The position numbers were made by a program, and so were the translations under genes. Positions 1 through 64,000 of a stretch of DNA of 64,000 nt are shown here, one piece after another (position 1 is the stretch's first letter; every line of letters starts with the position of its first letter). The notes beneath the pieces were generated by a model. The model saw nothing but the letters and a program-made list of their open reading frames with translations, searched no databases and had not been told where the DNA came from. Source of the stretch: a virus (taxonomy: Duplodnaviria; Heunggongvirae; Uroviricota; Caudoviricetes). The stretch lies in the IMG/VR virus record IMGVR_UViG_3300031418_000001; one strand, given 5' to 3'.

Positions 1-45
1 CATCAAGCGGGGAACATTTCTACCGCTAACCAAGGGGATAGAAAA
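1..45 (+). promoter_or_regulatory. Truncated promoter-stem-loop leader cassette (copy 1; promoter lies upstream of the window)
   Basis: CATC, then an AGCGG..CCGCT stem, then GGGGA SD and ATG at 46; same layout as the copies at 378, 1082 and 1520. Confidence 0.55.
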
Positions 46-375
46 ATGGAAGTACAAGATATTAAAGATACTATGGATTACTTTAAATGTGTTTTCATCC
101 TGGAAGCACTGAAAGTGGATCTCACGCATAAGACTACTTGCGTTAAACATATGTCCAGTACTACTGACGCTTACAGGATGGAAAGCATCTATAAGCTGTA
201 TGTATACCCTGCTGCTATGTACCGTGAGTACTTGAATAATTACCTTACTATTAAGGTATTCGCGGAGCATTACAACTTTACCGAAAGCGTAGCACGGGAT
301 CTAATCAATGCAGGCTGTGAGATCCATGAACGGTATGTTAAGTACTATAAAATATTAAATGCTAAACCGCGTTAA
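46..375 (+). CDS. Hypothetical protein (early cassette)
   Basis: 109-aa ORF with GGGGA SD. Confidence 0.75.
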   Translation: MEVQDIKDTMDYFKCVFILEALKVDLTHKTTCVKHMSSTTDAYRMESIYKLYVYPAAMYREYLNNYLTIKVFAEHYNFTESVARDLINAGCEIHERYVKYYKILNAKPR

Positions 376-377
376 TA

Positions 378-461
378 GTACTTGTAATCTATCGCCTGTT
401 GTTATACATTAAGTACATCGAAAGGGGGAAATGATTTCCCCCTATATTGGGGAATAAAATT
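378..461 (+). promoter_or_regulatory. Early sigma70-like promoter plus stem-loop leader (copy 2)
   Basis: TTGTAA(382-387)-N17-TACATT(405-410), TACATCG, hairpin AGGGGGAAA-TGA-TTTCCCCCT (423-443), GGGGA SD, ATG at 462. Confidence 0.8.
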
Positions 462-890
462 ATGTTTAAATTTACTGTTGTTAATCTTGCTGGTACTACT
501 TACCTTACTACCAGGGAAGAAAGTTTAGTACGTGATCAGTTGGCTAAACGTGCGGTGGTTATGGGTGAAACACGATTCACCGCCGAAACCATCGAGATCC
601 CTGCAAGCTGGCTGCTTATGATTCATCATGGCTGGCAAGGTGGCACTATCCACCAGGTAGCGGAGGCAACTGGTTTAAGTACTTCAGAGATCCTTGATCT
701 TGATAAGGTACAGCGTGAAGATAGTAAACTTGATGGGATGAGCGATTTTACATTAGGTTTTCATGCCGGTCATCTGAAACCAGCAATGGATATTGTACGT
801 GATAAAAAACAGTACTGGCGTGGTGTATGCGAACATATCAGCCAGTATCGTTCAGAACATATCCTGAAAATGTATCAGGCTAATCATTAA
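462..890 (+). CDS. Hypothetical protein (early cassette)
   Basis: ORF 447..890; ATG 462 follows the SD; GC-richer than the bulk of the window. Confidence 0.8.
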   Translation: MFKFTVVNLAGTTYLTTREESLVRDQLAKRAVVMGETRFTAETIEIPASWLLMIHHGWQGGTIHQVAEATGLSTSEILDLDKVQREDSKLDGMSDFTLGFHAGHLKPAMDIVRDKKQYWRGVCEHISQYRSEHILKMYQANH

Positions 891-934
891 TAATATGGGG
901 GCGTAATGTCCCCTAAAACGTTCCAGGTGAAGCT

Positions 935-1069
935 ATGAAAACATTTAAGGTCAGTGTATATGCTGGTGGTTCTAAACGCTTAGAAACGCATACAGCCCCG
1001 TCATATTCAGTACTAAGCAACCGCTTACATAATCTTTTCCCGCCAGGTTATATCTGGAGTATTTTGTAA
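935..1069 (+). CDS. Small hypothetical protein (44 aa)
   Basis: Translated by hand: MKTFKVSVYAGG...IWSIL*; AGGTG SD; below the ORF-track cutoff. Confidence 0.5.
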   Translation: MKTFKVSVYAGGSKRLETHTAPSYSVLSNRLHNLFPPGYIWSIL

Positions 1070-1081
1070 ATTAGTATCGAA

Positions 1082-1165
1082 AGTACTTGCAATATATCTT
1101 TTAAACCTGTACATTAAGTACATCGAAAGGGGGAAATGATTTCCTCCTGTAATGGGGAATAAATT
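1082..1165 (+). promoter_or_regulatory. Early promoter plus stem-loop leader (copy 3)
   Basis: TTGCAA(1087-1092)-N17-TACATT(1110-1115), AAGTACATCGAAAGGGGGAAATGATTTCCTCCT, GGGGA SD, ATG at 1166. Confidence 0.8.
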
Positions 1166-1360
1166 ATGTGCATCGAACAAATCAAAGCAATGGCTACACG
1201 TGTTGTTAATATGAAGTACTGCGATCTGTCTGACGCAATGGAATCAGTATGCGGTACATTCTCAGACAGTACAAAGGATTTACATAGCAGGGTATGGGAT
1301 GAAGTAGAAAACATTCTGTGCTGTGATTCTGACCCGTATTCTGTTGCGGATCGTATCTAA
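1166..1360 (+). CDS. Hypothetical protein (early cassette)
   Basis: 64-aa ORF directly after the cassette SD. Confidence 0.75.
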   Translation: MCIEQIKAMATRVVNMKYCDLSDAMESVCGTFSDSTKDLHSRVWDEVENILCCDSDPYSVADRI

Positions 1361-1380
1361 TAAAAGTACTGAAATGATAT

Positions 1381-1418
1381 AGCCAGGGCTTGCAAAGTAC
1401 CTGGCTTTTTGTTATCTT
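1381..1418 (+). promoter_or_regulatory. Terminator hairpin overlapping a sigma70-like promoter
   Basis: AGCCAGG..CCTGGCT-TTTT stem; TTGCAA(1390-1395)-N17-TATCTT(1413-1418). Confidence 0.55.
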
Positions 1419-1519
1419 AACACTGACCCCGAGGGGTGTGGAGAAGTAGTTAGATAGTTAGCAGACTAATAGTTTCATATGAACTTAAGTACTTAATCTT
1501 TACAAAACTATATCGTGAA

Positions 1520-1607
1520 AGTACTTGTAATTAGTATTATAAAGCGTATACTTTATTACATCGAGAGGGGGAAAATGGTTTCCTCCTGGTATCTGAGGGG
1601 ATACATC
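1520..1607 (+). promoter_or_regulatory. Early promoter plus stem-loop leader (copy 4)
   Basis: TTGTAA(1525-1530)-N16-TATACT(1547-1552), TACATCGAGAGGGGGAAAATGGTTTCCTCCT, GGGGA SD, ATG at 1608. Confidence 0.75.
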
Positions 1608-1943
1608 ATGGCTACTCAATCATCTTACACCACCGTTAAAGTTTCTCGTTTCGGTTTCTCTGTACTGGCTGTTACTCTTGACAGGGTAAACACTCAGGAA
1701 GTTAAGCAGGTTGCTTGTTCTCTTATTGCTTCAGTAACTGAAGCTAATGAGGATAAAGAGTATATCGAAAGTAAGTGGGATTCATCTATCAAGGATGAAA
1801 ACAAATACGTTTCATTTGCGGTCGATGCTGGTGGATCATACCAGGATGATTACATGGTATCTATCCAGCACTTCGACATTACCGAGCAGCAGCGTATCAA
1901 TGCTGTGCGGGCTGATGCTGATGTAAGCCTGATGTTCTTATAA
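1608..1943 (+). CDS. Hypothetical protein (early cassette)
   Basis: In-frame ATG 1608 after the SD; the longer ORF 1515.. would run through the promoter. Confidence 0.75.
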   Translation: MATQSSYTTVKVSRFGFSVLAVTLDRVNTQEVKQVACSLIASVTEANEDKEYIESKWDSSIKDENKYVSFAVDAGGSYQDDYMVSIQHFDITEQQRINAVRADADVSLMFL

Positions 1944-2024
1944 TCAGTACTGATAGTGCTTGCACTATATCAAGGCCACTGGCATAATGCTGGTGGCCTT
2001 TGTCTATCTATATGGAGTTACCCT

Positions 2025-2231
2025 ATGTCTTATACTGTCTATCACTTGCTGGGTCATATGCATTGCGTATGTGCTAACACTAATGAAGTACTGAAGGAAG
2101 TACTAACACTTATCCCTATTGGTAACGTCAAGCAGCGTAAGCTACTGGCTACGCTGGGGCGGCTGGCTGCTGGTGGCTACGCTGACGTAGAGCATGACGG
2201 GTGCTGTGTACTTATTAAGCGTACCAAATAA
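2025..2231 (+). CDS. Hypothetical protein
   Basis: GGAG SD then ATG 2025 within ORF 1956..2231. Confidence 0.65.
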   Translation: MSYTVYHLLGHMHCVCANTNEVLKEVLTLIPIGNVKQRKLLATLGRLAAGGYADVEHDGCCVLIKRTK

Positions 2232-2338
2232 CTAATAGTGAATTTTTGGTAAGTACAGTTAAAATTTAGCTTAGTTAAAAAATGAAGTACTTTTTATTTG
2301 TTAAGGTAATCCCTTGACATTTCCTTACACAAAATAAG

Positions 2339-2578
2339 TTGACTGTACCAAATATATTTGCTTACCAAGGGCGGGTTCTGCTTAGCCGCTTATATTTGTG
2401 GGTTAAAGTACTTTATATTCTGGAAAATATTCTGTACTACATAATGTACTACATTCTGCGTACTATAGAGTATTCTATTCTGGTAAACATTCTGTACTTC
2501 ATTCTATATAACATTCTGGTAAACATTCTGTACTTTATTGTTCGGGGCATAAAACATGAAACATTTTGCAGCACATGA
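2339..2578 (+). CDS. Doubtful ORF spanning the 12-bp repeat (hydrophobic ILxx-repeat peptide)
   Basis: 79-aa ORF with TTG start and no clear SD. Confidence 0.2.
   Translation: MTVPNIFAYQGRVLLSRLYLWVKVLYILENILYYIMYYILRTIEYSILVNILYFILYNILVNILYFIVRGIKHETFCST
2417..2536. repeat. Degenerate tandem repeat, ten 12-bp units, consensus ATTCTG-TAC/GTA-xxx
   Basis: ATTCTGGAAAAT ATTCTGTACTAC ATAATGTACTAC ATTCTGCGTACT ATAGAGTATTCT ATTCTGGTAAAC ATTCTGTACTTC ATTCTATATAAC ATTCTGGTAAAC ATTCTGTACTTT; no indels. Confidence 0.9.
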
Positions 2579-3092
2579 TGGTATAAAAGAGTTCTTAAAA
2601 ATTTTTCGCTCCACAAAGTTTGAAAGAGCAGACTGTTGGTACAGAATACGTGGTACTAACGTAGCAATGTGTCATCAACGTATTGAGTACGGTTTTCGCA
2701 ACTTAGGTATGTACATTGTACAACCACAACACTTACATACTAACAGAGTACTTAATAATATTGTATATGTACAACCTATGGGTGAAGTACCTGTTACCGC
2801 CTTATACGACACTGAGTACTATATTGTAACTGAGAATAATAGAAAAATACATCACTTTAAAAGAAAAGATTATCCTACATTCAGTGCTGATGATGTTTTC
2901 AATCTTAGTACATTAGGAAAGTACAGTACAGATTCTTTAAATTCTTTATTACTTCTTTCTCACATTCTGGAAGAATATAATCTTGATTCTGTAGAATTAC
3001 GTCCTGAAACATTACTTTCTATAGTACAGGATCATCCTGAAGTACTGTGTTCGCCGTGGGAACTTGAAGAATATGAAGACTATGATAACTGA
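2556..3092 (+). CDS. Paralog family A protein (hypothetical)
   Basis: C-terminal motif SADDVFNLSTLGKY. Confidence 0.75.
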   Translation: MKHFAAHDGIKEFLKIFRSTKFERADCWYRIRGTNVAMCHQRIEYGFRNLGMYIVQPQHLHTNRVLNNIVYVQPMGEVPVTALYDTEYYIVTENNRKIHHFKRKDYPTFSADDVFNLSTLGKYSTDSLNSLLLLSHILEEYNLDSVELRPETLLSIVQDHPEVLCSPWELEEYEDYDN

Positions 3093-3546
3093 CAAATTGG
3101 GTACATTATTACCTGAAGATTATAAGAACAAGATAGATCTACTGTGTACGCGGATTATTGAGCACTACGAGGATGGAAAAAATTTTCGCTCTGGTATGAT
3201 GGAGGTAATGTTTAACGATGCAGGTAAATTCAGTGTATGGCGTCGAAGTAAGCCAATACTGTTCTACAAGAAGGACACTGATAAACCTGAACTGCTTACC
3301 GAATATTATTATAGCGTTACTGAACTACATAATGAAATATTTTACTTTTATATTGATTACAATATGGTAACAATGTGTACGCGGGATTTTGATGATAAAG
3401 ATTTTATATTCAATATATCTGTAACTTACAGTACTGACATTATATGTTCAATGTATATGATGATGATGCTCTTAAACATACACTACGGCAATATGCTACT
3501 GGACAGAGATTATATGTCAGCCTTTCTTCGGAGTGATAATGAATAA
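3082..3546 (+). CDS. Paralog family A protein (hypothetical)
   Basis: Motif DKDFIFNISVTYSTD; 11-nt overlap with the previous gene. Confidence 0.7.
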   Translation: MITDKLGTLLPEDYKNKIDLLCTRIIEHYEDGKNFRSGMMEVMFNDAGKFSVWRRSKPILFYKKDTDKPELLTEYYYSVTELHNEIFYFYIDYNMVTMCTRDFDDKDFIFNISVTYSTDIICSMYMMMMLLNIHYGNMLLDRDYMSAFLRSDNE

Positions 3547-4012
3547 TATAGAACTTACACGACTTCATAATAATGAACTGGCATTATTTGCTCATTCATT
3601 ATTTCATTCTTTGCATGATAGAAAAGAAATTGAGAAGTACGTTATTAAGAGGTGGGGAGGAACATTACGGTATGTTGCCCCGCCTGATGGCATGACATTA
3701 CTTGGAACAGTTGAGCAACATAATCCGTCCCTGGGATTGTATGCACTTTCTGGAAGACCGGAATACTGTTACATCACTTATGAAGAGTCTTTGTACTTAG
3801 ATAAAAACTATAAACATTCTGACTTTAATATAAGTGAAGATTTCTTTTCTATGAGTACTATGTATGATATGCAGGTACTCAAGGTACTCTATTTTTCTGA
3901 ATACATTAAGAAAGAATTAACCAAAGATAAAGAACAAATGGTACTGATTAATATTGTCATGATTGAAAATTATTATCAGTACTTAATGACGGAGTACGGG
4001 AATGCTTACTGA
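3539..4012 (+). CDS. Paralog family A protein (hypothetical)
   Basis: Motif ISEDFFSMSTMYDM. Confidence 0.7.
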   Translation: MNNIELTRLHNNELALFAHSLFHSLHDRKEIEKYVIKRWGGTLRYVAPPDGMTLLGTVEQHNPSLGLYALSGRPEYCYITYEESLYLDKNYKHSDFNISEDFFSMSTMYDMQVLKVLYFSEYIKKELTKDKEQMVLINIVMIENYYQYLMTEYGNAY

Positions 4013-4433
4013 AAAAAGAAAAGAAGGGCTAACTATCCTTGGAAATTACATGAGGTCTGTTACCATTGCTTTAATTAATAATGTACAAATTGACGGGCTT
4101 GAATTTGAACAAACTCGTGGTGCAGTATCATACAAACATAATTCAAACTACGTGATTACTATGACAACAAACATCACGGAAGAGTTTCAAAGTAATTTAA
4201 GCGTTGTGTATTGTTTCTTTAACAATAAGAATATAATTTTAAACAAGATAGAATACCCTCGTAGCCCCGATGAGGATTTTTTCGCTCTGAGTACTGTACT
4301 TGAGAAGTTATATTTTGAGCGTTTATTTGTCATGTCATTTCTTCACGACATTGTTTTGGAGAGTGATGAACATTGTGTACTTATAGATGATTTTTGGTTG
4401 AGTACTTTTCTTGCTGGAGAACTGACGAAATGA
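4002..4433 (+). CDS. Paralog family A protein (hypothetical)
   Basis: Motif PDEDFFALSTVLEK. Confidence 0.7.
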   Translation: MLTEKRKEGLTILGNYMRSVTIALINNVQIDGLEFEQTRGAVSYKHNSNYVITMTTNITEEFQSNLSVVYCFFNNKNIILNKIEYPRSPDEDFFALSTVLEKLYFERLFVMSFLHDIVLESDEHCVLIDDFWLSTFLAGELTK

Positions 4434-4951
4434 ATATAGAAGTTTTTAATGAACTACATAAGTACCTACTGAATGTAATTCCTGATTTCTATATTAAGCA
4501 CGGGGAATTAGGATGTTCAAAATTCGTAGATCATGAATTCACATTGATGGATATTAATTTTAAAGTTAGGTGTGATGTACTAAATGAAACACAGTTCTTT
4601 AGTGTTAATATGTTAAATGAGGGGAAAACAAAGTTTTGTAATTTAATTTCAATAGCTCATCATATAAAGATACAAAATAACTGTGGTCAGATAACGAGTA
4701 ATGAAAAAGAAGTACTACCTGAAGTAGTTACTTGTAGTAGTATGGCAAGATTATATCGGTACAACAATAAAATCATTTTTAATCGTGAAGTACAAGATGT
4801 TCCAGAAATTACAAAGGATGTTATCTTTAATTTGAGTACTTATCTGGATGATACAAAACTGGAGGCTTATAAGTTCATGACTTATATCAGTACTCCATTT
4901 AACTATATCTATATTAACTTAGAACACAATACTGAGTGGTACGCAACATGA
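4430..4951 (+). CDS. Paralog family A protein (hypothetical)
   Basis: Motif ITKDVIFNLSTYLDD; ATGA overlap. Confidence 0.75.
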   Translation: MNIEVFNELHKYLLNVIPDFYIKHGELGCSKFVDHEFTLMDINFKVRCDVLNETQFFSVNMLNEGKTKFCNLISIAHHIKIQNNCGQITSNEKEVLPEVVTCSSMARLYRYNNKIIFNREVQDVPEITKDVIFNLSTYLDDTKLEAYKFMTYISTPFNYIYINLEHNTEWYAT

Positions 4952-5409
4952 ATGAAGATATGGAACCTGTAATACAGTTATTACAAGAAATGATTGATGA
5001 AATCTATGTTTATGGGAAGATTGAAGATTTAGCGAACAAGTATAATTGCAGAATTGATCTTGATTCTTATCCTTCAACTGATACATACAGAGTTGTATCC
5101 ATATATGGCTCTGTTATTGGTATTCGTTTTGTGGATACTATAGATGATCCCAAATTCACAAGAGGGATGACGGTATCTCATGATTACACAGCAATGTTTT
5201 CAGGCCAGGATTACATACGTTATACGAGTGAACATGTATTTGAAAACATTGATATTCAGACTGATTTATTTGCACTGAGTACAGTACTTGATAATACTGC
5301 AATTCAAGAGTTGTATGTGCTAAGTAAATTAATTAACCATGAGAAGTATTATGCTATTAGCTTATACAAAAATACAATAAAAATGTGTAATAAGATTCTA
5401 AAAAGATGA
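4948..5409 (+). CDS. Paralog family A protein (hypothetical)
   Basis: Motif IQTDLFALSTVLDN; ATGA overlap. Confidence 0.7.
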   Translation: MNEDMEPVIQLLQEMIDEIYVYGKIEDLANKYNCRIDLDSYPSTDTYRVVSIYGSVIGIRFVDTIDDPKFTRGMTVSHDYTAMFSGQDYIRYTSEHVFENIDIQTDLFALSTVLDNTAIQELYVLSKLINHEKYYAISLYKNTIKMCNKILKR

Positions 5410-5912
5410 TAAATTTTGACAAGAAAGTACTTAAACTCTTTAATGCGTTTTGTGTCATTTACGATGCTGATATTTCTGGTTGTACTGAAGGTTACGGTAT
5501 GATGTTTATGAATGTTAATAACGTTCTTTACAAATGGGAAAACTTCTATACTGGAATTAATAATGATTTTAATCCATGTAGTTTCGTTCCTAATACAGTC
5601 AGCACTAATCATAGTACGTCACGTCTTTCGTGGCTTAACAATCATGCGAAGTTCATTAATGATAATATGAGAAACCGTGTGTACATAATCAATAATGTAA
5701 TGTACTATTATGATAATAATATTGTTTGTCACCAAATTGATATTAAAGAATTCAGTACTGATGATTATTTTAATTTACAGTTCATATTAAATGACAGACA
5801 ACTGATTTCTTTTCAGTTAGGGTATCTTATATATCAGAAGTTCAGTAGAAATTTCTTTCTATCATCAACTTCTGTAGAAAAATGTATTCAGGAAAATTTT
5901 AATGAATATTAA
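5406..5912 (+). CDS. Paralog family A protein (hypothetical)
   Basis: Motif FSTDDYFNLQFILND. Confidence 0.75.
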   Translation: MINFDKKVLKLFNAFCVIYDADISGCTEGYGMMFMNVNNVLYKWENFYTGINNDFNPCSFVPNTVSTNHSTSRLSWLNNHAKFINDNMRNRVYIINNVMYYYDNNIVCHQIDIKEFSTDDYFNLQFILNDRQLISFQLGYLIYQKFSRNFFLSSTSVEKCIQENFNEY

Positions 5913-6456
5913 AGAAGTATACGATGAAGTACAGATTATTGTTCCTGATATTGAAAAGATAATGAAATCATTAACACATTGCGTTAATCATGTTAAGCAT
6001 GAATTTTCATTTGGTAATGGTCGTGTCAATATTAGGGCAATCAATGAGATTGGATTAATTCACTACTACGATAATGAATCTGAACTTACTTATAGTATTG
6101 GTACTTATGGTGTAAACAGTACTCATATCGTTTTAGCTCAGTCTATTAGTGATAATTCTGAATGGTACGTTCAGTCCAAGAAGATCTTTGGCACTGACGA
6201 ATACATGCTAACTGAAAAATTTCTTCATTTAAAAAAGGATGAGTACTTTAATTACTTATTAGGTACTTCAGAAGTAAATCTGAAATACATCATAGGATGT
6301 GCTATAATACTAAAAAAATGGGATTACCCTGTTGATAATGTCATCACATTAGATGCTGAACGAATTGACTCGTTGGGCTTGCATTCACTCGCATGTGCAT
6401 TAGATAAACAAACAAAGAGAATTATAAATGAAAATATCTTCAGTGAAGACATTTAA
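5902..6456 (+). CDS. Paralog family A protein (hypothetical)
   Basis: Motif LKKDEYFNYLLG. Confidence 0.7.
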   Translation: MNIKEVYDEVQIIVPDIEKIMKSLTHCVNHVKHEFSFGNGRVNIRAINEIGLIHYYDNESELTYSIGTYGVNSTHIVLAQSISDNSEWYVQSKKIFGTDEYMLTEKFLHLKKDEYFNYLLGTSEVNLKYIIGCAIILKKWDYPVDNVITLDAERIDSLGLHSLACALDKQTKRIINENIFSEDI

Positions 6457-6841
6457 AAGTAAGGTTCTGGAAGCTGTTCAATTGATTTATGATGCATCAA
6501 TTAAACCAAAGGCACATGATAAGTACAAACAAATGGGAATTCAAGTACACCGCTATGATCGTTATAAACGTCATAGAGGAAATATAGAGACATGTAAAGT
6601 ATTGTTCTTTTATAACAATGGACAGTCATGTTTTTGCTGTAACGGTAATGATTTAAATTTATCAGAAATTGATAAAGGAACATTTTTCAATGCAAGAATA
6701 ATGGATCAAAGTTTTAGAAGAATGTACATGGAGTGTGTAGCAACTGAACTGAATAAAAGGTTCAATTATAAACAAAGATATGAACAGGAATATATGGTTT
6801 ATATTGATGAATTACTAAAGTACTTGAAGATTAGTTTATGA
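6428..6841 (+). CDS. Paralog family A protein (hypothetical)
   Basis: Motif IDKGTFFNARIMD. Confidence 0.65.
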   Translation: MKISSVKTFKSKVLEAVQLIYDASIKPKAHDKYKQMGIQVHRYDRYKRHRGNIETCKVLFFYNNGQSCFCCNGNDLNLSEIDKGTFFNARIMDQSFRRMYMECVATELNKRFNYKQRYEQEYMVYIDELLKYLKISL

Positions 6842-7335
6842 AGACAAAATTAACTGATGTTAAACATATCAATAAGATTTCTAAGAAAATGGATGATTTA
6901 ATAATGTACGCTGTTAAGTACATTCATCGTGAATCCATGCGTAGAATAAAACATAACAACACAAAAAAGTTGTACTTTTATAAGAATCATAAAGATCCTT
7001 CAATAATTATGGCTCAGTACGGTTGTAATACTCTGTTCAGCTTTAGCTATCTTAAAGTATATACTCCAGCTTATTCCACAAAAACAATAACCATAGGTGA
7101 TCATTGCATGGACTTAAAGGAATATGATAAGAGTGATATTTTTAGTTTAAGTACTTTATATGATATTGAACTTTTGAAATGGTTACAGGTTGGTTGTAAA
7201 ATGAAAGAATCTCATCTTAGAAATATATCTATTCTGAATTCAATATCAGAGCAATTAGTGAATGAAGCACATTCAGCTTATCAAACACAGTACCATGAAA
7301 TTGACAAAGAAAAGTTTCATATATATCAGGGATAA
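6838..7335 (+). CDS. Paralog family A protein (hypothetical)
   Basis: Motif YDKSDIFSLSTLYDI. Confidence 0.75.
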   Translation: MKTKLTDVKHINKISKKMDDLIMYAVKYIHRESMRRIKHNNTKKLYFYKNHKDPSIIMAQYGCNTLFSFSYLKVYTPAYSTKTITIGDHCMDLKEYDKSDIFSLSTLYDIELLKWLQVGCKMKESHLRNISILNSISEQLVNEAHSAYQTQYHEIDKEKFHIYQG

Positions 7336-7338
7336 CAA

Positions 7339-7791
7339 ATGATTTTAACAAGACAAGAATTTAAACTGATCAAGAAGATGCAGAAAATAATTGATTTTTC
7401 TATTGATTATATGAGAAGTGATTACGTAAGAGTAAGGAAACATAATCACAGAAGAAAAATTGCAGTGTATACCGGATACCGAGAAGAAATAAAACTCACA
7501 TTCGGTGAAAATAATATTGCACTAATTAAACCTGATAAACCAAAGGAACATGCAATCTGGCTGAAAGGTGAGAAATATGAACTTCGTGATTATGAAGAAG
7601 ATGAAATATTCAATATGAGAACGTTGTTAAGTAATAATGAAATTACCGCAATTAAGGTTTACAGTAGACTTAATTTTCATGGGAAAACAGCAGGATTCTA
7701 TACCACTGATTATGAACTAATTTGTGATGCCGCTGCTGCTATTGACCAACAGTTCAGAAAATACGACAGGAGTTCATTTGAGTACTCATAG
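7339..7791 (+). CDS. Paralog family A protein (hypothetical)
   Basis: Motif YEEDEIFNMRTLLS. Confidence 0.7.
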   Translation: MILTRQEFKLIKKMQKIIDFSIDYMRSDYVRVRKHNHRRKIAVYTGYREEIKLTFGENNIALIKPDKPKEHAIWLKGEKYELRDYEEDEIFNMRTLLSNNEITAIKVYSRLNFHGKTAGFYTTDYELICDAAAAIDQQFRKYDRSSFEYS

Positions 7792-7819
7792 AGTAAGAAG
7801 CCCACAATTATATACTGCG

Positions 7820-8224
7820 ATGTTGAAAGATTGTTATAGTATATTGCTTTCACTTAAAGAAGGTTATGAATTCAAACGTTCCATTAAAGGTCAGTGCTTT
7901 ATTTTTTACGGATACAAAGTACATATCAATCATGAGATCGTTGATTTCTATCGTTACGATGAAGTGTTTATGAGGTTACATTTTGGTAAGATGGATACCG
8001 AAATTCTGGTTAACACACGTACTTATCACTTTTCGGTGCAGTATGGTACTGCAATTGGTGAGTATAAAATGCCAATAAGTAAAGATGAACATTTTAATGT
8101 TATGTTGATGAAAGAAAGTTTTCCTGCATGGGAAGACATGGAGTACTTAAACAAGATATACCTCACCCTAAAGGATTTGGGCGTGGAGTACATGAATCTG
8201 AACAGTTCACGGTTCTACATTTAG
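7820..8224 (+). CDS. Paralog family A protein (hypothetical)
   Basis: Motif ISKDEHFNVMLM..WEDM; start uncertain. Confidence 0.7.
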   Translation: MLKDCYSILLSLKEGYEFKRSIKGQCFIFYGYKVHINHEIVDFYRYDEVFMRLHFGKMDTEILVNTRTYHFSVQYGTAIGEYKMPISKDEHFNVMLMKESFPAWEDMEYLNKIYLTLKDLGVEYMNLNSSRFYI

Positions 8225-8241
8225 GTAGCACTAAATACTTT

Positions 8242-8270
8242 TGAAACATATTTCAAACATGTGCTATACT
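8242..8270 (+). promoter_or_regulatory. TGAAAC-N17-TATACT promoter (copy 1)
   Basis: TGAAAC 8242-8247, ATGTGC-TATACT 8265-8270. Confidence 0.75.
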
Positions 8271-8295
8271 GTAAGTGATAGACCAAGGAGTTAAC

Positions 8296-8754
8296 ATGGA
8301 AGTTAAAGTTGTGGAAAAGAAGCAGGGTGCTGCAATTGATGTTATGACAGAACAGGGTTTTGAAATTCATGGCCTTATGTTCACCAATCATGAACTTATT
8401 CAGTGCTTGATGCTATGTTCAAGCTCCTGTGTCGAAAGTATATTCAACCCCTTTGTAAATGCGTTGATGATTACAATTGACCGTAAGGAAAAACATATTA
8501 TTTGTGCACCGATGACCTTTAATAAAACGTATTCACGTAAGTTGAAGAAAGATGATGGTGATGTAAAGGTTAACACATACATACAAGAAAATGAAAATAA
8601 AACATTACTACTATTAAGTACTGGATTTATTATGGATAACTTTGAACTTGTTCAGGGTGTACATGATTTTCTTATTGACGAAGACCAGCCTTTTGTATAT
8701 CTTGAAGCTACCGATATTGAAAGCCTGACAGTCAAAGACCCGCTCGTAATTTAA
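8296..8754 (+). CDS. Hypothetical protein
   Basis: AAGGAG SD, ATG 8296, just downstream of the promoter. Confidence 0.75.
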   Translation: MEVKVVEKKQGAAIDVMTEQGFEIHGLMFTNHELIQCLMLCSSSCVESIFNPFVNALMITIDRKEKHIICAPMTFNKTYSRKLKKDDGDVKVNTYIQENENKTLLLLSTGFIMDNFELVQGVHDFLIDEDQPFVYLEATDIESLTVKDPLVI

Positions 8755-8772
8755 TAAAGAAAGGAACTCCCA

Positions 8773-8940
8773 ATGTCCAAAAAGAAAAAACCTAAAGTAC
8801 AAAACTTCGTCCATAAACATATGGAAGATTTTAACCGACCAGCAACGCATGTTGATCGTAAGAAAGAAGCCAAAAATGGCAAGACTAAACACAAAGGACG
8901 TAATTGGGATACGTCCTTTTCTTTTGATAAAATAAAATGA
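8773..8940 (+). CDS. Small basic phage protein (55 aa)
   Basis: Translated by hand: MSKKKKPKVQNFVHKHMEDFNRPATHVDRKKEAKNGKTKHK...; AAGGA SD; resembles a conserved N-x-V-x-K-H..FN..DRKK phage family. Confidence 0.7.
   Translation: MSKKKKPKVQNFVHKHMEDFNRPATHVDRKKEAKNGKTKHKGRNWDTSFSFDKIK
8893..8925 (+). terminator. Intrinsic terminator within the 3' end of the small basic ORF
   Basis: AAAGGACGTA-7nt-TACGTCCTTT-TCTTTT. Confidence 0.6.
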
Positions 8941-9737
8941 ACCTCAAAGATTATAGTCTAAATGAGCATGTGAAATTTACAGAAGACCAGTTGTATAATA
9001 AAGATTGTACTCAATTGAGAATTGATGTTCATGATGGAGTAGTAACTTTACCATGCAACCGACATAATCAATATATGTCTCATACATTGAACGGTAAAAG
9101 CATATGTACGATGCGTCAAAGTGGAAGTACTCTAAGCATTTGTTATAATAATGATTTTTATTATACTAAAACATGGTGTACTGAATCTTTCACGGGTATT
9201 AATGTATATTATGAGTACGATACTTCCAAAAAGAAGATCATAAAGAAAGAATCAGATTTCTATACATTTACAAATATTAAAGATAATATTAATGCGTATA
9301 AGAAAAATGATAAAAATAATACCTCTGTAAAGGTAATGTATAGTGGCATTCATAAGTCATATGAACTTAAAAATAAATCAAGTACTTATACTGAAAAGTA
9401 CACTATAAGTTCGAAGAATCTCGTACATTCACAATTCAGCCATAATTATATTGGAATACGGATGAGTAAGAATGTAACTCATAATGAGGGAGAAATCTCA
9501 GTAAGTTCATTCATAAAGAATATAAATGTGAAATTCAAGTTCGAAGGTGAACCATGTTTGCTTCGGTTGTTAAACAAAACATTTATATTTGATGCATTAA
9601 TCAGTACTGACCTGGCTTTAATTATTGAAGATGTTCAGGCTGCTATTATTGATGGAATGAAATTTATGCAGGAAACTCCAACTCACATTAAAAATATTGA
9701 TGAAATTGTGGAGTACTATAAAAATAATGCAACATAA
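8937..9737 (+). CDS. Hypothetical protein
   Basis: 266-aa ORF, ATGA overlap. Confidence 0.7.
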   Translation: MNLKDYSLNEHVKFTEDQLYNKDCTQLRIDVHDGVVTLPCNRHNQYMSHTLNGKSICTMRQSGSTLSICYNNDFYYTKTWCTESFTGINVYYEYDTSKKKIIKKESDFYTFTNIKDNINAYKKNDKNNTSVKVMYSGIHKSYELKNKSSTYTEKYTISSKNLVHSQFSHNYIGIRMSKNVTHNEGEISVSSFIKNINVKFKFEGEPCLLRLLNKTFIFDALISTDLALIIEDVQAAIIDGMKFMQETPTHIKNIDEIVEYYKNNAT

Positions 9738-10173
9738 TGAAATTATTGAAAAGTATTTTAAAAAGATAGTAAACCAGGATTTCGAACAAAAAAATAATTA
9801 CTATCCTAATGAATACAATGGTTCGGTTCGTATATATCTTGACCCTGATTCATCCAAGAAAAGGAATATGAATTTTGGAGTTCATATATATGAGCATAAT
9901 TATAGTATAGTTAAGTTACTTTACCAAAGTAGATTAAGTATATATGTTAGTAACATTAGCATTCTGATTGCTGATGAAAATCAGAAATACGAAGTAAGAA
10001 CATCAGATGAGTACTTTAATATATCTCTATCTCTGGATTTAAACATACCCTTTAGTACCTTAAAGAATATTCAGAATGATATGCTATATATTAACCGTAA
10101 ATCTATAACATTTTTTATGGATGAACTAATTGAGCACTTTAATAAAGTTACAGAAGGTGATTCCGGTAGTTAA
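9727..10173 (+). CDS. Paralog family A protein (hypothetical)
   Basis: Motif TSDEYFNISLSLDLNIPFSTL. Confidence 0.75.
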   Translation: MQHNEIIEKYFKKIVNQDFEQKNNYYPNEYNGSVRIYLDPDSSKKRNMNFGVHIYEHNYSIVKLLYQSRLSIYVSNISILIADENQKYEVRTSDEYFNISLSLDLNIPFSTLKNIQNDMLYINRKSITFFMDELIEHFNKVTEGDSGS

Positions 10174-10573
10174 TCATTTTATTGATGCAGTACCGGATGT
10201 TCCACACAACACCGTACAGCAGTTCGGTGACTATTTTTATGTACGCAAGCCTTACTCAGTACTGATATTTTCCAAGTACCAAGATGCGTTTGAATCTAAC
10301 CAGATCAAGTATTCATGTGCAATGGTTAACTACGGAAAAACAGCTATGCGTATAAGTTGTATCAACGATTATTTTGATAGTAAAACAGCATCATCTTTCT
10401 CTATTACTGAGACAAATGTATATTTTCATGATTTAGTAATGGATATCAACGTATCTAAAGATGAGTACTTTTCTAACAGCTTAGGTAATGATATATTTTT
10501 AACCTATGAAGAATTCAAAGTACTTTTTACTATTAAATCGCCTGGTGCTACTATTAATATTAAAAACCTATAA
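10130..10573 (+). CDS. Paralog family A protein (hypothetical)
   Basis: Motif VSKDEYFSNSLGNDIFLTYEEF; start uncertain. Confidence 0.7.
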   Translation: MSTLIKLQKVIPVVNHFIDAVPDVPHNTVQQFGDYFYVRKPYSVLIFSKYQDAFESNQIKYSCAMVNYGKTAMRISCINDYFDSKTASSFSITETNVYFHDLVMDINVSKDEYFSNSLGNDIFLTYEEFKVLFTIKSPGATINIKNL

Positions 10574-10585
10574 GGAAAAAACAAC

Positions 10586-10909
10586 ATGGATTATATTTTA
10601 TATTTTAAAAATGATGAACCTAAAATGATTTGGTTCAATAAGAAAAAAGCCCCATTCAATGCAGAAGAACGTATTGTCGATGGTCATACATTTTGGGTCA
10701 GCCCATGTACCTACCGTGCTGCAATTAATAACATTATTCAGCGTAGTACTCTTGAGCGTAACCCTGATATTCTTCGCAAGTACGAATCAGTACTAATGGA
10801 TATTATTGATCCGCATCGCGGTGATGGTTTTGCAATTCTCCTTGAGACATTTGATAAGTGGCATGAACTACTTAATATCAACTGTGAAATTCCTGAAGAA
10901 TATCTCTAA
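10586..10909 (+). CDS. Hypothetical protein
   Basis: 107-aa ORF, AAGGA SD. Confidence 0.75.
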   Translation: MDYILYFKNDEPKMIWFNKKKAPFNAEERIVDGHTFWVSPCTYRAAINNIIQRSTLERNPDILRKYESVLMDIIDPHRGDGFAILLETFDKWHELLNINCEIPEEYL

Positions 10910-10924
10910 TTAGTTATTTTTCTC

Positions 10925-10953
10925 TGAAACAAAAAAGTTTTATGACCTATACT
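10925..10953 (+). promoter_or_regulatory. TGAAAC-N17-TATACT promoter (copy 2)
   Basis: TGAAAC 10925-10930, ATGACC-TATACT 10948-10953. Confidence 0.75.
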
Positions 10954-10987
10954 ACAGTTGTATAAAACATCACAGAGGGTTTTTTAA

Positions 10988-11389
10988 ATGTCAGAAATGA
11001 GCGTTATTCTTAAACAAATTGGTGGTGTAATTCTGGTTCAAAAACCTGATGCACCACGTCTGTATTGCCTTGCTGATTTAGAGCACGTAAATGAGCTAAC
11101 AACGGGTCAGCTATTCACGGCGGCACGTATCCTGTGCGGGAAAACTATTTCCGATTACGGTGATGACTGGCCTAAATTCCGTGTAGAAAAGGGCGAACGT
11201 GCTGGTGAAGTATCCGAGAAATGGAAAACCATCAATGAAGTACTTAAGAATCGTTCAAACGATCTGGAACGTTTGAAACTGGTATTCGCACAACTTAAAG
11301 AAGAATTTCCTGAAGTACTGAGCAAGGAAAAAACTCAGGAGAGTTTAGACTTGTTCAACGAAATGATTCAGGGAATGATTAAAGCATAA
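10988..11389 (+). CDS. Hypothetical protein
   Basis: 133-aa ORF, GAGG SD, downstream of the promoter. Confidence 0.8.
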   Translation: MSEMSVILKQIGGVILVQKPDAPRLYCLADLEHVNELTTGQLFTAARILCGKTISDYGDDWPKFRVEKGERAGEVSEKWKTINEVLKNRSNDLERLKLVFAQLKEEFPEVLSKEKTQESLDLFNEMIQGMIKA

Positions 11390-11412
11390 TTGAAACACAA
11401 GGAAGTATAACT

Positions 11413-11787
11413 ATGTCAATGGATAATGACAACTTTGATTTTATGTCTGAACTGAATGACATTCATCAAAAAACACTAAAAGATAAAGAACTAAATGCAA
11501 AAGTCCAGTTGAATTCAATGTTTGAATTTGAGGATGATGAAGAAGTACAAGATGATGTTCCAGTTGAACGTACTGTAAAAATTAATACAGATACCAAGAA
11601 AAAATACTCATCTAATGCTCCTGCACGGTCACAGGAAGAATTTGACGAATGGGTTGAAAGCGTACATTACGAAACCATGACTCATCCTGACGGTAGTACT
11701 TATGAAGTTAAAGTTACTGTACTAAAACCTGGCGTCAACCCTCTTGAACACATGAAACCTGCCTACGCATTTGCTTCTAATTTCTAA
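11413..11787 (+). CDS. Hypothetical acidic protein
   Basis: 124-aa ORF, AAGGA SD. Confidence 0.8.
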   Translation: MSMDNDNFDFMSELNDIHQKTLKDKELNAKVQLNSMFEFEDDEEVQDDVPVERTVKINTDTKKKYSSNAPARSQEEFDEWVESVHYETMTHPDGSTYEVKVTVLKPGVNPLEHMKPAYAFASNF

Positions 11788-11791
11788 AACT

Positions 11792-11818
11792 AAGGGAGAA
11801 CTTATTCTCCCTTTTTTT
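11792..11818 (+). terminator. Intrinsic terminator
   Basis: AAGGGAGAA-CTTA-TTCTCCCTT-TTTTT. Confidence 0.85.
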
Positions 11819-11831
11819 CATATGGACGATT

Positions 11832-12599
11832 ATGAAAACGTTAATTGAAATCCGCAATGAAGCACACAATCTTCTTAAACAGCATCACCTTGAAGCTGAA
11901 AAAATCCATCCAAAATTGATCACTTCCTTACAGGAAAGTGATCTGTCTGACCAATCATTATTTGATAATTCCCTTATTGACAAATACACAGAATTAGAAA
12001 AAAATATAGATAAAAGTAACAAATACATCTGGCTATTAGCACAAGAGTACTTTAATAATATAGCTAAAGATTTAACATATAATGATGTTGATATTGGGTT
12101 TTATAGTAATGGTGAGAAAGTATCTATCCCTATTGATTTCAGTTTACTTGAACCTTCAATTCACGTCAGTAAAATCTATAATGCTGTAATGGAATTCAAC
12201 AGGTATATTGATTTTGAACCATTCTGGAAGCATGAAGTTAGCATATATATTAAGGATTATAACAAGTACGTTATTATAGGGAAAAACTATAATCCAGTTA
12301 TGTATATAAAAAATGCAAAAGACCGCATTGAGAGTTCAAAAAACCATACCCTAACTCAGAAGTTAATTATAGCAGTAAAAACAGAACTTCAATGTGGCTA
12401 TAAAATGCATTCACCAAAGTACAAAACAGATTATAATGATAATAAATCAATTAGTACTTACATTGATTGTGTCGTTGAACACAAGCAGTTAGAGGAATTA
12501 CTAAAACACAAATCAGGAATATACGATATTGTGGATATAATTTTTGATAATGATGGTACTATTGAAGTTAAAATACAGGAAAATTTAAATGCTAATTGA
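11832..12599 (+). CDS. Hypothetical protein
   Basis: 255-aa ORF. Confidence 0.75.
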   Translation: MKTLIEIRNEAHNLLKQHHLEAEKIHPKLITSLQESDLSDQSLFDNSLIDKYTELEKNIDKSNKYIWLLAQEYFNNIAKDLTYNDVDIGFYSNGEKVSIPIDFSLLEPSIHVSKIYNAVMEFNRYIDFEPFWKHEVSIYIKDYNKYVIIGKNYNPVMYIKNAKDRIESSKNHTLTQKLIIAVKTELQCGYKMHSPKYKTDYNDNKSISTYIDCVVEHKQLEELLKHKSGIYDIVDIIFDNDGTIEVKIQENLNAN

Positions 12600-13308
12600 A
12601 TTTGCATATGGTGCTCGGGAATTCAAACACTGGAGTGCTTCATATAATAATTACCAACAGACGTTGCGTGATGTTATTACTGAATGGGGTGCACAGCATT
12701 CCAGAGGTGGTAATGGAAGCACTCAATTAATTAAAATCAGTGATTCATTATTATTTGGCTTAGTTACATCTGGTCTGCCAACGGACTGTATTCTTTATTA
12801 CGATGTACTTGGAAAGAAAATGTACTTAACTGGAAGAATCAGTAATATCTATGATTACCGTAATAACAACATGGGTTATGCCAAAACCACAGGCCATTCA
12901 AAATCACCACATGATTCATTTGATTGGGGTGAATGTTATCGTCAAGGTGATTCTGATTTTTGTTTTGAAGTTCCTGATGAGTGTTTTGAAGATTTCTATG
13001 ATGAAATCAAGCCATATTATGAATATGATTTTAAAAAATGTTTGACCGAGTTATGCGGTATTTCATTCAATTGTATTGTTGATGAAAGTCCTGCACCATC
13101 ATCAGGAATGAACACAAGAGATGCATTTTACCTTGATTGTACTTCATGGTTTTGGGAAGTACTTATGTATGATATGTATGAAGGTAATTTATATCAAGAG
13201 TACTTGAATGCTTACCCACGAACGGTTGAACCACTTGTTAACCTTATAACAAACGTACAAAATTACTTCTTGACACATGGACAAAATAGTTATGACCCGA
13301 GAGATTAA
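12589..13308 (+). CDS. Hypothetical protein
   Basis: 239-aa ORF, 11-nt overlap. Confidence 0.75.
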   Translation: MLIEFAYGAREFKHWSASYNNYQQTLRDVITEWGAQHSRGGNGSTQLIKISDSLLFGLVTSGLPTDCILYYDVLGKKMYLTGRISNIYDYRNNNMGYAKTTGHSKSPHDSFDWGECYRQGDSDFCFEVPDECFEDFYDEIKPYYEYDFKKCLTELCGISFNCIVDESPAPSSGMNTRDAFYLDCTSWFWEVLMYDMYEGNLYQEYLNAYPRTVEPLVNLITNVQNYFLTHGQNSYDPRD

Positions 13309-14353
13309 CCCAACCAAGATTAACCATATCGAACACCTTGACGATATGGTACTCTATAATCCTGATTTATGTATTCAGCATCTTGAACGTGTTCAAGCTG
13401 GATTGGAATATGCAACTCTTAAGTGGGATGGTTCACCAAGCATTATTGTAGGAAAGAAAGACGGTAAATCATTTGTCAGTACTAAATCATTCTTTAATAA
13501 AGAACCTTTAAAACTGAGTACTTATGATGAAATTATCGAACGCAATTACAGTACTGAATTAAGCGTGATTATGTTTATTGCTCTTAAATTTGCTCAGAGT
13601 ATTAATGATAATATTGTATATCAGGGTGATGTTATGTTCTGCCCTGGAAATAATAAAAATGTACAAGATGATAAAATTACATTCGGCTTAAATCTTATCA
13701 AGTACTATGTTACACCTGCATGTCCTAATTTTAACAAAATCAAAAATGCCAATCTTGGTATTGCTTTTCATACAGCATATGATTATTCAGAAGATACAGT
13801 GACCAAAATTCCTTTTGATATTTTACCTGAATGTACTGAAGATGTTTATGTATTTGAATCTTATTGTATTAATTTACATCATAATCAGTTTTCATTTCAG
13901 GATCTGACTGATGAAGTACTGAGAATTAAACTATTTCAGGAAAGTGCATCATGTGATTTAAAAGTATTTCATGAGTTGTTCCGTAAGTACAAGACACAAT
14001 CACTTAAGTTATATGATGATGTTGCCCGTTATAATCCTGATGAATTTGAGAAATTCTGTTTCCAGTGCACTGCACCTAAGTTGTTTGAGGGAGCACATCA
14101 GGCACGGGAGAACTGTTTAGCGAAACTTCAAGAACTAAATACCGTACTCAAGAAATGCAGAAAGTACTTTCAGATGCTTTGTGCTTTTACACATAAAGCA
14201 CAAGCACATGTTATTCATAATGTAGGGTACACACAAGGTTATTTTATTGAAGCTGAACATGAAGGTTTAGTTGTTAGTACAAATCAATATACTATCAAGT
14301 ACGTTAATAAGTACGAATTTACTAAAAAGAATAATGATAAGCGTGTAAAATAA
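13277..14353 (+). CDS. DUF6267-like protein with KxDG (ligase/nucleotidyltransferase motif I-like)
   Basis: HIEHLDD, LKWDGSPSIIVG, FVSTKSFFNK, YQGDVMF, LGIAFHTAY and EGLVV match my recollection of the phage DUF6267 family. Confidence 0.6.
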   Translation: MDKIVMTREINPTKINHIEHLDDMVLYNPDLCIQHLERVQAGLEYATLKWDGSPSIIVGKKDGKSFVSTKSFFNKEPLKLSTYDEIIERNYSTELSVIMFIALKFAQSINDNIVYQGDVMFCPGNNKNVQDDKITFGLNLIKYYVTPACPNFNKIKNANLGIAFHTAYDYSEDTVTKIPFDILPECTEDVYVFESYCINLHHNQFSFQDLTDEVLRIKLFQESASCDLKVFHELFRKYKTQSLKLYDDVARYNPDEFEKFCFQCTAPKLFEGAHQARENCLAKLQELNTVLKKCRKYFQMLCAFTHKAQAHVIHNVGYTQGYFIEAEHEGLVVSTNQYTIKYVNKYEFTKKNNDKRVK

Positions 14354-14356
14354 TCC

Positions 14357-14385
14357 TGAAACATATTTCATTTATGTGCTATACT
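14357..14385 (+). promoter_or_regulatory. TGAAAC-N17-TATACT promoter (copy 3), driving the candidate ncRNA
   Basis: TGAAAC 14357-14362, ATGTGC-TATACT 14380-14385. Confidence 0.8.
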
Positions 14386-14389
14386 AATA

Positions 14390-15146
14390 GTGAGGACATA
14401 TAACTGTTCTCACTTTCAAAACCCTGACTGGCAGTTTAAACACTGATAATAAAAACCTGATCCTATCGAAAAGTAGATGGCAGATGAGTTGTCCAGACAG
14501 AACGCAGTGCAAAAGAAACCCGTGTAAATTACTCCATGCGACTATACAAAACAGCAGAGGACACGGCAATGCGGCACTATAAAGGCGAAAGATAATACAA
14601 GTACTCGCCCATGATAGACATATAAGGATCGCACCTTACGAACATGTATAAGGGATTCTATTACTTATAATAGATTTAGCGACGGAAATTGTACAATATA
14701 AATCCGTCTTTAATTCATAAGTACTTAGAAGTGTATCTGGAGAATTCGTGTACTTCAGGTATATAGAGTAGTGATGAACTACGACCGTTGCATAAGGATT
14801 ACGATAGGAAGAAACAGGGCAACCCGCTTCCGCTTAGATACAGAAGTACAATGAAGTTGTATCTAAAATTCGGTACATGAAATGTCGATGCTACCAGCGT
14901 CAAAATTAAACCTTTAGAGTACTTAAACTCTGAATCCTTTCCCCCTTGCGGGGGATGGAAATGTCTCTACAAACCCCGTCAATGAGTACTGTAAAAGTTT
15001 AATTACTAATTAAATGAAGTTCATCAAGAAATGAACGTAGTGAATTTCGTATGAACGAATTTAGGATTAGCTGAACGTCAGTTCAGATGAGCCTTGTATT
15101 AAGAACACCAAGAGAGAAGCAAGTTTTTGTTTCTCTCTTTTATTTT
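14390..15146 (+). ncRNA. Candidate large (~750 nt) structured non-coding RNA, class unassigned
   Basis: No + strand ORF of 60 aa or more; bounded by a promoter and a terminator; more than 12 hairpins, several with G-U pairs; long-range helix TCCTATCG(14461-68)/CGATAGGA(14802-09). Confidence 0.7.
15110..15146 (+). terminator. Intrinsic terminator closing the candidate ncRNA
   Basis: AAGAGAGAAGCAA-GTTT-TTGTTTCTCTCTT-TTATTTT (13 bp, one G-U). Confidence 0.8.
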
Positions 15147-15157
15147 GTGGATTATAA

Positions 15158-15661
15158 ATGCGATACAGATATATTGGTTTTGATGGAATTGAAGTACCAG
15201 GTCATGTCCTAAATAAAAAACCACTAAATGGTTATAAAGTGGTTTACCAACCAAGTGGTTGTCTGTGGCGAATATCGGAAATGATTAATTCAGAAAGTAC
15301 TGGATTAGAGATAAAATTCTGGCCGAGTAAAAAGAACAATACTGTTAACTGGATAAAGTACGAACGTACTGGTCTTAATATGTGGTACAATACAGCAGGT
15401 AATCTTGACCAAGTTATTCATGAGTTTAAAGACAAGAAACACGGTGAATGTTATTTTATTGGACAGAACTTACGTAGATTTTATTTTGAAGATAATGACA
15501 TTACAAATGATATTGTTGAACTGGTTAATGATATTGAGAATTTAAACGCTGAAGATAAGTTCAATATCTTCATCAGATATGGTTCAGAATTCAAATTATA
15601 TGATGAGTACATGCACCATATTAGTCTTGAAGACATAATTAAAATATGTGATAAAAAATAA
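15158..15661 (+). CDS. Hypothetical protein, probable paralog family A (weak motif)
   Basis: NAEDKFNIFIRYG..ISLEDI. Confidence 0.65.
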   Translation: MRYRYIGFDGIEVPGHVLNKKPLNGYKVVYQPSGCLWRISEMINSESTGLEIKFWPSKKNNTVNWIKYERTGLNMWYNTAGNLDQVIHEFKDKKHGECYFIGQNLRRFYFEDNDITNDIVELVNDIENLNAEDKFNIFIRYGSEFKLYDEYMHHISLEDIIKICDKK

Positions 15662-15671
15662 GGAAATTAGC

Positions 15672-16244
15672 ATGGAAGCTAAGAAAAATAAAAAGGCAAA
15701 GAGTAAAAGTACTACAAGTACCAAACGAGATATGAGTGTACATTTCACATCTAAGTCACAAACGTGGAATACACCTAAAGATTTTTTCGATAAGTTAGAT
15801 GCTGTATGGGGTTTTGAAGTTGATACTGCATGTCTTGAAGAAAGTGCATTATGTAAAGAGTACTTCACTCCTGAAACTGATGGTCTTAATTCATCATGGA
15901 ATAACAAAGTATGCTGGAATAACCCACCTTATAATGATATTAAATCATGGACACAGAAGTGTTACGTTGAGTTTATTGCGGGTAGTACAGTAGTACAGTT
16001 GATTCCATCAAGAACTGATACTAAAGCATTCCATGATTATGCATTTGAATATGCAACATGTATTTGCTTTATTAAAGGCCGTTTAAAATTTGATAACCCA
16101 AGTTTACCGTCATGGACAGAAGATGATTCACACAAGAAAAGTCCTGCACCTTTCCCTTCATGTCTGGTGATTTTTGATAATGACCTTACTGATGAGAAAA
16201 TGAAAGTACTGAAAGCCTTGGGTACAGTCGTTAAGAAGGTATAA
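15672..16244 (+). CDS. dam: DNA N6-adenine methyltransferase (phage Dam-like family)
   Basis: W-x-TP start, WNNPPY catalytic motif, LIPSRTDT..FH, GRLKF. Confidence 0.85.
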   Translation: MEAKKNKKAKSKSTTSTKRDMSVHFTSKSQTWNTPKDFFDKLDAVWGFEVDTACLEESALCKEYFTPETDGLNSSWNNKVCWNNPPYNDIKSWTQKCYVEFIAGSTVVQLIPSRTDTKAFHDYAFEYATCICFIKGRLKFDNPSLPSWTEDDSHKKSPAPFPSCLVIFDNDLTDEKMKVLKALGTVVKKV

Positions 16245-16245
16245 T

Positions 16246-16752
16246 ATGTTAATAAATGGGATAAGAATATTACTTGATAATTTACTTACCTGCTTGAAAT
16301 ATGTAGAAGGTGATAACGTTAGTCACGGTTTAAACGAACTTTATTATCATTTCAATGATAATGTCTGTATTAAAAATAAACGTGATGATATTCATTTTTG
16401 GAGAGAATCTTTAAACTACGAACATGATTCATTGGTTATATGTACTGATGAATTCGATGAAGAACAGTTGTGGATTGCTCTCAATGATGATAGTACTGGA
16501 TTAACAATTTTTCCACGAATAAGGAATGAGCATTTTAATTCATTGGTGATTAATACAACAAGTTTGATATTACGTATTAATCACCAAAATGATATCATTT
16601 ATGACATTCCTATTACATCGGATGAGTACTTCAATATAACTCTTCTTTATGATATTCCATACAGTCTTGAAGAGTTTGTAGAAATACATTCATTCCTTGT
16701 TGAGAATAAAAAAATTATGAAGCAGTACTCTGTAATGTTGGAGGTTTCATGA
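16246..16752 (+). CDS. Paralog family A protein (hypothetical)
   Basis: Motif ITSDEYFNITLLYDIPYSLEEF. Confidence 0.75.
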   Translation: MLINGIRILLDNLLTCLKYVEGDNVSHGLNELYYHFNDNVCIKNKRDDIHFWRESLNYEHDSLVICTDEFDEEQLWIALNDDSTGLTIFPRIRNEHFNSLVINTTSLILRINHQNDIIYDIPITSDEYFNITLLYDIPYSLEEFVEIHSFLVENKKIMKQYSVMLEVS

Positions 16753-16976
16753 AATCCGAAGGTGTAAAGGACATAGTTAAGTGGCTTGAGCAGGAATGTA
16801 AATCTGCCAAACAAGAGCTTGAACGTGCTCAGATAGAGAGAAAAGGTTGCCATTACTACATGTGGGAATGGTATGAGCAGGATATTAAGGTTGCTCAGGC
16901 TAAACTTGATGAGCTTGTTCGTGTAAAAATCAGTACTGAAAAGTACATGAAGAAACTACGTCATCAGGGATTATAA
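16749..16976 (+). CDS. Hypothetical protein
   Basis: 75-aa ORF, GAGG SD. Confidence 0.7.
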   Translation: MKSEGVKDIVKWLEQECKSAKQELERAQIERKGCHYYMWEWYEQDIKVAQAKLDELVRVKISTEKYMKKLRHQGL

Positions 16977-17197
16977 TGATTATTGTCAAAATTGAGTACG
17001 ATGATTATTTTGACGGGTACAGTGTTGACCTGTGTACATGTAATTCAGTTGATGAAGCAATTGAAATTGAAAAGCTGCTGAATCCTGTTATCAAAAAGAA
17101 ATCTTCAAAATATCGTGTTGTGTGGAAAGAAATGGAGAACTTTCAGAGTACGAGAAAGTTCAGAAATTCACTGAAAGAAAAAGCTAAAAATATATAG
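16976..17197 (+). CDS. Hypothetical protein
   Basis: 73-aa ORF, TAATG coupling. Confidence 0.7.
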   Translation: MIIVKIEYDDYFDGYSVDLCTCNSVDEAIEIEKLLNPVIKKKSSKYRVVWKEMENFQSTRKFRNSLKEKAKNI

Positions 17198-17204
17198 GTG
17201 CAAA

Positions 17205-17423
17205 ATGATTGTAGCATTACATATTACCTCTGAATCATCAGACCATTATCTACTACTTTTTAAAGACAAAAATGTTGTTGAAATCAAAGATGAGATTTAC
17301 AACAACGAAGAATATTATGGTGCAACGGTAAAATTCAAAGCATTAGAAACAAATATCTATGAACTGAAGCTACTTGAAGATATGCTTTATCAGTTCGAAG
17401 AAGATTCATGGGAATGGGGCTAA
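17205..17423 (+). CDS. Hypothetical protein
   Basis: 72-aa ORF, AGGTG SD. Confidence 0.7.
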   Translation: MIVALHITSESSDHYLLLFKDKNVVEIKDEIYNNEEYYGATVKFKALETNIYELKLLEDMLYQFEEDSWEWG

Positions 17424-17650
17424 TGAAAAAGTACTTACTGTTTTCTATGGCTGGATATTATCCAAGTGGTGGATGGTCTGATTTTCGTGGTGATTATGAA
17501 ACCCTTGATGAAGCAATAAAAGCTGCTGCTAAATGTACTTTAGATTTTTATCATATTGTTGACACTGATGATAAAGAAATTGTTAAGCAGGGAAGACCTG
17601 AAAGTTTAAAACGAGAATTAGAAGATGATGATCGTTGGGGTGTAAGTTGA
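17423..17650 (+). CDS. Hypothetical protein (YYPSGGW-x-DF motif)
   Basis: TAATG coupling; motif common in small phage proteins. Confidence 0.7.
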   Translation: MKKYLLFSMAGYYPSGGWSDFRGDYETLDEAIKAAAKCTLDFYHIVDTDDKEIVKQGRPESLKRELEDDDRWGVS

Positions 17651-18186
17651 AAACTTGTATTGTTATATTTGGACGAATGAATATTCCGCATAATGGACAC
17701 GGCCTTCTTTTTAAGAAGGCTCTTTTTTTGCGTGAAGAAAATCCAGAAATGGATATTAAAATCTTTTTGAGTACTCAACAAAATATCAAAAATCCGCTTC
17801 CATTTGATATTAAAACCAGTTACATTAAAAGACTATTTCCAGAAGTGGAAGACTTTATCCAGGACAAATCATGTACTGAAATTTTTAGTATAATGCGTCA
17901 GTTGGATAATGAATATGACAAGATTATTTTACTTGTTGGTTCAGATAGAGTACAGCACTTTAAAACTATTCTTGATTCATATAATGGTACTCAATATGAA
18001 TATAATGAAATTGAAGTAATTGATTGTGGTAATCGTGATGATAATACTTTAAGTGGAACTCAGATGAGAGCCTATGTTTATTCTTATGATTATGAAAACT
18101 TTAGTACTGCATTACCTGATGTATCAGAAGAATTGAAAAAAGAATTTTTTAATGTATGCAAAGGATATATGTTAAATGACTTATGA
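17635..18186 (+). CDS. Cytidylyltransferase-like (HxGH) nucleotidyltransferase
   Basis: FGRMNIPHNGH, KNPLPF, VGSDRV, SGTQMR; start uncertain (TTG). Confidence 0.8.
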   Translation: MGCKLKTCIVIFGRMNIPHNGHGLLFKKALFLREENPEMDIKIFLSTQQNIKNPLPFDIKTSYIKRLFPEVEDFIQDKSCTEIFSIMRQLDNEYDKIILLVGSDRVQHFKTILDSYNGTQYEYNEIEVIDCGNRDDNTLSGTQMRAYVYSYDYENFSTALPDVSEELKKEFFNVCKGYMLNDL

Positions 18187-18730
18187 ATTTAAAGAATTAA
18201 GTACATATGAAAAAGATAATAATTTACTGGAACTAAGTATCGAAGCATTAAAAGTGTGCATTGATGATAATACCAAATTCGTAAAAGCAGGTGAGCATGA
18301 GATCACTTATTCATGTACCCACTCAGTAACGGATACAGATTTTATTCATCAGATAAGTAAGGACATTATTATAACAAAAGAATATTTTGAAAAACATATG
18401 CATAGTTATAATGTCTATATTACTAATGAAAGTACTGATTCTGACCGTTGGTATCTACTAAGTTATTGTGCAAATGATGAAGCTGGTAATACAATTTTTA
18501 TAAATGATAATTGTTATATTAACTTCAATGCAGATGAAAGCTATATGTCGTACTCTAATGATTTAGATGATTTTACTTTACAACGGGGTGAATTATCATT
18601 ACCTTTTACTAAAGATATGTACTTTAATTTAAGCATGAATGTCGATTTCAAAGTTCCTTTTGAGTTGTTAGTACAGGCATTGGAATTCAAACAACCTGAT
18701 GGATTTAATATAAACCTATATAATTACTGA
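18176..18730 (+). CDS. Paralog family A protein (hypothetical)
   Basis: Motif FTKDMYFNLSMNVDF. Confidence 0.75.
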   Translation: MTYEFKELSTYEKDNNLLELSIEALKVCIDDNTKFVKAGEHEITYSCTHSVTDTDFIHQISKDIIITKEYFEKHMHSYNVYITNESTDSDRWYLLSYCANDEAGNTIFINDNCYINFNADESYMSYSNDLDDFTLQRGELSLPFTKDMYFNLSMNVDFKVPFELLVQALEFKQPDGFNINLYNY

Positions 18731-18731
18731 T

Positions 18732-19223
18732 ATGAAAGATTACAATACTTTATTTTTCTCAATGTACAATATTGCTAATCATGTTTGTAAGAACTATACT
18801 CCTTTATTAAAGAAAGATATTTCTGAACTTGAATACAACAGCATAGCTTTCAGATTTCTTGTTAAGAGAACTGCCAGAATGTTATTAGGCAACGTTAATG
18901 AAAGTGTATGTTTTTCAGTGTGGAAACATAATATTGAATTTGAAACAAAGAGAATAATTCAGATCAAGTACCTTGATCCTAATCATGTTGAACAAAAACT
19001 TTCTTTTGTTAAAAATTTCAATGAAGAAGAAACTAACTTATATGTTCATAGTACTGAGTTTGGTAAAATAGATTATCCTTTCAGTACTGAAGATATTTTT
19101 CATTTGAACTTAAGTACTTTTCCAGTAACGATGAAACCAGAAACATACAATAAAATTATGAGTATGCTGGATGAATCAATGTACAGTCTATCTTTTTGTT
19201 TGGATTCATATGATGCGTTTTGA
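18732..19223 (+). CDS. Paralog family A protein (hypothetical)
   Basis: Motif FSTEDIFHLNLST. Confidence 0.7.
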   Translation: MKDYNTLFFSMYNIANHVCKNYTPLLKKDISELEYNSIAFRFLVKRTARMLLGNVNESVCFSVWKHNIEFETKRIIQIKYLDPNHVEQKLSFVKNFNEEETNLYVHSTEFGKIDYPFSTEDIFHLNLSTFPVTMKPETYNKIMSMLDESMYSLSFCLDSYDAF

Positions 19224-19494
19224 AGTTAATACTTATTTTTGGGAAGACAATGAGAAGGTAGGATTACGCCAGATCAAAGTACGTAATACTGATCGAATCC
19301 TTGCGGTAATCAATGCTAACTGTGTTGATGGGGTGTGGCTTTGCTCATTTGTTCCTATGGGTTTCAGGTTTGAAATTACTGAAATGGATGACCTTAAAAC
19401 ATGTATAGAAAGGTCTGAAATTATCATGAAATTACTTACTAAAGTACAACTTACCTTATCAGAAGTAGAGGAAATTATTAATGGATTTCTATGA
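19213..19494 (+). CDS. Hypothetical protein
   Basis: ORF 19171..19494; ATG 19213 gives an 11-nt overlap. Confidence 0.7.
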   Translation: MRFEVNTYFWEDNEKVGLRQIKVRNTDRILAVINANCVDGVWLCSFVPMGFRFEITEMDDLKTCIERSEIIMKLLTKVQLTLSEVEEIINGFL

Positions 19495-20029
19495 GTACAT
19501 CTTAAAAACTTTGTCCAATTTTCCTTACGGTGCATTTGATTCCAAATATAGTAAAACATTTTTCAGTACCTTAAATGGTGATCTTGTTCTATTTGACAAG
19601 TTTGTATATGGCACAAATGCTTCTACTAAGAAAGTATTTGAGGATAAACTTGAGCATATGGATATGTATGACTTTGGTCTTCATCATATAACAGAAGATA
19701 CTATATACGAACAATCATTATATACAATGTCTTCATTTGGTAAGGATGGTATTTGTAAAGTTTTTCTGGAAACTGGTAAGTACTTTGCCTTTATGGATGA
19801 TGAATTTTATTATAGTTATCCAAGTACTGAAAACTATAAAATACCAAGTACTTTAGAAGATTGGTTCAATATGTCGATGGTACTCGAAAATATTTTATCA
19901 TTGGAAGAATTTAATATAATCCAAAAGATAAGAGAAGTCGTACCGAATGGTTATGATTTTGAAATTTACAAAGATTGTTGGGAAGAACATAAAAGTTCCT
20001 TGACAAAGGATATAAAATCTATAGCATAG
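19481..20029 (+). CDS. Paralog family A protein (hypothetical)
   Basis: Motif TLEDWFNMSMVLENILSLEEF. Confidence 0.75.
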   Translation: MDFYEYILKTLSNFPYGAFDSKYSKTFFSTLNGDLVLFDKFVYGTNASTKKVFEDKLEHMDMYDFGLHHITEDTIYEQSLYTMSSFGKDGICKVFLETGKYFAFMDDEFYYSYPSTENYKIPSTLEDWFNMSMVLENILSLEEFNIIQKIREVVPNGYDFEIYKDCWEEHKSSLTKDIKSIA

Positions 20030-20042
20030 GGGTCATTAGGAA

Positions 20043-20513
20043 ATGGATGGCGAAATTCGAAGTGGTTTTGAGGTTCATAAAATCCTTGACTACGTTCAGT
20101 ACGTAAATGATAATTTTGATACACTGAACGATGGTAAAAAGCATTACCTTAACAACCAAGAAATTTATGTGTGTCGCATAGGTGAGTACCTGAAATTGGG
20201 AAAGCCTGGTGTACCTAAGAGTACTGGATTTGCTTTCGTTAAAAAAGGTGGCAGACACGCACAAATACAGATAGACAATGAAATTGCATATCGTTTCATT
20301 AATGGTACTTTGTTTAAACGTATTTTTGAAAGAAACGGAAAAGAATTTAACTCATATGATAAAGAATTTGAGTTAACTAAAGAATTTGTTTTCCACTCAA
20401 GTTTTGAAGATAAACAGGCTTATATACTGTGTTATGAAGAACTTGTGAGAATTCAAAAAATGAGTAAAGTACTTAATTTTGAGATTTATTTACAAAGTTT
20501 TATTAAAAAATAA
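20043..20513 (+). CDS. Probable paralog family A protein
   Basis: Motif LTKEFVFHSSF..ILCYEEL. Confidence 0.65.
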   Translation: MDGEIRSGFEVHKILDYVQYVNDNFDTLNDGKKHYLNNQEIYVCRIGEYLKLGKPGVPKSTGFAFVKKGGRHAQIQIDNEIAYRFINGTLFKRIFERNGKEFNSYDKEFELTKEFVFHSSFEDKQAYILCYEELVRIQKMSKVLNFEIYLQSFIKK

Positions 20514-20535
20514 CTTACACTAACAGGTTAATTAA

Positions 20536-21276
20536 ATGAATACACTCGTAGAGTTATACCATCTTTCTTTAAATCCTGCTATTACTATCGGCTGGCCTAT
20601 CAGTTACATTGAACTTATTATCCTATTCTTCAATGTACTTTGTGTTTATCTGGTAGGAAAAAATAAAGTACTTAACTATCCAGTAGGTTTAGTTGGTATT
20701 GTAACTTATATGTTCTTCTGTTACACTCTGAACTTCTACTCAGAGTACTTTTTACAGATGTTCTTCTTTGTATTCAGCCTGATTGGTTGGTATTTGTGGA
20801 GCAAAAAAGACAATTCGGGTGCAGTACTTCAAGTACATTATATGAGTTGGTTTGGATTTGGTGGTCTTTGTGTATTCTGGTTAGGTGCATCATACCTGTT
20901 AGGATCGAATATCAATCAGTTATTTGCTTTGTATGTTACTAAGGTACTGTTCCCTTTGCTTGACGTTATCGGGATCACTCATGGTGAATATGTACATGAG
21001 GCGGCGAGTTTCCCATATCTTGATGCATTTACCGTATGGGGTCAGATCATTGCAACATTCCTGATGATTCGCCGCGTGGTACAAAGCTGGATTTGTTGGA
21101 TTGCAATTGATGTACTTTGTGTACCGATGTTTTACCTTAAAGGTGGCTTCGGTGTAAGTATTATGTTTGGTATCTTTACTGTATTGGCTACTATGGGATT
21201 AGTAAAATGGATCAAGTTAGCGAAAGCACAAAAGCAACAGTACCAGAAATCCACAACCGAATTCGCCAGTATCTGA
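20536..21276 (+). CDS. pnuC: Nicotinamide riboside transporter PnuC
   Basis: Multi-TM protein; NYPVGLVG, LQMFFF..IGWYLW, PYLDAFT, W..WIAIDV motifs. Confidence 0.9.
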   Translation: MNTLVELYHLSLNPAITIGWPISYIELIILFFNVLCVYLVGKNKVLNYPVGLVGIVTYMFFCYTLNFYSEYFLQMFFFVFSLIGWYLWSKKDNSGAVLQVHYMSWFGFGGLCVFWLGASYLLGSNINQLFALYVTKVLFPLLDVIGITHGEYVHEAASFPYLDAFTVWGQIIATFLMIRRVVQSWICWIAIDVLCVPMFYLKGGFGVSIMFGIFTVLATMGLVKWIKLAKAQKQQYQKSTTEFASI

Positions 21277-21470
21277 CGAATCACAGTACCAATAAATTGA
21301 GTGGAAATTATCATTTGTTCTTTAATGGTAATTATGACAATAGCCATATTGAGTTCTGTATTGAACAATGCATTGAACGTTCTGATGCTGAAGGTGCTGA
21401 GATTGGTAAAGTACTTCTCAGTATGAGTAAAACACAACGCAAAAAACTCACACATAGTGGTGGGTATTAA
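21207..21470 (+). CDS. Hypothetical protein overlapping the pnuC 3' end
   Basis: 87-aa ORF ending LLSMSKTQRKKL; followed by a terminator. Confidence 0.55.
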   Translation: MDQVSESTKATVPEIHNRIRQYLTNHSTNKLSGNYHLFFNGNYDNSHIEFCIEQCIERSDAEGAEIGKVLLSMSKTQRKKLTHSGGY

Positions 21471-21473
21471 GAG

Positions 21474-21496
21474 AAGGGAGCTTATGCTCCCTTTTT
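21474..21496 (+). terminator. Intrinsic terminator
   Basis: AAGGGAGC-TTAT-GCTCCCTT-TTT. Confidence 0.85.
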
Positions 21497-21510
21497 ACGT
21501 GGAATGAAAT

Positions 21511-21978
21511 ATGAAACTAATCGACACATTTTTAAATTTTAAGTACATTTATGAGAACTCATACTCTTTGTATGAAAAATTAAATCATGAACCCGTTGCG
21601 TATCATGCAGATTATAAAGTACAGAAATGTAATTTACCGTCTGGTTCTAAAAGTATGATGGTATCTAAATTCTGTACGACTGAAAGAGATTTCAGACAAA
21701 TTTGTGATATTATCGACCCTCATGTTGTTCACTATCCATGTGAAATTCAAATATCAATCATTCTTAAAAATGGTGGATGGATTAGGATAGTTAATGATGG
21801 AATGCCGGTATTGACAAGATTAGTAAATTTTGAAGGTAATATCACTAAGGACTTAAAGAAAGACGAATATTTTAATATAATTACAGGTTACGATATTCCT
21901 TATAGTTATGAAGATATCATGAAAGTACTTGATATTACAAAAGATGTTAAACATGATGTATGGATATATATGAAATGA
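21511..21978 (+). CDS. Paralog family A protein (hypothetical)
   Basis: Motif LKKDEYFNIITGYDIPYSYEDI. Confidence 0.75.
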   Translation: MKLIDTFLNFKYIYENSYSLYEKLNHEPVAYHADYKVQKCNLPSGSKSMMVSKFCTTERDFRQICDIIDPHVVHYPCEIQISIILKNGGWIRIVNDGMPVLTRLVNFEGNITKDLKKDEYFNIITGYDIPYSYEDIMKVLDITKDVKHDVWIYMK

Positions 21979-22418
21979 CACCATTAGAAATACTTAAAAG
22001 TATGTTACCTCTTTATCACATGCGTAATAAAATTGATTGTACTACACTTGTTGATGAATATCTTTGTACTGTTGGTGGTAATAAATTGACGGTTTATCAT
22101 AATAATTACCGAGATCATGGTAGACTGATGGAAGTATCTGATATTCATCGCACTAAGTTTAATAATGTTTGTATAAGATTTTATTCTTCAGATATTTCTA
22201 AAGGATTTACTGTACTTAAGAAGAATAATCATTCTGTATTATTTTCGGCGGGTGATAATTTATGGAATAAAACACAACTAATTGATACCAACGTTGAACG
22301 AGATATGTTCTTCAATTTATCAATGGAACTTAATATTTCTTTATCCTATGAAGAATTACAAGAATTAGGTAAGTTGTGTTCTCAGATTAATCATGACATA
22401 GCGTTCTACTTAAGATGA
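21975..22418 (+). CDS. Paralog family A protein (hypothetical)
   Basis: Motif VERDMFFNLSMELNISLSYEEL. Confidence 0.75.
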   Translation: MTPLEILKSMLPLYHMRNKIDCTTLVDEYLCTVGGNKLTVYHNNYRDHGRLMEVSDIHRTKFNNVCIRFYSSDISKGFTVLKKNNHSVLFSAGDNLWNKTQLIDTNVERDMFFNLSMELNISLSYEELQELGKLCSQINHDIAFYLR

Positions 22419-22903
22419 ATAATGAAAAGCTAATAAAAATACTTCAGGCTGTTAAGTACGTACTACAAAATCATAAAACTATTAATTTAAACATTCATTG
22501 TCATTATGAATTATCTGACTGGATTATGCTAAGAAAGTCTCCCGTAAATGGTCAGTATATTCTTACTGAAAGGATTGATGGATACTTGGGATATGATTTA
22601 GCTCGTATTAAACCTGGTATTCCACGTGATGTTAATATCATAAATGTAGATAACGAAATACAGTACTACAGATTAAAAACAGCAGAAAAAGAAAGGAATG
22701 ATATTTCCTTTGTTGATGTTGATGAAAATTATAACGAGAAGGAAATAATATTTGATATTCCGGTAAGTAGGGATGACTATTTTAATCAAACTTTGTTGTA
22801 TGATTTAAAAATAAGTTTAGAAGTACTTGAAACTATTGAAGATACTGGAAAATATCTTAGTGGTAATATGAATGTTGTTATGATAACTGGTGCTAAAAAA
22901 TGA
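22415..22903 (+). CDS. Paralog family A protein (hypothetical)
   Basis: Motif VSRDDYFNQTLLYDLKISLEVL. Confidence 0.75.
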   Translation: MNNEKLIKILQAVKYVLQNHKTINLNIHCHYELSDWIMLRKSPVNGQYILTERIDGYLGYDLARIKPGIPRDVNIINVDNEIQYYRLKTAEKERNDISFVDVDENYNEKEIIFDIPVSRDDYFNQTLLYDLKISLEVLETIEDTGKYLSGNMNVVMITGAKK

Positions 22904-23922
22904 AAACAGCAGTGATTATTGGTAAGTTCTATCCTTTACATGATGGTCATATTGATATGTTCGAAAGTGCATTACGGGAAATGGATAAAGTGTATGTACT
23001 GGTATGTACCAACAGTACTCAAACTTGGAATAACTTAACACCAGAAGAAAGAACTACGGCAGTGGTTTATGGTATGAATTATTACTATCCAGAACTTACC
23101 AATAAACTCGAAGTACATAACTTTGATGATAGTGACATGCCTGATTCACAGGAATCTGATAGTGAAGTTTCTAAGACATGGGCTAAATTCTTGGTAAACC
23201 GTTTTCCTGATATGACCCACTTTTACGGTTCTGAACCCTATATCAAGATGATGGCAGACCACGAGAATAAGGAATATGTCTTAATTGACCGCAAGATCAA
23301 CCCAATCAGTGGAACCATGTGCAGAAATGAAACAACTAAGTACTTTGCACATCTTTCACCATATATCAAACTGAAAGCTGTTAAACGTATTTGTATTGTT
23401 GGTGCTGAAAGTTCAGGCAAAAGTACTTTAGCTTATAATCTAAAAGAACATTATAAAGGTCGAACTACCTTGATTCAGGAATCTGGCCGGATGCTAATGA
23501 GTCAGCCTAAATTAAACCGGAATCATTTTATAGATTTTGGACTAAAACAATTCAGTAATATTTTTCTTAATGACTTTAATTGTCAACGTCCGTACCAGAT
23601 TATTGATACTGATGTTGGTATTACTAATTTATACTGTCATGAGTACCTGAACCTTGGATATGAACTGGATGTACTTCAAACTCTACGTGCAAGAGAAAAG
23701 TATGATTTCTATCTGGTACTGTCTCCTGATGTTAAATTTGTACAGGACGGAATGCGTATCCATGATGACCAGGAAAAAAGAGTGACGTTTTTCAAAAAGG
23801 TACTTGACTATGTGGAGAAAAGTGGTGTACCCTTCAAGGTAATCTACCAATCTGATTACGATGAACGATTCAGAGCGGCAACTCAAATACTTGAAACGCT
23901 TTTTGATATTAAGGCCGATTAA
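22900..23922 (+). CDS. nadR: NadR-like bifunctional NMN adenylyltransferase / nicotinamide riboside kinase (no HTH)
   Basis: GKFYPLHDGH (HxGH), ISGT..R, P-loop GAESSGKSTL, IDTD, FVQDGMR. Confidence 0.9.
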   Translation: MKTAVIIGKFYPLHDGHIDMFESALREMDKVYVLVCTNSTQTWNNLTPEERTTAVVYGMNYYYPELTNKLEVHNFDDSDMPDSQESDSEVSKTWAKFLVNRFPDMTHFYGSEPYIKMMADHENKEYVLIDRKINPISGTMCRNETTKYFAHLSPYIKLKAVKRICIVGAESSGKSTLAYNLKEHYKGRTTLIQESGRMLMSQPKLNRNHFIDFGLKQFSNIFLNDFNCQRPYQIIDTDVGITNLYCHEYLNLGYELDVLQTLRAREKYDFYLVLSPDVKFVQDGMRIHDDQEKRVTFFKKVLDYVEKSGVPFKVIYQSDYDERFRAATQILETLFDIKAD

Positions 23923-24644
23923 TGGATATTAAAGCAGTAAACGCCGGAACAAAGGTACTGTTGAAAGATATTAAAAATGACACTTTCTTTGTTAACACGA
24001 CCCTTAAACTTTTCATGATTAAAGATAATGACAAGTTTCTTATTAATGACGTTCAGAACAAAAAGAACTATTTAAGTACTTTACATTCTGACAGTGATGA
24101 ATGCTTGGTCTGTACTGAAAATTATCGTGAGTTCGCCTATCAATGTGAAGTTGAACGCATGAAACTCTTGGAAAGTAATAAAGTTCCTGATAGTCGTTTT
24201 TATGGTGAACATGGTATTGCTGCTATTCCGGTTTCAGGTTCATGTTGGTTCACCTCAACTGCGACAGTTTATAAAGTACTTGATGGTGTTCAATATATCT
24301 TTGATGCAACTGATGCACATGGTGAATATGTTCATGAGAAAGTATCTGATTTAATTGAGTGCTTTGATATTATTCATCTGAACTATCATCAACAGATTAA
24401 AGAAGTAGTACATTACTTACAGAAAAATGATCAAATTGGGGATGTATGGGTTCTGATTTCTGGACATACCGTTTACCACCAGTTGTTCATTGGTAATAGT
24501 ACTGGATACATTTGTTCTATGTGGTTCGGTGATAAGCATCCAATTAAGACTGTTAATTGTTCAGTAGAATGGGAAAAAAATAACATTTATTTTGAAGACT
24601 TTAAAAGTACTTTGAATGTAAAAATAAAAGAAAGTTCGAGTTAG
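23922..24644 (+). CDS. Hypothetical protein
   Basis: 240-aa ORF, TAATG coupling. Confidence 0.7.
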   Translation: MDIKAVNAGTKVLLKDIKNDTFFVNTTLKLFMIKDNDKFLINDVQNKKNYLSTLHSDSDECLVCTENYREFAYQCEVERMKLLESNKVPDSRFYGEHGIAAIPVSGSCWFTSTATVYKVLDGVQYIFDATDAHGEYVHEKVSDLIECFDIIHLNYHQQIKEVVHYLQKNDQIGDVWVLISGHTVYHQLFIGNSTGYICSMWFGDKHPIKTVNCSVEWEKNNIYFEDFKSTLNVKIKESSS

Positions 24645-24657
24645 TATAGGAGATAAA

Positions 24658-25119
24658 ATGTTCCTTGAAGATAAAGTCACAGTTCCTGAATACTATACAA
24701 GTTCAACGTTGAGGGACTTTTTTGGTTTTGTTCCTGTACTGGATTGTGAAACTCATTCTTATTATTCAGTAGAGAATGAGCATCCAGATGCAGAATTTAA
24801 AAGAGTTACGCCAGTTTTTGGCGGAATACGTAATGCACCATATTGCATGGAAGAATACTTTCTTGAACGTGGTATAATTGAAAAGAAAGATTATAAAAAA
24901 TCTGATCTAAGTGGTACATATGAACAGTACCTTGAGCATTACAAAAAGGTACTGGACAATATAAAAAATAATCCCTATCTTCTTACCTTTGTTGGATGTG
25001 ATGATGGTGACACCGGAATACGGTTCCCTGATAAAGAAACAGCGTTAAAATATGCACAAAATGAGATAGTATATTTCGATGAAGTATACGAAGATAAACG
25101 TTCTATGAGAATTAATTAA
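24658..25119 (+). CDS. Hypothetical protein
   Basis: 153-aa ORF, AGGAG SD. Confidence 0.75.
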   Translation: MFLEDKVTVPEYYTSSTLRDFFGFVPVLDCETHSYYSVENEHPDAEFKRVTPVFGGIRNAPYCMEEYFLERGIIEKKDYKKSDLSGTYEQYLEHYKKVLDNIKNNPYLLTFVGCDDGDTGIRFPDKETALKYAQNEIVYFDEVYEDKRSMRIN

Positions 25120-25748
25120 TGATTAAAACTGATTTTGACAAACTACGCACTAAAGTACTTGGTATTATCGAAGGTATGGCAATGATTGATAATAAGTACT
25201 TCGATCTTCGTCGTGCTGTTTTATTTGCAGAGAAGGTACATTGTGGGTCACGTAAAGATGGGTCTAAGGAATTTAGTCACCAACTTGAAATGCTTGCATT
25301 CGCACTTACTCTTCACAGTCTTCTTAATAAGCCATTTGAAGTATACATTAGTATTGTACTTCATGACTTATATGAAGACTACCCTCAGTATCTTGAAGAC
25401 ATTCGTAAGAATTTCCCTGATGCCGAGGAATTTTCTGTACGGTTAAGTAAGTATAAAGACCGTTCAGGAAAAGAGTACTACAGTTATTTTAATGGTATTG
25501 CTGAATGTGAAGTATGTTCAGTTGTAAAGGCAATCGACCGTTATCATAATTTAAGTACTGCACCTGGTGTTTTCAGTAATAGTAAAATTTTGGAATATTG
25601 TGAAGAAGTTGAAACGTATTTTATTCCAATGTTAAGAAAGGCAAAACAATTACACAACCAACGAGCAGTATATGAACTGATGAAAAGCATTTTGACAACA
25701 CAAGTCAATACAATTGATAAGTTTTGTTCAACCAAAACAGATGCTTAA
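25119..25748 (+). CDS. HD-domain hydrolase, SpoT/MESH1 (small alarmone hydrolase)-like
   Basis: FAEKVH.G.RKDG..EFSH, VLHDLYED, VKAIDRYHNL. Confidence 0.8.
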   Translation: MIKTDFDKLRTKVLGIIEGMAMIDNKYFDLRRAVLFAEKVHCGSRKDGSKEFSHQLEMLAFALTLHSLLNKPFEVYISIVLHDLYEDYPQYLEDIRKNFPDAEEFSVRLSKYKDRSGKEYYSYFNGIAECEVCSVVKAIDRYHNLSTAPGVFSNSKILEYCEEVETYFIPMLRKAKQLHNQRAVYELMKSILTTQVNTIDKFCSTKTDA

Positions 25749-25850
25749 AATCTGTCCTTTCGTGTTCGTTCCGCACGAAAGGAATTGATATTGCCGCTCC
25801 GTTGATGTATTGTGTGTTAACTAAAGTAAAATTAGCACATCTTAAGGTCA

Positions 25851-26105
25851 ATGGACATGAAGAAAGATATAATAAAAATGATCCTTAAACGGGTCTATTC
25901 AATAGCCTATAACTTTGTCTTTGTATGTTATTTTGCAATGTTTATCACTGCATTATTCATGTTTGGATGGTTTGTGGTTTACTTAATTTCGGGAATTACA
26001 GGAACATTACTTTACTATTTTGTATTAGTAATCTTAGTCTGCTTTTCAATAGTACTTATGAGAATAGGTATTATTGAAGTGTTTAAGAAGTACATAAAAA
26101 GATAG
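25851..26105 (+). CDS. Hypothetical membrane protein
   Basis: 84 aa with two hydrophobic segments. Confidence 0.6.
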   Translation: MDMKKDIIKMILKRVYSIAYNFVFVCYFAMFITALFMFGWFVVYLISGITGTLLYYFVLVILVCFSIVLMRIGIIEVFKKYIKR

Positions 26106-26140
26106 GAGACTAACAATAATCTTGCAAAGGAGTTGCGATT

Positions 26141-26875
26141 ATGGATTATTTAAAATTTAGTATTGAAATGGCGAATGAGCTAAACAAGAGCCACTACCAA
26201 AGCCTTACCCCAATGATGGCAGAAAATGCAGTAGCTTCTGCTATTGATGGGGTGAGTTGCGGAAAGGCAAACTACTTAGCTGATGCTTATAGTGCAGTAA
26301 ACAGCATCCAGTACTCTGTAAAGATGTACAAGGATAATTTCGTCATGAAGTACATTAATGGTGAAATACAGGAAGAACGAAACTATACGGATTTCATTAT
26401 TGAACGCCGGATTTCTGGTGTGTCAGACCCTAACGGTGATGCACAATCAGTAATGAAAGAAGTATTACAGGATGTATTTGATAATGAGAATGTAAGTAAA
26501 ACCTATTATGGTGTACGTGAAACTAACACAGTGCTCCTTGGGTATTCTGAAGATTCTGATTACTTTTATTTCCGTACAACCGTTCTTCCGTATGAGTATG
26601 AGCCACCAGCTTATAGCGAGGTTAAATTCTTCTCTGAACAGAATAAGAATTTTAACAAGCATATTGGAAATCGTGAAAGTATATTGGGTTACAATTCTAA
26701 TGGGTTGTGTGTGTATAAGTGGATTCACCCGAATTCACAAACTTATACACGCACACTACAGAAGAAATATAATCTACAAGATGAAGAATCATTCTATTTC
26801 AAAGTACAGAAAGCTGAATATATTCGCCCGTCTGATGACCAATTACTCTCTCATATAATTCCATTCAAGATTTGA
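26141..26875 (+). CDS. Hypothetical protein
   Basis: 244-aa ORF, AAGGAG SD. Confidence 0.8.
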   Translation: MDYLKFSIEMANELNKSHYQSLTPMMAENAVASAIDGVSCGKANYLADAYSAVNSIQYSVKMYKDNFVMKYINGEIQEERNYTDFIIERRISGVSDPNGDAQSVMKEVLQDVFDNENVSKTYYGVRETNTVLLGYSEDSDYFYFRTTVLPYEYEPPAYSEVKFFSEQNKNFNKHIGNRESILGYNSNGLCVYKWIHPNSQTYTRTLQKKYNLQDEESFYFKVQKAEYIRPSDDQLLSHIIPFKI

Positions 26876-26883
26876 TTTTATTA

Positions 26884-26914
26884 TGGGGTACTGAAAAGTA
26901 CCCCAATTTATTTT
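26884..26914 (+). terminator. Intrinsic terminator
   Basis: TGGGGTACT-GAAA-AGTACCCCA-ATTTATTTTT. Confidence 0.75.
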
Positions 26915-26968
26915 TGGATAATAGCTAAAGGTTATCCAAAAATAAATTCCTGAAATAAAGGTTAATAT

Positions 26969-27439
26969 ATGCTTACTGAAAAAGATATTGATTTGATATT
27001 CTTAGAATTATCAAAGTTTGAAGAAGTATTAGTAAATTATGTTCCTAAACAAACAGTATTAGATGGTTATTATATTAATCACCTTAATAATTATGTTATT
27101 ATTGGAGCAAGTGTTAATATTGCAGAAACCATTGTCTCATTTTTAAGTATGAGACACATTGATACGTTATTCTTTGAAACACCTCGGACTATGTATTCTG
27201 ACTTGAATAAGTTCTCAATGAATATTATTCCAAGTACTAATTATATGATGGAAGATGTTCATCATCATGAGTTTTATGATAAGGGTGAATTTTTCAATAT
27301 GAATATTACTGGTGAAATTCAGGGCATCCCTTATGAAACTTATGAAGTTTTTGTGAATATAACTAACCGATTAATCAAACGGAAATATATTTCAGAGCAA
27401 ACCAAGAATATTCAGATAGGACTTAATAACTTATGTTAG
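26969..27439 (+). CDS. Paralog family A protein (hypothetical)
   Basis: Motif YDKGEFFNMNITG..IPYETY. Confidence 0.7.
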   Translation: MLTEKDIDLIFLELSKFEEVLVNYVPKQTVLDGYYINHLNNYVIIGASVNIAETIVSFLSMRHIDTLFFETPRTMYSDLNKFSMNIIPSTNYMMEDVHHHEFYDKGEFFNMNITGEIQGIPYETYEVFVNITNRLIKRKYISEQTKNIQIGLNNLC

Positions 27440-27981
27440 AAGAATATATTGAATTATTTCAGAATATTATTAGATACCATAAAGAAAGCCTTACTCAGTT
27501 TTACAAAATGTATCATGATTTGGAAGAAAGTTCTTTTACTGAGAATAAACAAGGCCGTGTCAATTACAGAATCCTAAAGGATGTGTTTAAAGTAAAACAT
27601 AATGATGAAATGGTAACTACGTTTCATAAAGATCCATCTGGAAATGGTTCTATTGTAAGTACTATTATCAAAGAAAAGATAAGCATTAGTACAAAAATAA
27701 AGTACTATCAAGATGATGGTGGAAAATTCTTCACTGTATCAAGACATGAGAACAGTAAAATTACTGGTACAGTCGGTACTATTGTTGGTGGTTCACCAAC
27801 ATTTTATTGTTCTGACGATAAACGTATGTTTTGGGTTGATATGTTAGATAAAGATGAACACTTTAATTTAAGTATGAACTCACCATTACTTTCGTATAGC
27901 ACATATCTCATTATGAGAGAATTATATCCAAACGTACCTGATGGTACTGTAATTAAAATTAAGGAATTATTTAATGAATGA
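27433..27981 (+). CDS. Paralog family A protein (hypothetical)
   Basis: Motif LDKDEHFNLSMNSPLLSYSTY. Confidence 0.75.
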   Translation: MLEEYIELFQNIIRYHKESLTQFYKMYHDLEESSFTENKQGRVNYRILKDVFKVKHNDEMVTTFHKDPSGNGSIVSTIIKEKISISTKIKYYQDDGGKFFTVSRHENSKITGTVGTIVGGSPTFYCSDDKRMFWVDMLDKDEHFNLSMNSPLLSYSTYLIMRELYPNVPDGTVIKIKELFNE

Positions 27982-29116
27982 TAATGAACAGTTGTTTCAT
28001 GATTTGATGGCATTGTGTGCAAAGAATGAAGCATTTTATTTTAAGGACTTTACTAACTTAGGTACTGTATATCGTATCTTTGATTATCGTCTTGCGTCTT
28101 ATTCTGATTTTTGTGAACAGGGTGCATTAGCATGTCGTGGTATTATGTTCCAGATGGATGAGAAGGGTGAATATGTTCGCCTGGCCTCACGTCCAATGGA
28201 TAAGTTTTTCAACTACGCAGAAAATCCATTTACTATGATGGATAAAAGTATTTTGAGTACTGAGATTGAAATGGCTATTGATAAACTGGATGGCTCATTG
28301 ATCAGTTCATTTATGAATTCAGAAATTAAAGTACAAATGAAATCTAAAGGTTCTTTATTTTCTGAACATGCTCATTTGGCAAATAAGTTATTGCGTTCAG
28401 ATTTACAGAAAGAAAATGAAGTTACTATTTTAGAAACTTTTGGTTTTACTGTGAACTTTGAATTACTGTCACCTGAGTTACGTATTGTAGTACCTTATCA
28501 GAAAGATGAATTACGGTTCCTTAATGCTCGTAACCGTGCCACAGGTGAATATCTTTCTTTAACTACCTTGAAAGAAAAATATCCAGCACTGTATTCTACA
28601 TCAGTATATCAGGATGGTTATATTTCTTCTACATTACCAATGCGTGATACTGTGTATGATACTGTACAGGCAGTTTATAACATGCAGGAAAGTATTGAAG
28701 GATATGTGTTTAAACTTAAAGATGGTACTTTCTTTAAAGTTAAAACGAACAAGTATTGTTCATTGCATCATACTAAAGATTCAATTTTGATTGCATCCCG
28801 ATTGTTCAATGTGGTACTTGATGGTGGTACGGATGACTTACGTCAGCTTTTTAAAGATGATCCGTATAGTATTGAAAGTATTAAAAAAATGGAACAAAAA
28901 GTTTTTATGGCCTATAATACCATTATTAGCACTGTGACGGAGTTTCACGAGGCTCATAAAAATCTTGAGCGTAAGGATTATGCTCAAAAAGTAACTTCTT
29001 TACTTCCTAAAGAATATAATATGCAAGGTTTAGCATTTATTTTATATCAGAACAAGACCCCTGATTATAAAGAAAACCTTCGTAAGTATATGAAGGACGT
29101 ACTACAAGAAGAATAA
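27974..29116 (+). CDS. rnlA: RNA ligase 1 (T4 Rnl1-like)
   Basis: YRLASYSDF, CRGIMF, MDKFFNYAEN, motif I KLDGSLI, IEGYV, FFKVKT..YCSLHHTK. Confidence 0.92.
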   Translation: MNDNEQLFHDLMALCAKNEAFYFKDFTNLGTVYRIFDYRLASYSDFCEQGALACRGIMFQMDEKGEYVRLASRPMDKFFNYAENPFTMMDKSILSTEIEMAIDKLDGSLISSFMNSEIKVQMKSKGSLFSEHAHLANKLLRSDLQKENEVTILETFGFTVNFELLSPELRIVVPYQKDELRFLNARNRATGEYLSLTTLKEKYPALYSTSVYQDGYISSTLPMRDTVYDTVQAVYNMQESIEGYVFKLKDGTFFKVKTNKYCSLHHTKDSILIASRLFNVVLDGGTDDLRQLFKDDPYSIESIKKMEQKVFMAYNTIISTVTEFHEAHKNLERKDYAQKVTSLLPKEYNMQGLAFILYQNKTPDYKENLRKYMKDVLQEE

Positions 29117-29144
29117 TCAACGAAAGCCTTGACATGGAGTAGTT

Positions 29145-29438
29145 ATGGCTGAACCTAAGTACAAACTAAAAAAAGGTGCAGTACGATCACCCGAAGACCA
29201 TCGTAAAATACTGCAAGAAATTGATACCCTACAGCGTAAGCGGTCTGCTGTAGGTGTTCATAAGTCTAAGCATCGTATTTTCAACACATTCGGTGTAAGC
29301 AGTACTCAGTACAAAAAGAAACGAAAACCTAAAGAATCTAAGCCTAAAGTATATATGAGTGAATGTTATGGAAGTACATTTGCAAATAATATAAAGGATA
29401 GTGAAGGGTTAAGTTATACCAAGAAGAAATATCTATGA
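29145..29438 (+). CDS. Hypothetical basic protein
   Basis: 97-aa Lys/Arg-rich ORF, GGAG SD. Confidence 0.7.
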   Translation: MAEPKYKLKKGAVRSPEDHRKILQEIDTLQRKRSAVGVHKSKHRIFNTFGVSSTQYKKKRKPKESKPKVYMSECYGSTFANNIKDSEGLSYTKKKYL

Positions 29439-29671
29439 AAACACCTAAAGTACAACATAGAATCTTGACAGTGCATGGTGTTCAATTTCATGCACTGGAA
29501 TGGAATGGTAATTTCAATAAAAGTTCTACTGATATTAAGAATCTCATTCTAAATGTACTACAAGAGAATGAAGTACTTTTCTATCAGTTAGGATCTAATC
29601 GTATTTTTACAACCGACAGTGGCTTATTTCATGTACAAATGGAATTAGTCAACGACATTGAATTAGTATAG
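29435..29671 (+). CDS. Hypothetical protein
   Basis: 78-aa ORF, ATGA overlap. Confidence 0.65.
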   Translation: MKTPKVQHRILTVHGVQFHALEWNGNFNKSSTDIKNLILNVLQENEVLFYQLGSNRIFTTDSGLFHVQMELVNDIELV

Positions 29672-29682
29672 GAGAAATTAAG

Positions 29683-29904
29683 GTGAATATTCAAATTAAA
29701 CATAGCATTGTTCAAGACGAAACAGTACTGAAATTCAAAACACTAAATGATTATTTCAGATGTATTGAGTTCCTTGATGAAAGCAATTTGATGTGGACAC
29801 CTCTTACATATTCTTCGAAGAAGGATACCGCAAGTATCCGAGTTAATGAGCATGTGCTCCAAATTATTACTAAAAAGTATGGGATTTATAAATGCCACGT
29901 TTGA
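29683..29904 (+). CDS. Hypothetical protein
   Basis: 73-aa ORF, GTG start, AGGAG SD. Confidence 0.65.
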   Translation: MNIQIKHSIVQDETVLKFKTLNDYFRCIEFLDESNLMWTPLTYSSKKDTASIRVNEHVLQIITKKYGIYKCHV

Positions 29905-30809
29905 TTTTGACCTTTGGTGTTCCTGGTTGCGGGAAAAGCACTTGGGCTACTAATTATGTAAAGAAACATCGTAAGACTGTTATTGTAAACCTTGATGATC
30001 TCCGTGCTACCATGTTCGGAACTATTCACGATTACAAGTTCAAATCTGAACACGAAGTTTATATTAAAACTATTCAGAAAGAACAGGTATGTAAACTGGT
30101 AGAAAAAGGATACAGTGTTATTATTTCTGATACTAACCTGCATCCTACTGTTTTCAATTCGTGGAAGAAATTTGCCAAAGATAATGGAATGACTTTTGAA
30201 TTCCATGACTTCTTTGAAGAATATCTGAAAGAATGTGACAGTACCGTACATCCTTATTTCCATCTGAAAAAATATCGTGCTCGTTGTAAAGATTGGAACC
30301 TGAAGCGTGATAAGTCAGTACCAGATGATGTAATTGATAAGATGGTAGATACGTACTTGCTTCCAAAATATCAGTTAGAACAGCACGTGTTTAATCCTGA
30401 TCTGCCATTCTGTGTTGTATCTGATGTTGATGGTACTTTGATGCACATGGGTAAACGTAACCCTTATGACGAAAGTAAAGTACTTGAAGATACTCCAGAC
30501 ATTGCGGTTTGTGATTCTGTACAGGAAGACTTCAAACGCTTCACTGGATTCATTTTCAGCGGTCGTCATGAAAAGTGTAAGGATGATACCTTGCTGAGTC
30601 TTAAACAGGCTGGTGTGGTTCCTGTGGACATTTTCATGCGGGCTGATGACGACTCTCGTTCTGACGATATTGTTAAGTACGAACTGTATATGAAACATAT
30701 CCACGGTAAGTACAACATTCTTCGTTGGTATGATGATCGCGATCAGGTAGTTCGTATGCTTCGTGATGTTGGAATCAAAGTTTATCAGGTTAATCCTGGA
30801 AACTTCTGA
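29892..30809 (+). CDS. pseT: Polynucleotide 5'-kinase / 3'-phosphatase (T4 Pnkp-like)
   Basis: P-loop GVPGCGKST, HAD motif SDVDGTL, FSGR, YDDRDQVV. Confidence 0.92.
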   Translation: MPRLILTFGVPGCGKSTWATNYVKKHRKTVIVNLDDLRATMFGTIHDYKFKSEHEVYIKTIQKEQVCKLVEKGYSVIISDTNLHPTVFNSWKKFAKDNGMTFEFHDFFEEYLKECDSTVHPYFHLKKYRARCKDWNLKRDKSVPDDVIDKMVDTYLLPKYQLEQHVFNPDLPFCVVSDVDGTLMHMGKRNPYDESKVLEDTPDIAVCDSVQEDFKRFTGFIFSGRHEKCKDDTLLSLKQAGVVPVDIFMRADDDSRSDDIVKYELYMKHIHGKYNILRWYDDRDQVVRMLRDVGIKVYQVNPGNF

Positions 30810-30816
30810 TAATAAT

Positions 30817-30838
30817 GGGGAACTTCGGTTCCCCTTTT
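30817..30838 (+). terminator. Intrinsic terminator
   Basis: GGGGAAC-TTCG-GTTCCCC-TTTT. Confidence 0.9.
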
Positions 30839-30852
30839 ATTTGGAATAAAAA

Positions 30853-31293
30853 ATGAAAGAACCAACGTATTATGACTTATATAGTATGATATTAAAAAGT
30901 GACACTACATATTTTTGGAAATATATAAATGAAGTACTTATTGATAATAACCTAATCAGGGTTGTTCCGTCTCATCTTTATAAAACGTTGTCTCTCTCTT
31001 CAAGTACTGACATGAGTTATTACGTAGCAGTTTTTAAACCGAAATGCAATGAAAGAATTTATAGTGCACCATTAATGTATTTTCTTGAAGACGAACATAT
31101 TCTTCTTAATGATTGTGGATCTTCTTCAGCAGAATTCATTACTGAACGTTATGATCTTAAAGATACTGGAACTGAATTTAATTTCAATATGATGAATCCA
31201 GAAATTGGTATCTCATTTAGTGAGTTAAAAGTACTATTAGAATTTGCTCAAAGAATTAAATGTAGTTTCTTTATGAGCACGGAGAGAAAATGA
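30853..31293 (+). CDS. Probable paralog family A protein (weak motif)
   Basis: DTGTEFNFNMMNPEIGISFSEL. Confidence 0.6.
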   Translation: MKEPTYYDLYSMILKSDTTYFWKYINEVLIDNNLIRVVPSHLYKTLSLSSSTDMSYYVAVFKPKCNERIYSAPLMYFLEDEHILLNDCGSSSAEFITERYDLKDTGTEFNFNMMNPEIGISFSELKVLLEFAQRIKCSFFMSTERK

Positions 31294-31499
31294 AATTTAG
31301 AGTAATAGAGCATACCCGAAGTACTGACAAGCAAGTTTGGTACACTGCTGAATATAGGCGTTTCTTTTTCTGGATTCAGGTTCCTGGGTCTGTTGATGGA
31401 ATGAAATATGATAAGACATTCAGTACAGAAGAAGAAGCATGGTTGTATCTGAAATGGTATTTTAAAGATGAAACAATATCAAAACGTGTCATATACTAA
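31290..31499 (+). CDS. Small hypothetical protein, paralog of 31508..31744
   Basis: MKFRVIEH..QVWYT..RRFFFW. Confidence 0.7.
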   Translation: MKFRVIEHTRSTDKQVWYTAEYRRFFFWIQVPGSVDGMKYDKTFSTEEEAWLYLKWYFKDETISKRVIY

Positions 31500-31507
31500 G
31501 GGGTGAT

Positions 31508-31744
31508 ATGAAATATCGCATCATAAAACATAGCTTTGGCGAGCAGATTTGGTTTACTGTTAAAATTAGACGATTTCTTTTCTGGTTCGACGTGAAAGAA
31601 TATAATAATACTTTATATTTTCCAGGTGATGATATTATATTATCAAAAATTGTGAAATTTAAATCTGTTGATGAAGCTGATGAATATATTAAAAGAAAGT
31701 ATTCAAAACAAATCAACAGTATCATCGTTGAGGGCAATTTATGA
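31508..31744 (+). CDS. Small hypothetical protein, paralog of 31290..31499
   Basis: MKYRIIKH..QIWFT..RRFLFW. Confidence 0.7.
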   Translation: MKYRIIKHSFGEQIWFTVKIRRFLFWFDVKEYNNTLYFPGDDIILSKIVKFKSVDEADEYIKRKYSKQINSIIVEGNL

Positions 31745-31932
31745 GCCACTGGAATGATGATTGGACGCAGGACGACGTACTTAATAATTATGAAGTACTT
31801 AGTTTTGTTGAACCTGAAGACATGAATCAGCTTGTAAAAGATTCATTAATGCATAAAGCAGTATGTGAGTATCTTGAAAAAGAACATCCCTCAATTTATG
31901 CCGATGCAATATTGAAAGGGTTAATAAAGTAA
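31741..31932 (+). CDS. Small acidic protein, paralog of 31943..32125
   Basis: C-terminus VCEYLEKEHPSIYADAILKGLIK. Confidence 0.7.
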   Translation: MSHWNDDWTQDDVLNNYEVLSFVEPEDMNQLVKDSLMHKAVCEYLEKEHPSIYADAILKGLIK

Positions 31933-31942
31933 AGAGGTACAA

Positions 31943-32125
31943 ATGAATTCGAATTTAGATGATTTAGAGGAAATTCTTTCCTTTTTTGATGGGGAATGTC
32001 CTGCTGATGACTGTAAGTATGAATACGTTGATTATGAAAAACAGGTAAAAGACGTTACTGATTATCTTAAAGAAGAACATCCTGCAATATTTGCAGATAT
32101 GATTTTAAAAGACATTATAAAATAA
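31943..32125 (+). CDS. Small acidic protein, paralog of 31741..31932
   Basis: C-terminus VTDYLKEEHPAIFADMILKDIIK. Confidence 0.7.
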   Translation: MNSNLDDLEEILSFFDGECPADDCKYEYVDYEKQVKDVTDYLKEEHPAIFADMILKDIIK

Positions 32126-32135
32126 AGAGGTTTAT

Positions 32136-32300
32136 ATGGTTACTGGTACAATTTTAACTGTGATTACTTTTATTATTCTTTTCGCATTATGTGGAAGACT
32201 TAATCGTGATCCTATTGTTTGGTGTGTTCTCGGAATGTTCATTACTCCATTTGGTGCAATTATTGCGATGGTTATCTACACAATGATTTTGGGAGATTAA
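32136..32300 (+). CDS. Small two-TM membrane protein (54 aa)
   Basis: Translated by hand: MVTGTILTVITFIILFALCGRLNRDPIVWCVLGMFITPFGAIIAMVIYTMILGD; GAGG SD. Confidence 0.65.
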   Translation: MVTGTILTVITFIILFALCGRLNRDPIVWCVLGMFITPFGAIIAMVIYTMILGD

Positions 32301-32720
32301 ATGAAGTTATATTGTTTTCATAACTGGTATCTCGGTGGTAATCAACCAGGCATTCAGTCACTTCACAGTGCAGCACGTTTGTTTGTTAAGTACCAGCCAA
32401 CTCTTGAAGAAGATCCTATGGTTGAAATGCTTTATGATTGGGCGACTAATCATGAAACTGCTGTAATCCTGAACGGCGGCGACCGCCATAATCTGAACCG
32501 TATCTACGAACTTATTTCAGGTATTAATAAGTACCCGTTCGCTGCATTCGTAGAAGATGGGGTATGTGATTCAATCAGTAATATTTCTCTGGTACTTCCT
32601 ACTGAATTGTGTGAAGAAGTACAAAAATATCGTGATGATGAATGGAGTTTATTCAACCTTGAATTAGATAAAGACGTAATTGAACTTGTGAAATTAATCG
32701 CTAAGTCGAGGCTCATGTGA
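32301..32720 (+). CDS. Possible peptidyl-tRNA hydrolase 2 (Pth2)-like protein
   Basis: GIQSLHSA, W...HETAVILNGG, FVEDG....ISNISLVLP echo the Pth2 AQxxHA..W..KIVL..T pattern. Confidence 0.45.
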   Translation: MKLYCFHNWYLGGNQPGIQSLHSAARLFVKYQPTLEEDPMVEMLYDWATNHETAVILNGGDRHNLNRIYELISGINKYPFAAFVEDGVCDSISNISLVLPTELCEEVQKYRDDEWSLFNLELDKDVIELVKLIAKSRLM

Positions 32721-32917
32721 TTTTACGTTTAATTTTAGCAGTACTAATTCTCACATTAGCTGCATGTACTGAACCTAAAACAGAACAAGAAGTACTTAAT
32801 CAGGCAGTAATGTTCTGTGGTTCAGTTAACAGCATTCAATCTTTGGAAAAATATTATGGCTATTATTCTCTATATTGTGTAGATAGTCGTAAACTTCATA
32901 TCATGTTGGAGAAATAA
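32717..32917 (+). CDS. Small lipoprotein
   Basis: Signal peptide with LAAC lipobox. Confidence 0.7.
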   Translation: MILRLILAVLILTLAACTEPKTEQEVLNQAVMFCGSVNSIQSLEKYYGYYSLYCVDSRKLHIMLEK

Positions 32918-32919
32918 TA

Positions 32920-34056
32920 ATGTACGTACCAGAAAAATATTATGTTGGTTTTCAATCTCAGGGTGATGATTCACTTGTTGGATTCTTTACTCCAGATGAC
33001 GGTGATGATAAATCAAAAAAACGTAAACAAACCGTTGATGGGTGGAGTAGTCCTAAGCTGAAAAGTAAATCCACGACTATCACTAACGAACCACGTACCG
33101 GATTCCGTATTGTAGATACCACAAGACGTTATCGCACTAATAACGTACTTTTTCGTGTACTTCATCCAGAAGTTGGTGCTGAATTTGAAATTAGTGCAGA
33201 GAACCTAAATGATCTGCATCAGCAATGTATTATTGAGTACGGTGAAATTAAAACTGAACTTCTATTTGTTCGTAATGGTCAGAATAATATACTTGTTGTA
33301 AAAGATTCAACTGAACATAAAAATGCATTAACGGCGATGAAAAACGAACAGGACAAGAAAGCTGCTATTGCAACAATTAATAAGAAAGATATTGTTGTTG
33401 GCTCTATGCTCGATATTCCATATCAGGGTAAAGTGACTTATCTCGGTAAACATACTGTTTCCTATATTAAGCGAAAAAGTGAACGTTATACTCAATCATA
33501 TGCAGGTTCTTATGAAGTTGTTGGAACAGATGACAAGTACTTAGTTTTTCTTGATAAACGTTCAACCGGAAATTCTCTTATTTTACGCAAAACATGGCCT
33601 AAGATCGAAAAACTACATACCGAAAAAGATTCAGTTGATATTGATGAAGCACTTAAAGAAGTTCGTCGCGTATATACAGGTGCATATGATTGTGAATATG
33701 TTTATCATGTAGAATTTAATACAGTACTTAATTATGATGATTTTGAAGTTACGTTTGAAGAAAATAAAAAATATACCATGAATAACCTTAAAGATTGGGG
33801 TTATGATAATTATAAGTACGGTCTTCTCCCAGATGGTTCATACTACCTCGCTTACCCACGTAATAGTTATGTGAATAATGCATATACCATGACGATAAAG
33901 TATGAAGAAACTTTTAAAGCAACAGGTCTGCAAGTTACTTCTACTAAAAATAAAGGAAGTGGTAATCTATGGGGTCGAAGTACTGAAATCGAAATTACTG
34001 ATCCTAATACAGTATTCTACACATTAAAAATTACAAAGAAAAAGGTACAAGAATAA
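32920..34056 (+). CDS. Paralog family B protein 1 (hypothetical)
   Basis: YVGF..TNEPRTGFRIVD..HPEVGAEFEISAENL. Confidence 0.8.
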   Translation: MYVPEKYYVGFQSQGDDSLVGFFTPDDGDDKSKKRKQTVDGWSSPKLKSKSTTITNEPRTGFRIVDTTRRYRTNNVLFRVLHPEVGAEFEISAENLNDLHQQCIIEYGEIKTELLFVRNGQNNILVVKDSTEHKNALTAMKNEQDKKAAIATINKKDIVVGSMLDIPYQGKVTYLGKHTVSYIKRKSERYTQSYAGSYEVVGTDDKYLVFLDKRSTGNSLILRKTWPKIEKLHTEKDSVDIDEALKEVRRVYTGAYDCEYVYHVEFNTVLNYDDFEVTFEENKKYTMNNLKDWGYDNYKYGLLPDGSYYLAYPRNSYVNNAYTMTIKYEETFKATGLQVTSTKNKGSGNLWGRSTEIEITDPNTVFYTLKITKKKVQE

Positions 34057-35042
34057 TGGCTTATATTCCTAATAAATTATATGTTGGATTTCGTGCTGAT
34101 GGTGAGGACACTCTCACCTGTTTTATGACGCCTCTTGCTAAAGATTCAGCATTTACTAAACGTAAGAAGACAATTGATGATTGGGCTTCTAAGGAAATGA
34201 ATAGTACTGAGATTACCAATGAACCTCGTGATGGATTTCGATTAGTTGATACCTCTCGTCGCTGGAACAGTAATAATGTTGTATTCCGAGTAATTCATCC
34301 AGAAGTTGGTGCTGAATTTGAAATTAGTGCAGAGAATCTTTCTAATATTATGAGTAACACTGATATTATGAAAGGTGAGATTCAGGATAAACTACTTCTT
34401 GTTCGTGAAGGTTCTAAAAATATTCTTGTTATTGAAGGTTCACCAGAGCATCTTGGTTCATCGAATGTTGATGAAAATGGAAAAGAGTTGTTCCTTAGTA
34501 AAGATGAATATTCCATTGGTGATCGTATTTCGGTTAAAGGATGGGGTGAGTGTGTTTATTTTGGTAAAAGTAAAATACAAACCATAAGTATTGATTCTAA
34601 AGGATATAATTCTACTAATTTCCTTCTTGAAGAAAAACAAGATGAAGGTTATGTTTTATTCTTCGACCATAATAATGAAGTAAAAATTTCTACAAAGGTT
34701 CCTAAAGTACTTAAGAAAATGGAAAGTACTGGTCTGACTATTGATTCTGTCATTGGTGCAAAAAACGGATACCGTGAAACTGTCTACGATGTAGGTGAAC
34801 CTAAAGGTTCAGATGTATATGAATATAAACTAATACCATTCACTGAAGAATGGGGTTATGCACTTATTAAAAATGGTTCAAACTATGACATTGTTCATAA
34901 AAGTGGTAATCGTTACACACCATATGGAACTTATGTATTCCGTGAAGATGGTAAATTTGTATTAATAACTTCTACATCTAATCATATGCATCATAGTTCA
35001 ACCGGTAAAACTTTCTACAAAATTAATAAGGAACTTAAATGA
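34056..35042 (+). CDS. Paralog family B protein 2
   Basis: YVGF..TNEPRDGFRLVD..HPEVGAEFEISAENL. Confidence 0.8.
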   Translation: MAYIPNKLYVGFRADGEDTLTCFMTPLAKDSAFTKRKKTIDDWASKEMNSTEITNEPRDGFRLVDTSRRWNSNNVVFRVIHPEVGAEFEISAENLSNIMSNTDIMKGEIQDKLLLVREGSKNILVIEGSPEHLGSSNVDENGKELFLSKDEYSIGDRISVKGWGECVYFGKSKIQTISIDSKGYNSTNFLLEEKQDEGYVLFFDHNNEVKISTKVPKVLKKMESTGLTIDSVIGAKNGYRETVYDVGEPKGSDVYEYKLIPFTEEWGYALIKNGSNYDIVHKSGNRYTPYGTYVFREDGKFVLITSTSNHMHHSSTGKTFYKINKELK

Positions 35043-36139
35043 AATTACCACAAAAAATTTATGTAGCCCTACGTTATGGCACGGATTTAGTACGTGGATA
35101 TATGGCAGTTGCTGATAAAGAAGAAACTAAGTATTGTCAGAAAGCAAAAGACCGTGCTGATGTTTGTGCAGGTCGTTCTAAAAAATCAATGTACGTAACC
35201 AACGAAGCCCGTGAAGGGTTTCGTGTTATTGATTACACAACCGATGGTATGCTAATTGAACATCCAGAAGGATTTTCATTCTACATCACACCACGCAACA
35301 TGTATGATCTTATTCGCACCTGTACAATTGTTAATGGTGAAATTGATAATAAATTATATTTCAGTGATACCTTAACTCTTATTTCGGAAGTTTCAGAGAT
35401 TCTATCTGATACATTATCAGCAGAAGAAACATTGAAGAAACGAAAAGAATTATTGAAGTCTCTTAAATTTAATGATACCTTCTTTTTTGGAAAAGAAGAG
35501 TGTGTGATGGTAGGTCGGTATCACTTCCTTACTACGAACTCATATGGTTCAGAAATTAATTCATCTTCCAAATTGATGTATGTCTTTAAGAATGTTTCCA
35601 ATGGTAAGTACTGTGTTGAAGTCGAACCATTACCAAATATTAAAAAAGGTTCTTTACAAAATAACTTCTTTAGTGAGACTGAGGAAGAAGTACTTAAATA
35701 TGCTACTGAACATTTCAAGAATTTGGATCGTTACGGAAGACCTAATTTTTCATATCTTGCTCTTTCCAAGAAGCCAATTAAACCTGCACATCTTAAAAGT
35801 CGATTTGTTAAATGTGAACTAAGTGAACTTAAAATTACATCACAGTACCCACGTATTAGTGTAATCCGTGATTCTAATGGGGAATTAAGTTACTTTAATG
35901 GTTTCAGATATTATGAATACTCTTCATATTCATATGGTTCAAATTATAGAACTGGTGTTGATTATAATTCAATTGATACTAAAGCTAAAAAGTACTATCA
36001 AGTTAAACCATTAAAGAAAGATGGAGAAATATATGTTATTTCAGAGCGTTATAATGAACGTGAATCTGAAATGGTATCTTTCAGTTGTCCAGTAAGTGAG
36101 CTTGATATTGAAGTTGGATATGTGGAGATTTATCTATGA
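35039..36139 (+). CDS. Paralog family B protein 3
   Basis: YVAL..TNEAREGFRVID..HPEGFSFYITPRNM. Confidence 0.8.
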   Translation: MKLPQKIYVALRYGTDLVRGYMAVADKEETKYCQKAKDRADVCAGRSKKSMYVTNEAREGFRVIDYTTDGMLIEHPEGFSFYITPRNMYDLIRTCTIVNGEIDNKLYFSDTLTLISEVSEILSDTLSAEETLKKRKELLKSLKFNDTFFFGKEECVMVGRYHFLTTNSYGSEINSSSKLMYVFKNVSNGKYCVEVEPLPNIKKGSLQNNFFSETEEEVLKYATEHFKNLDRYGRPNFSYLALSKKPIKPAHLKSRFVKCELSELKITSQYPRISVIRDSNGELSYFNGFRYYEYSSYSYGSNYRTGVDYNSIDTKAKKYYQVKPLKKDGEIYVISERYNERESEMVSFSCPVSELDIEVGYVEIYL

Positions 36140-37215
36140 GAGCTACCCAATTCATTCCTGAGCAGTACAAATTAGCTATTAATCGTGGTTATGGTAATAA
36201 AGATATAGCTTCCGGTATTCCTCGACCGTTTAGTACTACAGTTGAGGTACAAAAGGAGATTTCGCGTCTTATTGGTTATCCAAAAGATTCTGTAACTTAT
36301 GATAATACCCCTTTGTCGGGGTATCATATTATGGTTGACGAACATAAGAATGTTCAGGTATTTCACCCCGATGGATATTCAATTGACTTAACTATGTATA
36401 ACATTGGTATTATCCTTCGTGAATGCCAGATTAATCAGGGTATTATTGGTGATGAACTGATTTTTGTTTTCGACAAGTCATATCGAGAATATATTTTAGT
36501 ACCGTTCAATCGTGATACATATGAAGAAGTTAAAAAACAAAGTGATGAATTCTTTGCTGCTAAAACAGGTGCAACTGAACTTACTTATGGATGTTGTGTA
36601 GACTTTAACGGTACTAAATTTGTGTATCTTGGTAAGTATTGGGTGAGTAGAATTGGCAAAAATGGAATGAACATTGTTGAACGTTATTTTCTTAAACGTG
36701 ATTTTGATACCAAAAAGACCCAATATTATATGTTAGCTACCCGTAAACCTGATGCAATTACGGATGAACATCTAACTAATTATCCAGAAGAGAAAGACTT
36801 ATTAAATGAAGTACAGAAATCTGATTTGAGAGAAATTTCATCTTTCTATAAATCCGGTTCTTATAATGAACGTTCAGTTACATTCGATTCACTATATATA
36901 AGTACTGATAAGCCAACAAAGAAAGATTTCACATTTGACTATTCTATTTTTAATGGCAATGGATATGGATGCACCTTAGATAATCTGCCTACATTCTTGA
37001 GTGACGATGGTAATGTTTATGCTGCAATGAGTACTTATGGTGGTAGTTTAGCTTACAGTCTAAGTACATATGATATTGGTGCAGTAACGAAAGCCGTTCC
37101 ATTTGATGTAAGTACATTGACTCCAACCATTGACCGAGATTCTAATGGAAGATGGCAAAATATCACACATCAACGAATTCGTAAAATTGTATTACCTAAA
37201 CTGGTGAAAAAATGA
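36136..37215 (+). CDS. Paralog family B protein 4
   Basis: DNTPLSGYHI..HPDGYSIDLTMYNI..IGDELIF. Confidence 0.75.
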   Translation: MRATQFIPEQYKLAINRGYGNKDIASGIPRPFSTTVEVQKEISRLIGYPKDSVTYDNTPLSGYHIMVDEHKNVQVFHPDGYSIDLTMYNIGIILRECQINQGIIGDELIFVFDKSYREYILVPFNRDTYEEVKKQSDEFFAAKTGATELTYGCCVDFNGTKFVYLGKYWVSRIGKNGMNIVERYFLKRDFDTKKTQYYMLATRKPDAITDEHLTNYPEEKDLLNEVQKSDLREISSFYKSGSYNERSVTFDSLYISTDKPTKKDFTFDYSIFNGNGYGCTLDNLPTFLSDDGNVYAAMSTYGGSLAYSLSTYDIGAVTKAVPFDVSTLTPTIDRDSNGRWQNITHQRIRKIVLPKLVKK

Positions 37216-38654
37216 GTGTTTATAAAATCCTACAAGAGTTAAAAAGTACTTCCAAAACTAACGAAAAAAAGAAGATTCTTGAAAATAATAAGAGTAATGA
37301 ACTTCTTCAGCGTGTAGTAAAAATGGCGTTACATCCACAATTGCAATCTGGAATCAAAAAGATCCCACAGGATGCGTTTTTCAACCGTAATGATAATCCT
37401 TCATTGACTCTTGATGAAGCATTAGATACAATGGAACTCTTTTATAAGTCCGAGCTAACAGGCAATGCTGCACGAAATAAACTGGAGCAAATGCTTAATG
37501 ATTTAAGTACTGAAGATGCTCTTGTTCTTGAGCGTGTGGTACTTAAAGATCTGGACTGTGGAATTCAAGAAAAGAATGCTAATGCAGTATTCGGAAAGAA
37601 CTTTATTCCAGAACAACCATACATGCGTTGTTCACTTGTTAATCTAAAAACAATCCAGAATATTACTTCCCTTGAAAATCCATCGTACATGTCAGCCGTC
37701 TCGGAAGTTAAGATGGATGGTCAGTACTTAGATCATGTTATTACTGGTGAAAAGTATGTAAGTACTTCACGTAACGGTAAAGTATATGATTTCATGGGTC
37801 TTAAAGATGAAGAAGCATTCCGTCTTGCTGCTAAAATTGAAGAACTTGATCCTCGTTGTAAAGATATTGGCGTAGCACTAAATGGTGAAGCAGTAGCAGT
37901 AGACAAACACGGTAAGTTCCTTTCTCGTGAAACAAGTAACGGTATTGTGCAGAAAGCAGGTAAAGATACAATGTCTGCTGAAGAAGCTGAACAAGTAGTA
38001 TTTGTACTGTGGGATTACCTACCGTTTGATAAGTTCCAGGAAGGCGAATGGAAAGAAGTTCGTGCCAATCGTCGTAAAATACTTGAACAAGCTATCAAGG
38101 AAAGTGGTGTTACATCTTTCCGTATGGTTGAATACAAGGTAGTTTACTCAATTGATGAAGCATTTGATTGGAACGCTGAACTTATTGAACGTGGTGAAGA
38201 GGGTTCAGTACTTAAGTGTGAAGAAGGTATCTGGAAAGCACATACTTCTCCAAAACAACTTAAGATGAAACTTGAAATGGATGTTGATCTGCGTATTGTA
38301 GATTTCAACTTAGGTGACAGTGACGGTAAATTCTCAAGTACATTAGGATCTATTTTCGCCGCGTCTGAAGATGAACTGATTAAAGTTAATGTTAGCGGAT
38401 TTAAAGAGAAGGATGATCCGTGGACTCGTGATATTATTTGGGATAAGAAAGAAGAACTTCGTAATGGTATCATGACTGTAGTCACTACTGGTCTTACTAA
38501 AGATAAACGTACTGGTCAGTTAAGTTTATTTCTTCCACGATATAAAGAATTCCGCTTTGATAAAAATACAGCAGATACTTATGAACGTATTCTTGAAATC
38601 CGTGAATCGAGTATCAAAGTACTAAAAGAGAAATTCAAATCTAAGAAGCGTTAA
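37212..38654 (+). CDS. lig: ATP-dependent DNA ligase (T4 gp30-like)
   Basis: Motif I EVKMDG, LNGE, LWDYLP, EEGSVLK, LKMK, SLFLPRY. Confidence 0.93.
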   Translation: MSVYKILQELKSTSKTNEKKKILENNKSNELLQRVVKMALHPQLQSGIKKIPQDAFFNRNDNPSLTLDEALDTMELFYKSELTGNAARNKLEQMLNDLSTEDALVLERVVLKDLDCGIQEKNANAVFGKNFIPEQPYMRCSLVNLKTIQNITSLENPSYMSAVSEVKMDGQYLDHVITGEKYVSTSRNGKVYDFMGLKDEEAFRLAAKIEELDPRCKDIGVALNGEAVAVDKHGKFLSRETSNGIVQKAGKDTMSAEEAEQVVFVLWDYLPFDKFQEGEWKEVRANRRKILEQAIKESGVTSFRMVEYKVVYSIDEAFDWNAELIERGEEGSVLKCEEGIWKAHTSPKQLKMKLEMDVDLRIVDFNLGDSDGKFSSTLGSIFAASEDELIKVNVSGFKEKDDPWTRDIIWDKKEELRNGIMTVVTTGLTKDKRTGQLSLFLPRYKEFRFDKNTADTYERILEIRESSIKVLKEKFKSKKR

Positions 38655-38661
38655 TAATATT

Positions 38662-38685
38662 AGGGGATACTTTATCCCCTCTTTT
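38662..38685 (+). terminator. Intrinsic terminator
   Basis: AGGGGATA-CTT-TATCCCCT-CTTTT. Confidence 0.8.
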
Positions 38686-38701
38686 AATGGAATAATATAT
38701 T

Positions 38702-38995
38702 ATGAATATGATTTTCAACCAAACGGATTTTATGGTTATAGTACTTAAAGACAGGTTGATTATAGATCCGCACTTTAATACATATGATGCACAGACAAAA
38801 TACAGAAATGCACCTATAATAACCTTTCATGGTCGTGATCGTCTGGTATTCAAGCAGTTCCTGATGGACAAGAAATATTCAAATTTACCAGTACAATTCA
38901 AGGATTATGATTTTAATATTATGCCATGCAAATCTATGGTAAATGTTATTCTTAATATATTAGAACTATGTCAGGAGTTAATAGGTAATGATTAA
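38702..38995 (+). CDS. Hypothetical protein
   Basis: 97-aa ORF. Confidence 0.65.
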   Translation: MNMIFNQTDFMVIVLKDRLIIDPHFNTYDAQTKYRNAPIITFHGRDRLVFKQFLMDKKYSNLPVQFKDYDFNIMPCKSMVNVILNILELCQELIGND

Positions 38996-39374
38996 GTTGC
39001 TTTACATTTTTAATGGGTTCGGTGCATCTGAAATGGTATTAGCTGACTCAAATAGAGCTGGACAGCCTGGTAATGGACATACAAGATTTTTATACTCAGC
39101 GGAGAGTGTTTATTCTTTTGAGAATGAAGTTTTTAAAGAAGCAATAAAGTACCGAATGGGGAATCGTAATGAGATTACATTCAAATACAGAGGAACATCA
39201 TTAGAAGATTTTTTGAATATGAATAGTCTTTTATATATATCTTTCTTTGTTGGAGGTGAAATCTGGAGATTAGGTCGTTATTCAAAACCCTATGTAGTAA
39301 TCAAATCTTTAGATGAATATTACTCTTCTTTACATAAACATGAATGTATGATGAATGCGAGTACCGTAATATGA
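38988..39374 (+). CDS. Hypothetical protein
   Basis: 128-aa ORF, AGGAG SD. Confidence 0.65.
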   Translation: MIKLLYIFNGFGASEMVLADSNRAGQPGNGHTRFLYSAESVYSFENEVFKEAIKYRMGNRNEITFKYRGTSLEDFLNMNSLLYISFFVGGEIWRLGRYSKPYVVIKSLDEYYSSLHKHECMMNASTVI

Positions 39375-40168
39375 AATTTTGTTTACAATCTGACCTGCAT
39401 GGTAATTTCTCTCATATTCAGGCACCTGAAGATCCTGATACTTACCTGATCCTCAGTGGTGATGTTGATGAAGTTAAACGTGAGAATCGTCACCGCTCCA
39501 TTATCAAACATTGTACCGAAAGATTTAAGGGTGTTTTCTATCTACCTGGAAATCATGAGTACTACAGTTCTAATATTCATAAAGTAAATGAAACCCTTTA
39601 TGAAATGAATAATGAATTTGATAATCTATATGTACTTCTTAATACAAGCTATTTCTTTGAAGAAGAAAATGTATTGATTGCTGGCAGTACTTTGTGGAGC
39701 AATTTCAATAATCGTAGTCCAATAATTATGTTTGATGCACAGAATGGAATGAACGATTATAAGTACATTCGACATGGAAGTACTTTTGAACCTTGGAAAA
39801 GAAAGCTGCGTCCTGACGATACTGCTAACTTCCATGATCAAACTGTTCAGTTTCTGAAGAATGAAGTACCTAAGTTTCGTAATGAACACCCTGATATGAA
39901 AGTGCTTATTGCCACCCATCATGCTCCGAGTACTAAAAGTATTCATCCTCGTTTTGATGGTGATAATTTGAACTATGCGTATTGTACTGATTTGAATGGT
40001 CTGATTCAGGAACTTGATGCTAATGTGTGGGTTCATGGACATATGCATGATTCATTTGATTATCAGGAACATAATACACGCATAATCTGTAACCCACATG
40101 GATACATGCATCCAAATGGGGTACTTGAGAACCCTAATTTCGATCCTAATTTTATTTTTGAGGTTTAA
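39371..40168 (+). CDS. Calcineurin-like metallophosphoesterase
   Basis: SDLH, GD, PGNHEYY, THHAP, WVHGHMH, CNPHGY. Confidence 0.92.
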   Translation: MKFCLQSDLHGNFSHIQAPEDPDTYLILSGDVDEVKRENRHRSIIKHCTERFKGVFYLPGNHEYYSSNIHKVNETLYEMNNEFDNLYVLLNTSYFFEEENVLIAGSTLWSNFNNRSPIIMFDAQNGMNDYKYIRHGSTFEPWKRKLRPDDTANFHDQTVQFLKNEVPKFRNEHPDMKVLIATHHAPSTKSIHPRFDGDNLNYAYCTDLNGLIQELDANVWVHGHMHDSFDYQEHNTRIICNPHGYMHPNGVLENPNFDPNFIFEV

Positions 40169-40170
40169 TA

Positions 40171-40551
40171 ATGTTATCTAAAGTAAAAGATATTTTTAAA
40201 AGCGTACTTAATAATACTTCTACTATTACCGTAAATGGTAAGAAGTATACTGGTTCTAAAACCGTAGTAATTTCTTCAGATAATGTAAAACATCAGGTAA
40301 TTATTGATGGAAGTATTGTAAGCACCGAAGAAGGTGTTGTACTTAATGTTCATATTGAAGGATCATGCTCTGATGTAGAAACTAAAAACGGTAACATTAC
40401 TATAAATGGTGATGTTAAGGATATTACTACTACCAACGGTGATGTTAATATTACTGGAAATAGTGGTAATGTACAAACCGTAAACGGTGATGTTCGTGCA
40501 CGTAATATCAATGGAAAAGTTAACACTGTAAACGGTGACATTACCATTTAA
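40171..40551 (+). CDS. Hypothetical protein with T-x-NGD-V beta repeats (DUF4097-like)
   Basis: TKNGNI, TTNGDV, TVNGDV, TVNGDI repeats. Confidence 0.7.
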   Translation: MLSKVKDIFKSVLNNTSTITVNGKKYTGSKTVVISSDNVKHQVIIDGSIVSTEEGVVLNVHIEGSCSDVETKNGNITINGDVKDITTTNGDVNITGNSGNVQTVNGDVRARNINGKVNTVNGDITI

Positions 40552-40557
40552 AATCGG

Positions 40558-40586
40558 TGAAACGAAAAAGATTTATGACCTATACT
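40558..40586 (+). promoter_or_regulatory. TGAAAC-N17-TATACT promoter (copy 4)
   Basis: TGAAAC 40558-40563, ATGACC-TATACT 40581-40586. Confidence 0.75.
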
Positions 40587-40623
40587 ACGATTGTAAACAG
40601 TCTAATAAAATAAGGATTTACAC

Positions 40624-41268
40624 ATGAGTTACATGCCATTTGTTATTGAAAAAACTGCTGACGGTGAACGTTCATATGATCTTGCATCAGCACTTTTAAA
40701 AAACCGCATTATCCTGATTGATGGTGGTGTTGATACTAATCTGGCACACGTTGTCTGTGCTCAACTACTTCACCTTGAATCACAGAGTTCAGAAGACATT
40801 GTAATGTACATTAACTCTCCAGGTGGTTCGGTACATGATGGTCTTAAAATTGCTGACATGATGGACTTTGTACGTTGTGATGTACAAACAATCTGCTCCG
40901 GTATGGGTGCTTCAATGGGCTGTTATTTGACAGCTAAAGGTACTCCAGGTAAACGTTTTATGACCAAGAGTGCATCTTTGATGGCTCACCAGGTATCTGC
41001 TGGTCAACAGGGCCACATTGCTGATATGCGAGCTTCTTTTGCACATACTGAATTCCTGAACAATAAACTGATGGGCGATCTTGCTCGTATTGTTGGAATG
41101 GATTTTGATAAGTTCATGCAGGACTGTAACCGTGATTTCTGGATGACTTCAGAAGAAGCACGTGATTATGGTAAAAACGGTTTCATTGATGCTGTTATTC
41201 TCGGTAAAGATGCTGGTACTGGTGAAATGATTATTGAACGTCGCGGTGGTAAAGAAGAACGAGTATGA
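40624..41268 (+). CDS. clpP: ClpP protease proteolytic subunit
   Basis: MPFVIE..GERSYDL, YINSPGGSV, catalytic GASMG (Ser), HQV (His), RDFWM (Asp). Confidence 0.93.
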   Translation: MSYMPFVIEKTADGERSYDLASALLKNRIILIDGGVDTNLAHVVCAQLLHLESQSSEDIVMYINSPGGSVHDGLKIADMMDFVRCDVQTICSGMGASMGCYLTAKGTPGKRFMTKSASLMAHQVSAGQQGHIADMRASFAHTEFLNNKLMGDLARIVGMDFDKFMQDCNRDFWMTSEEARDYGKNGFIDAVILGKDAGTGEMIIERRGGKEERV

Positions 41269-41546
41269 GTAAATTAGTTCGTGATAATGTTCAAGGTGTA
41301 GAAGCTATTGAACTCTCTGGAAAAAGTATGAGTACTGTAGTACTGGATAATATTATCAGCACTGCAAATCAAATTAAAGAAAGAACGCAGACTGAAGATG
41401 TATTGTTAGACGTTGCTGATATTCTTGAATTATTGAATGTATTTCTCATTACAGAAAATATTACTCCCCAAGATGCTCTTTCTAAAGCAGTAGAAGTTCG
41501 TAATACACTTGGGTCATATACTAAAAAACTTATCATCAAGGAATAA
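41265..41546 (+). CDS. MazG-like / PRA-PH-like NTP pyrophosphohydrolase (degenerate)
   Basis: N-terminal KLVRD, D-x-ADILELL, K...GSYTK. Confidence 0.5.
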   Translation: MSKLVRDNVQGVEAIELSGKSMSTVVLDNIISTANQIKERTQTEDVLLDVADILELLNVFLITENITPQDALSKAVEVRNTLGSYTKKLIIKE

Positions 41547-41548
41547 TC

Positions 41549-41992
41549 ATGGCAAACGTCGATCAATATAAACTTGGTTACGAAGAATTTAAAACTAAAC
41601 CAAATCATGGAATGGAATACATTAAACAGCAACATCCTTTGTGGCGTTCTGGTTATCGTAAAGCACAGCAAGATTATTCTAAGCAGAATAATTTAGTACT
41701 TCCTAATAAACTGTACGCAGTTGAAATTCGTCAACATGTTTATAGTCCAACGTGGAATGATATTATGGCTGCAACACGCCGTCCACGTTATCAAAAACTA
41801 CATTCAGACGTAATGCGTCCATTGCTGTATGCTCTTATCAAAGCAGTAGAAGACCGTAAAGAAACTCTAACTTCATACTCACATGTTGTAAGTGAAGTAG
41901 ACCGAGCATTCGATGTTCTTCTGCAAGTTGGTTATGAAAGTGGTATTCTTAATCAAAAAGATTTAGCACAATACGACTACGAAGCGAAATAA
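41549..41992 (+). CDS. Hypothetical protein
   Basis: 147-aa ORF, AAGGA SD. Confidence 0.75.
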   Translation: MANVDQYKLGYEEFKTKPNHGMEYIKQQHPLWRSGYRKAQQDYSKQNNLVLPNKLYAVEIRQHVYSPTWNDIMAATRRPRYQKLHSDVMRPLLYALIKAVEDRKETLTSYSHVVSEVDRAFDVLLQVGYESGILNQKDLAQYDYEAK

Positions 41993-42003
41993 ATCTTTTC
42001 ATT

Positions 42004-42030
42004 AGGCCAGAATTTGTTCTGGCCTTTTTT
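42004..42030 (+). terminator. Intrinsic terminator
   Basis: AGGCCAGAA-TTTG-TTCTGGCCT-TTTTT. Confidence 0.85.
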
Positions 42031-42048
42031 ATATATAAGGATTATGTT

Positions 42049-42552
42049 ATGAATTTTGGTACATGGACTCAGCAAGAAATTAAAAAAGTACTAACTAAGA
42101 TTGAACATCATTACACTGTTCATGAAAATTTAAAAAATGAATGTATTAAGTTATCGGATGACTTGTATAAAAAATATCTTATTAACCATGAAAGCAAAAG
42201 TTCTTTCTTCAGGATTATTACAAGTAAAGTACTTTCTAAAGAGGATTTTTTTGACAGGACTTGTGCATATAATATTGAAGGTGTAAGAGTCCATCGTGGT
42301 AATGAATACATCAAGAAGCACGATGTTTCATATAATGATGCTGAATTAAAAGTTTTACATGCTTTCCTTGAAGGTTACTTTAAGTACGATCTTAATAAAG
42401 AAATAAGAAAACTGAAAGAGAGATTGACTTATTGCGTTGGTGGTGATATATCTGATGACGAAATCTATTTGCTGTGCGATATGGATAACTTAACCGCAAG
42501 CTATCAAAATGCACTCAACCTCACGAATTTTAAATCTGAAGAATTGGCCTGA
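42049..42552 (+). CDS. Hypothetical protein
   Basis: 167-aa ORF; weakly similar in layout to the next ORF. Confidence 0.7.
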   Translation: MNFGTWTQQEIKKVLTKIEHHYTVHENLKNECIKLSDDLYKKYLINHESKSSFFRIITSKVLSKEDFFDRTCAYNIEGVRVHRGNEYIKKHDVSYNDAELKVLHAFLEGYFKYDLNKEIRKLKERLTYCVGGDISDDEIYLLCDMDNLTASYQNALNLTNFKSEELA

Positions 42553-42554
42553 AT

Positions 42555-43070
42555 ATGAAATTTAAAGTACTTACAGAAAAAGAATCGAGTGATCTTATTG
42601 CAACATATTATACATTGCGGGATTTGATTGATGAAATTCATACTGAAGCAGTTTCAATCCTTGAAAGAAAATATCAGGAATATGTACTTAATTTTAATCC
42701 AAAGGTGTTTTGGTTCTTTACAAGAACTCAGCTAACGTTTGATGAGTTCATATCCGGTATTGATGGAATTGGTCATGTTGGTATTGAGGAATATAATGGC
42801 AAAAAATACCTTCAGGATTCATGTTTCTACACACCTAAAAGTATCAATAACGTACTTAAACTTTCTGATTTAGAATATAAACTTGTTGAAACTGCATGTA
42901 TTAATGGTTTAAACATATATAAAAATCATAACAAATATATTAATAGACTTGTGCGATACGCTGCAAAGCCATTAGAGCTTGAAAGTGTTGATTTCGATAA
43001 CTTCGATAAGTATAAATTATGGAGTAAAGAAATTAAAGAAGCACTGGATAATTATAAACAAGTACCATAA
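42555..43070 (+). CDS. Hypothetical protein
   Basis: 171-aa ORF. Confidence 0.7.
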   Translation: MKFKVLTEKESSDLIATYYTLRDLIDEIHTEAVSILERKYQEYVLNFNPKVFWFFTRTQLTFDEFISGIDGIGHVGIEEYNGKKYLQDSCFYTPKSINNVLKLSDLEYKLVETACINGLNIYKNHNKYINRLVRYAAKPLELESVDFDNFDKYKLWSKEIKEALDNYKQVP

Positions 43071-43078
43071 GGATATGT

Positions 43079-43561
43079 ATGAAACACGAAACATGGATGG
43101 GAATTGCAAAGTTAATTGCAGAAAATGAAAGTAAATGTATTTCACATAAAGTTGGTGCGGTTATCGTAAAAGATGATCGTATAGTCAGTACCGGATATAA
43201 TGGAACTCCAACAAAGCAACCTAACTGCTGTGATGTGAATAACCATTTAGTACACAATGGAGAGTTTCAAAATTATATTTCAGAAGATGCAAAGGTTGAG
43301 CATCATGAATGGAGTATAAAGAACGAACTTCATGCAGAACATAATGCGATTATGTTTGCAAGTCCAGAAGATCGTAAAGGAAGTACTTTGTACTGTACCT
43401 TACAGCCCTGTCAACAATGCTCAGTTCTAATTGCTGGTTCTGGTATTAAGACTATTATCTATGAGAAAGAATATCCACGTACACCATTAGATTCATATGT
43501 GGTACTTATACGTGCAGGTATTGAAGTATATAAACTTTCAGATCTAAAAAAGGAGCCATAA
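43079..43561 (+). CDS. cd: dCMP deaminase
   Basis: KVGAVIV..STGYNG, HAEHNAI, PCQQC zinc motifs. Confidence 0.93.
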   Translation: MKHETWMGIAKLIAENESKCISHKVGAVIVKDDRIVSTGYNGTPTKQPNCCDVNNHLVHNGEFQNYISEDAKVEHHEWSIKNELHAEHNAIMFASPEDRKGSTLYCTLQPCQQCSVLIAGSGIKTIIYEKEYPRTPLDSYVVLIRAGIEVYKLSDLKKEP

Positions 43562-43572
43562 GGCTCCTTTTT
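43546..43572. terminator. Bidirectional intrinsic terminator between convergent genes
   Basis: AAAAAGGAGCC-ATAA-GGCTCCTTTTT. Confidence 0.85.
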
Positions 43573-43573
43573 A

Positions 43574-44227
43574 TTATGGTGCAGGTGCAGCAGTTACAGT
43601 TACAACAGTAGTATCTGTTTTAGAACCATCAGCAGTAGTTACTGTGATTGTTGCAGAACCAGCACTTACAGCGGTTACAAGACCAGTTGAACTTACTGTT
43701 GCGTTTGCACTTGAAGAACTAAAAGATACTACTTTATTAGTTGCATTAGCAGGAAGTACTTCAAATGTAAGTTGTGAAGTTCCACCAACAACAAGTGATA
43801 GAGTACTTGGAGTTAATGACACGGAATCAACTTTAACCTGACCATCAGTACCTTTACTGTAATCCATATCAAATACAGATTCACCATCAGAAACAATGAC
43901 TTTCTTAAGTTGGAAACGAACAACGAAACCACGTTGAACGCCCGCAGTGTTCACTGCACGTACAAAGAAAGTTCCTGGTGCAAGTGAATCAGCAAGGTCT
44001 GCATCTTCACCAGCAACATCAAGTTCTTTACCATCTTGGTCTTTAGAAGTAATTGATAGTTTTTGATGTACAGTACCAGCATCTAATAGGTCGAATACAA
44101 GTACAGAACGTTGTTTACTAATGCGAATATCAGTCAGTACAGTACCATCTTGTAGTTTTGCACCAGCAACTACAATACCTTCTGCACCATATGGAAACTT
44201 ATCTCGTCCAGCTATTGGTTTACCCAT
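43574..44227 (-). CDS. Probable virion protein with a C-terminal Ig-like (Big_2) domain
   Basis: VSLTPSTLSL.VG.T.QL...P.NATNK.V.FSSS...ATVS..G.VTAV..G.ATITVTT; AAGGAG SD before ATG 44227; only credible minus-strand gene. Confidence 0.85.
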   Translation of the reverse strand: MGKPIAGRDKFPYGAEGIVVAGAKLQDGTVLTDIRISKQRSVLVFDLLDAGTVHQKLSITSKDQDGKELDVAGEDADLADSLAPGTFFVRAVNTAGVQRGFVVRFQLKKVIVSDGESVFDMDYSKGTDGQVKVDSVSLTPSTLSLVVGGTSQLTFEVLPANATNKVVSFSSSSANATVSSTGLVTAVSAGSATITVTTADGSKTDTTVVTVTAAPAP

Positions 44228-44272
44228 TTTTATCTCCTTAAAGAGTATATTACTCAAATATATTTGTTATAG

Positions 44273-44280
44273 TATTTATT
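44273..44280 (-). promoter_or_regulatory. Possible T4-type late promoter
   Basis: Minus strand AATAAATA(CTAT), 7/8 match to TATAAATA, about 46 nt upstream of the Ig gene. Confidence 0.4.
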
Positions 44281-44332
44281 TTGGTATTGAAGTTAAAGGC
44301 CAATAAAATATTTATCAGGGGATAAAAATAGG

Positions 44333-44361
44333 TGAAACGAAAATGATTTATGACCTATACT
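44333..44361 (+). promoter_or_regulatory. TGAAAC-N17-TATACT promoter (copy 5)
   Basis: TGAAAC 44333-44338, ATGACC-TATACT 44356-44361. Confidence 0.75.
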
Positions 44362-44373
44362 AAAATTATCAAG

Positions 44374-44415
44374 GTAGCGTTGTAGCTATCAATCAAAACA
44401 CTAAGGGAGTCTTAG
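44374..44415 (+). promoter_or_regulatory. Shared NAD-gene leader, copy 1
   Basis: GTAGCGTTGTAGCTA-N12-CTAAGGGAGTCTTAG, ATG at 44417. Confidence 0.8.
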
Positions 44416-44416
44416 A

Positions 44417-45547
44417 ATGTCAAAAGAAAAAGTTCATGTATATATCGGTCGTTTCCAAATCCCACATGTTGGACACGAAGCCACAATTAAAAACGCACTT
44501 GAAAAATCGGATCGTCTGGTTCTTCTGGTTGGTTCATCTGACCTGGCACGTGACCCAAAAAATCCGTTCACCTTTGATGAGCGTTTTAAAGTACTGGATG
44601 CAATCTGCGACCGTCTTTCTAAAGAAGAATGGGCGAAAGGTCGCAAAGTAAAATATAACATCAAACCAGTACATGATTATGTTTATAACAATACCAAATG
44701 GTTGAAAGAAGTACAATCACGTGTACTTGAATGTACTAACAGTACTGATATTACGATCACTGGTTGTCGTAAAGATAAAGATGAAAGTACTTTTTATCTG
44801 AACTTCTTCCCACAGTGGAAGCAAGATTTCATCAGTGAGCAAAAAGTATCTGAAGATCTTGATGTAGTAATCGACCATAAAGATTACACCGAACATCATA
44901 CACGAACCGTACTTAAAACAATCAACAGTACTGATGTGCGAAATGAATTCTTTACTAAAGGTACTGTAACTTCAAGTACTATTTGTGAAGAAACAAAAGA
45001 ATTCCTTGAGAAATTCATTCTTACAAAGAAAGAAGTATACGATACTTTAGTTAAAGAACATAAGTTCGTTGTTGATTATCGTGCTGATATGAATGCTAAA
45101 CTGCCATACAATTCCATCCCGTTCTTTACTGGCGATGCACTGGTGGTTTGCTCCGGTCACGTACTTCTGGTTAAACGCCGTACCTTCCCTGGCAAGGGTC
45201 TGTGGGCCTTACCTGGCGGGTTCTTTGACAAAGACAAAGATCTTACTCAACTTGATACAGCCATCCGTGAATTACAGGAAGAAACAAAAATTAAAGTTCC
45301 TGAGAAAGTACTTCGCGGGTCAGTAGTTAAAGTTGATGAATTTGGTGATTTTAACCGTTCACTCCGCTGGCGTATCATTACTCGCTGTGTGCATATTAAG
45401 TTACAAGATACTGAACTTCCTAAAGTGAAAGGTTCTGATGATGCTGAAAAAGCAATGTGGGTTCCTTTCAGTGAAATTATCGCAAACCGTGATATGTTCT
45501 TTGAAGATCATTTCAGTATCATTGATTGTTTCTTAGGCTTAGCATAA
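44417..45547 (+). CDS. nadM: Bifunctional NMN adenylyltransferase / Nudix hydrolase (NadM-Nudix, NatV-like)
   Basis: IGRFQIPHVGH, KNPF, NST.VR, Nudix box ALPGGF..D...A.RELQEETK, DDAEKA.W. Confidence 0.92.
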   Translation: MSKEKVHVYIGRFQIPHVGHEATIKNALEKSDRLVLLVGSSDLARDPKNPFTFDERFKVLDAICDRLSKEEWAKGRKVKYNIKPVHDYVYNNTKWLKEVQSRVLECTNSTDITITGCRKDKDESTFYLNFFPQWKQDFISEQKVSEDLDVVIDHKDYTEHHTRTVLKTINSTDVRNEFFTKGTVTSSTICEETKEFLEKFILTKKEVYDTLVKEHKFVVDYRADMNAKLPYNSIPFFTGDALVVCSGHVLLVKRRTFPGKGLWALPGGFFDKDKDLTQLDTAIRELQEETKIKVPEKVLRGSVVKVDEFGDFNRSLRWRIITRCVHIKLQDTELPKVKGSDDAEKAMWVPFSEIIANRDMFFEDHFSIIDCFLGLA

Positions 45548-45582
45548 GGAAATATTGGGTACGTTAAGTACCCAATTAAGAT

Positions 45583-46074
45583 ATGAATATACTCTGTCCA
45601 GATTTAGAACTTATTAAAATCCTTACTGAAGCAAATAAAGATAATAAAGAAGTAAGCGTAAATTATATACATGCACCAGATTATAAAAACTACAATCATG
45701 TAGATTATATTATGGAATGTGCATCAGTAATGCAAAAGTACGATTATGGAAAATTTGTTTTTTGCTTCAGATTTTATGCAGTAGCTTCATCTGAATGGAA
45801 GTACCAAGATGTATTAGCCAGTAACTATACTGACTTCGATGAAGTACTTCTATATGTAATGTACAGTGATGAAGATATAGTTGTTGGTAAAAACGCATTG
45901 CCATGTCAAGTAATTGACAACAAAAAACAATATGAGGTTTGGGATTTTGATTTGATGTGTCATGTATCTGACCCATTAGACTCAGAGATTATTGGTTCAT
46001 ATGCGTATAACAAGTTTGTATTCCATGAACCTCTTTATATTATCCCAATTCAACTTGTACCTAATATGGCATAA
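45583..46074 (+). CDS. Hypothetical protein between the two NAD salvage genes
   Basis: 163-aa ORF preceded by hairpin ATTGGGTAC-GTTAA-GTACCCAAT. Confidence 0.7.
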   Translation: MNILCPDLELIKILTEANKDNKEVSVNYIHAPDYKNYNHVDYIMECASVMQKYDYGKFVFCFRFYAVASSEWKYQDVLASNYTDFDEVLLYVMYSDEDIVVGKNALPCQVIDNKKQYEVWDFDLMCHVSDPLDSEIIGSYAYNKFVFHEPLYIIPIQLVPNMA

Positions 46075-46084
46075 GCCAGAAACT

Positions 46085-46125
46085 GTAGCGTTGTAGCTAC
46101 TTTATAATTACTAAGGGAGTCTTAG
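46085..46125 (+). promoter_or_regulatory. Shared NAD-gene leader, copy 2
   Basis: GTAGCGTTGTAGCTA-N11-CTAAGGGAGTCTTAG, ATG at 46128. Confidence 0.8.
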
Positions 46126-46127
46126 AT

Positions 46128-47606
46128 ATGAAAAATTTAAAAGTAAACTTTATTCTTAATGTTGATTCGTACAAAACTGGTCATGGTTCAATGATGAAAG
46201 ATGGTGTTGTTGGTCTTGAATCAAATATCATTGCACGTAAACCATCAAAATATACTACTCACGTAGTTATGATGGGATTACAGTACTATCTTCAAGAGTA
46301 CCTTGATATTAACATTACCAAAGAAGATATTGACGAAGCTGAATTTGAAACCGAACAACGTGGTGATGATTTCGACCGTGAATTTTGGGAATACATTCTT
46401 GAAACTTACAAAGGTAAAATCCCACTACATATTCGTGCAATTCCTGAAGGTACTTTAGTACCAGTTGGTTGTCCTCTGGTTCGTTCTATTGGTGATGATG
46501 AACATGTTGCAGTAATTGCAAGCTATGTTGAAACACAAATTCAACGTGCAGTATGGTTTCCCACTACAATTGCAAGTAATCTTCGCAGCATTAAAGAATT
46601 TTTAGCAGACACAATGGAACGTCATGCAGGCCATCGTTTTGTTGATTACCACTTACATAACTTTGGTGATCGCGGTGCTTCATGTTATGAAGCTGCAATG
46701 ATTGCTGGTATGACCCATGCTGCATTGTTCAGTGGTTCTGATTGTCTTTCTGCTAACCGTGTGATTAAACATTACTACCATACTGATAAAGCATATCTTA
46801 GTTCTGTAACAGCAAGTGAGCACAGTGCTACTTGTTCCAACAGTGACGCAAATAAACGCGATGATTTCAATATGGCAGTTAAAATGGTACGTCTGTGGGA
46901 AAAGAAAGTACAAAAGTACATTGCTAAAGGTAAAAAAGGTGTTCCACCTATTGTATCTATTGTAATTGATACCTATGATGCTTATCGTTTTGCTCGTGAC
47001 TATATTGGTACTCGCCTTAAAGCAAGTATTGAAGAAATCGCACATACCTGCCCAGGTGCTAAAGTAGTTCTCCGTCCTGACAGTGGTGATCCGACCACAA
47101 TGCCAATCGAAATTATTGAAATTTTGATGGAAAAGTTTGGTCATACTGTTAATGCTCAGGGATATAAAGTACTTCCATCCTTCATCGGTGTAATTCAAGG
47201 TGATGGTATTAATGAAGACAGTATCCGTGATATTGTAGGTAATCTTGAAAAGAAACATCTTTCTCTTGAGAACTTAGTATTCGGCATGGGCGGTAAATTG
47301 GTACATCCAGAAAAAGGCCGTGATCATTTTAGCTTCGCAATGAAAGGTTCTTCACAGACACTTGCAGATGGTACACAAGAAGATCTGTTCAAAGATCCAA
47401 TTACCGATGTAGGTAAACGTTCCCTCCGTGGTCGAGTAACTACTTACAAATGTAAAGTCAGTGGTAAAATCATTGCTGAACGTATTGAACTTCAGGAAGT
47501 TAATAAACAACTGGAAGACATGATGGTTGACGTATACGTTAACGGTGAAATCATGAATCTCAGTACTTTCGATGAAGTACGTGATCGTGCCAATATAGGT
47601 TTGTAA
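46128..47606 (+). CDS. nadV: Nicotinamide phosphoribosyltransferase (NAMPT)
   Basis: DSYKTGH, LHNFGDRG, ASEHS, SIVIDTYD, LRPDSGDP, IQGDG, FGMGG, FKDPITD.GK.S..G. Confidence 0.95.
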   Translation: MKNLKVNFILNVDSYKTGHGSMMKDGVVGLESNIIARKPSKYTTHVVMMGLQYYLQEYLDINITKEDIDEAEFETEQRGDDFDREFWEYILETYKGKIPLHIRAIPEGTLVPVGCPLVRSIGDDEHVAVIASYVETQIQRAVWFPTTIASNLRSIKEFLADTMERHAGHRFVDYHLHNFGDRGASCYEAAMIAGMTHAALFSGSDCLSANRVIKHYYHTDKAYLSSVTASEHSATCSNSDANKRDDFNMAVKMVRLWEKKVQKYIAKGKKGVPPIVSIVIDTYDAYRFARDYIGTRLKASIEEIAHTCPGAKVVLRPDSGDPTTMPIEIIEILMEKFGHTVNAQGYKVLPSFIGVIQGDGINEDSIRDIVGNLEKKHLSLENLVFGMGGKLVHPEKGRDHFSFAMKGSSQTLADGTQEDLFKDPITDVGKRSLRGRVTTYKCKVSGKIIAERIELQEVNKQLEDMMVDVYVNGEIMNLSTFDEVRDRANIGL

Positions 47607-47614
47607 TTAATATT

Positions 47615-47641
47615 AGGGCAGTCTTGGTACTGCCCTTCTTT
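47615..47641 (+). terminator. Intrinsic terminator
   Basis: AGGGCAGT-CTTGGT-ACTGCCCT-TCTTT. Confidence 0.75.
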
Positions 47642-47654
47642 ATGGAATAAAAAA

Positions 47655-47987
47655 ATGAATGATGATTTGTATGATCGTATTTTAGGGTTTATTGCGTTAG
47701 CTGGAAAGTACCGTAAAGATATTTTAGATCGTGAAGAACAGATTAAAGTACTTCAGTCTGAAATCAAAGCTATCCATGCTGAACTTTATTTAAGTTTTGA
47801 TGAATGGAATAACTGTACTGATCCAAAACAGAAAGATAAACTGGAATGGAAACGTAACAAAGTTGCTGCCCCAATAAACCCGAAAGTATATTGTATTCAA
47901 GGATTGAAGAAAGAGATTAAGGATATTGAATCTCAAATTTTAGAAACAATCAAAAACGGATATGAACATTACGATAATGGTATTTGA
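47655..47987 (+). CDS. Hypothetical coiled-coil protein
   Basis: 110-aa ORF. Confidence 0.7.
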   Translation: MNDDLYDRILGFIALAGKYRKDILDREEQIKVLQSEIKAIHAELYLSFDEWNNCTDPKQKDKLEWKRNKVAAPINPKVYCIQGLKKEIKDIESQILETIKNGYEHYDNGI

Positions 47988-48007
47988 GACTTTTTAAGGC
48001 ACAATAT

Positions 48008-48226
48008 ATGATTCTTTTAAAGATTATATTTGTTCTAATTTGGTGGATTGTTGGCTCGTATTGTGTAAACTGGATGGTTGTAATGACACTTGCAATGGCA
48101 AATGGTGGCCCCAAATCCGCATTAGACAAAAAAGGAAAACGAGAACTATTATTGATTAATACACTTGGTGTGCTTTGGTTAATAATGTGGTATGTTGGTG
48201 TTCCTATTTTAACGTTCGTATTGTAG
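48008..48226 (+). CDS. Hypothetical membrane protein
   Basis: Two hydrophobic segments; start uncertain. Confidence 0.6.
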   Translation: MILLKIIFVLIWWIVGSYCVNWMVVMTLAMANGGPKSALDKKGKRELLLINTLGVLWLIMWYVGVPILTFVL

Positions 48227-48251
48227 TTTAATTACATTAAGAGAAAATAAA

Positions 48252-49496
48252 ATGACATTTAAAGTAGCAGACTTAACTAAAAATTCAAAGTGGAAACTTA
48301 CTGCTGAAGTACCATTCTACCCATATACCCGTAATCAATGGGGTTGGGTTGATATTAATAAAAGTGTAAGTAATGCACCAGTAGGTACTGAATTTACCGT
48401 TCCGGTTAAACGACAGTCGGGTACTTTCAATGATGCTGGATATGATCGAGTAAATCGTGTGGATATTCCTGCCACGTGGGAAGTAACAGGTGTGTATTTT
48501 GACGTTCAGGTTAATGGTAACGCTGGTGCTGTATTCTTTAATGATATTAAAAACTGCATTGAACTATTAGAACAACCAAAAGATGCAGTCGTTCTTATTA
48601 AGGATACTGCTACTGGTAAGTACTTTAACAATGACTATGTATGTTACGTTGACCAATATGATAAAGATAAGTTAAAGGATGCTGAAGAAAAGTATCATGC
48701 AAGTGCAAAAAGTACACCTTTCTTTTGTTCACAATATAGCCAAGTTCGTCATACGTATGATACAGAAGTTGAAGCAGCAAAACTTGGATTCACTGCACCC
48801 GATATTAAAAAGTCAGAAGTAGTACTGACCTTTGCTGGTCGTGAATTTAGATTTGCAAGTACTCCATTATCAGGTAAAGTATTCAAGAATATTGGTTTTG
48901 CAAAACAACGTCTTCTTGCATGTGTCGGTTATTATAATGATACAAGTAATGACATGATGTATTGTCGTGATCCTCTTACTGCTATTCCTGATACATGGAA
49001 GTTGGTAGAATATGATAAAACTACCAAACAGGAAACAGTACTTGACTTTGATTGTGTTGAATATGCTCGTCATGCACTGGAACTGAAAATCCTTACTACC
49101 AAATACGGCTCAAGTACTCGCAGTATGTATTCTAAACTTGAGAAGAAAGGTGAGTTGGATAAATTCAAGTACTTCCTTATTTTCACACCAGGTGATGTAG
49201 ATCAGAAGCCTCTTTCTGAATATATGTATTATGACAATAAATTACTTGAAGAAATTGATCGTTACACTGTACGTGAAGTTTTCAACGGCGGTTCATATAC
49301 TATCAAGAAAGAAGAAGTGAAATTAGTAAAAGATATTGTTGACAAGAAAATGAAAAAAGATTTCGGGGATGATAGTATTTGTCTCGCAATCGAAGAACGT
49401 CGTGATGCATTGGAAATTACATTCACTTATCTTGGTAATTTGAACTTTAAACTTATTGATATGAGTACCCTTAAAGAAATAGTAAATGAAGATTGA
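48252..49496 (+). CDS. Hypothetical protein
   Basis: 414-aa ORF. Confidence 0.8.
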   Translation: MTFKVADLTKNSKWKLTAEVPFYPYTRNQWGWVDINKSVSNAPVGTEFTVPVKRQSGTFNDAGYDRVNRVDIPATWEVTGVYFDVQVNGNAGAVFFNDIKNCIELLEQPKDAVVLIKDTATGKYFNNDYVCYVDQYDKDKLKDAEEKYHASAKSTPFFCSQYSQVRHTYDTEVEAAKLGFTAPDIKKSEVVLTFAGREFRFASTPLSGKVFKNIGFAKQRLLACVGYYNDTSNDMMYCRDPLTAIPDTWKLVEYDKTTKQETVLDFDCVEYARHALELKILTTKYGSSTRSMYSKLEKKGELDKFKYFLIFTPGDVDQKPLSEYMYYDNKLLEEIDRYTVREVFNGGSYTIKKEEVKLVKDIVDKKMKKDFGDDSICLAIEERRDALEITFTYLGNLNFKLIDMSTLKEIVNED

Positions 49497-49986
49497 TTTC
49501 AAAAAGATTTGTAATAAAGTACAGAATTTTTCTAAGCCTAAATTATGTACTAAAAAGAAGTTTGAATTAAGAAACATTGATAGTAAGGTTTTCCCTTATG
49601 AACTGTATTTTACTAATCGTCATCATTATACCGATGAAAATGTTCTGAGAAAATTTTATAATCATTTAAAAGTTCAGGGGTTAACCGGAACAATTAAATC
49701 ATTTGTGCACCGAAAGTATAATCATAATAAATTTTATACGGTACAAGGTAAAGGTTTATTTGTACTTTCCATTAGAAATTATAGAATGGAACAACCAGAT
49801 TTTGCATTCGAAATAACAAGAAATACAATTGTATTAGGTACAGATAAACAAATTTTTGACTTACACGATAAGAGTGAAAGATTTGCGGCTTCAATGTACT
49901 TCACATTTGATTATGATGAGCTTGTTAATATGCAAATAGCTTTAAAACATAAACCGTCAGGTTTTTATCATTTATATGTAGAATAA
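49486..49986 (+). CDS. Probable paralog family A protein
   Basis: Motif HDKSERFAASMYFTFDYDEL. Confidence 0.65.
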   Translation: MKIDFKKICNKVQNFSKPKLCTKKKFELRNIDSKVFPYELYFTNRHHYTDENVLRKFYNHLKVQGLTGTIKSFVHRKYNHNKFYTVQGKGLFVLSIRNYRMEQPDFAFEITRNTIVLGTDKQIFDLHDKSERFAASMYFTFDYDELVNMQIALKHKPSGFYHLYVE

Positions 49987-49997
49987 GGAATTAATAA

Positions 49998-50333
49998 ATG
50001 CGTATGTTTATTCCAACAGTTGGAACTGAATTTAAACTATCTGAAGATTGGGTGTTTGATTTATTTCATGAGTACCGCAACGAAAAACTAATGGAGCACT
50101 TTAAACTACTCGAAAGAAGTGAATCAGGGTATTCTGTTTATAATTCACGTGAAAGTACTGAAGTAACTCTACCAAAAGGAACCATTATTAAGATTGACCG
50201 TATTTACGTCAAAAAAGGTAATGGTGCTTATGATAGCGTGACCGTATATGCACAGATTGCGGGTGAGAAACGTAAGCGTCGTTTTTGGGTAAAACTTAAC
50301 GATTTCAACCAGATTGAAGCGGAAGATATTTGA
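49998..50333 (+). CDS. Hypothetical protein (conserved IDRIYV..G...YDSVT motif)
   Basis: 111-aa ORF, AAGGA SD. Confidence 0.75.
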   Translation: MRMFIPTVGTEFKLSEDWVFDLFHEYRNEKLMEHFKLLERSESGYSVYNSRESTEVTLPKGTIIKIDRIYVKKGNGAYDSVTVYAQIAGEKRKRRFWVKLNDFNQIEAEDI

Positions 50334-50356
50334 TAAAATAACAATGGAGTGTTAAT

Positions 50357-50785
50357 ATGGCAGGAGGCTATATATCTGTAAAGTTGGATAAAGACCAACA
50401 AAAAGAAATACAAGAAATACTTAAAAAAGCTGAACTTAAACCCGTAGATGATATGCATTGTACGTTAATGTATGATGAAAATGATCCTGATATTGATTAT
50501 GATACCGAATCATCAAAAGTTTATGAAGCCAGTGTAACTGGCGTGGAACAATTAGGTTCAGCTTTAGTGCTTTTACTGAAATGTCCAGAACTTGAAACAC
50601 GGCATAAAGTACTTAAAGAATTAGGATTCGAACATTCTTATGATGACTTACTTTGTCACATGTCTTTAGTTTATGAACCAGAAGATGAAGATGACATTGA
50701 AATAATTGAACTTCTATATAATGTCGGTTTATTCCCTAAAGTACTTAAATTCAGTTCCGAATATAACGAGAAACTACAGGATTAA
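50357..50785 (+). CDS. acb1: 2H phosphoesterase, T4 gp57B/Acb1 anti-CBASS nuclease homolog
   Basis: HCTLMY and HMSLVY (two HxT/S motifs); GSALVLLL..L..RH...LG..H.YDD..H.SL.Y and EY.EKL parallel T4 57B. Confidence 0.85.
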   Translation: MAGGYISVKLDKDQQKEIQEILKKAELKPVDDMHCTLMYDENDPDIDYDTESSKVYEASVTGVEQLGSALVLLLKCPELETRHKVLKELGFEHSYDDLLCHMSLVYEPEDEDDIEIIELLYNVGLFPKVLKFSSEYNEKLQD

Positions 50786-50786
50786 T

Positions 50787-51161
50787 ATGAAAGATTATTA
50801 CTCTTTTCTGATGAATGTTGCCGAGCTTCTTAAAACACAAGATAAAGTTGACTTTATTGTTAATGGTATTACGGTATCTGTTGCTTGGCAAGTACCTAAT
50901 GCTCAATTTACTGAAATTCATATTGAGCAAGACTGTGATGAAAGTTCTGGTGTTATTTTCAAATTAAGTAATACTGAAGAAGCAAAGCGAAAGTTACTGG
51001 AGTTTGATAAATCTGATTACTTTAATCAAAACCTAATCACTCCATTAATACTTGACTATGACGAAATGATGGAAGTACTATTTTCATTCGTTGAGTTAGA
51101 AAAGATGTATACAATAATTATCTCTAAATCACTTTATCCTATTATTGAAGACAAAAAATGA
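50787..51161 (+). CDS. Paralog family A protein (hypothetical)
   Basis: Motif FDKSDYFNQNLITPLILDYDEM. Confidence 0.75.
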   Translation: MKDYYSFLMNVAELLKTQDKVDFIVNGITVSVAWQVPNAQFTEIHIEQDCDESSGVIFKLSNTEEAKRKLLEFDKSDYFNQNLITPLILDYDEMMEVLFSFVELEKMYTIIISKSLYPIIEDKK

Positions 51162-51577
51162 CTGAAGAAGAATCAAGTAGGTTAAGAAATTATATATTAT
51201 CTGTTATTGATATTCTAAGTACTGATAATATCGTAGAACAAGTTATAGATAATAATATTATTACTGTAGGTTATATTGATTCTGATGATGATGAAAGTAC
51301 TTCAAGTCTTGAAATCTTTAACTCATTGAATGATGGATTGCATCTCTCATTTGACCATGCTTTAAAAGTTCAGTTAACTAATGATGGGCTTGACAAGGAT
51401 GACTATTTCAATTTATCATTGGAATATGATTTAATCTTGTCTTTCGAAGATTTAAAGATGGTACTTAATGGATTCTGTAATAATGAAAAGTTTTTTAATA
51501 TTCGAATCCCTTACAGTGTTTTTTGTTATATTAAACAAGGAAAGATTGATGAACCTACAAACGTTTTTACAATCTGA
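51158..51577 (+). CDS. Paralog family A protein (hypothetical)
   Basis: Motif LDKDDYFNLSLEYDLILSFEDL. Confidence 0.8.
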   Translation: MTEEESSRLRNYILSVIDILSTDNIVEQVIDNNIITVGYIDSDDDESTSSLEIFNSLNDGLHLSFDHALKVQLTNDGLDKDDYFNLSLEYDLILSFEDLKMVLNGFCNNEKFFNIRIPYSVFCYIKQGKIDEPTNVFTI

Positions 51578-52298
51578 AGAACCTCGTTTGGTCTTTTTCA
51601 GTGGTGCTGGATTAAGCAAAGAATCTGGAATTAATACATTCCGTGATGCTGATGGTACATGGGAAAAGTTTGACGTGAACAAAGTATGTAATATTGATAC
51701 GTTTATGTCTAACTACAAAACAGTACATGATTTTTATAACGCTCGTCGTGTACAATTAAGTACGGTTGAACCAAACGCTGCTCATTTCTTTATTGCAGAA
51801 ATGCAAAAGAAGTACGGCGACCGTGTACTTCATTTTACTGCGAACGTAGATGATCTATGTGAACGGGCCTGTGGTACTGCATGTCATGTTCATGGTTCTT
51901 TACTTGAAGTGATTGATAACTACACTCGTTGTGGTGAATTTGCTGAAATTAAGAAATTGGGTTATGAAGAATGGATTCCTGATCCTGAAGTTAATTCTAA
52001 ACCCAACATTGTTTTCTTTGGTGAAAGTACTCGATTCGAGGATGGTAAAAAAGTTTATATCTATGATGATATGAACAATGTTTTATTCTTCCTACGACCA
52101 CAGGATACTGCCATTATCATTGGTAGTGGTGATCAGGTACTGGAATGGTCTTATATGTGTGGTAAACGTTCTCAAGCGTTCGCTATTAACGTAAACCCCG
52201 TAGAGCAACAGTTCGATAATCTATTCCAAGAAAACATCTATAAACCAGCAACAGAAGCAATACCAGACATTCTGGATTTTATTGAAAAACGAATGTAA
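51549..52298 (+). CDS. sir2: Sir2/CobB-family NAD-dependent deacylase-like protein
   Basis: SGAGLSKESGINTFRD, PNAAH, NVDDL, HVHGSL, KPNIVFFGE, IIGSG, VNP. Confidence 0.88.
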   Translation: MNLQTFLQSEEPRLVFFSGAGLSKESGINTFRDADGTWEKFDVNKVCNIDTFMSNYKTVHDFYNARRVQLSTVEPNAAHFFIAEMQKKYGDRVLHFTANVDDLCERACGTACHVHGSLLEVIDNYTRCGEFAEIKKLGYEEWIPDPEVNSKPNIVFFGESTRFEDGKKVYIYDDMNNVLFFLRPQDTAIIIGSGDQVLEWSYMCGKRSQAFAINVNPVEQQFDNLFQENIYKPATEAIPDILDFIEKRM

Positions 52299-52300
52299 TT

Positions 52301-52325
52301 AAAAAGCACCCATCGGGTGCTTTTT
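52301..52325 (+). terminator. Intrinsic terminator (symmetric)
   Basis: AAAAAGCACCC-ATC-GGGTGCTTTTT. Confidence 0.85.
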
Positions 52326-52339
52326 CTGCAAGGAACAAT

Positions 52340-52870
52340 ATGCGATTAGTAGACAGAATCAAAAAAGAAATATATAAAGTTTCCAAGAAAAGAAATTATC
52401 GTCATTTTAAAGATAACGACATTGATGATTTTATTATTTCAATGGATGAAATGGATAAAGGTAATTATATTAGTTCTTATGCTATAAAAGGAAGAACTAT
52501 TGGTTATGTTGATATTAAAAATTCAATTGCATGTCAGCGTATTGTAAAACCTTTCAGATTCGGGCCATCAAAATATAAACTTGAATTGATATTAAAATCA
52601 GATTTTGCAATCTGTATTGATGATAAGAAAGTAAAGGTATTTAAAGCCAATCATGGCTCAAGCATTATGGATAAAAATGATCCATTTTACGAAGGCTATA
52701 CTATTGATAAAGAAACATTCTTTAACCTTAGTTTGGAATATGATTATATTTTAACTGAAAATGAAATTGAAGAACTTAGAGTACTTATGCGTAAGTACTG
52801 TAAAAATATTGCTGTTAATATCTACACAACAAATATTATTTCAGCTTGTTTAGTACCCTGGAAATGGTGA
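52340..52870 (+). CDS. Paralog family A protein (hypothetical)
   Basis: Motif IDKETFFNLSLEYDYILTENEIEEL. Confidence 0.8.
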   Translation: MRLVDRIKKEIYKVSKKRNYRHFKDNDIDDFIISMDEMDKGNYISSYAIKGRTIGYVDIKNSIACQRIVKPFRFGPSKYKLELILKSDFAICIDDKKVKVFKANHGSSIMDKNDPFYEGYTIDKETFFNLSLEYDYILTENEIEELRVLMRKYCKNIAVNIYTTNIISACLVPWKW

Positions 52871-52874
52871 TTAT

Positions 52875-53078
52875 ATGGCACTGGATTTAGATAAAGAAGA
52901 ACCAATAAAAGAAAAGAAAAAAGAGAATAATAACGATAATAAAAAGAAAGAAGAATCTTTTCTTGGTGGCATTATTGATGACGTTATTGATGTATTGGTA
53001 GATGTTGGCGACACGGCGGGTGATGTGGCTGATGTTATTGGTGATATTCTTGGCGGTATAGGAGATATTTTAGATTAA
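52875..53078 (+). CDS. Small charged low-complexity protein
   Basis: K/E/N-rich N-half; D-V/I-x-D repeats in the C-half. Confidence 0.65.
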   Translation: MALDLDKEEPIKEKKKENNNDNKKKEESFLGGIIDDVIDVLVDVGDTAGDVADVIGDILGGIGDILD

Positions 53079-53401
53079 TGGAACAGATAATTAAGTACAA
53101 AACATCTGACGGAATGGAATGGGATAAAAGAGAACTTGCTGAATCTCATGAAAAATTACTCGGATTAAAGAATAAAATTAAAGAACATCGTGCTTCAATT
53201 GAATCGGTACAACGGGAAATTTCAGAGCATCAGAAAAGTTGTAACCATGAACTAAGTTATGAACCACCTGAAGTACGATACGATACAAGAAGTGAGTGTA
53301 ACGGCCCTGATTCAGATGATTGTTACGCGGTTAAAGTAATTCATACAACATATACATGTTGTATTTGTAATCACGAATGGACACATACCCGTGACGTATA
53401 A
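53078..53401 (+). CDS. Hypothetical protein with a Cys/His-rich C-terminus
   Basis: CNHE..TCCICNHEW. Confidence 0.7.
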   Translation: MEQIIKYKTSDGMEWDKRELAESHEKLLGLKNKIKEHRASIESVQREISEHQKSCNHELSYEPPEVRYDTRSECNGPDSDDCYAVKVIHTTYTCCICNHEWTHTRDV

Positions 53402-53720
53402 AATGTTTATTGATGACATAAGATTTCCTGAAAGATATTATCCTAATCAGGATTTCGTATTAGTCAGAACTTATGAAGAAGCAGTAAATTATGTACTTGA
53501 GCATGGTCTTCCTGAGTTTATATCGTTTGATCATGATCTTGCTGATGATTATGTGCCTGAAAGAACCGGATATACTTTTGCCAAATTTTTAGTGGAATAT
53601 ATGATGGACAATAACATTAAAGTACCTTTTGATTTTATTGTACATAGTTCTAATCCACCAGGCAAAAAGAATATTGAAATGTATCTTAATAATTATTTTG
53701 AGGTACTTAATGAGTCTTGA
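53391..53720 (+). CDS. Cyclic-phosphate-processing receiver-like domain protein
   Basis: FIDDIR.P, VRTYEEA, ISFDHDL, TGY..AK.LVE, VHSSNP.G. Confidence 0.75.
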   Translation: MTYKMFIDDIRFPERYYPNQDFVLVRTYEEAVNYVLEHGLPEFISFDHDLADDYVPERTGYTFAKFLVEYMMDNNIKVPFDFIVHSSNPPGKKNIEMYLNNYFEVLNES

Positions 53721-54018
53721 TTTTTATGAAGTAGAGTTACAAAACTGGTTTAAACTGAACAGACTAAAAGAGATAGTATCTTACATGGTACATTTCAACA
53801 CTGATTTTACTGTAAGTGTATTTCTTAATGCAGGTAAAACATATTCATTTTATGTAAGTACTGGTCATTATGGTGATAACATTACCAGTACTCCAGAGTT
53901 TCAAGATGTGTGTAAAAAGCAAAACCTCGGAATTATCAAAGAAGTAATTTTGATTTTAACCAAATATCTTCGTCAAAATGGATTTGATGCAGATTTAAAA
54001 ATTGGCAATATTTTGTAA
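53710..54018 (+). CDS. Hypothetical protein
   Basis: ATG 53710 gives an 11-nt overlap. Confidence 0.65.
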   Translation: MSLDFYEVELQNWFKLNRLKEIVSYMVHFNTDFTVSVFLNAGKTYSFYVSTGHYGDNITSTPEFQDVCKKQNLGIIKEVILILTKYLRQNGFDADLKIGNIL

Positions 54019-54069
54019 TATAAATATTTGTGCAATTAAATTATTTTAAACTACCTAATAAGGATATGT

Positions 54070-55401
54070 ATGAAAAAATACGTTCTTGACACCAATGTTC
54101 TAATTTCTGATCCAAGTTCTATCTTTAACTTTGACGACAATCAGGTTATTATTCCTTTCCCTGCTCTTGAGGAATTAGATCACATTAAATCCAAGGGGTT
54201 AGACGTGTCACGTGATGCACGTTTAGCAATTCGTAATATTTCTGAGGTAATTGGCGAAAGCACTTACGAAGAACTAACAAAGGGTATTGATCTATCAGCA
54301 ATCCGTAAAACTGTTATTAAAGGTGGTACTTTAACGGTTGTTGAATATAAAGGTGATGTAGTTTTCGATTTACAACATCAGGACGATAAAATTATTGCTA
54401 TCGCACTACAGGAAGATGCTATTCTTGTAACACGTGATATTAATATGCGTTTAAAAGCACTAAGTCAAGGTTGTTCAGTTGAAGACTATCGTTCAGACCG
54501 AAGTGTTAAAGATGCTGACCTAATTCATGTTGGTCATAATCAAGTACAGAACGATTTTTGGGAAAATTTGACTAATGTTGAATATGATAAGGAAACTGCT
54601 AAGATTCCAGTATCTGAATTCCCTGAAGATTGTAAACTATATAAAAATGATTATCTGTATAATGATGATGGTGTTGTAGGTAAAGTACTTAATGTACATG
54701 CTGGTACTGTATATCTTAAACCGATTAGCATGAAAAAACTGATGAATAAGAAATTATGGAATATTACTCCAAATGACATTTATCAGGGTATGGTAATGGA
54801 TTCAATCACAGATGAGAATATTGATATTAGTATTCTTCTTGGCCCTGCTGGTACTGGTAAAACCTTTATCACTATGGCATCTGCACTTGAACTTATTGTA
54901 GAAAAACGTCTGTACAAACGTATGATCTTTACTCGTTCTATGGATTCTCAGTTCGAAGAAATCGGGTTCCTACCTGGTACTGAATATGAGAAAATGGCTC
55001 CGTGGGTTGGTGGTGCATTCGATAGCCTTGAGCAACTACATAAGAAAGATGCTAAAGGTGCAGAAGAAAGTATTAAGTTCCTGATGGAAAAAGGTTATAT
55101 CATGTTTAAAGCGTTGAACTTTATCCGTGGTCGTAGCTTTAACGATACCATTCTTGTTATCGACGAATGCCAGAACTTAACAGCAGCACAGATGAAAACC
55201 ATCCTTACTCGTGCTGGTGAGAACTGTAAAGTAATTCTGATGGGTAACTTAGCACAGATCGACAACCGTTTTGTAACTCCTACAAACAGTGGTCTGACTT
55301 ATGTAGCTGAGAAGTTCAAAGATTGGGAAGGTTCAAGCGTTATTCAACTTGAAAACATTGTTCGTTCACGCCTTGCAGAATTTGCTGAAAAAACATTGTA
55401 A
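54070..55401 (+). CDS. phoH: PIN domain-PhoH ATPase fusion
   Basis: YVLDTNVLI (PIN), GPAGTGKT, FIRGRSF, IDECQN, TRAGENCK, GN..QID. Confidence 0.93.
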   Translation: MKKYVLDTNVLISDPSSIFNFDDNQVIIPFPALEELDHIKSKGLDVSRDARLAIRNISEVIGESTYEELTKGIDLSAIRKTVIKGGTLTVVEYKGDVVFDLQHQDDKIIAIALQEDAILVTRDINMRLKALSQGCSVEDYRSDRSVKDADLIHVGHNQVQNDFWENLTNVEYDKETAKIPVSEFPEDCKLYKNDYLYNDDGVVGKVLNVHAGTVYLKPISMKKLMNKKLWNITPNDIYQGMVMDSITDENIDISILLGPAGTGKTFITMASALELIVEKRLYKRMIFTRSMDSQFEEIGFLPGTEYEKMAPWVGGAFDSLEQLHKKDAKGAEESIKFLMEKGYIMFKALNFIRGRSFNDTILVIDECQNLTAAQMKTILTRAGENCKVILMGNLAQIDNRFVTPTNSGLTYVAEKFKDWEGSSVIQLENIVRSRLAEFAEKTL

Positions 55402-55408
55402 TGCATAT

Positions 55409-55431
55409 ATGCCCCGAAAGGGGCATTTTTT
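55409..55431 (+). terminator. Intrinsic terminator
   Basis: ATGCCCC-GAAA-GGGGCAT-TTTT. Confidence 0.9.
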
Positions 55432-55444
55432 ATAGAGGTATTTT

Positions 55445-55849
55445 ATGGTTAATGCTGAGAGTTTTAAACAAAAAATTAAAGAACGTACTGAAAAACTAAC
55501 TGAAGAAATTTCGGCTTATATTCAAACAGTACTTAATAATGAACTACAAAAAGATAATGTACAAGTTCCTTTTATTATTGGTCTTGACAAACTTTGTAAA
55601 GATAATATTGATATTGTAAAATCAGTTGCTAATATTCTTGGATTCAAGGTTACAATAGAAGAAGAACATAGTTTCTCAGGTATTAAAGTCAAGTTTGATT
55701 TCACTACTGTTGTAAACAACAAAGCACACGTGGAAAATTTAAGTGATATGATACGTAAAGCGTCCGACATTATGGATGCTAAAAATCAAAATCCACTTAA
55801 TGTACCTGATTTTTATTCACAATATATGAATAATCAAATTGGAAGATGA
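55445..55849 (+). CDS. Hypothetical protein
   Basis: 134-aa ORF, GAGG SD. Confidence 0.75.
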   Translation: MVNAESFKQKIKERTEKLTEEISAYIQTVLNNELQKDNVQVPFIIGLDKLCKDNIDIVKSVANILGFKVTIEEEHSFSGIKVKFDFTTVVNNKAHVENLSDMIRKASDIMDAKNQNPLNVPDFYSQYMNNQIGR

Positions 55850-56163
55850 AAACGTACTTGGAATCACTTGCATTGCTATCATCTTTAGTCAATGAAGATC
55901 CAAAAATACAAAGTACTATCACATGTGAAGTTGGTATAAATTCCAAACATGGTGCTTGTTTATTTTATAGTTTTTATTCTGTTGGTTCTGATTTTTACAA
56001 AGTCATAAGCAAAGAAGTAATGAGAAGTACTTACGAATATTATATAGTCAATGATATACATGATAGTTATGAGGCATACCTATTGCCTGATGGATCATTG
56101 ATTAATATTCCAGCAGCCACCGGCTTTGGTGCGTGGGTGACGATTCCCATTAAAAAATCGTGA
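55846..56163 (+). CDS. Hypothetical protein
   Basis: 105-aa ORF, ATGA overlap. Confidence 0.7.
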   Translation: MKTYLESLALLSSLVNEDPKIQSTITCEVGINSKHGACLFYSFYSVGSDFYKVISKEVMRSTYEYYIVNDIHDSYEAYLLPDGSLINIPAATGFGAWVTIPIKKS

Positions 56164-56189
56164 AACAAACAGTTTTTATGTGCTATACT
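56161..56189 (+). promoter_or_regulatory. TGAAAC-N17-TATACT promoter (copy 6)
   Basis: TGAAAC 56161-56166, ATGTGC-TATACT 56184-56189. Confidence 0.75.
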
Positions 56190-56234
56190 TTAATTGTAGC
56201 AAACAACAAGATAAATCATTAAGGAAATCAAATT

Positions 56235-56489
56235 ATGTCTAAAGAAGTAAAAGATGAAGTTCAAACCTCTCGTCAAGAAAAAATGTCCAAAGCTGAGCAG
56301 CTTGCTGGACTAAAGAAACTTCGTCGTGCTGGCATCCTGACCCGTCAGCAGTTCCGTCTACTGACCTGGGATAAGCAACTTCAAGGCAGTACCAAAGGCG
56401 TTCCTCTGTGCACTCACTATGAGATCGTTAAAGATGAAACTCATGGTAAAGTAGTTAAAAGTACCGTTAAGCAGTGGTCACGTATTTGA
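56235..56489 (+). CDS. Small basic hypothetical protein
   Basis: 84 aa, AAGGA SD, downstream of the promoter. Confidence 0.8.
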   Translation: MSKEVKDEVQTSRQEKMSKAEQLAGLKKLRRAGILTRQQFRLLTWDKQLQGSTKGVPLCTHYEIVKDETHGKVVKSTVKQWSRI

Positions 56490-56588
56490 TAGTACTTTAA
56501 CATGTGAGACACTAAATAGTTATATAAAAATAATTAATAGCGACTCCATGTTGTTCTTCGTGAATAAATTTAAGGCATTCAGTAATGA

Positions 56589-57263
56589 ATGCCTTTTTCT
56601 TTATCTGGAATAATGCAAATGAATAGCACAGATGCAAAAAGTATCATTGATAAAACTATAACATTGATACTAAATTCATATATGGAAACTCATACGGTTG
56701 TGTATGGTTCTATTGTGGAAAGAAGTATTGGTTTGAATGTCATTCCTTCTGATATTGATGTTATTCTGGTTAATACAAAAGAAGTTATGGCTGGTCAGAT
56801 TGATGGTTTATTGATGGAAATTGATTACCTGAATCTTGAAGACCTAATTCATGAAATTTACAATGAACCTAAAATGCTTTTGTGTGAATCTTCTATCGAC
56901 CTTGAACCTTATTTCGACGTAACTAAAGTACGATCATCTGTGAGTAATGTATGTTCTAAAGCATACAACAAAGGTAAGAAGAAGTTAATTGTAAGTACTG
57001 ATTATGATGAGTACTTAGGATTAAAAAATTTATATCACGCAATGAAGTTTCCATATTTTGCAAAATGGAAATTTATCAATAAAGGATACCCACCTGAAGA
57101 TATTGAATATCTAAACAATATTCGTTCTAAAATATTCAGAACTTACGAACAAAGTACTGGAACTTTAGAAGAACGCTTTGAGTCGGTTAATGAATGGCTT
57201 AAGCCTGAATTCAACAAAGTAATGACTGAATTCAGAAAGTACTTTCCAAAGGTGAAAGAATGA
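56589..57263 (+). CDS. Putative Pol-beta-superfamily nucleotidyltransferase
   Basis: VVYGS....SDIDVILV motif; start uncertain. Confidence 0.55.
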   Translation: MPFSLSGIMQMNSTDAKSIIDKTITLILNSYMETHTVVYGSIVERSIGLNVIPSDIDVILVNTKEVMAGQIDGLLMEIDYLNLEDLIHEIYNEPKMLLCESSIDLEPYFDVTKVRSSVSNVCSKAYNKGKKKLIVSTDYDEYLGLKNLYHAMKFPYFAKWKFINKGYPPEDIEYLNNIRSKIFRTYEQSTGTLEERFESVNEWLKPEFNKVMTEFRKYFPKVKE

Positions 57264-57679
57264 GTTATTTCGATGAAATTAATGAAGAAGTTAAAAGAAA
57301 CAAAGTAGTTGAACGTTTTAAGTACTTTGATCTTTTCTATTATAATATCAAGAATATGATTACATCTGACATTTTCAAAAAGAATGGTCAAATTGGTGTA
57401 GTACATAGTGGTTGTGAATTTAACTTTAAACGTAAAATCAAAAAAGGTAATATGACTATCTATATCAATAGTGGTTATATTTGCACAACTATTTCAATGC
57501 AAAATGAAATGTATTATCAATCAGTTCAGTGCAGTCATATTGTTGAATCTGACCGGAAAAGAATGAAGAAAAGTTCTTCATCTGATAGCAGTACAAGACG
57601 TTCAGAAAGAAAATCATCAAGCAGAAATGATGATAGTTCTTTTAATAATCCTTCTAATCCAAGTAATCCTTTAATGTGA
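57260..57679 (+). CDS. Hypothetical protein with a Ser-rich tail and NPSNPSNPL end
   Basis: 139-aa ORF. Confidence 0.65.
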   Translation: MSYFDEINEEVKRNKVVERFKYFDLFYYNIKNMITSDIFKKNGQIGVVHSGCEFNFKRKIKKGNMTIYINSGYICTTISMQNEMYYQSVQCSHIVESDRKRMKKSSSSDSSTRRSERKSSSRNDDSSFNNPSNPSNPLM

Positions 57680-57686
57680 GATAACA

Positions 57687-57938
57687 ATGTTTGAATTTAT
57701 CGGTTTTGTAATTTCAGTACTTTTTTGTGCTGCGTTTTTCATATCAGGTTTGATGTTTTTATATATTGCATCAATTTTCAGTGACAGAGCCTCTGCTGTT
57801 GGTGGATTGATTTTAATCTGTATTGCGTCATTAGGTTCTTATAAGTTATATCATAATTCACCATATGAAGTTTCAGTAAAATCACACCAGGTAAATGATG
57901 CTAAAACAAATATTGAAATTAATCAGAAAGACAAATAA
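57687..57938 (+). CDS. Hypothetical membrane protein
   Basis: Two hydrophobic segments. Confidence 0.65.
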   Translation: MFEFIGFVISVLFCAAFFISGLMFLYIASIFSDRASAVGGLILICIASLGSYKLYHNSPYEVSVKSHQVNDAKTNIEINQKDK

Positions 57939-58350
57939 GAAAACATTCAGAAGAAACTCTGACCATCGTAACTATCCTTATGTATGTGCATACAATATGA
58001 TAAGTGATGGATATGTATACAAGAATGGAAAACGTCATCCTAAATTCAAGCGTTGGGATATCGGGCCTGAAAAATATGGTATTCATATATATGACAAAGG
58101 TTTACAAATAGATATTACACATTTGTCAATTAAAATATATAAAACTATATCTACCCCACATAATCTATTCCCTGATGAACATCTGATGTTTGAAGGTGAA
58201 AATTTGGACAATGATGATCATTTTAATTTATCAATGTCAATTCCTAACATTCCGACCGCCAGTGAAATTAATGTAATTCGTAGTATTATGAATAAGAAAG
58301 AAAGAAGATACACAAAAATATACATCTATTTGAGTAAAGACTGGATGTAA
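57895..58350 (+). CDS. Paralog family A protein (hypothetical)
   Basis: Motif LDNDDHFNLSMSIPNIPTASEI. Confidence 0.75.
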   Translation: MMLKQILKLIRKTNKKTFRRNSDHRNYPYVCAYNMISDGYVYKNGKRHPKFKRWDIGPEKYGIHIYDKGLQIDITHLSIKIYKTISTPHNLFPDEHLMFEGENLDNDDHFNLSMSIPNIPTASEINVIRSIMNKKERRYTKIYIYLSKDWM

Positions 58351-58366
58351 TACATGGAGGTAGTAC

Positions 58367-58900
58367 ATGAAAGTGATTAATTTAGTAGGCGGGCCATGCT
58401 GTGGTAAAAGTACTACAGCAGCAGGTTTATTCGCTGCAATGAAGTTAGACATGAAGTACAAGTGTGAGCAAGTAACGGAAGTTATCAAAGATTATGTCTA
58501 TGATAACAACGAAATGGCAATGAAAGATCAGGTACTATTGACCGCTGAACAGGGTCATAAACTTTTCCGTCTTGATGGTAAAGTTGATTATGCTATTTCT
58601 GATGCATCACTCATTAACGGTGTTATCTATAATATTTTTTATAAGTCTGAAAGCGATATTTCTGATAAACTCGCTCTTGACTTATTCAATCAGTATGATA
58701 ATATTGTATTTCTCCTTCCAAGAAAAACTAAGTACGATCAGTACGGGCGTACCCAATCGGAAGATGAAGCTAAAGATATTGACCAAATCTTCCTGACTGT
58801 TCTTGAAGCATATCGGGTTCCTTATTATGATATGCGTCAGTACTCGCATGAAGAAATGCCTCAACGTATTCTTGAGATTATCAAAGAACTCGATAAGTGA
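58367..58900 (+). CDS. P-loop kinase (NadR/Ttd14 AAA_28-like)
   Basis: INLVGGPCCGKSTTA, YAISDASL, YDQYGR.Q. Confidence 0.8.
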   Translation: MKVINLVGGPCCGKSTTAAGLFAAMKLDMKYKCEQVTEVIKDYVYDNNEMAMKDQVLLTAEQGHKLFRLDGKVDYAISDASLINGVIYNIFYKSESDISDKLALDLFNQYDNIVFLLPRKTKYDQYGRTQSEDEAKDIDQIFLTVLEAYRVPYYDMRQYSHEEMPQRILEIIKELDK

Positions 58901-58907
58901 GAAACTA

Positions 58908-59090
58908 ATGTTTAAACTTTTGGTAAGAACTGCATATCGTGGCACTCCTATCCAGCAGGTAACAGTAACAGTACTTGAATTTGAAAACCCAACACGTGCA
59001 AACGTTGCGTATGACAATCTGGTAAATAAAGAACTCAAAGATAATCTGAAAGATAATTTTATTACTGAGACAGTTACTAAATTATATTAG
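58908..59090 (+). CDS. Small hypothetical protein
   Basis: ATG 58908 after the previous stop. Confidence 0.6.
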   Translation: MFKLLVRTAYRGTPIQQVTVTVLEFENPTRANVAYDNLVNKELKDNLKDNFITETVTKLY

Positions 59091-59100
59091 GTATTAATCC

Positions 59101-59499
59101 ATGCGAACTACTATCTATAAAACTAAATCATTACTCAGCAGAAAAAATGCAGTACGAAAACGTCAAGAAGAAGTTAGATTGCAAAATGCCGAATATGAAC
59201 AGAAAATTCGTGATAAAGAATACGCAAATTACGTTGCATACAAAATGAAAGAACTTTTTGTAGAAGTTAGATTGCGTGGATTACTTGCCGTTTGGGATAA
59301 AGTTACGGAAATAAAACTACTACATTCTAAAATAACTAAAGAATGTAGTTACACTTTCTTTAGTACTTTAAGATCTCAATTATATCATTCAGGATGGGAT
59401 TACATTATCGGTTTCTCCCGTGAGCGTGTAATTCCAAGACGTGTTGTTAGTAATGGCAGTTCTTATCCAAATCCATTATTAAAGACTAAAAAGAAATAA
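59101..59499 (+). CDS. Hypothetical protein
   Basis: 132-aa ORF. Confidence 0.6.
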   Translation: MRTTIYKTKSLLSRKNAVRKRQEEVRLQNAEYEQKIRDKEYANYVAYKMKELFVEVRLRGLLAVWDKVTEIKLLHSKITKECSYTFFSTLRSQLYHSGWDYIIGFSRERVIPRRVVSNGSSYPNPLLKTKKK

Positions 59500-59570
59500 G
59501 GAATATCATGATCAAAGAATTTAAAGGACGTATGACTTTTCATTAGAATACTTACTAATGGAGAGAAAAA

Positions 59571-60122
59571 ATGTACGAAGAAGTTTATACCATCCACCGC
59601 TATGATGGTCATACTTTTGATATGACTTTAAAAGAAATCTTCACTGAATTTCGTCCATACGTATTTGAAAAACAATTCGGATATGGTACTGATTTCGGTC
59701 GTTATATTTCTAACTATAGCTGGAGTGGAAACTATAATTTCAGTTTTAGTGCAGTAGATGCAACTTTACGTGTTTTCTATGAGTACTTGTACTTTGTCAC
59801 TAACCGCAACGGCAAGTTAGTACAGCCTAAACAGCTACTTAATGAGTACTATAGAAAATATGATCCGACTAACCGTGCATTCACTGGTTATTATCGCTGG
59901 AGAATCAGCACTGGTCGTAAGAGACGTGGAAGAAGTTGCTACCGTTCAATCGGCACTCACCCTGAACTACGGGCTGCTGCTGGTGTGGTAAAAGAAGAGG
60001 GCGAACCTGAGTTTCGTGGTCGTCGTCGTAATGTGCCTAATGCATGGGATGATATTAAAGTCAGCAATCATCGTTCATGGAAAGAATGCACTAAAAGAAG
60101 AAAACAATACAAAGGGAGCTAA
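59571..60122 (+). CDS. Hypothetical protein with a basic C-terminus (P.AWDD..SWK..KRRKQY)
   Basis: 183-aa ORF, GGAG SD. Confidence 0.75.
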   Translation: MYEEVYTIHRYDGHTFDMTLKEIFTEFRPYVFEKQFGYGTDFGRYISNYSWSGNYNFSFSAVDATLRVFYEYLYFVTNRNGKLVQPKQLLNEYYRKYDPTNRAFTGYYRWRISTGRKRRGRSCYRSIGTHPELRAAAGVVKEEGEPEFRGRRRNVPNAWDDIKVSNHRSWKECTKRRKQYKGS

Positions 60123-60133
60123 TGCTCCCTTTT
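60111..60133 (+). terminator. Intrinsic terminator
   Basis: AAAGGGAGC-TAAT-GCTCCCTTT-T. Confidence 0.8.
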
Positions 60134-60150
60134 CTTATAGGTATAAAAAA

Positions 60151-60504
60151 ATGACAGAAGAAAAGATTTTGTTCTTTGCTGATAAAAGTATATACATGGA
60201 ACTTTCGTCAGATTTACAAGATAATGATAATAGATTTAAACTGTTATATGATATGGTACATGTTAAGAAGTACCTTACTTGGGAAAAAGACTGTGGTATC
60301 AATACCTATAAAATTACTGATTTAGGTCGCCTTCGGTTATACCTTTATCGTTTGAATTATGCTAAAAATCATGAGCCGTTGAGTTATGATAAACGCTTGC
60401 TTTTTCTTAAAGATGCCGTTAAGATGTATCCAAAAGCGGCAGAGTCTTTAAAATCCATCCTTGGAAAAAATACTTCTAAACTTTTTAATAAAGCATTTGA
60501 ATAA
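60151..60504 (+). CDS. Hypothetical protein
   Basis: ATG 60151 after the terminator. Confidence 0.7.
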   Translation: MTEEKILFFADKSIYMELSSDLQDNDNRFKLLYDMVHVKKYLTWEKDCGINTYKITDLGRLRLYLYRLNYAKNHEPLSYDKRLLFLKDAVKMYPKAAESLKSILGKNTSKLFNKAFE

Positions 60505-60516
60505 GGTTTAATTACT

Positions 60517-60867
60517 ATGGAATTTACGGATCAAGATATTATTAAAACTGCTTCTGTGTTTAAACATGGATTAAATTCTCCATGTGTGAATGAAGAATTA
60601 GCCATTCTAATTGAAGAAAAATGTTCTCATATTGCAGAACATCATGAAAAAGATGATGAAAAGTTTCGCAAAAACTGTGTAGAAGTACTCCAGTACTTTT
60701 ATGATGAACATGAATGTTGGGAACTTATGCTTCTTATCGTTGAGTTATCTTTAAAAAATATCTTTATAAGATATAAAGTAGTTCCCGAGTACGGGGACTT
60801 GGTTGATAACTACAAAGCACTGCTTAGTAAAGCAAAACAGTATATGGCTGAAAATGATGAATATTAA
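60517..60867 (+). CDS. Hypothetical protein
   Basis: 116-aa ORF. Confidence 0.7.
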   Translation: MEFTDQDIIKTASVFKHGLNSPCVNEELAILIEEKCSHIAEHHEKDDEKFRKNCVEVLQYFYDEHECWELMLLIVELSLKNIFIRYKVVPEYGDLVDNYKALLSKAKQYMAENDEY

Positions 60868-61183
60868 TAATTCCATGCTTGAAGTACTTAAGTTCTCAAA
60901 AGAATTGGGAAATAAAGGTACTAATGATTATCGTACTCAGGATTATGTACATTCCAAAATGAGTGAAGAACTTGGTGAACATTCGGTTGAATTGCAAATT
61001 CAAAAAGGTCTTAGTTATAAAAAGCCAGGAAAAGACCTGTTGCCTGGCGAAGCAGTAGACCTTGCTATTTGTTGTCTGGATAGTTTTGCACTTGAATTTC
61101 CTGAACTTTCAGCAGAAGAAATTTATGAAAAGTTCAATTCATATATGCTCATTAAACTTAATAAATGGAAAAGTCAGAAATGA
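60857..61183 (+). CDS. MazG-like nucleotide pyrophosphohydrolase
   Basis: KMSEELGE..E..GEAVDLAICCLD (EExxE..ExxD pattern). Confidence 0.65.
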   Translation: MNINNSMLEVLKFSKELGNKGTNDYRTQDYVHSKMSEELGEHSVELQIQKGLSYKKPGKDLLPGEAVDLAICCLDSFALEFPELSAEEIYEKFNSYMLIKLNKWKSQK

Positions 61184-62070
61184 AAGACATTTCGATGTTC
61201 GATACCTTAAAAGATAAACCACGCCAATATAACTTAATGGTTACTGGTTATTTTCGTGATGAAATTTCTCAATACTATGTAGGGAATCAAGTACCAGTTG
61301 TTATTGTAGATGGTTATCCAGATCATATTAAAAAAATAATTGAACTTTCTCCTAAAAATGTTATTCATGATATTAATGAATTTAAAGTACATGATGTTAA
61401 TACAAATGAAGTAGTTTGTTTTGACTTTAATGAATTTTTAAATGGCACTCAATACCTTAACGGAAAAAGTTATTGTTACAAGTGTGATTCATGTAATGAA
61501 ATCATGAACTTCAACTTTTATCACGATAAGATCACATTAGAACATCGAAAAGATAAGTCTTGTTTCAAAGTACAAGATTACAGTGTTAAGTTTACTGTAC
61601 CTGAAAATGGTAAGATGGCTATTAATGACTGGTTAGGTGACATTTTATCAGAACCATCAGAAGATATATCAGTGAACTCTCAAAAAGGTAAATTCCTTAC
61701 TACTAAAGATGCGGAGTCTAAAGGATTCGTCCATTTTTATGTAGGTAATACTTGTCCTTCTGTATTCAAACTACATGATGGTACTATTATTATCGCTCCT
61801 TCGTATTCATTATGTACTGAAGAAAGTGATTACGAAGAAGTAGACGAATCCAAATATCCAGGTGCTGAAAAGATTGGCTGGGTATGTACTGATTTGTGGT
61901 GGGTAACTATGGCATCAGAAGATCATTGCCTTGAACTTGAATCTAAAGGTAATGAATATCGTACTGGTGATATTATTGAACTTGAATCCGGTGAATGGGA
62001 ATGTACTGTTCATATTGCTGGTGATGATAGTGATAATGGAATTTATGCAACAATGAAAAAGGTAAAATAA
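61180..62070 (+). CDS. Hypothetical protein
   Basis: About 296 aa; C-terminal part has YVGNTCP and VCTDLWW. Confidence 0.75.
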   Translation: MKDISMFDTLKDKPRQYNLMVTGYFRDEISQYYVGNQVPVVIVDGYPDHIKKIIELSPKNVIHDINEFKVHDVNTNEVVCFDFNEFLNGTQYLNGKSYCYKCDSCNEIMNFNFYHDKITLEHRKDKSCFKVQDYSVKFTVPENGKMAINDWLGDILSEPSEDISVNSQKGKFLTTKDAESKGFVHFYVGNTCPSVFKLHDGTIIIAPSYSLCTEESDYEEVDESKYPGAEKIGWVCTDLWWVTMASEDHCLELESKGNEYRTGDIIELESGEWECTVHIAGDDSDNGIYATMKKVK

Positions 62071-62624
62071 TGAAACATATTTTTGCAGTACTGGTCTTAG
62101 GATTGGCATTTATTCTCAGTGGTTGTGATGATCGAAACGATGTTGAAACTACATTGTTTGAGCAATGCAGCACGGTTAATAAGATTAGTTGTACAAAGGA
62201 GTACTCAAGTACTTTAGATTCTCTTAGTTGTGGTGGTAACACATGCAATCCAAAAGAAACACCATTCTCTAAATCAATGGATGTTTTTAAAATTGATGAC
62301 AAAATGTTTAAACTTCGTCATCCAGAAATGAAATCTATTTCTGAAATCTACTATGAAAGTACCGGACGTTCACTTTATTCAGGTGCAGCAGTAATTCACA
62401 GTTCAAGTACTGATGATGTTAAAAAAGTAGATAATACTTTTGTACTTTCACCTCAGATGTATGATGAACTGATTAATGCAGTACGTACATGTAATCGTGC
62501 AACTATCAGTGCTACTCAGTTCCCGATTGGTAGTAAGCTGTCGCCAGAAGATTATAATAAAGTAATGAATATCATTCTGGACTGCAAACAGTACCAACTG
62601 GATGAAGCTATCAATAAAAAGTAA
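62070..62624 (+). CDS. Lipoprotein
   Basis: Signal peptide with LSGC lipobox. Confidence 0.8.
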   Translation: MKHIFAVLVLGLAFILSGCDDRNDVETTLFEQCSTVNKISCTKEYSSTLDSLSCGGNTCNPKETPFSKSMDVFKIDDKMFKLRHPEMKSISEIYYESTGRSLYSGAAVIHSSSTDDVKKVDNTFVLSPQMYDELINAVRTCNRATISATQFPIGSKLSPEDYNKVMNIILDCKQYQLDEAINKK

Positions 62625-62633
62625 GGAATTAAT

Positions 62634-63236
62634 ATGTCAGCAATTGATTGTGGTAATGTAGTACATGTTGCAGAATATTATGATATTTCATTGTACTGGC
62701 CTATCGAAGAACAGAATCGTGGTTCAGTTACTGACCTTCCATATGATAAAGGTTTAGTAATCAATAAGAATAATATTGTAATTGGTGGTGGTTCTGGTGA
62801 ACATCCAGCTATGGTAATTGATATTGACTACGCTATTAGTACTTTAGCCTCTATTCAAGATTCAAGATACTTTGGCGTGTATGGTCATGTAGATAAAGGT
62901 TCTTGGCGAGTACAGGATTTAATGAAACTTTATGAAAAGATGGGTCTTAATGATGAATCTGATTCATTTGAATGTACTATTCTTCTGAACATTGCAACCT
63001 TTGTCATTGCTGAACTTCCATTGGAAGAATGTATTGTTAATCCAGAAGTACTTAAGTACGCACAGAATAAGAAGAAGAACTTCTCATGGGAGTTCTTCAG
63101 AGGTTTTACTGGAGTGCTTAATTGCTGTAAAGAAGGACGAACCACTGTACCAGATGCTGATGCACCAAGTGGCAGAAAGGTAAAGTGGGGTTATTCACTT
63201 GAAGATTGGTATCATGATAATGGTGGTCGCAAATGA
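62634..63236 (+). CDS. Hypothetical protein
   Basis: 200-aa ORF, AAGGA SD. Confidence 0.75.
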   Translation: MSAIDCGNVVHVAEYYDISLYWPIEEQNRGSVTDLPYDKGLVINKNNIVIGGGSGEHPAMVIDIDYAISTLASIQDSRYFGVYGHVDKGSWRVQDLMKLYEKMGLNDESDSFECTILLNIATFVIAELPLEECIVNPEVLKYAQNKKKNFSWEFFRGFTGVLNCCKEGRTTVPDADAPSGRKVKWGYSLEDWYHDNGGRK

Positions 63237-63294
63237 GTAATATTTTGAATATTGTTGTCATTAATAACGATAAATTTTATTACGTGGCGTACTA

Positions 63295-63474
63295 ATGAAA
63301 AATCTTTTCGATAAATTATATGATGCAGAAGAACTTGGTGATGTTGAACGTGATATTACTGAATGTTTTGATGAACGTTTTAATGAAAGCGTAAGTGGTA
63401 TTCCTGTTGATGAATATGGATTCCAGACTGGTACTTTTCGTATTCAGGTAAGTTGGATTCCACCAGAAGAATAA
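63295..63474 (+). CDS. Small acidic hypothetical protein (59 aa)
   Basis: Translated by hand: MKNLFDKLYDAEELGDVERDITECFDERFNE...WIPPEE*. Confidence 0.55.
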   Translation: MKNLFDKLYDAEELGDVERDITECFDERFNESVSGIPVDEYGFQTGTFRIQVSWIPPEE

Positions 63475-63514
63475 TAAAGGTACTGTACATTTCCGGTACT
63501 TTTTGGAGAACTAT

Positions 63515-63691
63515 ATGAAAAAGATGCTATTAGCATTAACATTGATCCTCACAGGTTGTGTAAAAGGTGGTACTTGGCAAGAAGAATATTATCCTTTCGA
63601 TACTAACCCTCCTGGATTCTGTGCAGTATCTGAAAGCAATGTATATATTATTAACGGTATTCCTTCTTTGAAGTATATCTGTAATAGATAA
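63515..63691 (+). CDS. Small lipoprotein
   Basis: GGAG SD, MKKMLLALTLILTGC lipobox. Confidence 0.7.
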   Translation: MKKMLLALTLILTGCVKGGTWQEEYYPFDTNPPGFCAVSESNVYIINGIPSLKYICNR

Positions 63692-63848
63692 AACCGAATA
63701 TGAAAGTACTAAAGCCGTGCCTCTGGTTAAAATCAGTATAAGTCCGTTTACGCTTTATTGTTAGTTCTGGATGACCCTACTCCTTGAGAAAACCAAACAT
63801 CCAGGGCGTTAGTACTTTCCCTTTTATAAAACTGATAAGGTAATAATA

Positions 63849-64000
63849 ATGTTATTTCTTCTTTTAGTACTTGATAGCTTAATTATTGGTTGCTGGACTC
63901 TCTATGCATGTCATGTACTTGATATGAGAGTTGAACGTGGTGAAGAAAAACCTTTTTTATTCCGTAACGGAGAACCAATAAAATTATTAAGTAAAAACGT
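63849..64000 (+). CDS. Hypothetical membrane protein, truncated by the window end
   Basis: MLFLLLVLDSLIIGCWTLYACH... open to 64000. Confidence 0.5.
   Translation, partial: MLFLLLVLDSLIIGCWTLYACHVLDMRVERGEEKPFLFRNGEPIKLLSKN

Follow-up and report, generated by a model that had tools for sequence, protein, structure and literature searches.

The window analysed here, a stretch of 64,000 nucleotides, comes from the ~349 kb genome of a Rak2/GAP32-type jumbo phage whose closest named relative is Xanthomonas phage XaC1. The window contains 33 ORFs of 128-185 aa, all on the plus strand, that bear the signature D-x-[FY]-F-N-x-S and together make up 15.9 kb (25%) of the window and 27% of its genes. 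The invariant F of this motif sits 28-69 residues from the C-terminus, while K, D, N, and S are conserved at 66-78%; no other part of the family comes close to the motif in conservation. We class 24 members as solid (iterated HMM support with no shuffled decoy passing), three as probable (26969, 4002, and 5406, ORFs being named by their start coordinate; E between 1.6e-4 and 1.5e-3, with scores that no decoy reached), and six as weak (4936, 3064, 20043, 49486, 18732, and 6428). These counts are close to those of the first-pass annotation, which had listed about 31 ORFs (27 clear and 4 weak), and the four motif strings it quoted are all present at the ORFs it named.

Membership was assessed with profile searches. 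An iterated HMM seeded with a nine-member BLAST cluster converged on 15 core members (E 1e-22 to 1e-37). A second iteration, bridged through the complete XaC1 genome and run against three shuffled decoys for every ORF, converged on 89 sequences, 20 of which are window ORFs, and neither decoys nor minus-strand ORFs passed E 1e-3. Searches seeded with single candidates added 3533, 4394, 38988, and 15158 to the family. When window ORFs are ranked by the final superfamily HMM, the first 33 are exactly the motif bearers, and the next ORF scores 5.0 bits. In the iterated and single-seed searches, 24 window ORFs have E<1e-3, as do 0 of 2106 decoys. The paralog family described in the first-pass annotation is confirmed. 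The profile also recruits 15 ORFs of GAP32 and 42 of RaK2 with 0 decoys, and its alignments cover nearly the whole proteins (e.g., profile positions 10-127 of 148). The ten members searched gave no match above cut-off in Pfam-A and none at E 0.01 or better in PHROG; no PDB counterpart is apparent for the family.

Twelve members form an unbroken run at 2556-8224 (seven solid, two probable, three weak), as had been claimed. It opens with 2556..3092 (178 aa, motif DDVFNLST), found by the XaC1-bridged iterated HMM (32.0 bits and E 7e-9 with the final HMM), followed by the weak member 3064..3546 (160 aa, KDFIFNIS; 12.0 bits and E 0.008, a score reached by no decoy; 9.4 bits and E 0.063 with the final HMM). 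Then come 3533..4012 (159 aa, EDFFSMST), whose own-seed search recruits six known members and no decoy, the probable member 4002..4433 (143 aa, EDFFALST; 15.3 bits, E 0.001), and 4394..4951 (185 aa, KDVIFNLST; 32.4 bits, core-only PSSM p<0.001), whose own-seed search recruits five known members. The weak member 4936..5409 (157 aa, TDLFALST; 11.4 bits, E 0.015, decoys as high 1/2106) precedes the probable member 5406..5912 (168 aa, DDYFNLQ; 14.7 bits, E 0.0015, core-only PSSM p 0.0006) and 5902..6456 (184 aa, KDEYFNY), detected by the iterated HMM (24.2 bits with the final HMM). The ninth gene, 6428..6841 (137 aa, KGTFFNA; 7.6 bits, E 0.24), is a weak member placed solely by its motif, size, and run position. 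The run closes with 6838..7335 (165 aa, SDIFSLSTLYD) and 7339..7791 (150 aa), which are a BLAST pair and were both found by the iterated HMM, and with the core member 7724..8224 (166 aa, core HMM E 1.2e-26).

Most of the members downstream of the run belong to the core, and the E-values given for them are those of the core HMM. Two lie close behind the run, at 9697..10173 (158 aa, E 1e-27) and 10130..10573 (147 aa, E 5.5e-37; syntenic XaC1 counterpart at 43825-44253). They are followed by 16246..16752 (168 aa, E 1e-27; syntenic counterpart at 50543-51037), 18176..18730 (184 aa, E 2.4e-33), 19481..20029 (182 aa, E 6.9e-30), 21511..21978 (155 aa, E 5.8e-32), 21960..22418 (152 aa, E 5.7e-34), and 22415..22903 (162 aa, E 5e-32). 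Further along, 27433..27981 (182 aa, E 3.8e-30) overlaps the start of the RNA ligase 1 gene by 8 nt, and 42049..42552 (167 aa, E 7.4e-23) has a degenerate motif and an XaC1 orthologue at 75704-76219 (36% identity). The last core members are 50706..51161 (151 aa, E 1.1e-22), 51158..51577 (139 aa, E 1.9e-23), 52340..52870 (176 aa, E 8.1e-31), and 57895..58350 (151 aa, E 6e-28; syntenic counterpart at 90664-91134). Three solid members were found by other searches. The one at 15158..15661 (167 aa; 19.7 bits, E 4e-5), upstream of a DNA methyltransferase gene, recruits its XaC1 orthologue and one member when used as seed, and GAP32_067, at the same position, also belongs to the family. The one at 30853..31293 (146 aa; iterated HMM, 22.2 bits), after a polynucleotide kinase gene, has a syntenic XaC1 counterpart at 64806-65243, and the own-seed search of 38988..39374 (128 aa, LEDFLNMNS) recruits eight known members and no decoy. 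To these we add the probable member 26969..27439 (156 aa, KGEFFNMN; 17.9 bits, E 1.6e-4) and the weak members 18732..19223 (163 aa, EDIFHLN; 8.4 bits, E 0.13), 20043..20513 (156 aa; 10.3 bits, E 0.035, decoys as high 3/2106), and 49486..49986 (166 aa; 8.8 bits, E 0.096).

The family genes have a GC content of 29.4-31.3%, against 34.3% for the other genes (Mann-Whitney p 9e-7). They are also tightly packed: 31 of the 48 junctions next to them overlap, 13 of these by 4-11 nt (including seven of 4 nt), and the longer overlaps are probably overestimates because ORF starts were set at the first start codon. Several members overlap the ends or starts of enzyme genes, namely those of RNA ligase 1, a NadR-like protein, a cytidylyltransferase, and a metallophosphoesterase. 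The description in the first-pass annotation of a large, highly diverged phage paralog family, richer in AT and more tightly packed than its neighbours, is thus supported. Paralog lines range in pI from 4.1 to 9.6; we found no invariant set of catalytic-type residues in the family and, one borderline case excepted, no transmembrane segments in its members.

The AlphaFold model of the core member 10130 is a single compact domain (pLDDT 89.5, pTM 0.83) with the motif within helix 110-119. That of the tandem-run member 7339 shows the same order of elements at moderate confidence (pLDDT only 73.5, pTM 0.69), and both retrieve one pool of Rak2-like hypothetical proteins in BFVD. Hydrophobic positions and their periodicity are conserved over the full length, including the N-terminal helix and the strands. 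The models thus predict that every member folds into one compact alpha/beta domain of ~130-185 aa, built in order from an amphipathic N-terminal helix, a meander of five to eight beta strands, a pair of C-terminal helices, and a short final strand. In this predicted fold, the first C-terminal helix takes its acidic start and its two buried aromatic residues from D-x-[FY]-F-[NQ]-x-S, and the second begins with the S-x-E-E extension. We read both as keystones of the fold rather than as a separate docking peptide. The polar residues of the motif (N/Q and S/T) are nevertheless conserved across genera and could form a shared ligand or partner site, instead of having a purely structural role. The variable-N/constant-C docking architecture suggested earlier is not supported: the single-domain model at pLDDT 89.5, the full-length profiles, and the hydrophobic conservation rule against a detachable C-terminal module on unrelated N-termini. 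It is the whole domain that is conserved, not the motif alone, and this domain matches no characterised family.

Comparison with other phages points the same way. Orthologues from a related phage are 43% identical over the N-terminal part, 64% over the motif, and 52% over the C-tail; the N-terminal part, variable from paralog to paralog, is thus conserved within each line. All 15 core paralogs have a full-length orthologue in other metagenomic phages, at 31-99% identity, in a library of 1.8 billion representatives. Reciprocal best hits in XaC1 exist for 10 of 29 family genes, at 25-36% identity, and for 45 of 64 other genes, at a median of 53%; judged by these sequence identities, the family diverges much faster than the neighbouring enzymes. 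For about 12 members, the best XaC1 match lies at the syntenic place. Duplication and fast divergence have altered nearly everything outside the motif elements, and each paralog line keeps its own surface, which its orthologues in related phages conserve.

Iterated HMM searches identify at least 69 copies among the 550 ORFs of XaC1, 42 in RaK2, and 15 in GAP32, all deposited as 'hypothetical protein'; the XaC1 region collinear with the window has about 32-38 copies, against 33 in the window. The small proteins of these three phages resemble the window family in superfamily (with no decoys recruited), in size range, and in the place of the motif, 25-70 aa from the C-terminus. Those of RaK2 also share with it long tandem runs and BFVD structural neighbours. 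The RaK2 version of the motif is TEE-x-[FY]FQ-x-S, i.e., Q and T-E-E where the window branch has N and K/S-D, so that an amide residue, N or Q, is retained from genus to genus. The two sets are beyond the reach of BLAST, and the core profile alone is only marginal in RaK2, GAP32, and BF. The window family is most likely one branch of the largest multigene family in Rak2/GAP32/XaC1-type jumbo phages. The RaK2 genome paper noted that paralogues make up nearly 10% of the gene products, and nothing further (PMC3622015). In XaC1, the members crowd the regions just inside both genome ends, and none lies inside the 32,031 bp terminal repeat reported for this phage, whose genome ends are of the T5 type (PMC11273794).

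The label 'virion structural protein' is absent from all 15 GAP32 members. Many of the RaK2 matches fall in ORF412-439, where 28 small ORFs adjoin one another, and this dense run lies outside the two clusters to which all RaK2 virion proteins map, around ORF038-139 and ORF526-533 (PMC3622015). From the annotation of relatives, which is weak evidence for small, low-copy proteins, we infer that the family is non-virion, and the virion loading raised by the first-pass annotation is disfavoured. Expression is probably early, judging from gene position and from the likeness to T5 and SPO1. Our preferred reading, to which we give a probability of about 0.5, is that these are diversified binding proteins, non-virion and probably early, that serve host takeover or counter-defence, within a multigene family of one predicted fold. 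Made from the early genome arms beside the terminal repeat, they would constitute a repertoire of small binding proteins, each of which may neutralise or redirect a different host or rival macromolecule. The host-interaction role proposed in the first-pass annotation remains plausible by this inference, without the shared docking helix on which it had been built. A more specific version, which we hold only tentatively and consider rather improbable as a whole, is that a previously unrecognised fold serves these phages as a binding scaffold open to diversification. Each genome would then carry a hard-wired set of dozens of small inhibitors, arrayed alongside the terminal repeats, and every inhibitor would be tuned to its own target among host defences or housekeeping functions. 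Large eukaryotic DNA viruses offer a parallel, with multigene families located at their genome ends.

Three other explanations have to be weighed against the repertoire of early binding proteins. The copies could be modular adaptors, in which the conserved C-terminal helix docks one shared partner (the phage's ClpP-like protease, a host hub, or a factor for virion loading) while targets are picked by the variable rest. The dominance of the motif and its conserved amide would fit a contact surface. However, the helix bearing the motif is part of one domain predicted with confidence, conservation and alignments run the whole length, and the N-terminal part is conserved between orthologues nearly as well as the C-tail. 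The absence of virion annotation does not suit a loading factor, and the suggested partnership with the ClpP-like gene finds no support, its GAP32 counterpart being annotated as a head maturation protease. We thus regard adaptors as unlikely.

It is slightly less likely still that the paralogs serve the flanking enzymes as partner or regulatory subunits, or that they self-assemble into a non-virion intracellular complex. The overlaps with enzyme genes speak for it, as does the persistence of some pairings in XaC1 and of the DNA methyltransferase pairing also in GAP32, but a family that makes up 27% of the genes is expected to adjoin enzymes by chance, and there are no enzymes in the run of twelve or among the 28 small ORFs of RaK2. 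Finally, low GC, fast divergence, and the many members lacking a detectable XaC1 orthologue are what one would expect of largely dispensable, near-neutral duplication products that drift under AT-biased mutation with no specific function. This we consider very unlikely, because every frame is intact, the core paralogs have full-length orthologues elsewhere, the collinear part of XaC1 holds a similar number of copies, synteny of positions extends across genera, and the fold signal suffices for a model at pLDDT 89.5.

These results show that one family accounts for about a tenth or more of the genes of Rak2-like jumbo phages, and recognition of the single domain clears dozens of orphan genes per genome. 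The confident fold model is a target for experimental structure determination. The family is also a candidate set for host-takeover and counter-defence screens, in phages under consideration for biocontrol and therapy; should the copies turn out to be specific inhibitors, each would also serve to probe a host target.

Among known systems, the zinc ribbon of Bacillus phage G, present in roughly 35 copies (Iyer et al. 2021, PMC7824862), also amounts to dozens of copies of a small domain in one giant phage genome, with a role that is presumably regulatory or conflict-related. The window family differs in its unrelated alpha/beta fold, its lack of metal ligands, and its higher copy number, and its expansion spans several genera, whereas that of the zinc ribbon is confined to one phage. 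The minor pseudopilins GspI/EpsI of type II secretion (PDB 3ci0_I, 2ret_A) are also counted among the closest known systems. The pre-early genes of T5 and the host-takeover module of SPO1 are early host-takeover sets beside long terminal repeats. Like the window family, they consist of many small, tightly packed, co-directional genes by a long direct terminal repeat. Most genes of those sets are, however, unrelated to one another and do not form a single paralogous family, and the XaC1-type family lies just inside the repeat, not within it, its early timing being suggested by position and analogy.

Every large gene of the window lies on the plus strand, and GC content is about 33%. The Pfam matches are to RNA ligase 1, a polynucleotide kinase-phosphatase, DNA ligase, a NadR-like protein, NMNAT-Nudix, NAMPT, PhoH/PIN, a ClpP-like protease, a PnuC-type transporter, and a Sir2-family protein. 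The RNA ligase shares 66% identity with its counterpart in Xanthomonas phage XaC1 (348,967 bp) and about 52% with those of Serratia BF, the Erwinia pEa_SNUABM phages, Yersinia fHe-Yen9, and Cronobacter GAP32. By reciprocal best hits, the window runs collinear with XaC1 26.9-97.6 kb. Judged from these sequences, the window's phage is a Rak2/GAP32-type jumbo myophage, known from metagenomes only. An IMG/VR locus search with the RNA ligase returned nothing but distant phages, about 220-233 kb in length, and one with a single member of family A, the small paralogs studied here, gave no match.

The motif strings quoted for this family in the first-pass annotation are present in the ORFs it named, as a plain regular expression confirmed. 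All-against-all BLAST of the window proteins gave a 9-member cluster, from which HMM iteration converged on 15 core members (E 1e-22 to 1e-37); the top score among 4460 shuffled decoys was 13 bits. This first iteration left outside the family the other 11 ORFs of the tandem run of 12 adjacent genes at 2556-8224. Leave-one-out HMMs built on automatic alignments of the full-length proteins proved too noisy for judging these run members, and were replaced by a PSSM made from core members only and by an iteration bridged through XaC1. The PSSM placed five of the 11 at p<0.001 relative to shuffles, and hhalign between core and tandem run gave a local match of 35 columns only, over the motif helix (E 1.3e-4). 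The decisive iteration used the complete XaC1 genome as the bridge, with window and XaC1 ORFs and three shuffled decoys of each. It settled on 89 sequences, 20 of them window ORFs and 69 XaC1 ORFs, with no decoy and no minus-strand ORF below E 1e-3. Searches seeded with single candidates added the ORFs starting at 3533, 4394, 38988, and 15158. When ranked by the final profile, the top 33 window ORFs are exactly those bearing the motif, and the next ORF scores 5.0 bits. Of the roughly 123 plus-strand genes, 33 (15.9 kb in total) are counted as members: 24 are solid, 3 are probable, and 6 are weak. The family is AT-rich, as had been claimed (29-31% GC vs 34% for other genes, p 9e-7), and an analysis of the window's gene junctions bore out the tight junctions attributed to its genes.

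The initial proposal for these proteins was a variable N-terminus joined to a constant C-terminal docking helix. Profile alignments cover the family proteins almost end to end, and conserved hydrophobic positions run along the entire chain, at i, i+3, and i+7 in the N-terminal helix and alternating in the strands. The AlphaFold2 model of the 147-aa member at 10130-10573, computed from an alignment of 50 sequences (paralogs plus orthologues of these), has a pLDDT of 89.5 and a pTM of 0.83. It consists of a helix (residues 3-19), eight short strands, two helices (110-119 and 126-134), and a last strand. In this model the K-D-x-Y-F-N-x-S-L signature (residues 110-118) opens the first C-terminal helix, and the second begins with the S-x-E-E extension. 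Classical helix capping places an acidic or hydroxyl residue, with acidic residues after it, at the start of the helix; by this pattern, signature and extension would both be read as helix caps. The tandem-run member at 7339-7791, folded from an alignment without core members, shows the same order of elements (pLDDT 73.5). The BFVD neighbours of the two models are of the same kind, with several targets in common, and are uncharacterised proteins of GAP32, RaK2, BF, fHe-Yen9, SP27, CBB, and pEa_SNUABM_47. A docking adaptor is conceivable in a weak form only, in which a folded domain carries a conserved patch.

Run against 1.8 billion representatives, the family profile gave 28 matches, of which two are repeat artefacts. 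Since the others are orthologues of individual window paralogs (31-99% identity), each paralog line has been kept in related phages. Identity within orthologue pairs is 43% in the N-terminal part, 64% in the motif, and 52% in the C-tail. Reciprocal best hits in XaC1 were found for 10 of 29 family members, at 25-36% identity, and for 45 of the 64 other window genes, at a median of 53%. About a dozen family members match XaC1 best at the syntenic position, and copy counts are similar in the collinear regions. We give this structural and evolutionary account of the family a probability of about 0.9.

The family has no match in Pfam or PHROG; weak Pfam matches, including DUF3219 and AceK, were all below cut-offs and mutually inconsistent. 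ESM Atlas returned just unnamed or DUF4270-tagged clusters, with scores also reached by shuffled proteins. Weak Foldseek rows to p32-like proteins show a similar order of elements, but with E above 0.1 and TM below 0.2. Two long repeat proteins that match the family profile, P0014 and P0027, were rejected as low-complexity or repeat artefacts. The latter, a metagenomic protein of 670 aa (E 7e-4), is a repeat protein anchored at the surface that carries about eight copies of D-K-D-A-T-Y-F-N-[TA]-S; its match is probably fortuitous, or due to a short motif that arose convergently, and not a sign of homology. Looking for longer, fused versions of the family turned up none, which is weak evidence.

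Clues to function come from several directions. The family has no invariant residues of catalytic type and essentially no membrane segments, and its paralogs differ strongly in charge (pI 4.1-9.6). The 15 GAP32 members include none with a virion-protein annotation, and the RaK2 arrays lie outside both clusters that contain all RaK2 virion proteins. XaC1 copies crowd just inside both genome ends, with none within the 32 kb terminal repeat. A sigma-70 promoter scan returned fewer sites than in shuffled sequence. Because of the residue, charge, annotation, array, and position clues, we tentatively favour, at somewhat under even odds, non-virion and probably early diversified binding proteins acting in host takeover or counter-defence. 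The suggestion that they share the ClpP-like protease (40624-41268; Pfam CLP_protease, E 3e-52; 81% identical to its XaC1 counterpart) as a partner found no support: the GAP32 counterpart is annotated as a head maturation protease, so the enzyme is probably morphogenetic rather than a free degradation machine.

The window's first 2.3 kb, where ORF 447-890 is 40% identical to XaC1 26902-27402, matches the interior of the XaC1 terminal repeat, and the family array starts right after this stretch, at 2556. This phage's own terminal repeat may therefore have its inner edge at the boundary around 2231-2556. The sole long gap of the window, 804 nt without genes (14354-15157), separates a DUF6267 gene from family member 15158. 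An unusually full NAD set (20536-23922, 44417-47606, and 51468-52298) is interleaved with family members; it comprises a PnuC-type NMN transporter, a NadR-like cytidylyltransferase with an AAA domain, NMNAT-Nudix, NAMPT, and a Sir2-family protein, and could replenish NAD against NAD-depleting defences. Four tandem paralogs of 328-378 aa (32920-37215) form a BLAST cluster of their own, and XaC1 has kept all four in that order (XaC1_143 to 146); the one scanned, 32920-34056, has no Pfam match.

Paralogues are mentioned, unspecified, in genome papers of related phages, as nearly 10% of the RaK2 gene products (PMC3622015) and as 22 ORFs in CBB (PMC5259590). Our extended profile recruited 15 ORFs of GAP32 and 42 of RaK2, with no decoys. 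The RaK2 copies carry T-E-E-x-[FY]-F-Q-x-S-T where the window has K-D-x-Y-F-N-x-S. Many family matches fall within RaK2 ORF412-439 (262000-276100), where 28 small genes annotated as hypothetical follow one another without a break. Many of these genes carry T-E-E-x-[FY]-F-Q-x-S, and the run is a larger equivalent of the 12-gene run in the window.

Follow-up and report, generated by a model that had tools for sequence, protein, structure and literature searches.

A candidate family of large, pseudoknotted non-coding RNAs in RaK2-like jumbo phages and bacterial islands

Our analysis indicates that the interval 14390-15146 on the + strand of the window (the whole 64,000-nt stretch of phage DNA that was analysed) is very probably the gene of a large non-coding RNA, with a core of ~560 nt and a transcript of ~750 nt, for which we have no transcript data. 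Comparison of its copies shows that evolution has conserved the predicted fold, not a reading frame. The initial annotation of this stretch, made from its letters alone, had proposed an undescribed large structured phage RNA, and this proposal stands: there is no Rfam match at the gathering threshold, and the covariation is strong and survives in held-out sequences. Our study adds what could not be seen from a single locus, namely that the RNA belongs to a multicopy family, that its gene was captured by bacterial islands and that there is a divergent second subfamily. We found no trace of the family in the RNA databases and literature searched.

The interval is the longest ORF-free gap of the window, as had been noticed at the outset. 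The longest stretch uncovered by ORFs of at least 80 aa is 14354-15157 (804 nt), the longest uncovered by ORFs of at least 60 aa is still here (14570-15157), and each of the six frames of 14390-15146 contains 8-20 stops. No open frame was found in any copy of the RNA that we examined. The promoter and the 13-bp terminator attributed to the gene are both present. The former is a host sigma-70-type early promoter at 14357-14385 (+), made of TGAAAC (14357-62), N17 and a TG-extended TATACT (14380-85), and TG(A/G)AAC-N17-TATA(A/C)T is found at the equivalent place in every aligned copy from other phages. All ten occurrences of the TGAAAC/TATACT motif class in the window are on the + strand, from which we take it to be the ordinary early promoter type of the phage; sites matching TG(A/G)AA(C/T)-N16-18-TATA(A/C)T lie on the + strand at 6281, 8242, 8971, 10925, 14357, 28890, 31469, 40558, 44333 and 56161. 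The -10 box is directly followed by a leader hairpin of 9 bp, including one G-U, and then UUU (14390-14413, +), presumably akin to the promoter-early-stem-loop layout of T4-type phages; the hairpin is variable and absent from some copies. The intrinsic terminator (15110-15146, +) has a 13-bp stem (15110-15139), a 4-nt loop and a T run. No other terminator-like site was found within 13000-16500, and the next gene begins at 15158, 18 nt past the stem.

The interval has a GC content of 0.379, against 0.334 in the window. It folds better than shuffled sequences, and better as the + strand (z -5.55) than as the - strand (z -3.75), although no more than 20 shuffles stand behind either value. In a wastewater metatranscriptome, two 151-nt contigs from relatives overlap 14563-14684 and 14887-14977; these may derive from DNA, and contigs cannot show transcription. 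Pieces of the RNA locus were also present in three other possibly-RNA runs, with flanks mostly uncovered, and here too DNA in the libraries is possible.

Some properties of the surrounding DNA are worth recording. The gene upstream of the RNA (13277-14353) encodes a 358-aa DUF6267 protein (1e-33) with a KxDG motif and ends 3 nt before the RNA promoter. The tetranucleotides CTAG and GCGC are absent from the window (195 and 48 expected from base composition), as are GGTACC and CGTACG, and GTAC is 3.2-fold over-represented (623 vs 195 expected). The absence of CTAG and GCGC and the excess of GTAC suggest strong restriction-site avoidance or sequence-specific DNA modification. GUAC loops of the RNA were considered as a sponge motif and discarded, since the density of GTAC is no higher in the RNA than in the whole window.

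The fold model comprises 16 helices and 70 pairs, and four of its interactions cross other helices: P1 with P3, PK2, PK3 and PK4. The helices were derived from 48 copies of 12 phages and held after the addition of 34 IMG/VR copies. Coordinates refer here to the + strand of the single full copy in the window, in which the ~560-nt core (14420-14985) is followed by a 3' module. The 5' domain of the core (14420-14655) is supported by covariation. It starts with P1 (14424-28/14496-500), which has an A-A mismatch in the window copy and whose 3' strand is enclosed by P3 (14488-90/14501-03), forming a pseudoknot. P2 (14462-67/14476-80) carries the conserved loop GAAAAGUA. In P3 and P4 (14506-10/14574-78), canonical pairs reach 100% and each position has 2-4 pair types. 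Then come P5 (14520-23/14563-66), the pseudoknot PK2 (14569-71/14619-21), P6 (14584-89/14604-09), where five of five pairs covary, P7 (14623-26/14635-38) and the invariant UAAGGGA (14649-55). The next helix, P8 (14656-60/14726-30; 94% canonical, 4-6 pair types), closes a variable insert (14656-14730) that contains the ACAAUAUA-AUCCGUC module with its hairpin (14681-86/14703-08), and this module recurs at a second site in other copies.

The 3' domain (14734-14985) is the most conserved part of the RNA and the one common to the type II subfamily described below. The loop of P9 (14734-42/14753-61) pairs with a strand 125 nt downstream to form PK3 (14745-51/14875-81), a pseudoknot of 7 bp that is 99% canonical and occurs in at least eight sequence variants. 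P10 (14768-72/14778-82) is followed by PK4 (14787-91/14819-23), in which GUUGC pairs into the loop of P13 and which is 100% canonical. The remaining helices are P12 (14800-04/14870-74), P13 (14807-11/14827-31), P14 (14834-43/14857-66), P15 (14887-91/14897-901) and P16 (14940-45/14950-55). The window sequence is complementary in every one of these helices, including PK3 and PK4, the mismatch in P1 being the sole exception.

The statistics of the 70 pairs show, within the limits of what aligned sequences can establish, that the + strand RNA is predicted to fold into two domains held by at least four pseudoknots. Canonical pairs make up 96.3% of the cells, and 56 pairs have changes on both sides. 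Pairing is kept in 87.0% of the 1223 cells that depart from the most frequent pair, whereas the changed cells pair in at most 40.8% of cases in column shuffles and in 13-20% when the partner is slid. Because an alignment of the kind scored here had also served to choose the helices, we repeated the test on held-out sequences. Of the cells in 23 IMG/VR copies, none of which reaches 95% identity to a training copy, 95.1% are canonical, and 85.8% of the changed ones pair; for 10 bacterial-island copies, whose identity to the training copies does not exceed 79%, the values are 95.7% and 85.2%. This lessens the circularity of the test but leaves the kinship between sequences. RNAalifold, run on the 3'-domain alignment, predicted 34 pairs, 25 of them with compensatory changes. 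The non-canonical pairs identify the strand: G-U exceeds A-C by 412 to 133 overall, by 61 to 0 in P9, by 53 to 0 in P13 and by 76 to 4 in P10. Such an excess implies that the structure was selected in the + strand RNA, not in the DNA, which agrees with the RNA-level structure on this strand inferred initially.

Most of the local stems seen in the initial annotation are thus found again in the family. Across it, covariation supports AGTGC/GCACT, CCGT/ACGG, GGCGA/TCGCC, TAAG/CTTA, TATCTGGAG/CTTCAGGTA, GTAGT/ACTAC and the base of TTAGATACAG/TTGTATCTAA. The stem TCCCCC/GGGGGA is conserved, its only change being from C-G to U-G. The stem TCTATTA/TAATAGA can form in the window copy, but the family supports the long-range P8 instead. 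Pseudoknots had been suspected and four exist, but they differ from those proposed. There is no support for the long-range helices TCCTATCG/CGATAGGA and CCCTG/CAGGG: they are 70% and 74% canonical, and only 41% of their changed cells pair, which is the level of the shuffles. The alternative partners of AATCCTT fare no better, as the two that were tested are 63% and 40% canonical. The segments of these rejected pairings are engaged elsewhere, in P2, P12, P13 and P1.

Two further features recur along the family. The word CGUCAA occurs twice in the window copy, at 14898-903 and at 14977-82. In every sequence the 3' strand of P15 equals a word near the 3' end of the core: CGUCAA in the window, CGUCAG in phage BF and others, and ACGAAG in type II. 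The twin elements agree in their choice of A or G in all 27 type I sequences, with matching changes in the 5' strand of P15. They change together and are identical instead of complementary. They may be a switch based on alternative pairing or two identical binding sites. A look for a target of the twin CGUCAR elements gave nothing, as their complement, YTGACG, is not enriched in the window. The 3' module (14986-15109) consists of an AT-rich spacer (~14986-15018) and two hairpins, and this order of elements is repeated after most copies. The first hairpin presents the conserved loop GAACGUAGUGA (loop 15033-43, stem 15028-32/15044-48), which reads GAACG(U/A)AGUGA across copies, and the arms of the last hairpin (15071-76/15081-86) vary between copies yet stay complementary. 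The observations on the 3' module were made by eye, without a statistical test.

The RNA is a trait of one group of phages. In blastn searches, 71 phage records matched it, all of them jumbo phages of ~350 kb of the RaK2/GAP32/PBECO4/BF/XaC1 type, whose hosts include E. coli, Klebsiella, Salmonella, Erwinia, Yersinia and others. Scans of IMG/VR and metagenomes with core motifs found it almost only on contigs of the RaK2-like group; an IMG/VR search with the 167-aa protein encoded downstream revealed no related loci. The resulting collection has 82 phage copies and 10 bacterial-island copies, plus the type II sequences from metagenomes. An nhmmer profile of the family matches 14412-14987 of the window with 348 bits (E 1e-105; positions 26-533 of 537), the window copy being included in the profile, and 48 of 48 copies from 12 phages match it over its full length. 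The window DNA is near-identical to phyllosphere and plant metagenome contigs, and among cultured phages Xanthomonas phage XaC1 is closest to it. The RNA shares 76% of its nucleotides with its counterpart in XaC1, a higher identity than that of the flanking proteins (49% and 27%). The gap that holds it is syntenic in XaC1, BF, fHe-Yen9-04, GAP32, PBECO4 and XbC2, where a small gene and a Dam methylase gene lie downstream of it.

Genomes of the group carry four to five full-length, co-oriented copies; the window has one copy. The genome of Serratia phage BF, which was read whole, has exactly five, at 30.3, 93.0, 174.5, 258.8 and 335.3 kb. In a separate part of this genome (269-319 kb), ARAGORN predicts a single cluster of 29 tRNA genes that includes a tRNA with the CUA (amber-reading) anticodon (289666-289741). 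Successive copies are 52-86 kb apart in BF, Yen9-04 and 7t3, which is more even than random (P 0.002-0.02; 0.07 in XaC1). These genomes are syntenic, however, and their spacing amounts to about one observation. In the phylogenetic tree, each positional copy is retained as a separate ortholog across genera, and all five XaC1 copies cluster together. The genes downstream of the copies are unrelated between positions. For most copies the next gene is co-oriented and usually follows without a terminator, the 3' module lying 10-40 nt before its start. At the copy next to endonuclease VII, the genes ahead run in the opposite orientation and the RNA is closed by a terminator, which suggests that there the RNA itself is the product. 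Some copies are adjoined by HNH endonuclease genes.

Six metagenome contigs match only the 3' half of the profile in spite of ample flanks. When aligned together, they show a different 5' domain, which has diverged beyond detection by nhmmer, a homologous 3' domain and the promoter TGTTATAAT. We call them type II; they are absent from cultured phages. PK3, P10 and P12 are retained in type II through further compensatory variants. The survival of the 3' domain indicates that it is the core of the family, and type II thus narrows the conserved core to ~250 nt, a convenient target for structure work and compensatory-mutation tests. On one type II contig (L231), the RNA is again directly preceded by a DUF6267 gene (6019-7128; 24% identical), and a Thg1-like gene lies another 2 kb upstream. 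DUF6267 was considered as a universal protein partner of the RNA; its absence from BF, GAP32, PBECO4 and 7t3 means that it is not a general one.

The RNA has also left the phages. A full-length copy with its promoter is present in two of 5426 complete E. coli genomes and in nine other Enterobacterales genomes; no plasmid holds one. Island copies keep both promoter and fold. They reside in small integrative islands of shared layout: an integrase, the RNA, a cI/S24-type repressor on the other strand, an HTH_35 protein and a protein of 190-290 aa of no known family, with an LprI-like protein in some. We recognised no replication gene in these islands, found no phage homologs of their conserved 286-aa protein and obtained no PADLOC match for their core proteins. 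The maximum likelihood tree nests the E. coli island copy within the endonuclease VII-side group of BF/GAP32-type phages (support 0.96). Another six island copies make up a separate clade (1.0), close to the copies of XaC1 and the window, and two from Serratia join neither group. These separate and well-supported placements imply that the gene was captured at least twice. In E. coli EEC_W5, the RNA-bearing island (~11 kb) is integrated beside ffs, the 4.5S RNA gene, and contains ~700 nt of further non-coding DNA with TTATCGATCG repeats. Its cargo is DuOB, DUF488 and mSLOG-DUF4326, of which DuOB and DUF488 match the PADLOC candidate system PDC-M45.

Comparisons with known RNAs yielded likenesses but no relatives. 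Neither the window nor any of 18 related loci has an Rfam match that reaches the gathering threshold, and searches at E up to 10 gave only chance-level partial matches (VqmR with 24.7 bits against a cut-off of 76, CRISPR repeats and snoRNAs). GOLLD, ROOL, OLE, raiA and HEARO were not among the Rfam matches of the window at E up to 10. Rfam models of group I and group II introns, RNase P RNA and tmRNA found no match and ARAGORN found no tmRNA, so that the absence of hallmarks of these RNAs noted initially is borne out. Our searches of the literature and of Rfam found no description of the family. The RNA resembles tmRNA in having several H-type pseudoknots in series, but it has neither a tRNA-like domain nor a tag reading frame. 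ROOL and GOLLD are large ornate RNAs of phages and prophages, with Rfam families of their own, that form RNA-only cages as seen by cryo-EM (bioRxiv 10.1101/2024.12.08.627333). Like them, the present RNA is phage-borne, non-coding, of 0.5-0.8 kb, rich in helices and pseudoknots and of unknown function. Unlike them, it comes in four to five diverged copies per genome with their own early promoters, the BF copies are not next to the tRNA genes, and there is no match in sequence or structure. Phage PA5oct, a relative of the RaK2 group, has two ORF-free early lncRNAs, ncRNA001 and ncRNA002, which are abundant (~5% of phage reads) and promoter-less by annotation (PMC7318152). They share with our RNA the lack of ORFs, and they are highly transcribed. 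We rejected them as homologs, because nhmmer at maximum sensitivity found nothing across the region holding both.

The function of the RNA is unknown, and any account of how it works has to be inferred. Our best guess, which we hold with no more than even confidence, is a trans-acting early RNA particle or RNP. The RNA would form a stable and compact early particle, either with proteins or as an RNA-only assembly like ROOL and GOLLD. Its working core would be the 3' domain, from P9 to P16, which would show invariant unpaired segments and the two identical YCGUCAR elements to a partner supplied by the host or the phage, none having been identified. The several gene copies would serve dosage, and islands would carry the gene because RNA and promoter make a self-contained unit that matters during infection by jumbo phages. 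We favor action in trans because of the degree of structure, the discrete gene from promoter to terminator, the terminated copy facing opposed genes and the capture of the gene alone by islands. Yet, there is no direct evidence separating trans from cis, no transcript has been shown and no partner is known. Furthermore, dosage explains neither why the copies are spaced fairly evenly (P 0.002-0.07 per genome) nor why they are retained as positional orthologs across genera. Both traits are better accommodated if the RNA acts in cis and each copy is a replication origin, where the early transcript hybridises to the AT-rich stretch just downstream (R-loop) and primes the leading strand. The islands would then be satellites that pirate the replication of the jumbo phage via its origin RNA, in agreement with a content of integrase, cI-like repressor, HTH protein and cargo without a recognisable replication gene. 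The AT-rich spacer lies where it should, directly after the core, and the co-orientation of the copies fits as well. The T4 origins oriF and oriG and RNA II of ColE1 are precedents for origin-primer transcripts: they are promoter-driven RNAs (~0.5 kb for RNA II) with an AT-rich stretch downstream, and T4-type genomes have several dispersed, co-oriented origin sites. These precedents are not conserved pseudoknotted folds, however, and four pseudoknots with invariant joining regions exceed what known primer RNAs need. The window copy and others end in strong terminators, the five BF copies show only a weak and inconsistent step in GC skew (percentiles 26-95), the spacing counts for little among syntenic genomes and there are no origin data. 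We see this account, origins and satellites taken jointly, as the chief rival to a particle acting in trans, unlikely without being far-fetched.

The remaining explanations have less in their favor. Many copies may be made as long leaders, since most lack a terminator before the next co-oriented gene. Together with the conserved 3' module 10-40 nt before the start of that gene and the early promoter directly upstream of every aligned copy, this could point to a long cis-acting 5' leader, which would either antiterminate the polymerase in the manner of HK022 put RNA or control the stability or translation of the downstream early gene. We find this quite improbable: the genes that follow the different copies are unrelated, the endonuclease VII-side copy is opposed and terminated, the window copy is terminated before the next gene, and ~560 nt with four pseudoknots go far beyond known leaders of this kind. 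The pseudoknots, the conserved unpaired nucleotides and the number of copies per genome also evoke a large ribozyme or what is left of a self-splicing or mobile RNA, similar to group I or group II, that spread by mobility, and the HNH endonuclease genes beside some copies and the clustering of the XaC1 copies could be read likewise. Such an origin seems very doubtful to us. Even with E relaxed to 10, no intron, RNase P or small-ribozyme model of Rfam matches, the order of helices departs, in our reading, from the P3-P7 scheme of group I, the aligned copies start at their own promoters and not within a gene, the ORFs on either side are separate unrelated genes and not halves of one, and the copies occupy syntenic places across genera. 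Finally, the lack of direct transcript evidence, with metatranscriptome contigs that are partial and possibly DNA, means that there might be no RNA gene at all, but a signal at the DNA level, such as repeats bound by proteins or a hotspot of recombination, or else the remains of a protein gene. This we can hardly credit, since compensatory changes keep 87% of the changed cells paired, G-U is tolerated where A-C is not, which only a single + strand explains, a promoter precedes every aligned copy and no frame is open in any of them.

Whether the RNA proves to be the trans-acting particle that we favor or not, it should matter for how these phages work, because it is more conserved than the surrounding proteins and kept in several copies. 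Very few natural RNAs of comparable size and complexity are known, each worth years of study, and this one is open to direct study because many RaK2-like phages grow in the laboratory. If the copies were origins, they would explain how the replication of a T4-like genome of 350 kb starts. As for the bacterial copies, the repeated capture of the gene by islands points to a role in the conflict between phages and their hosts or between phages and their satellites.
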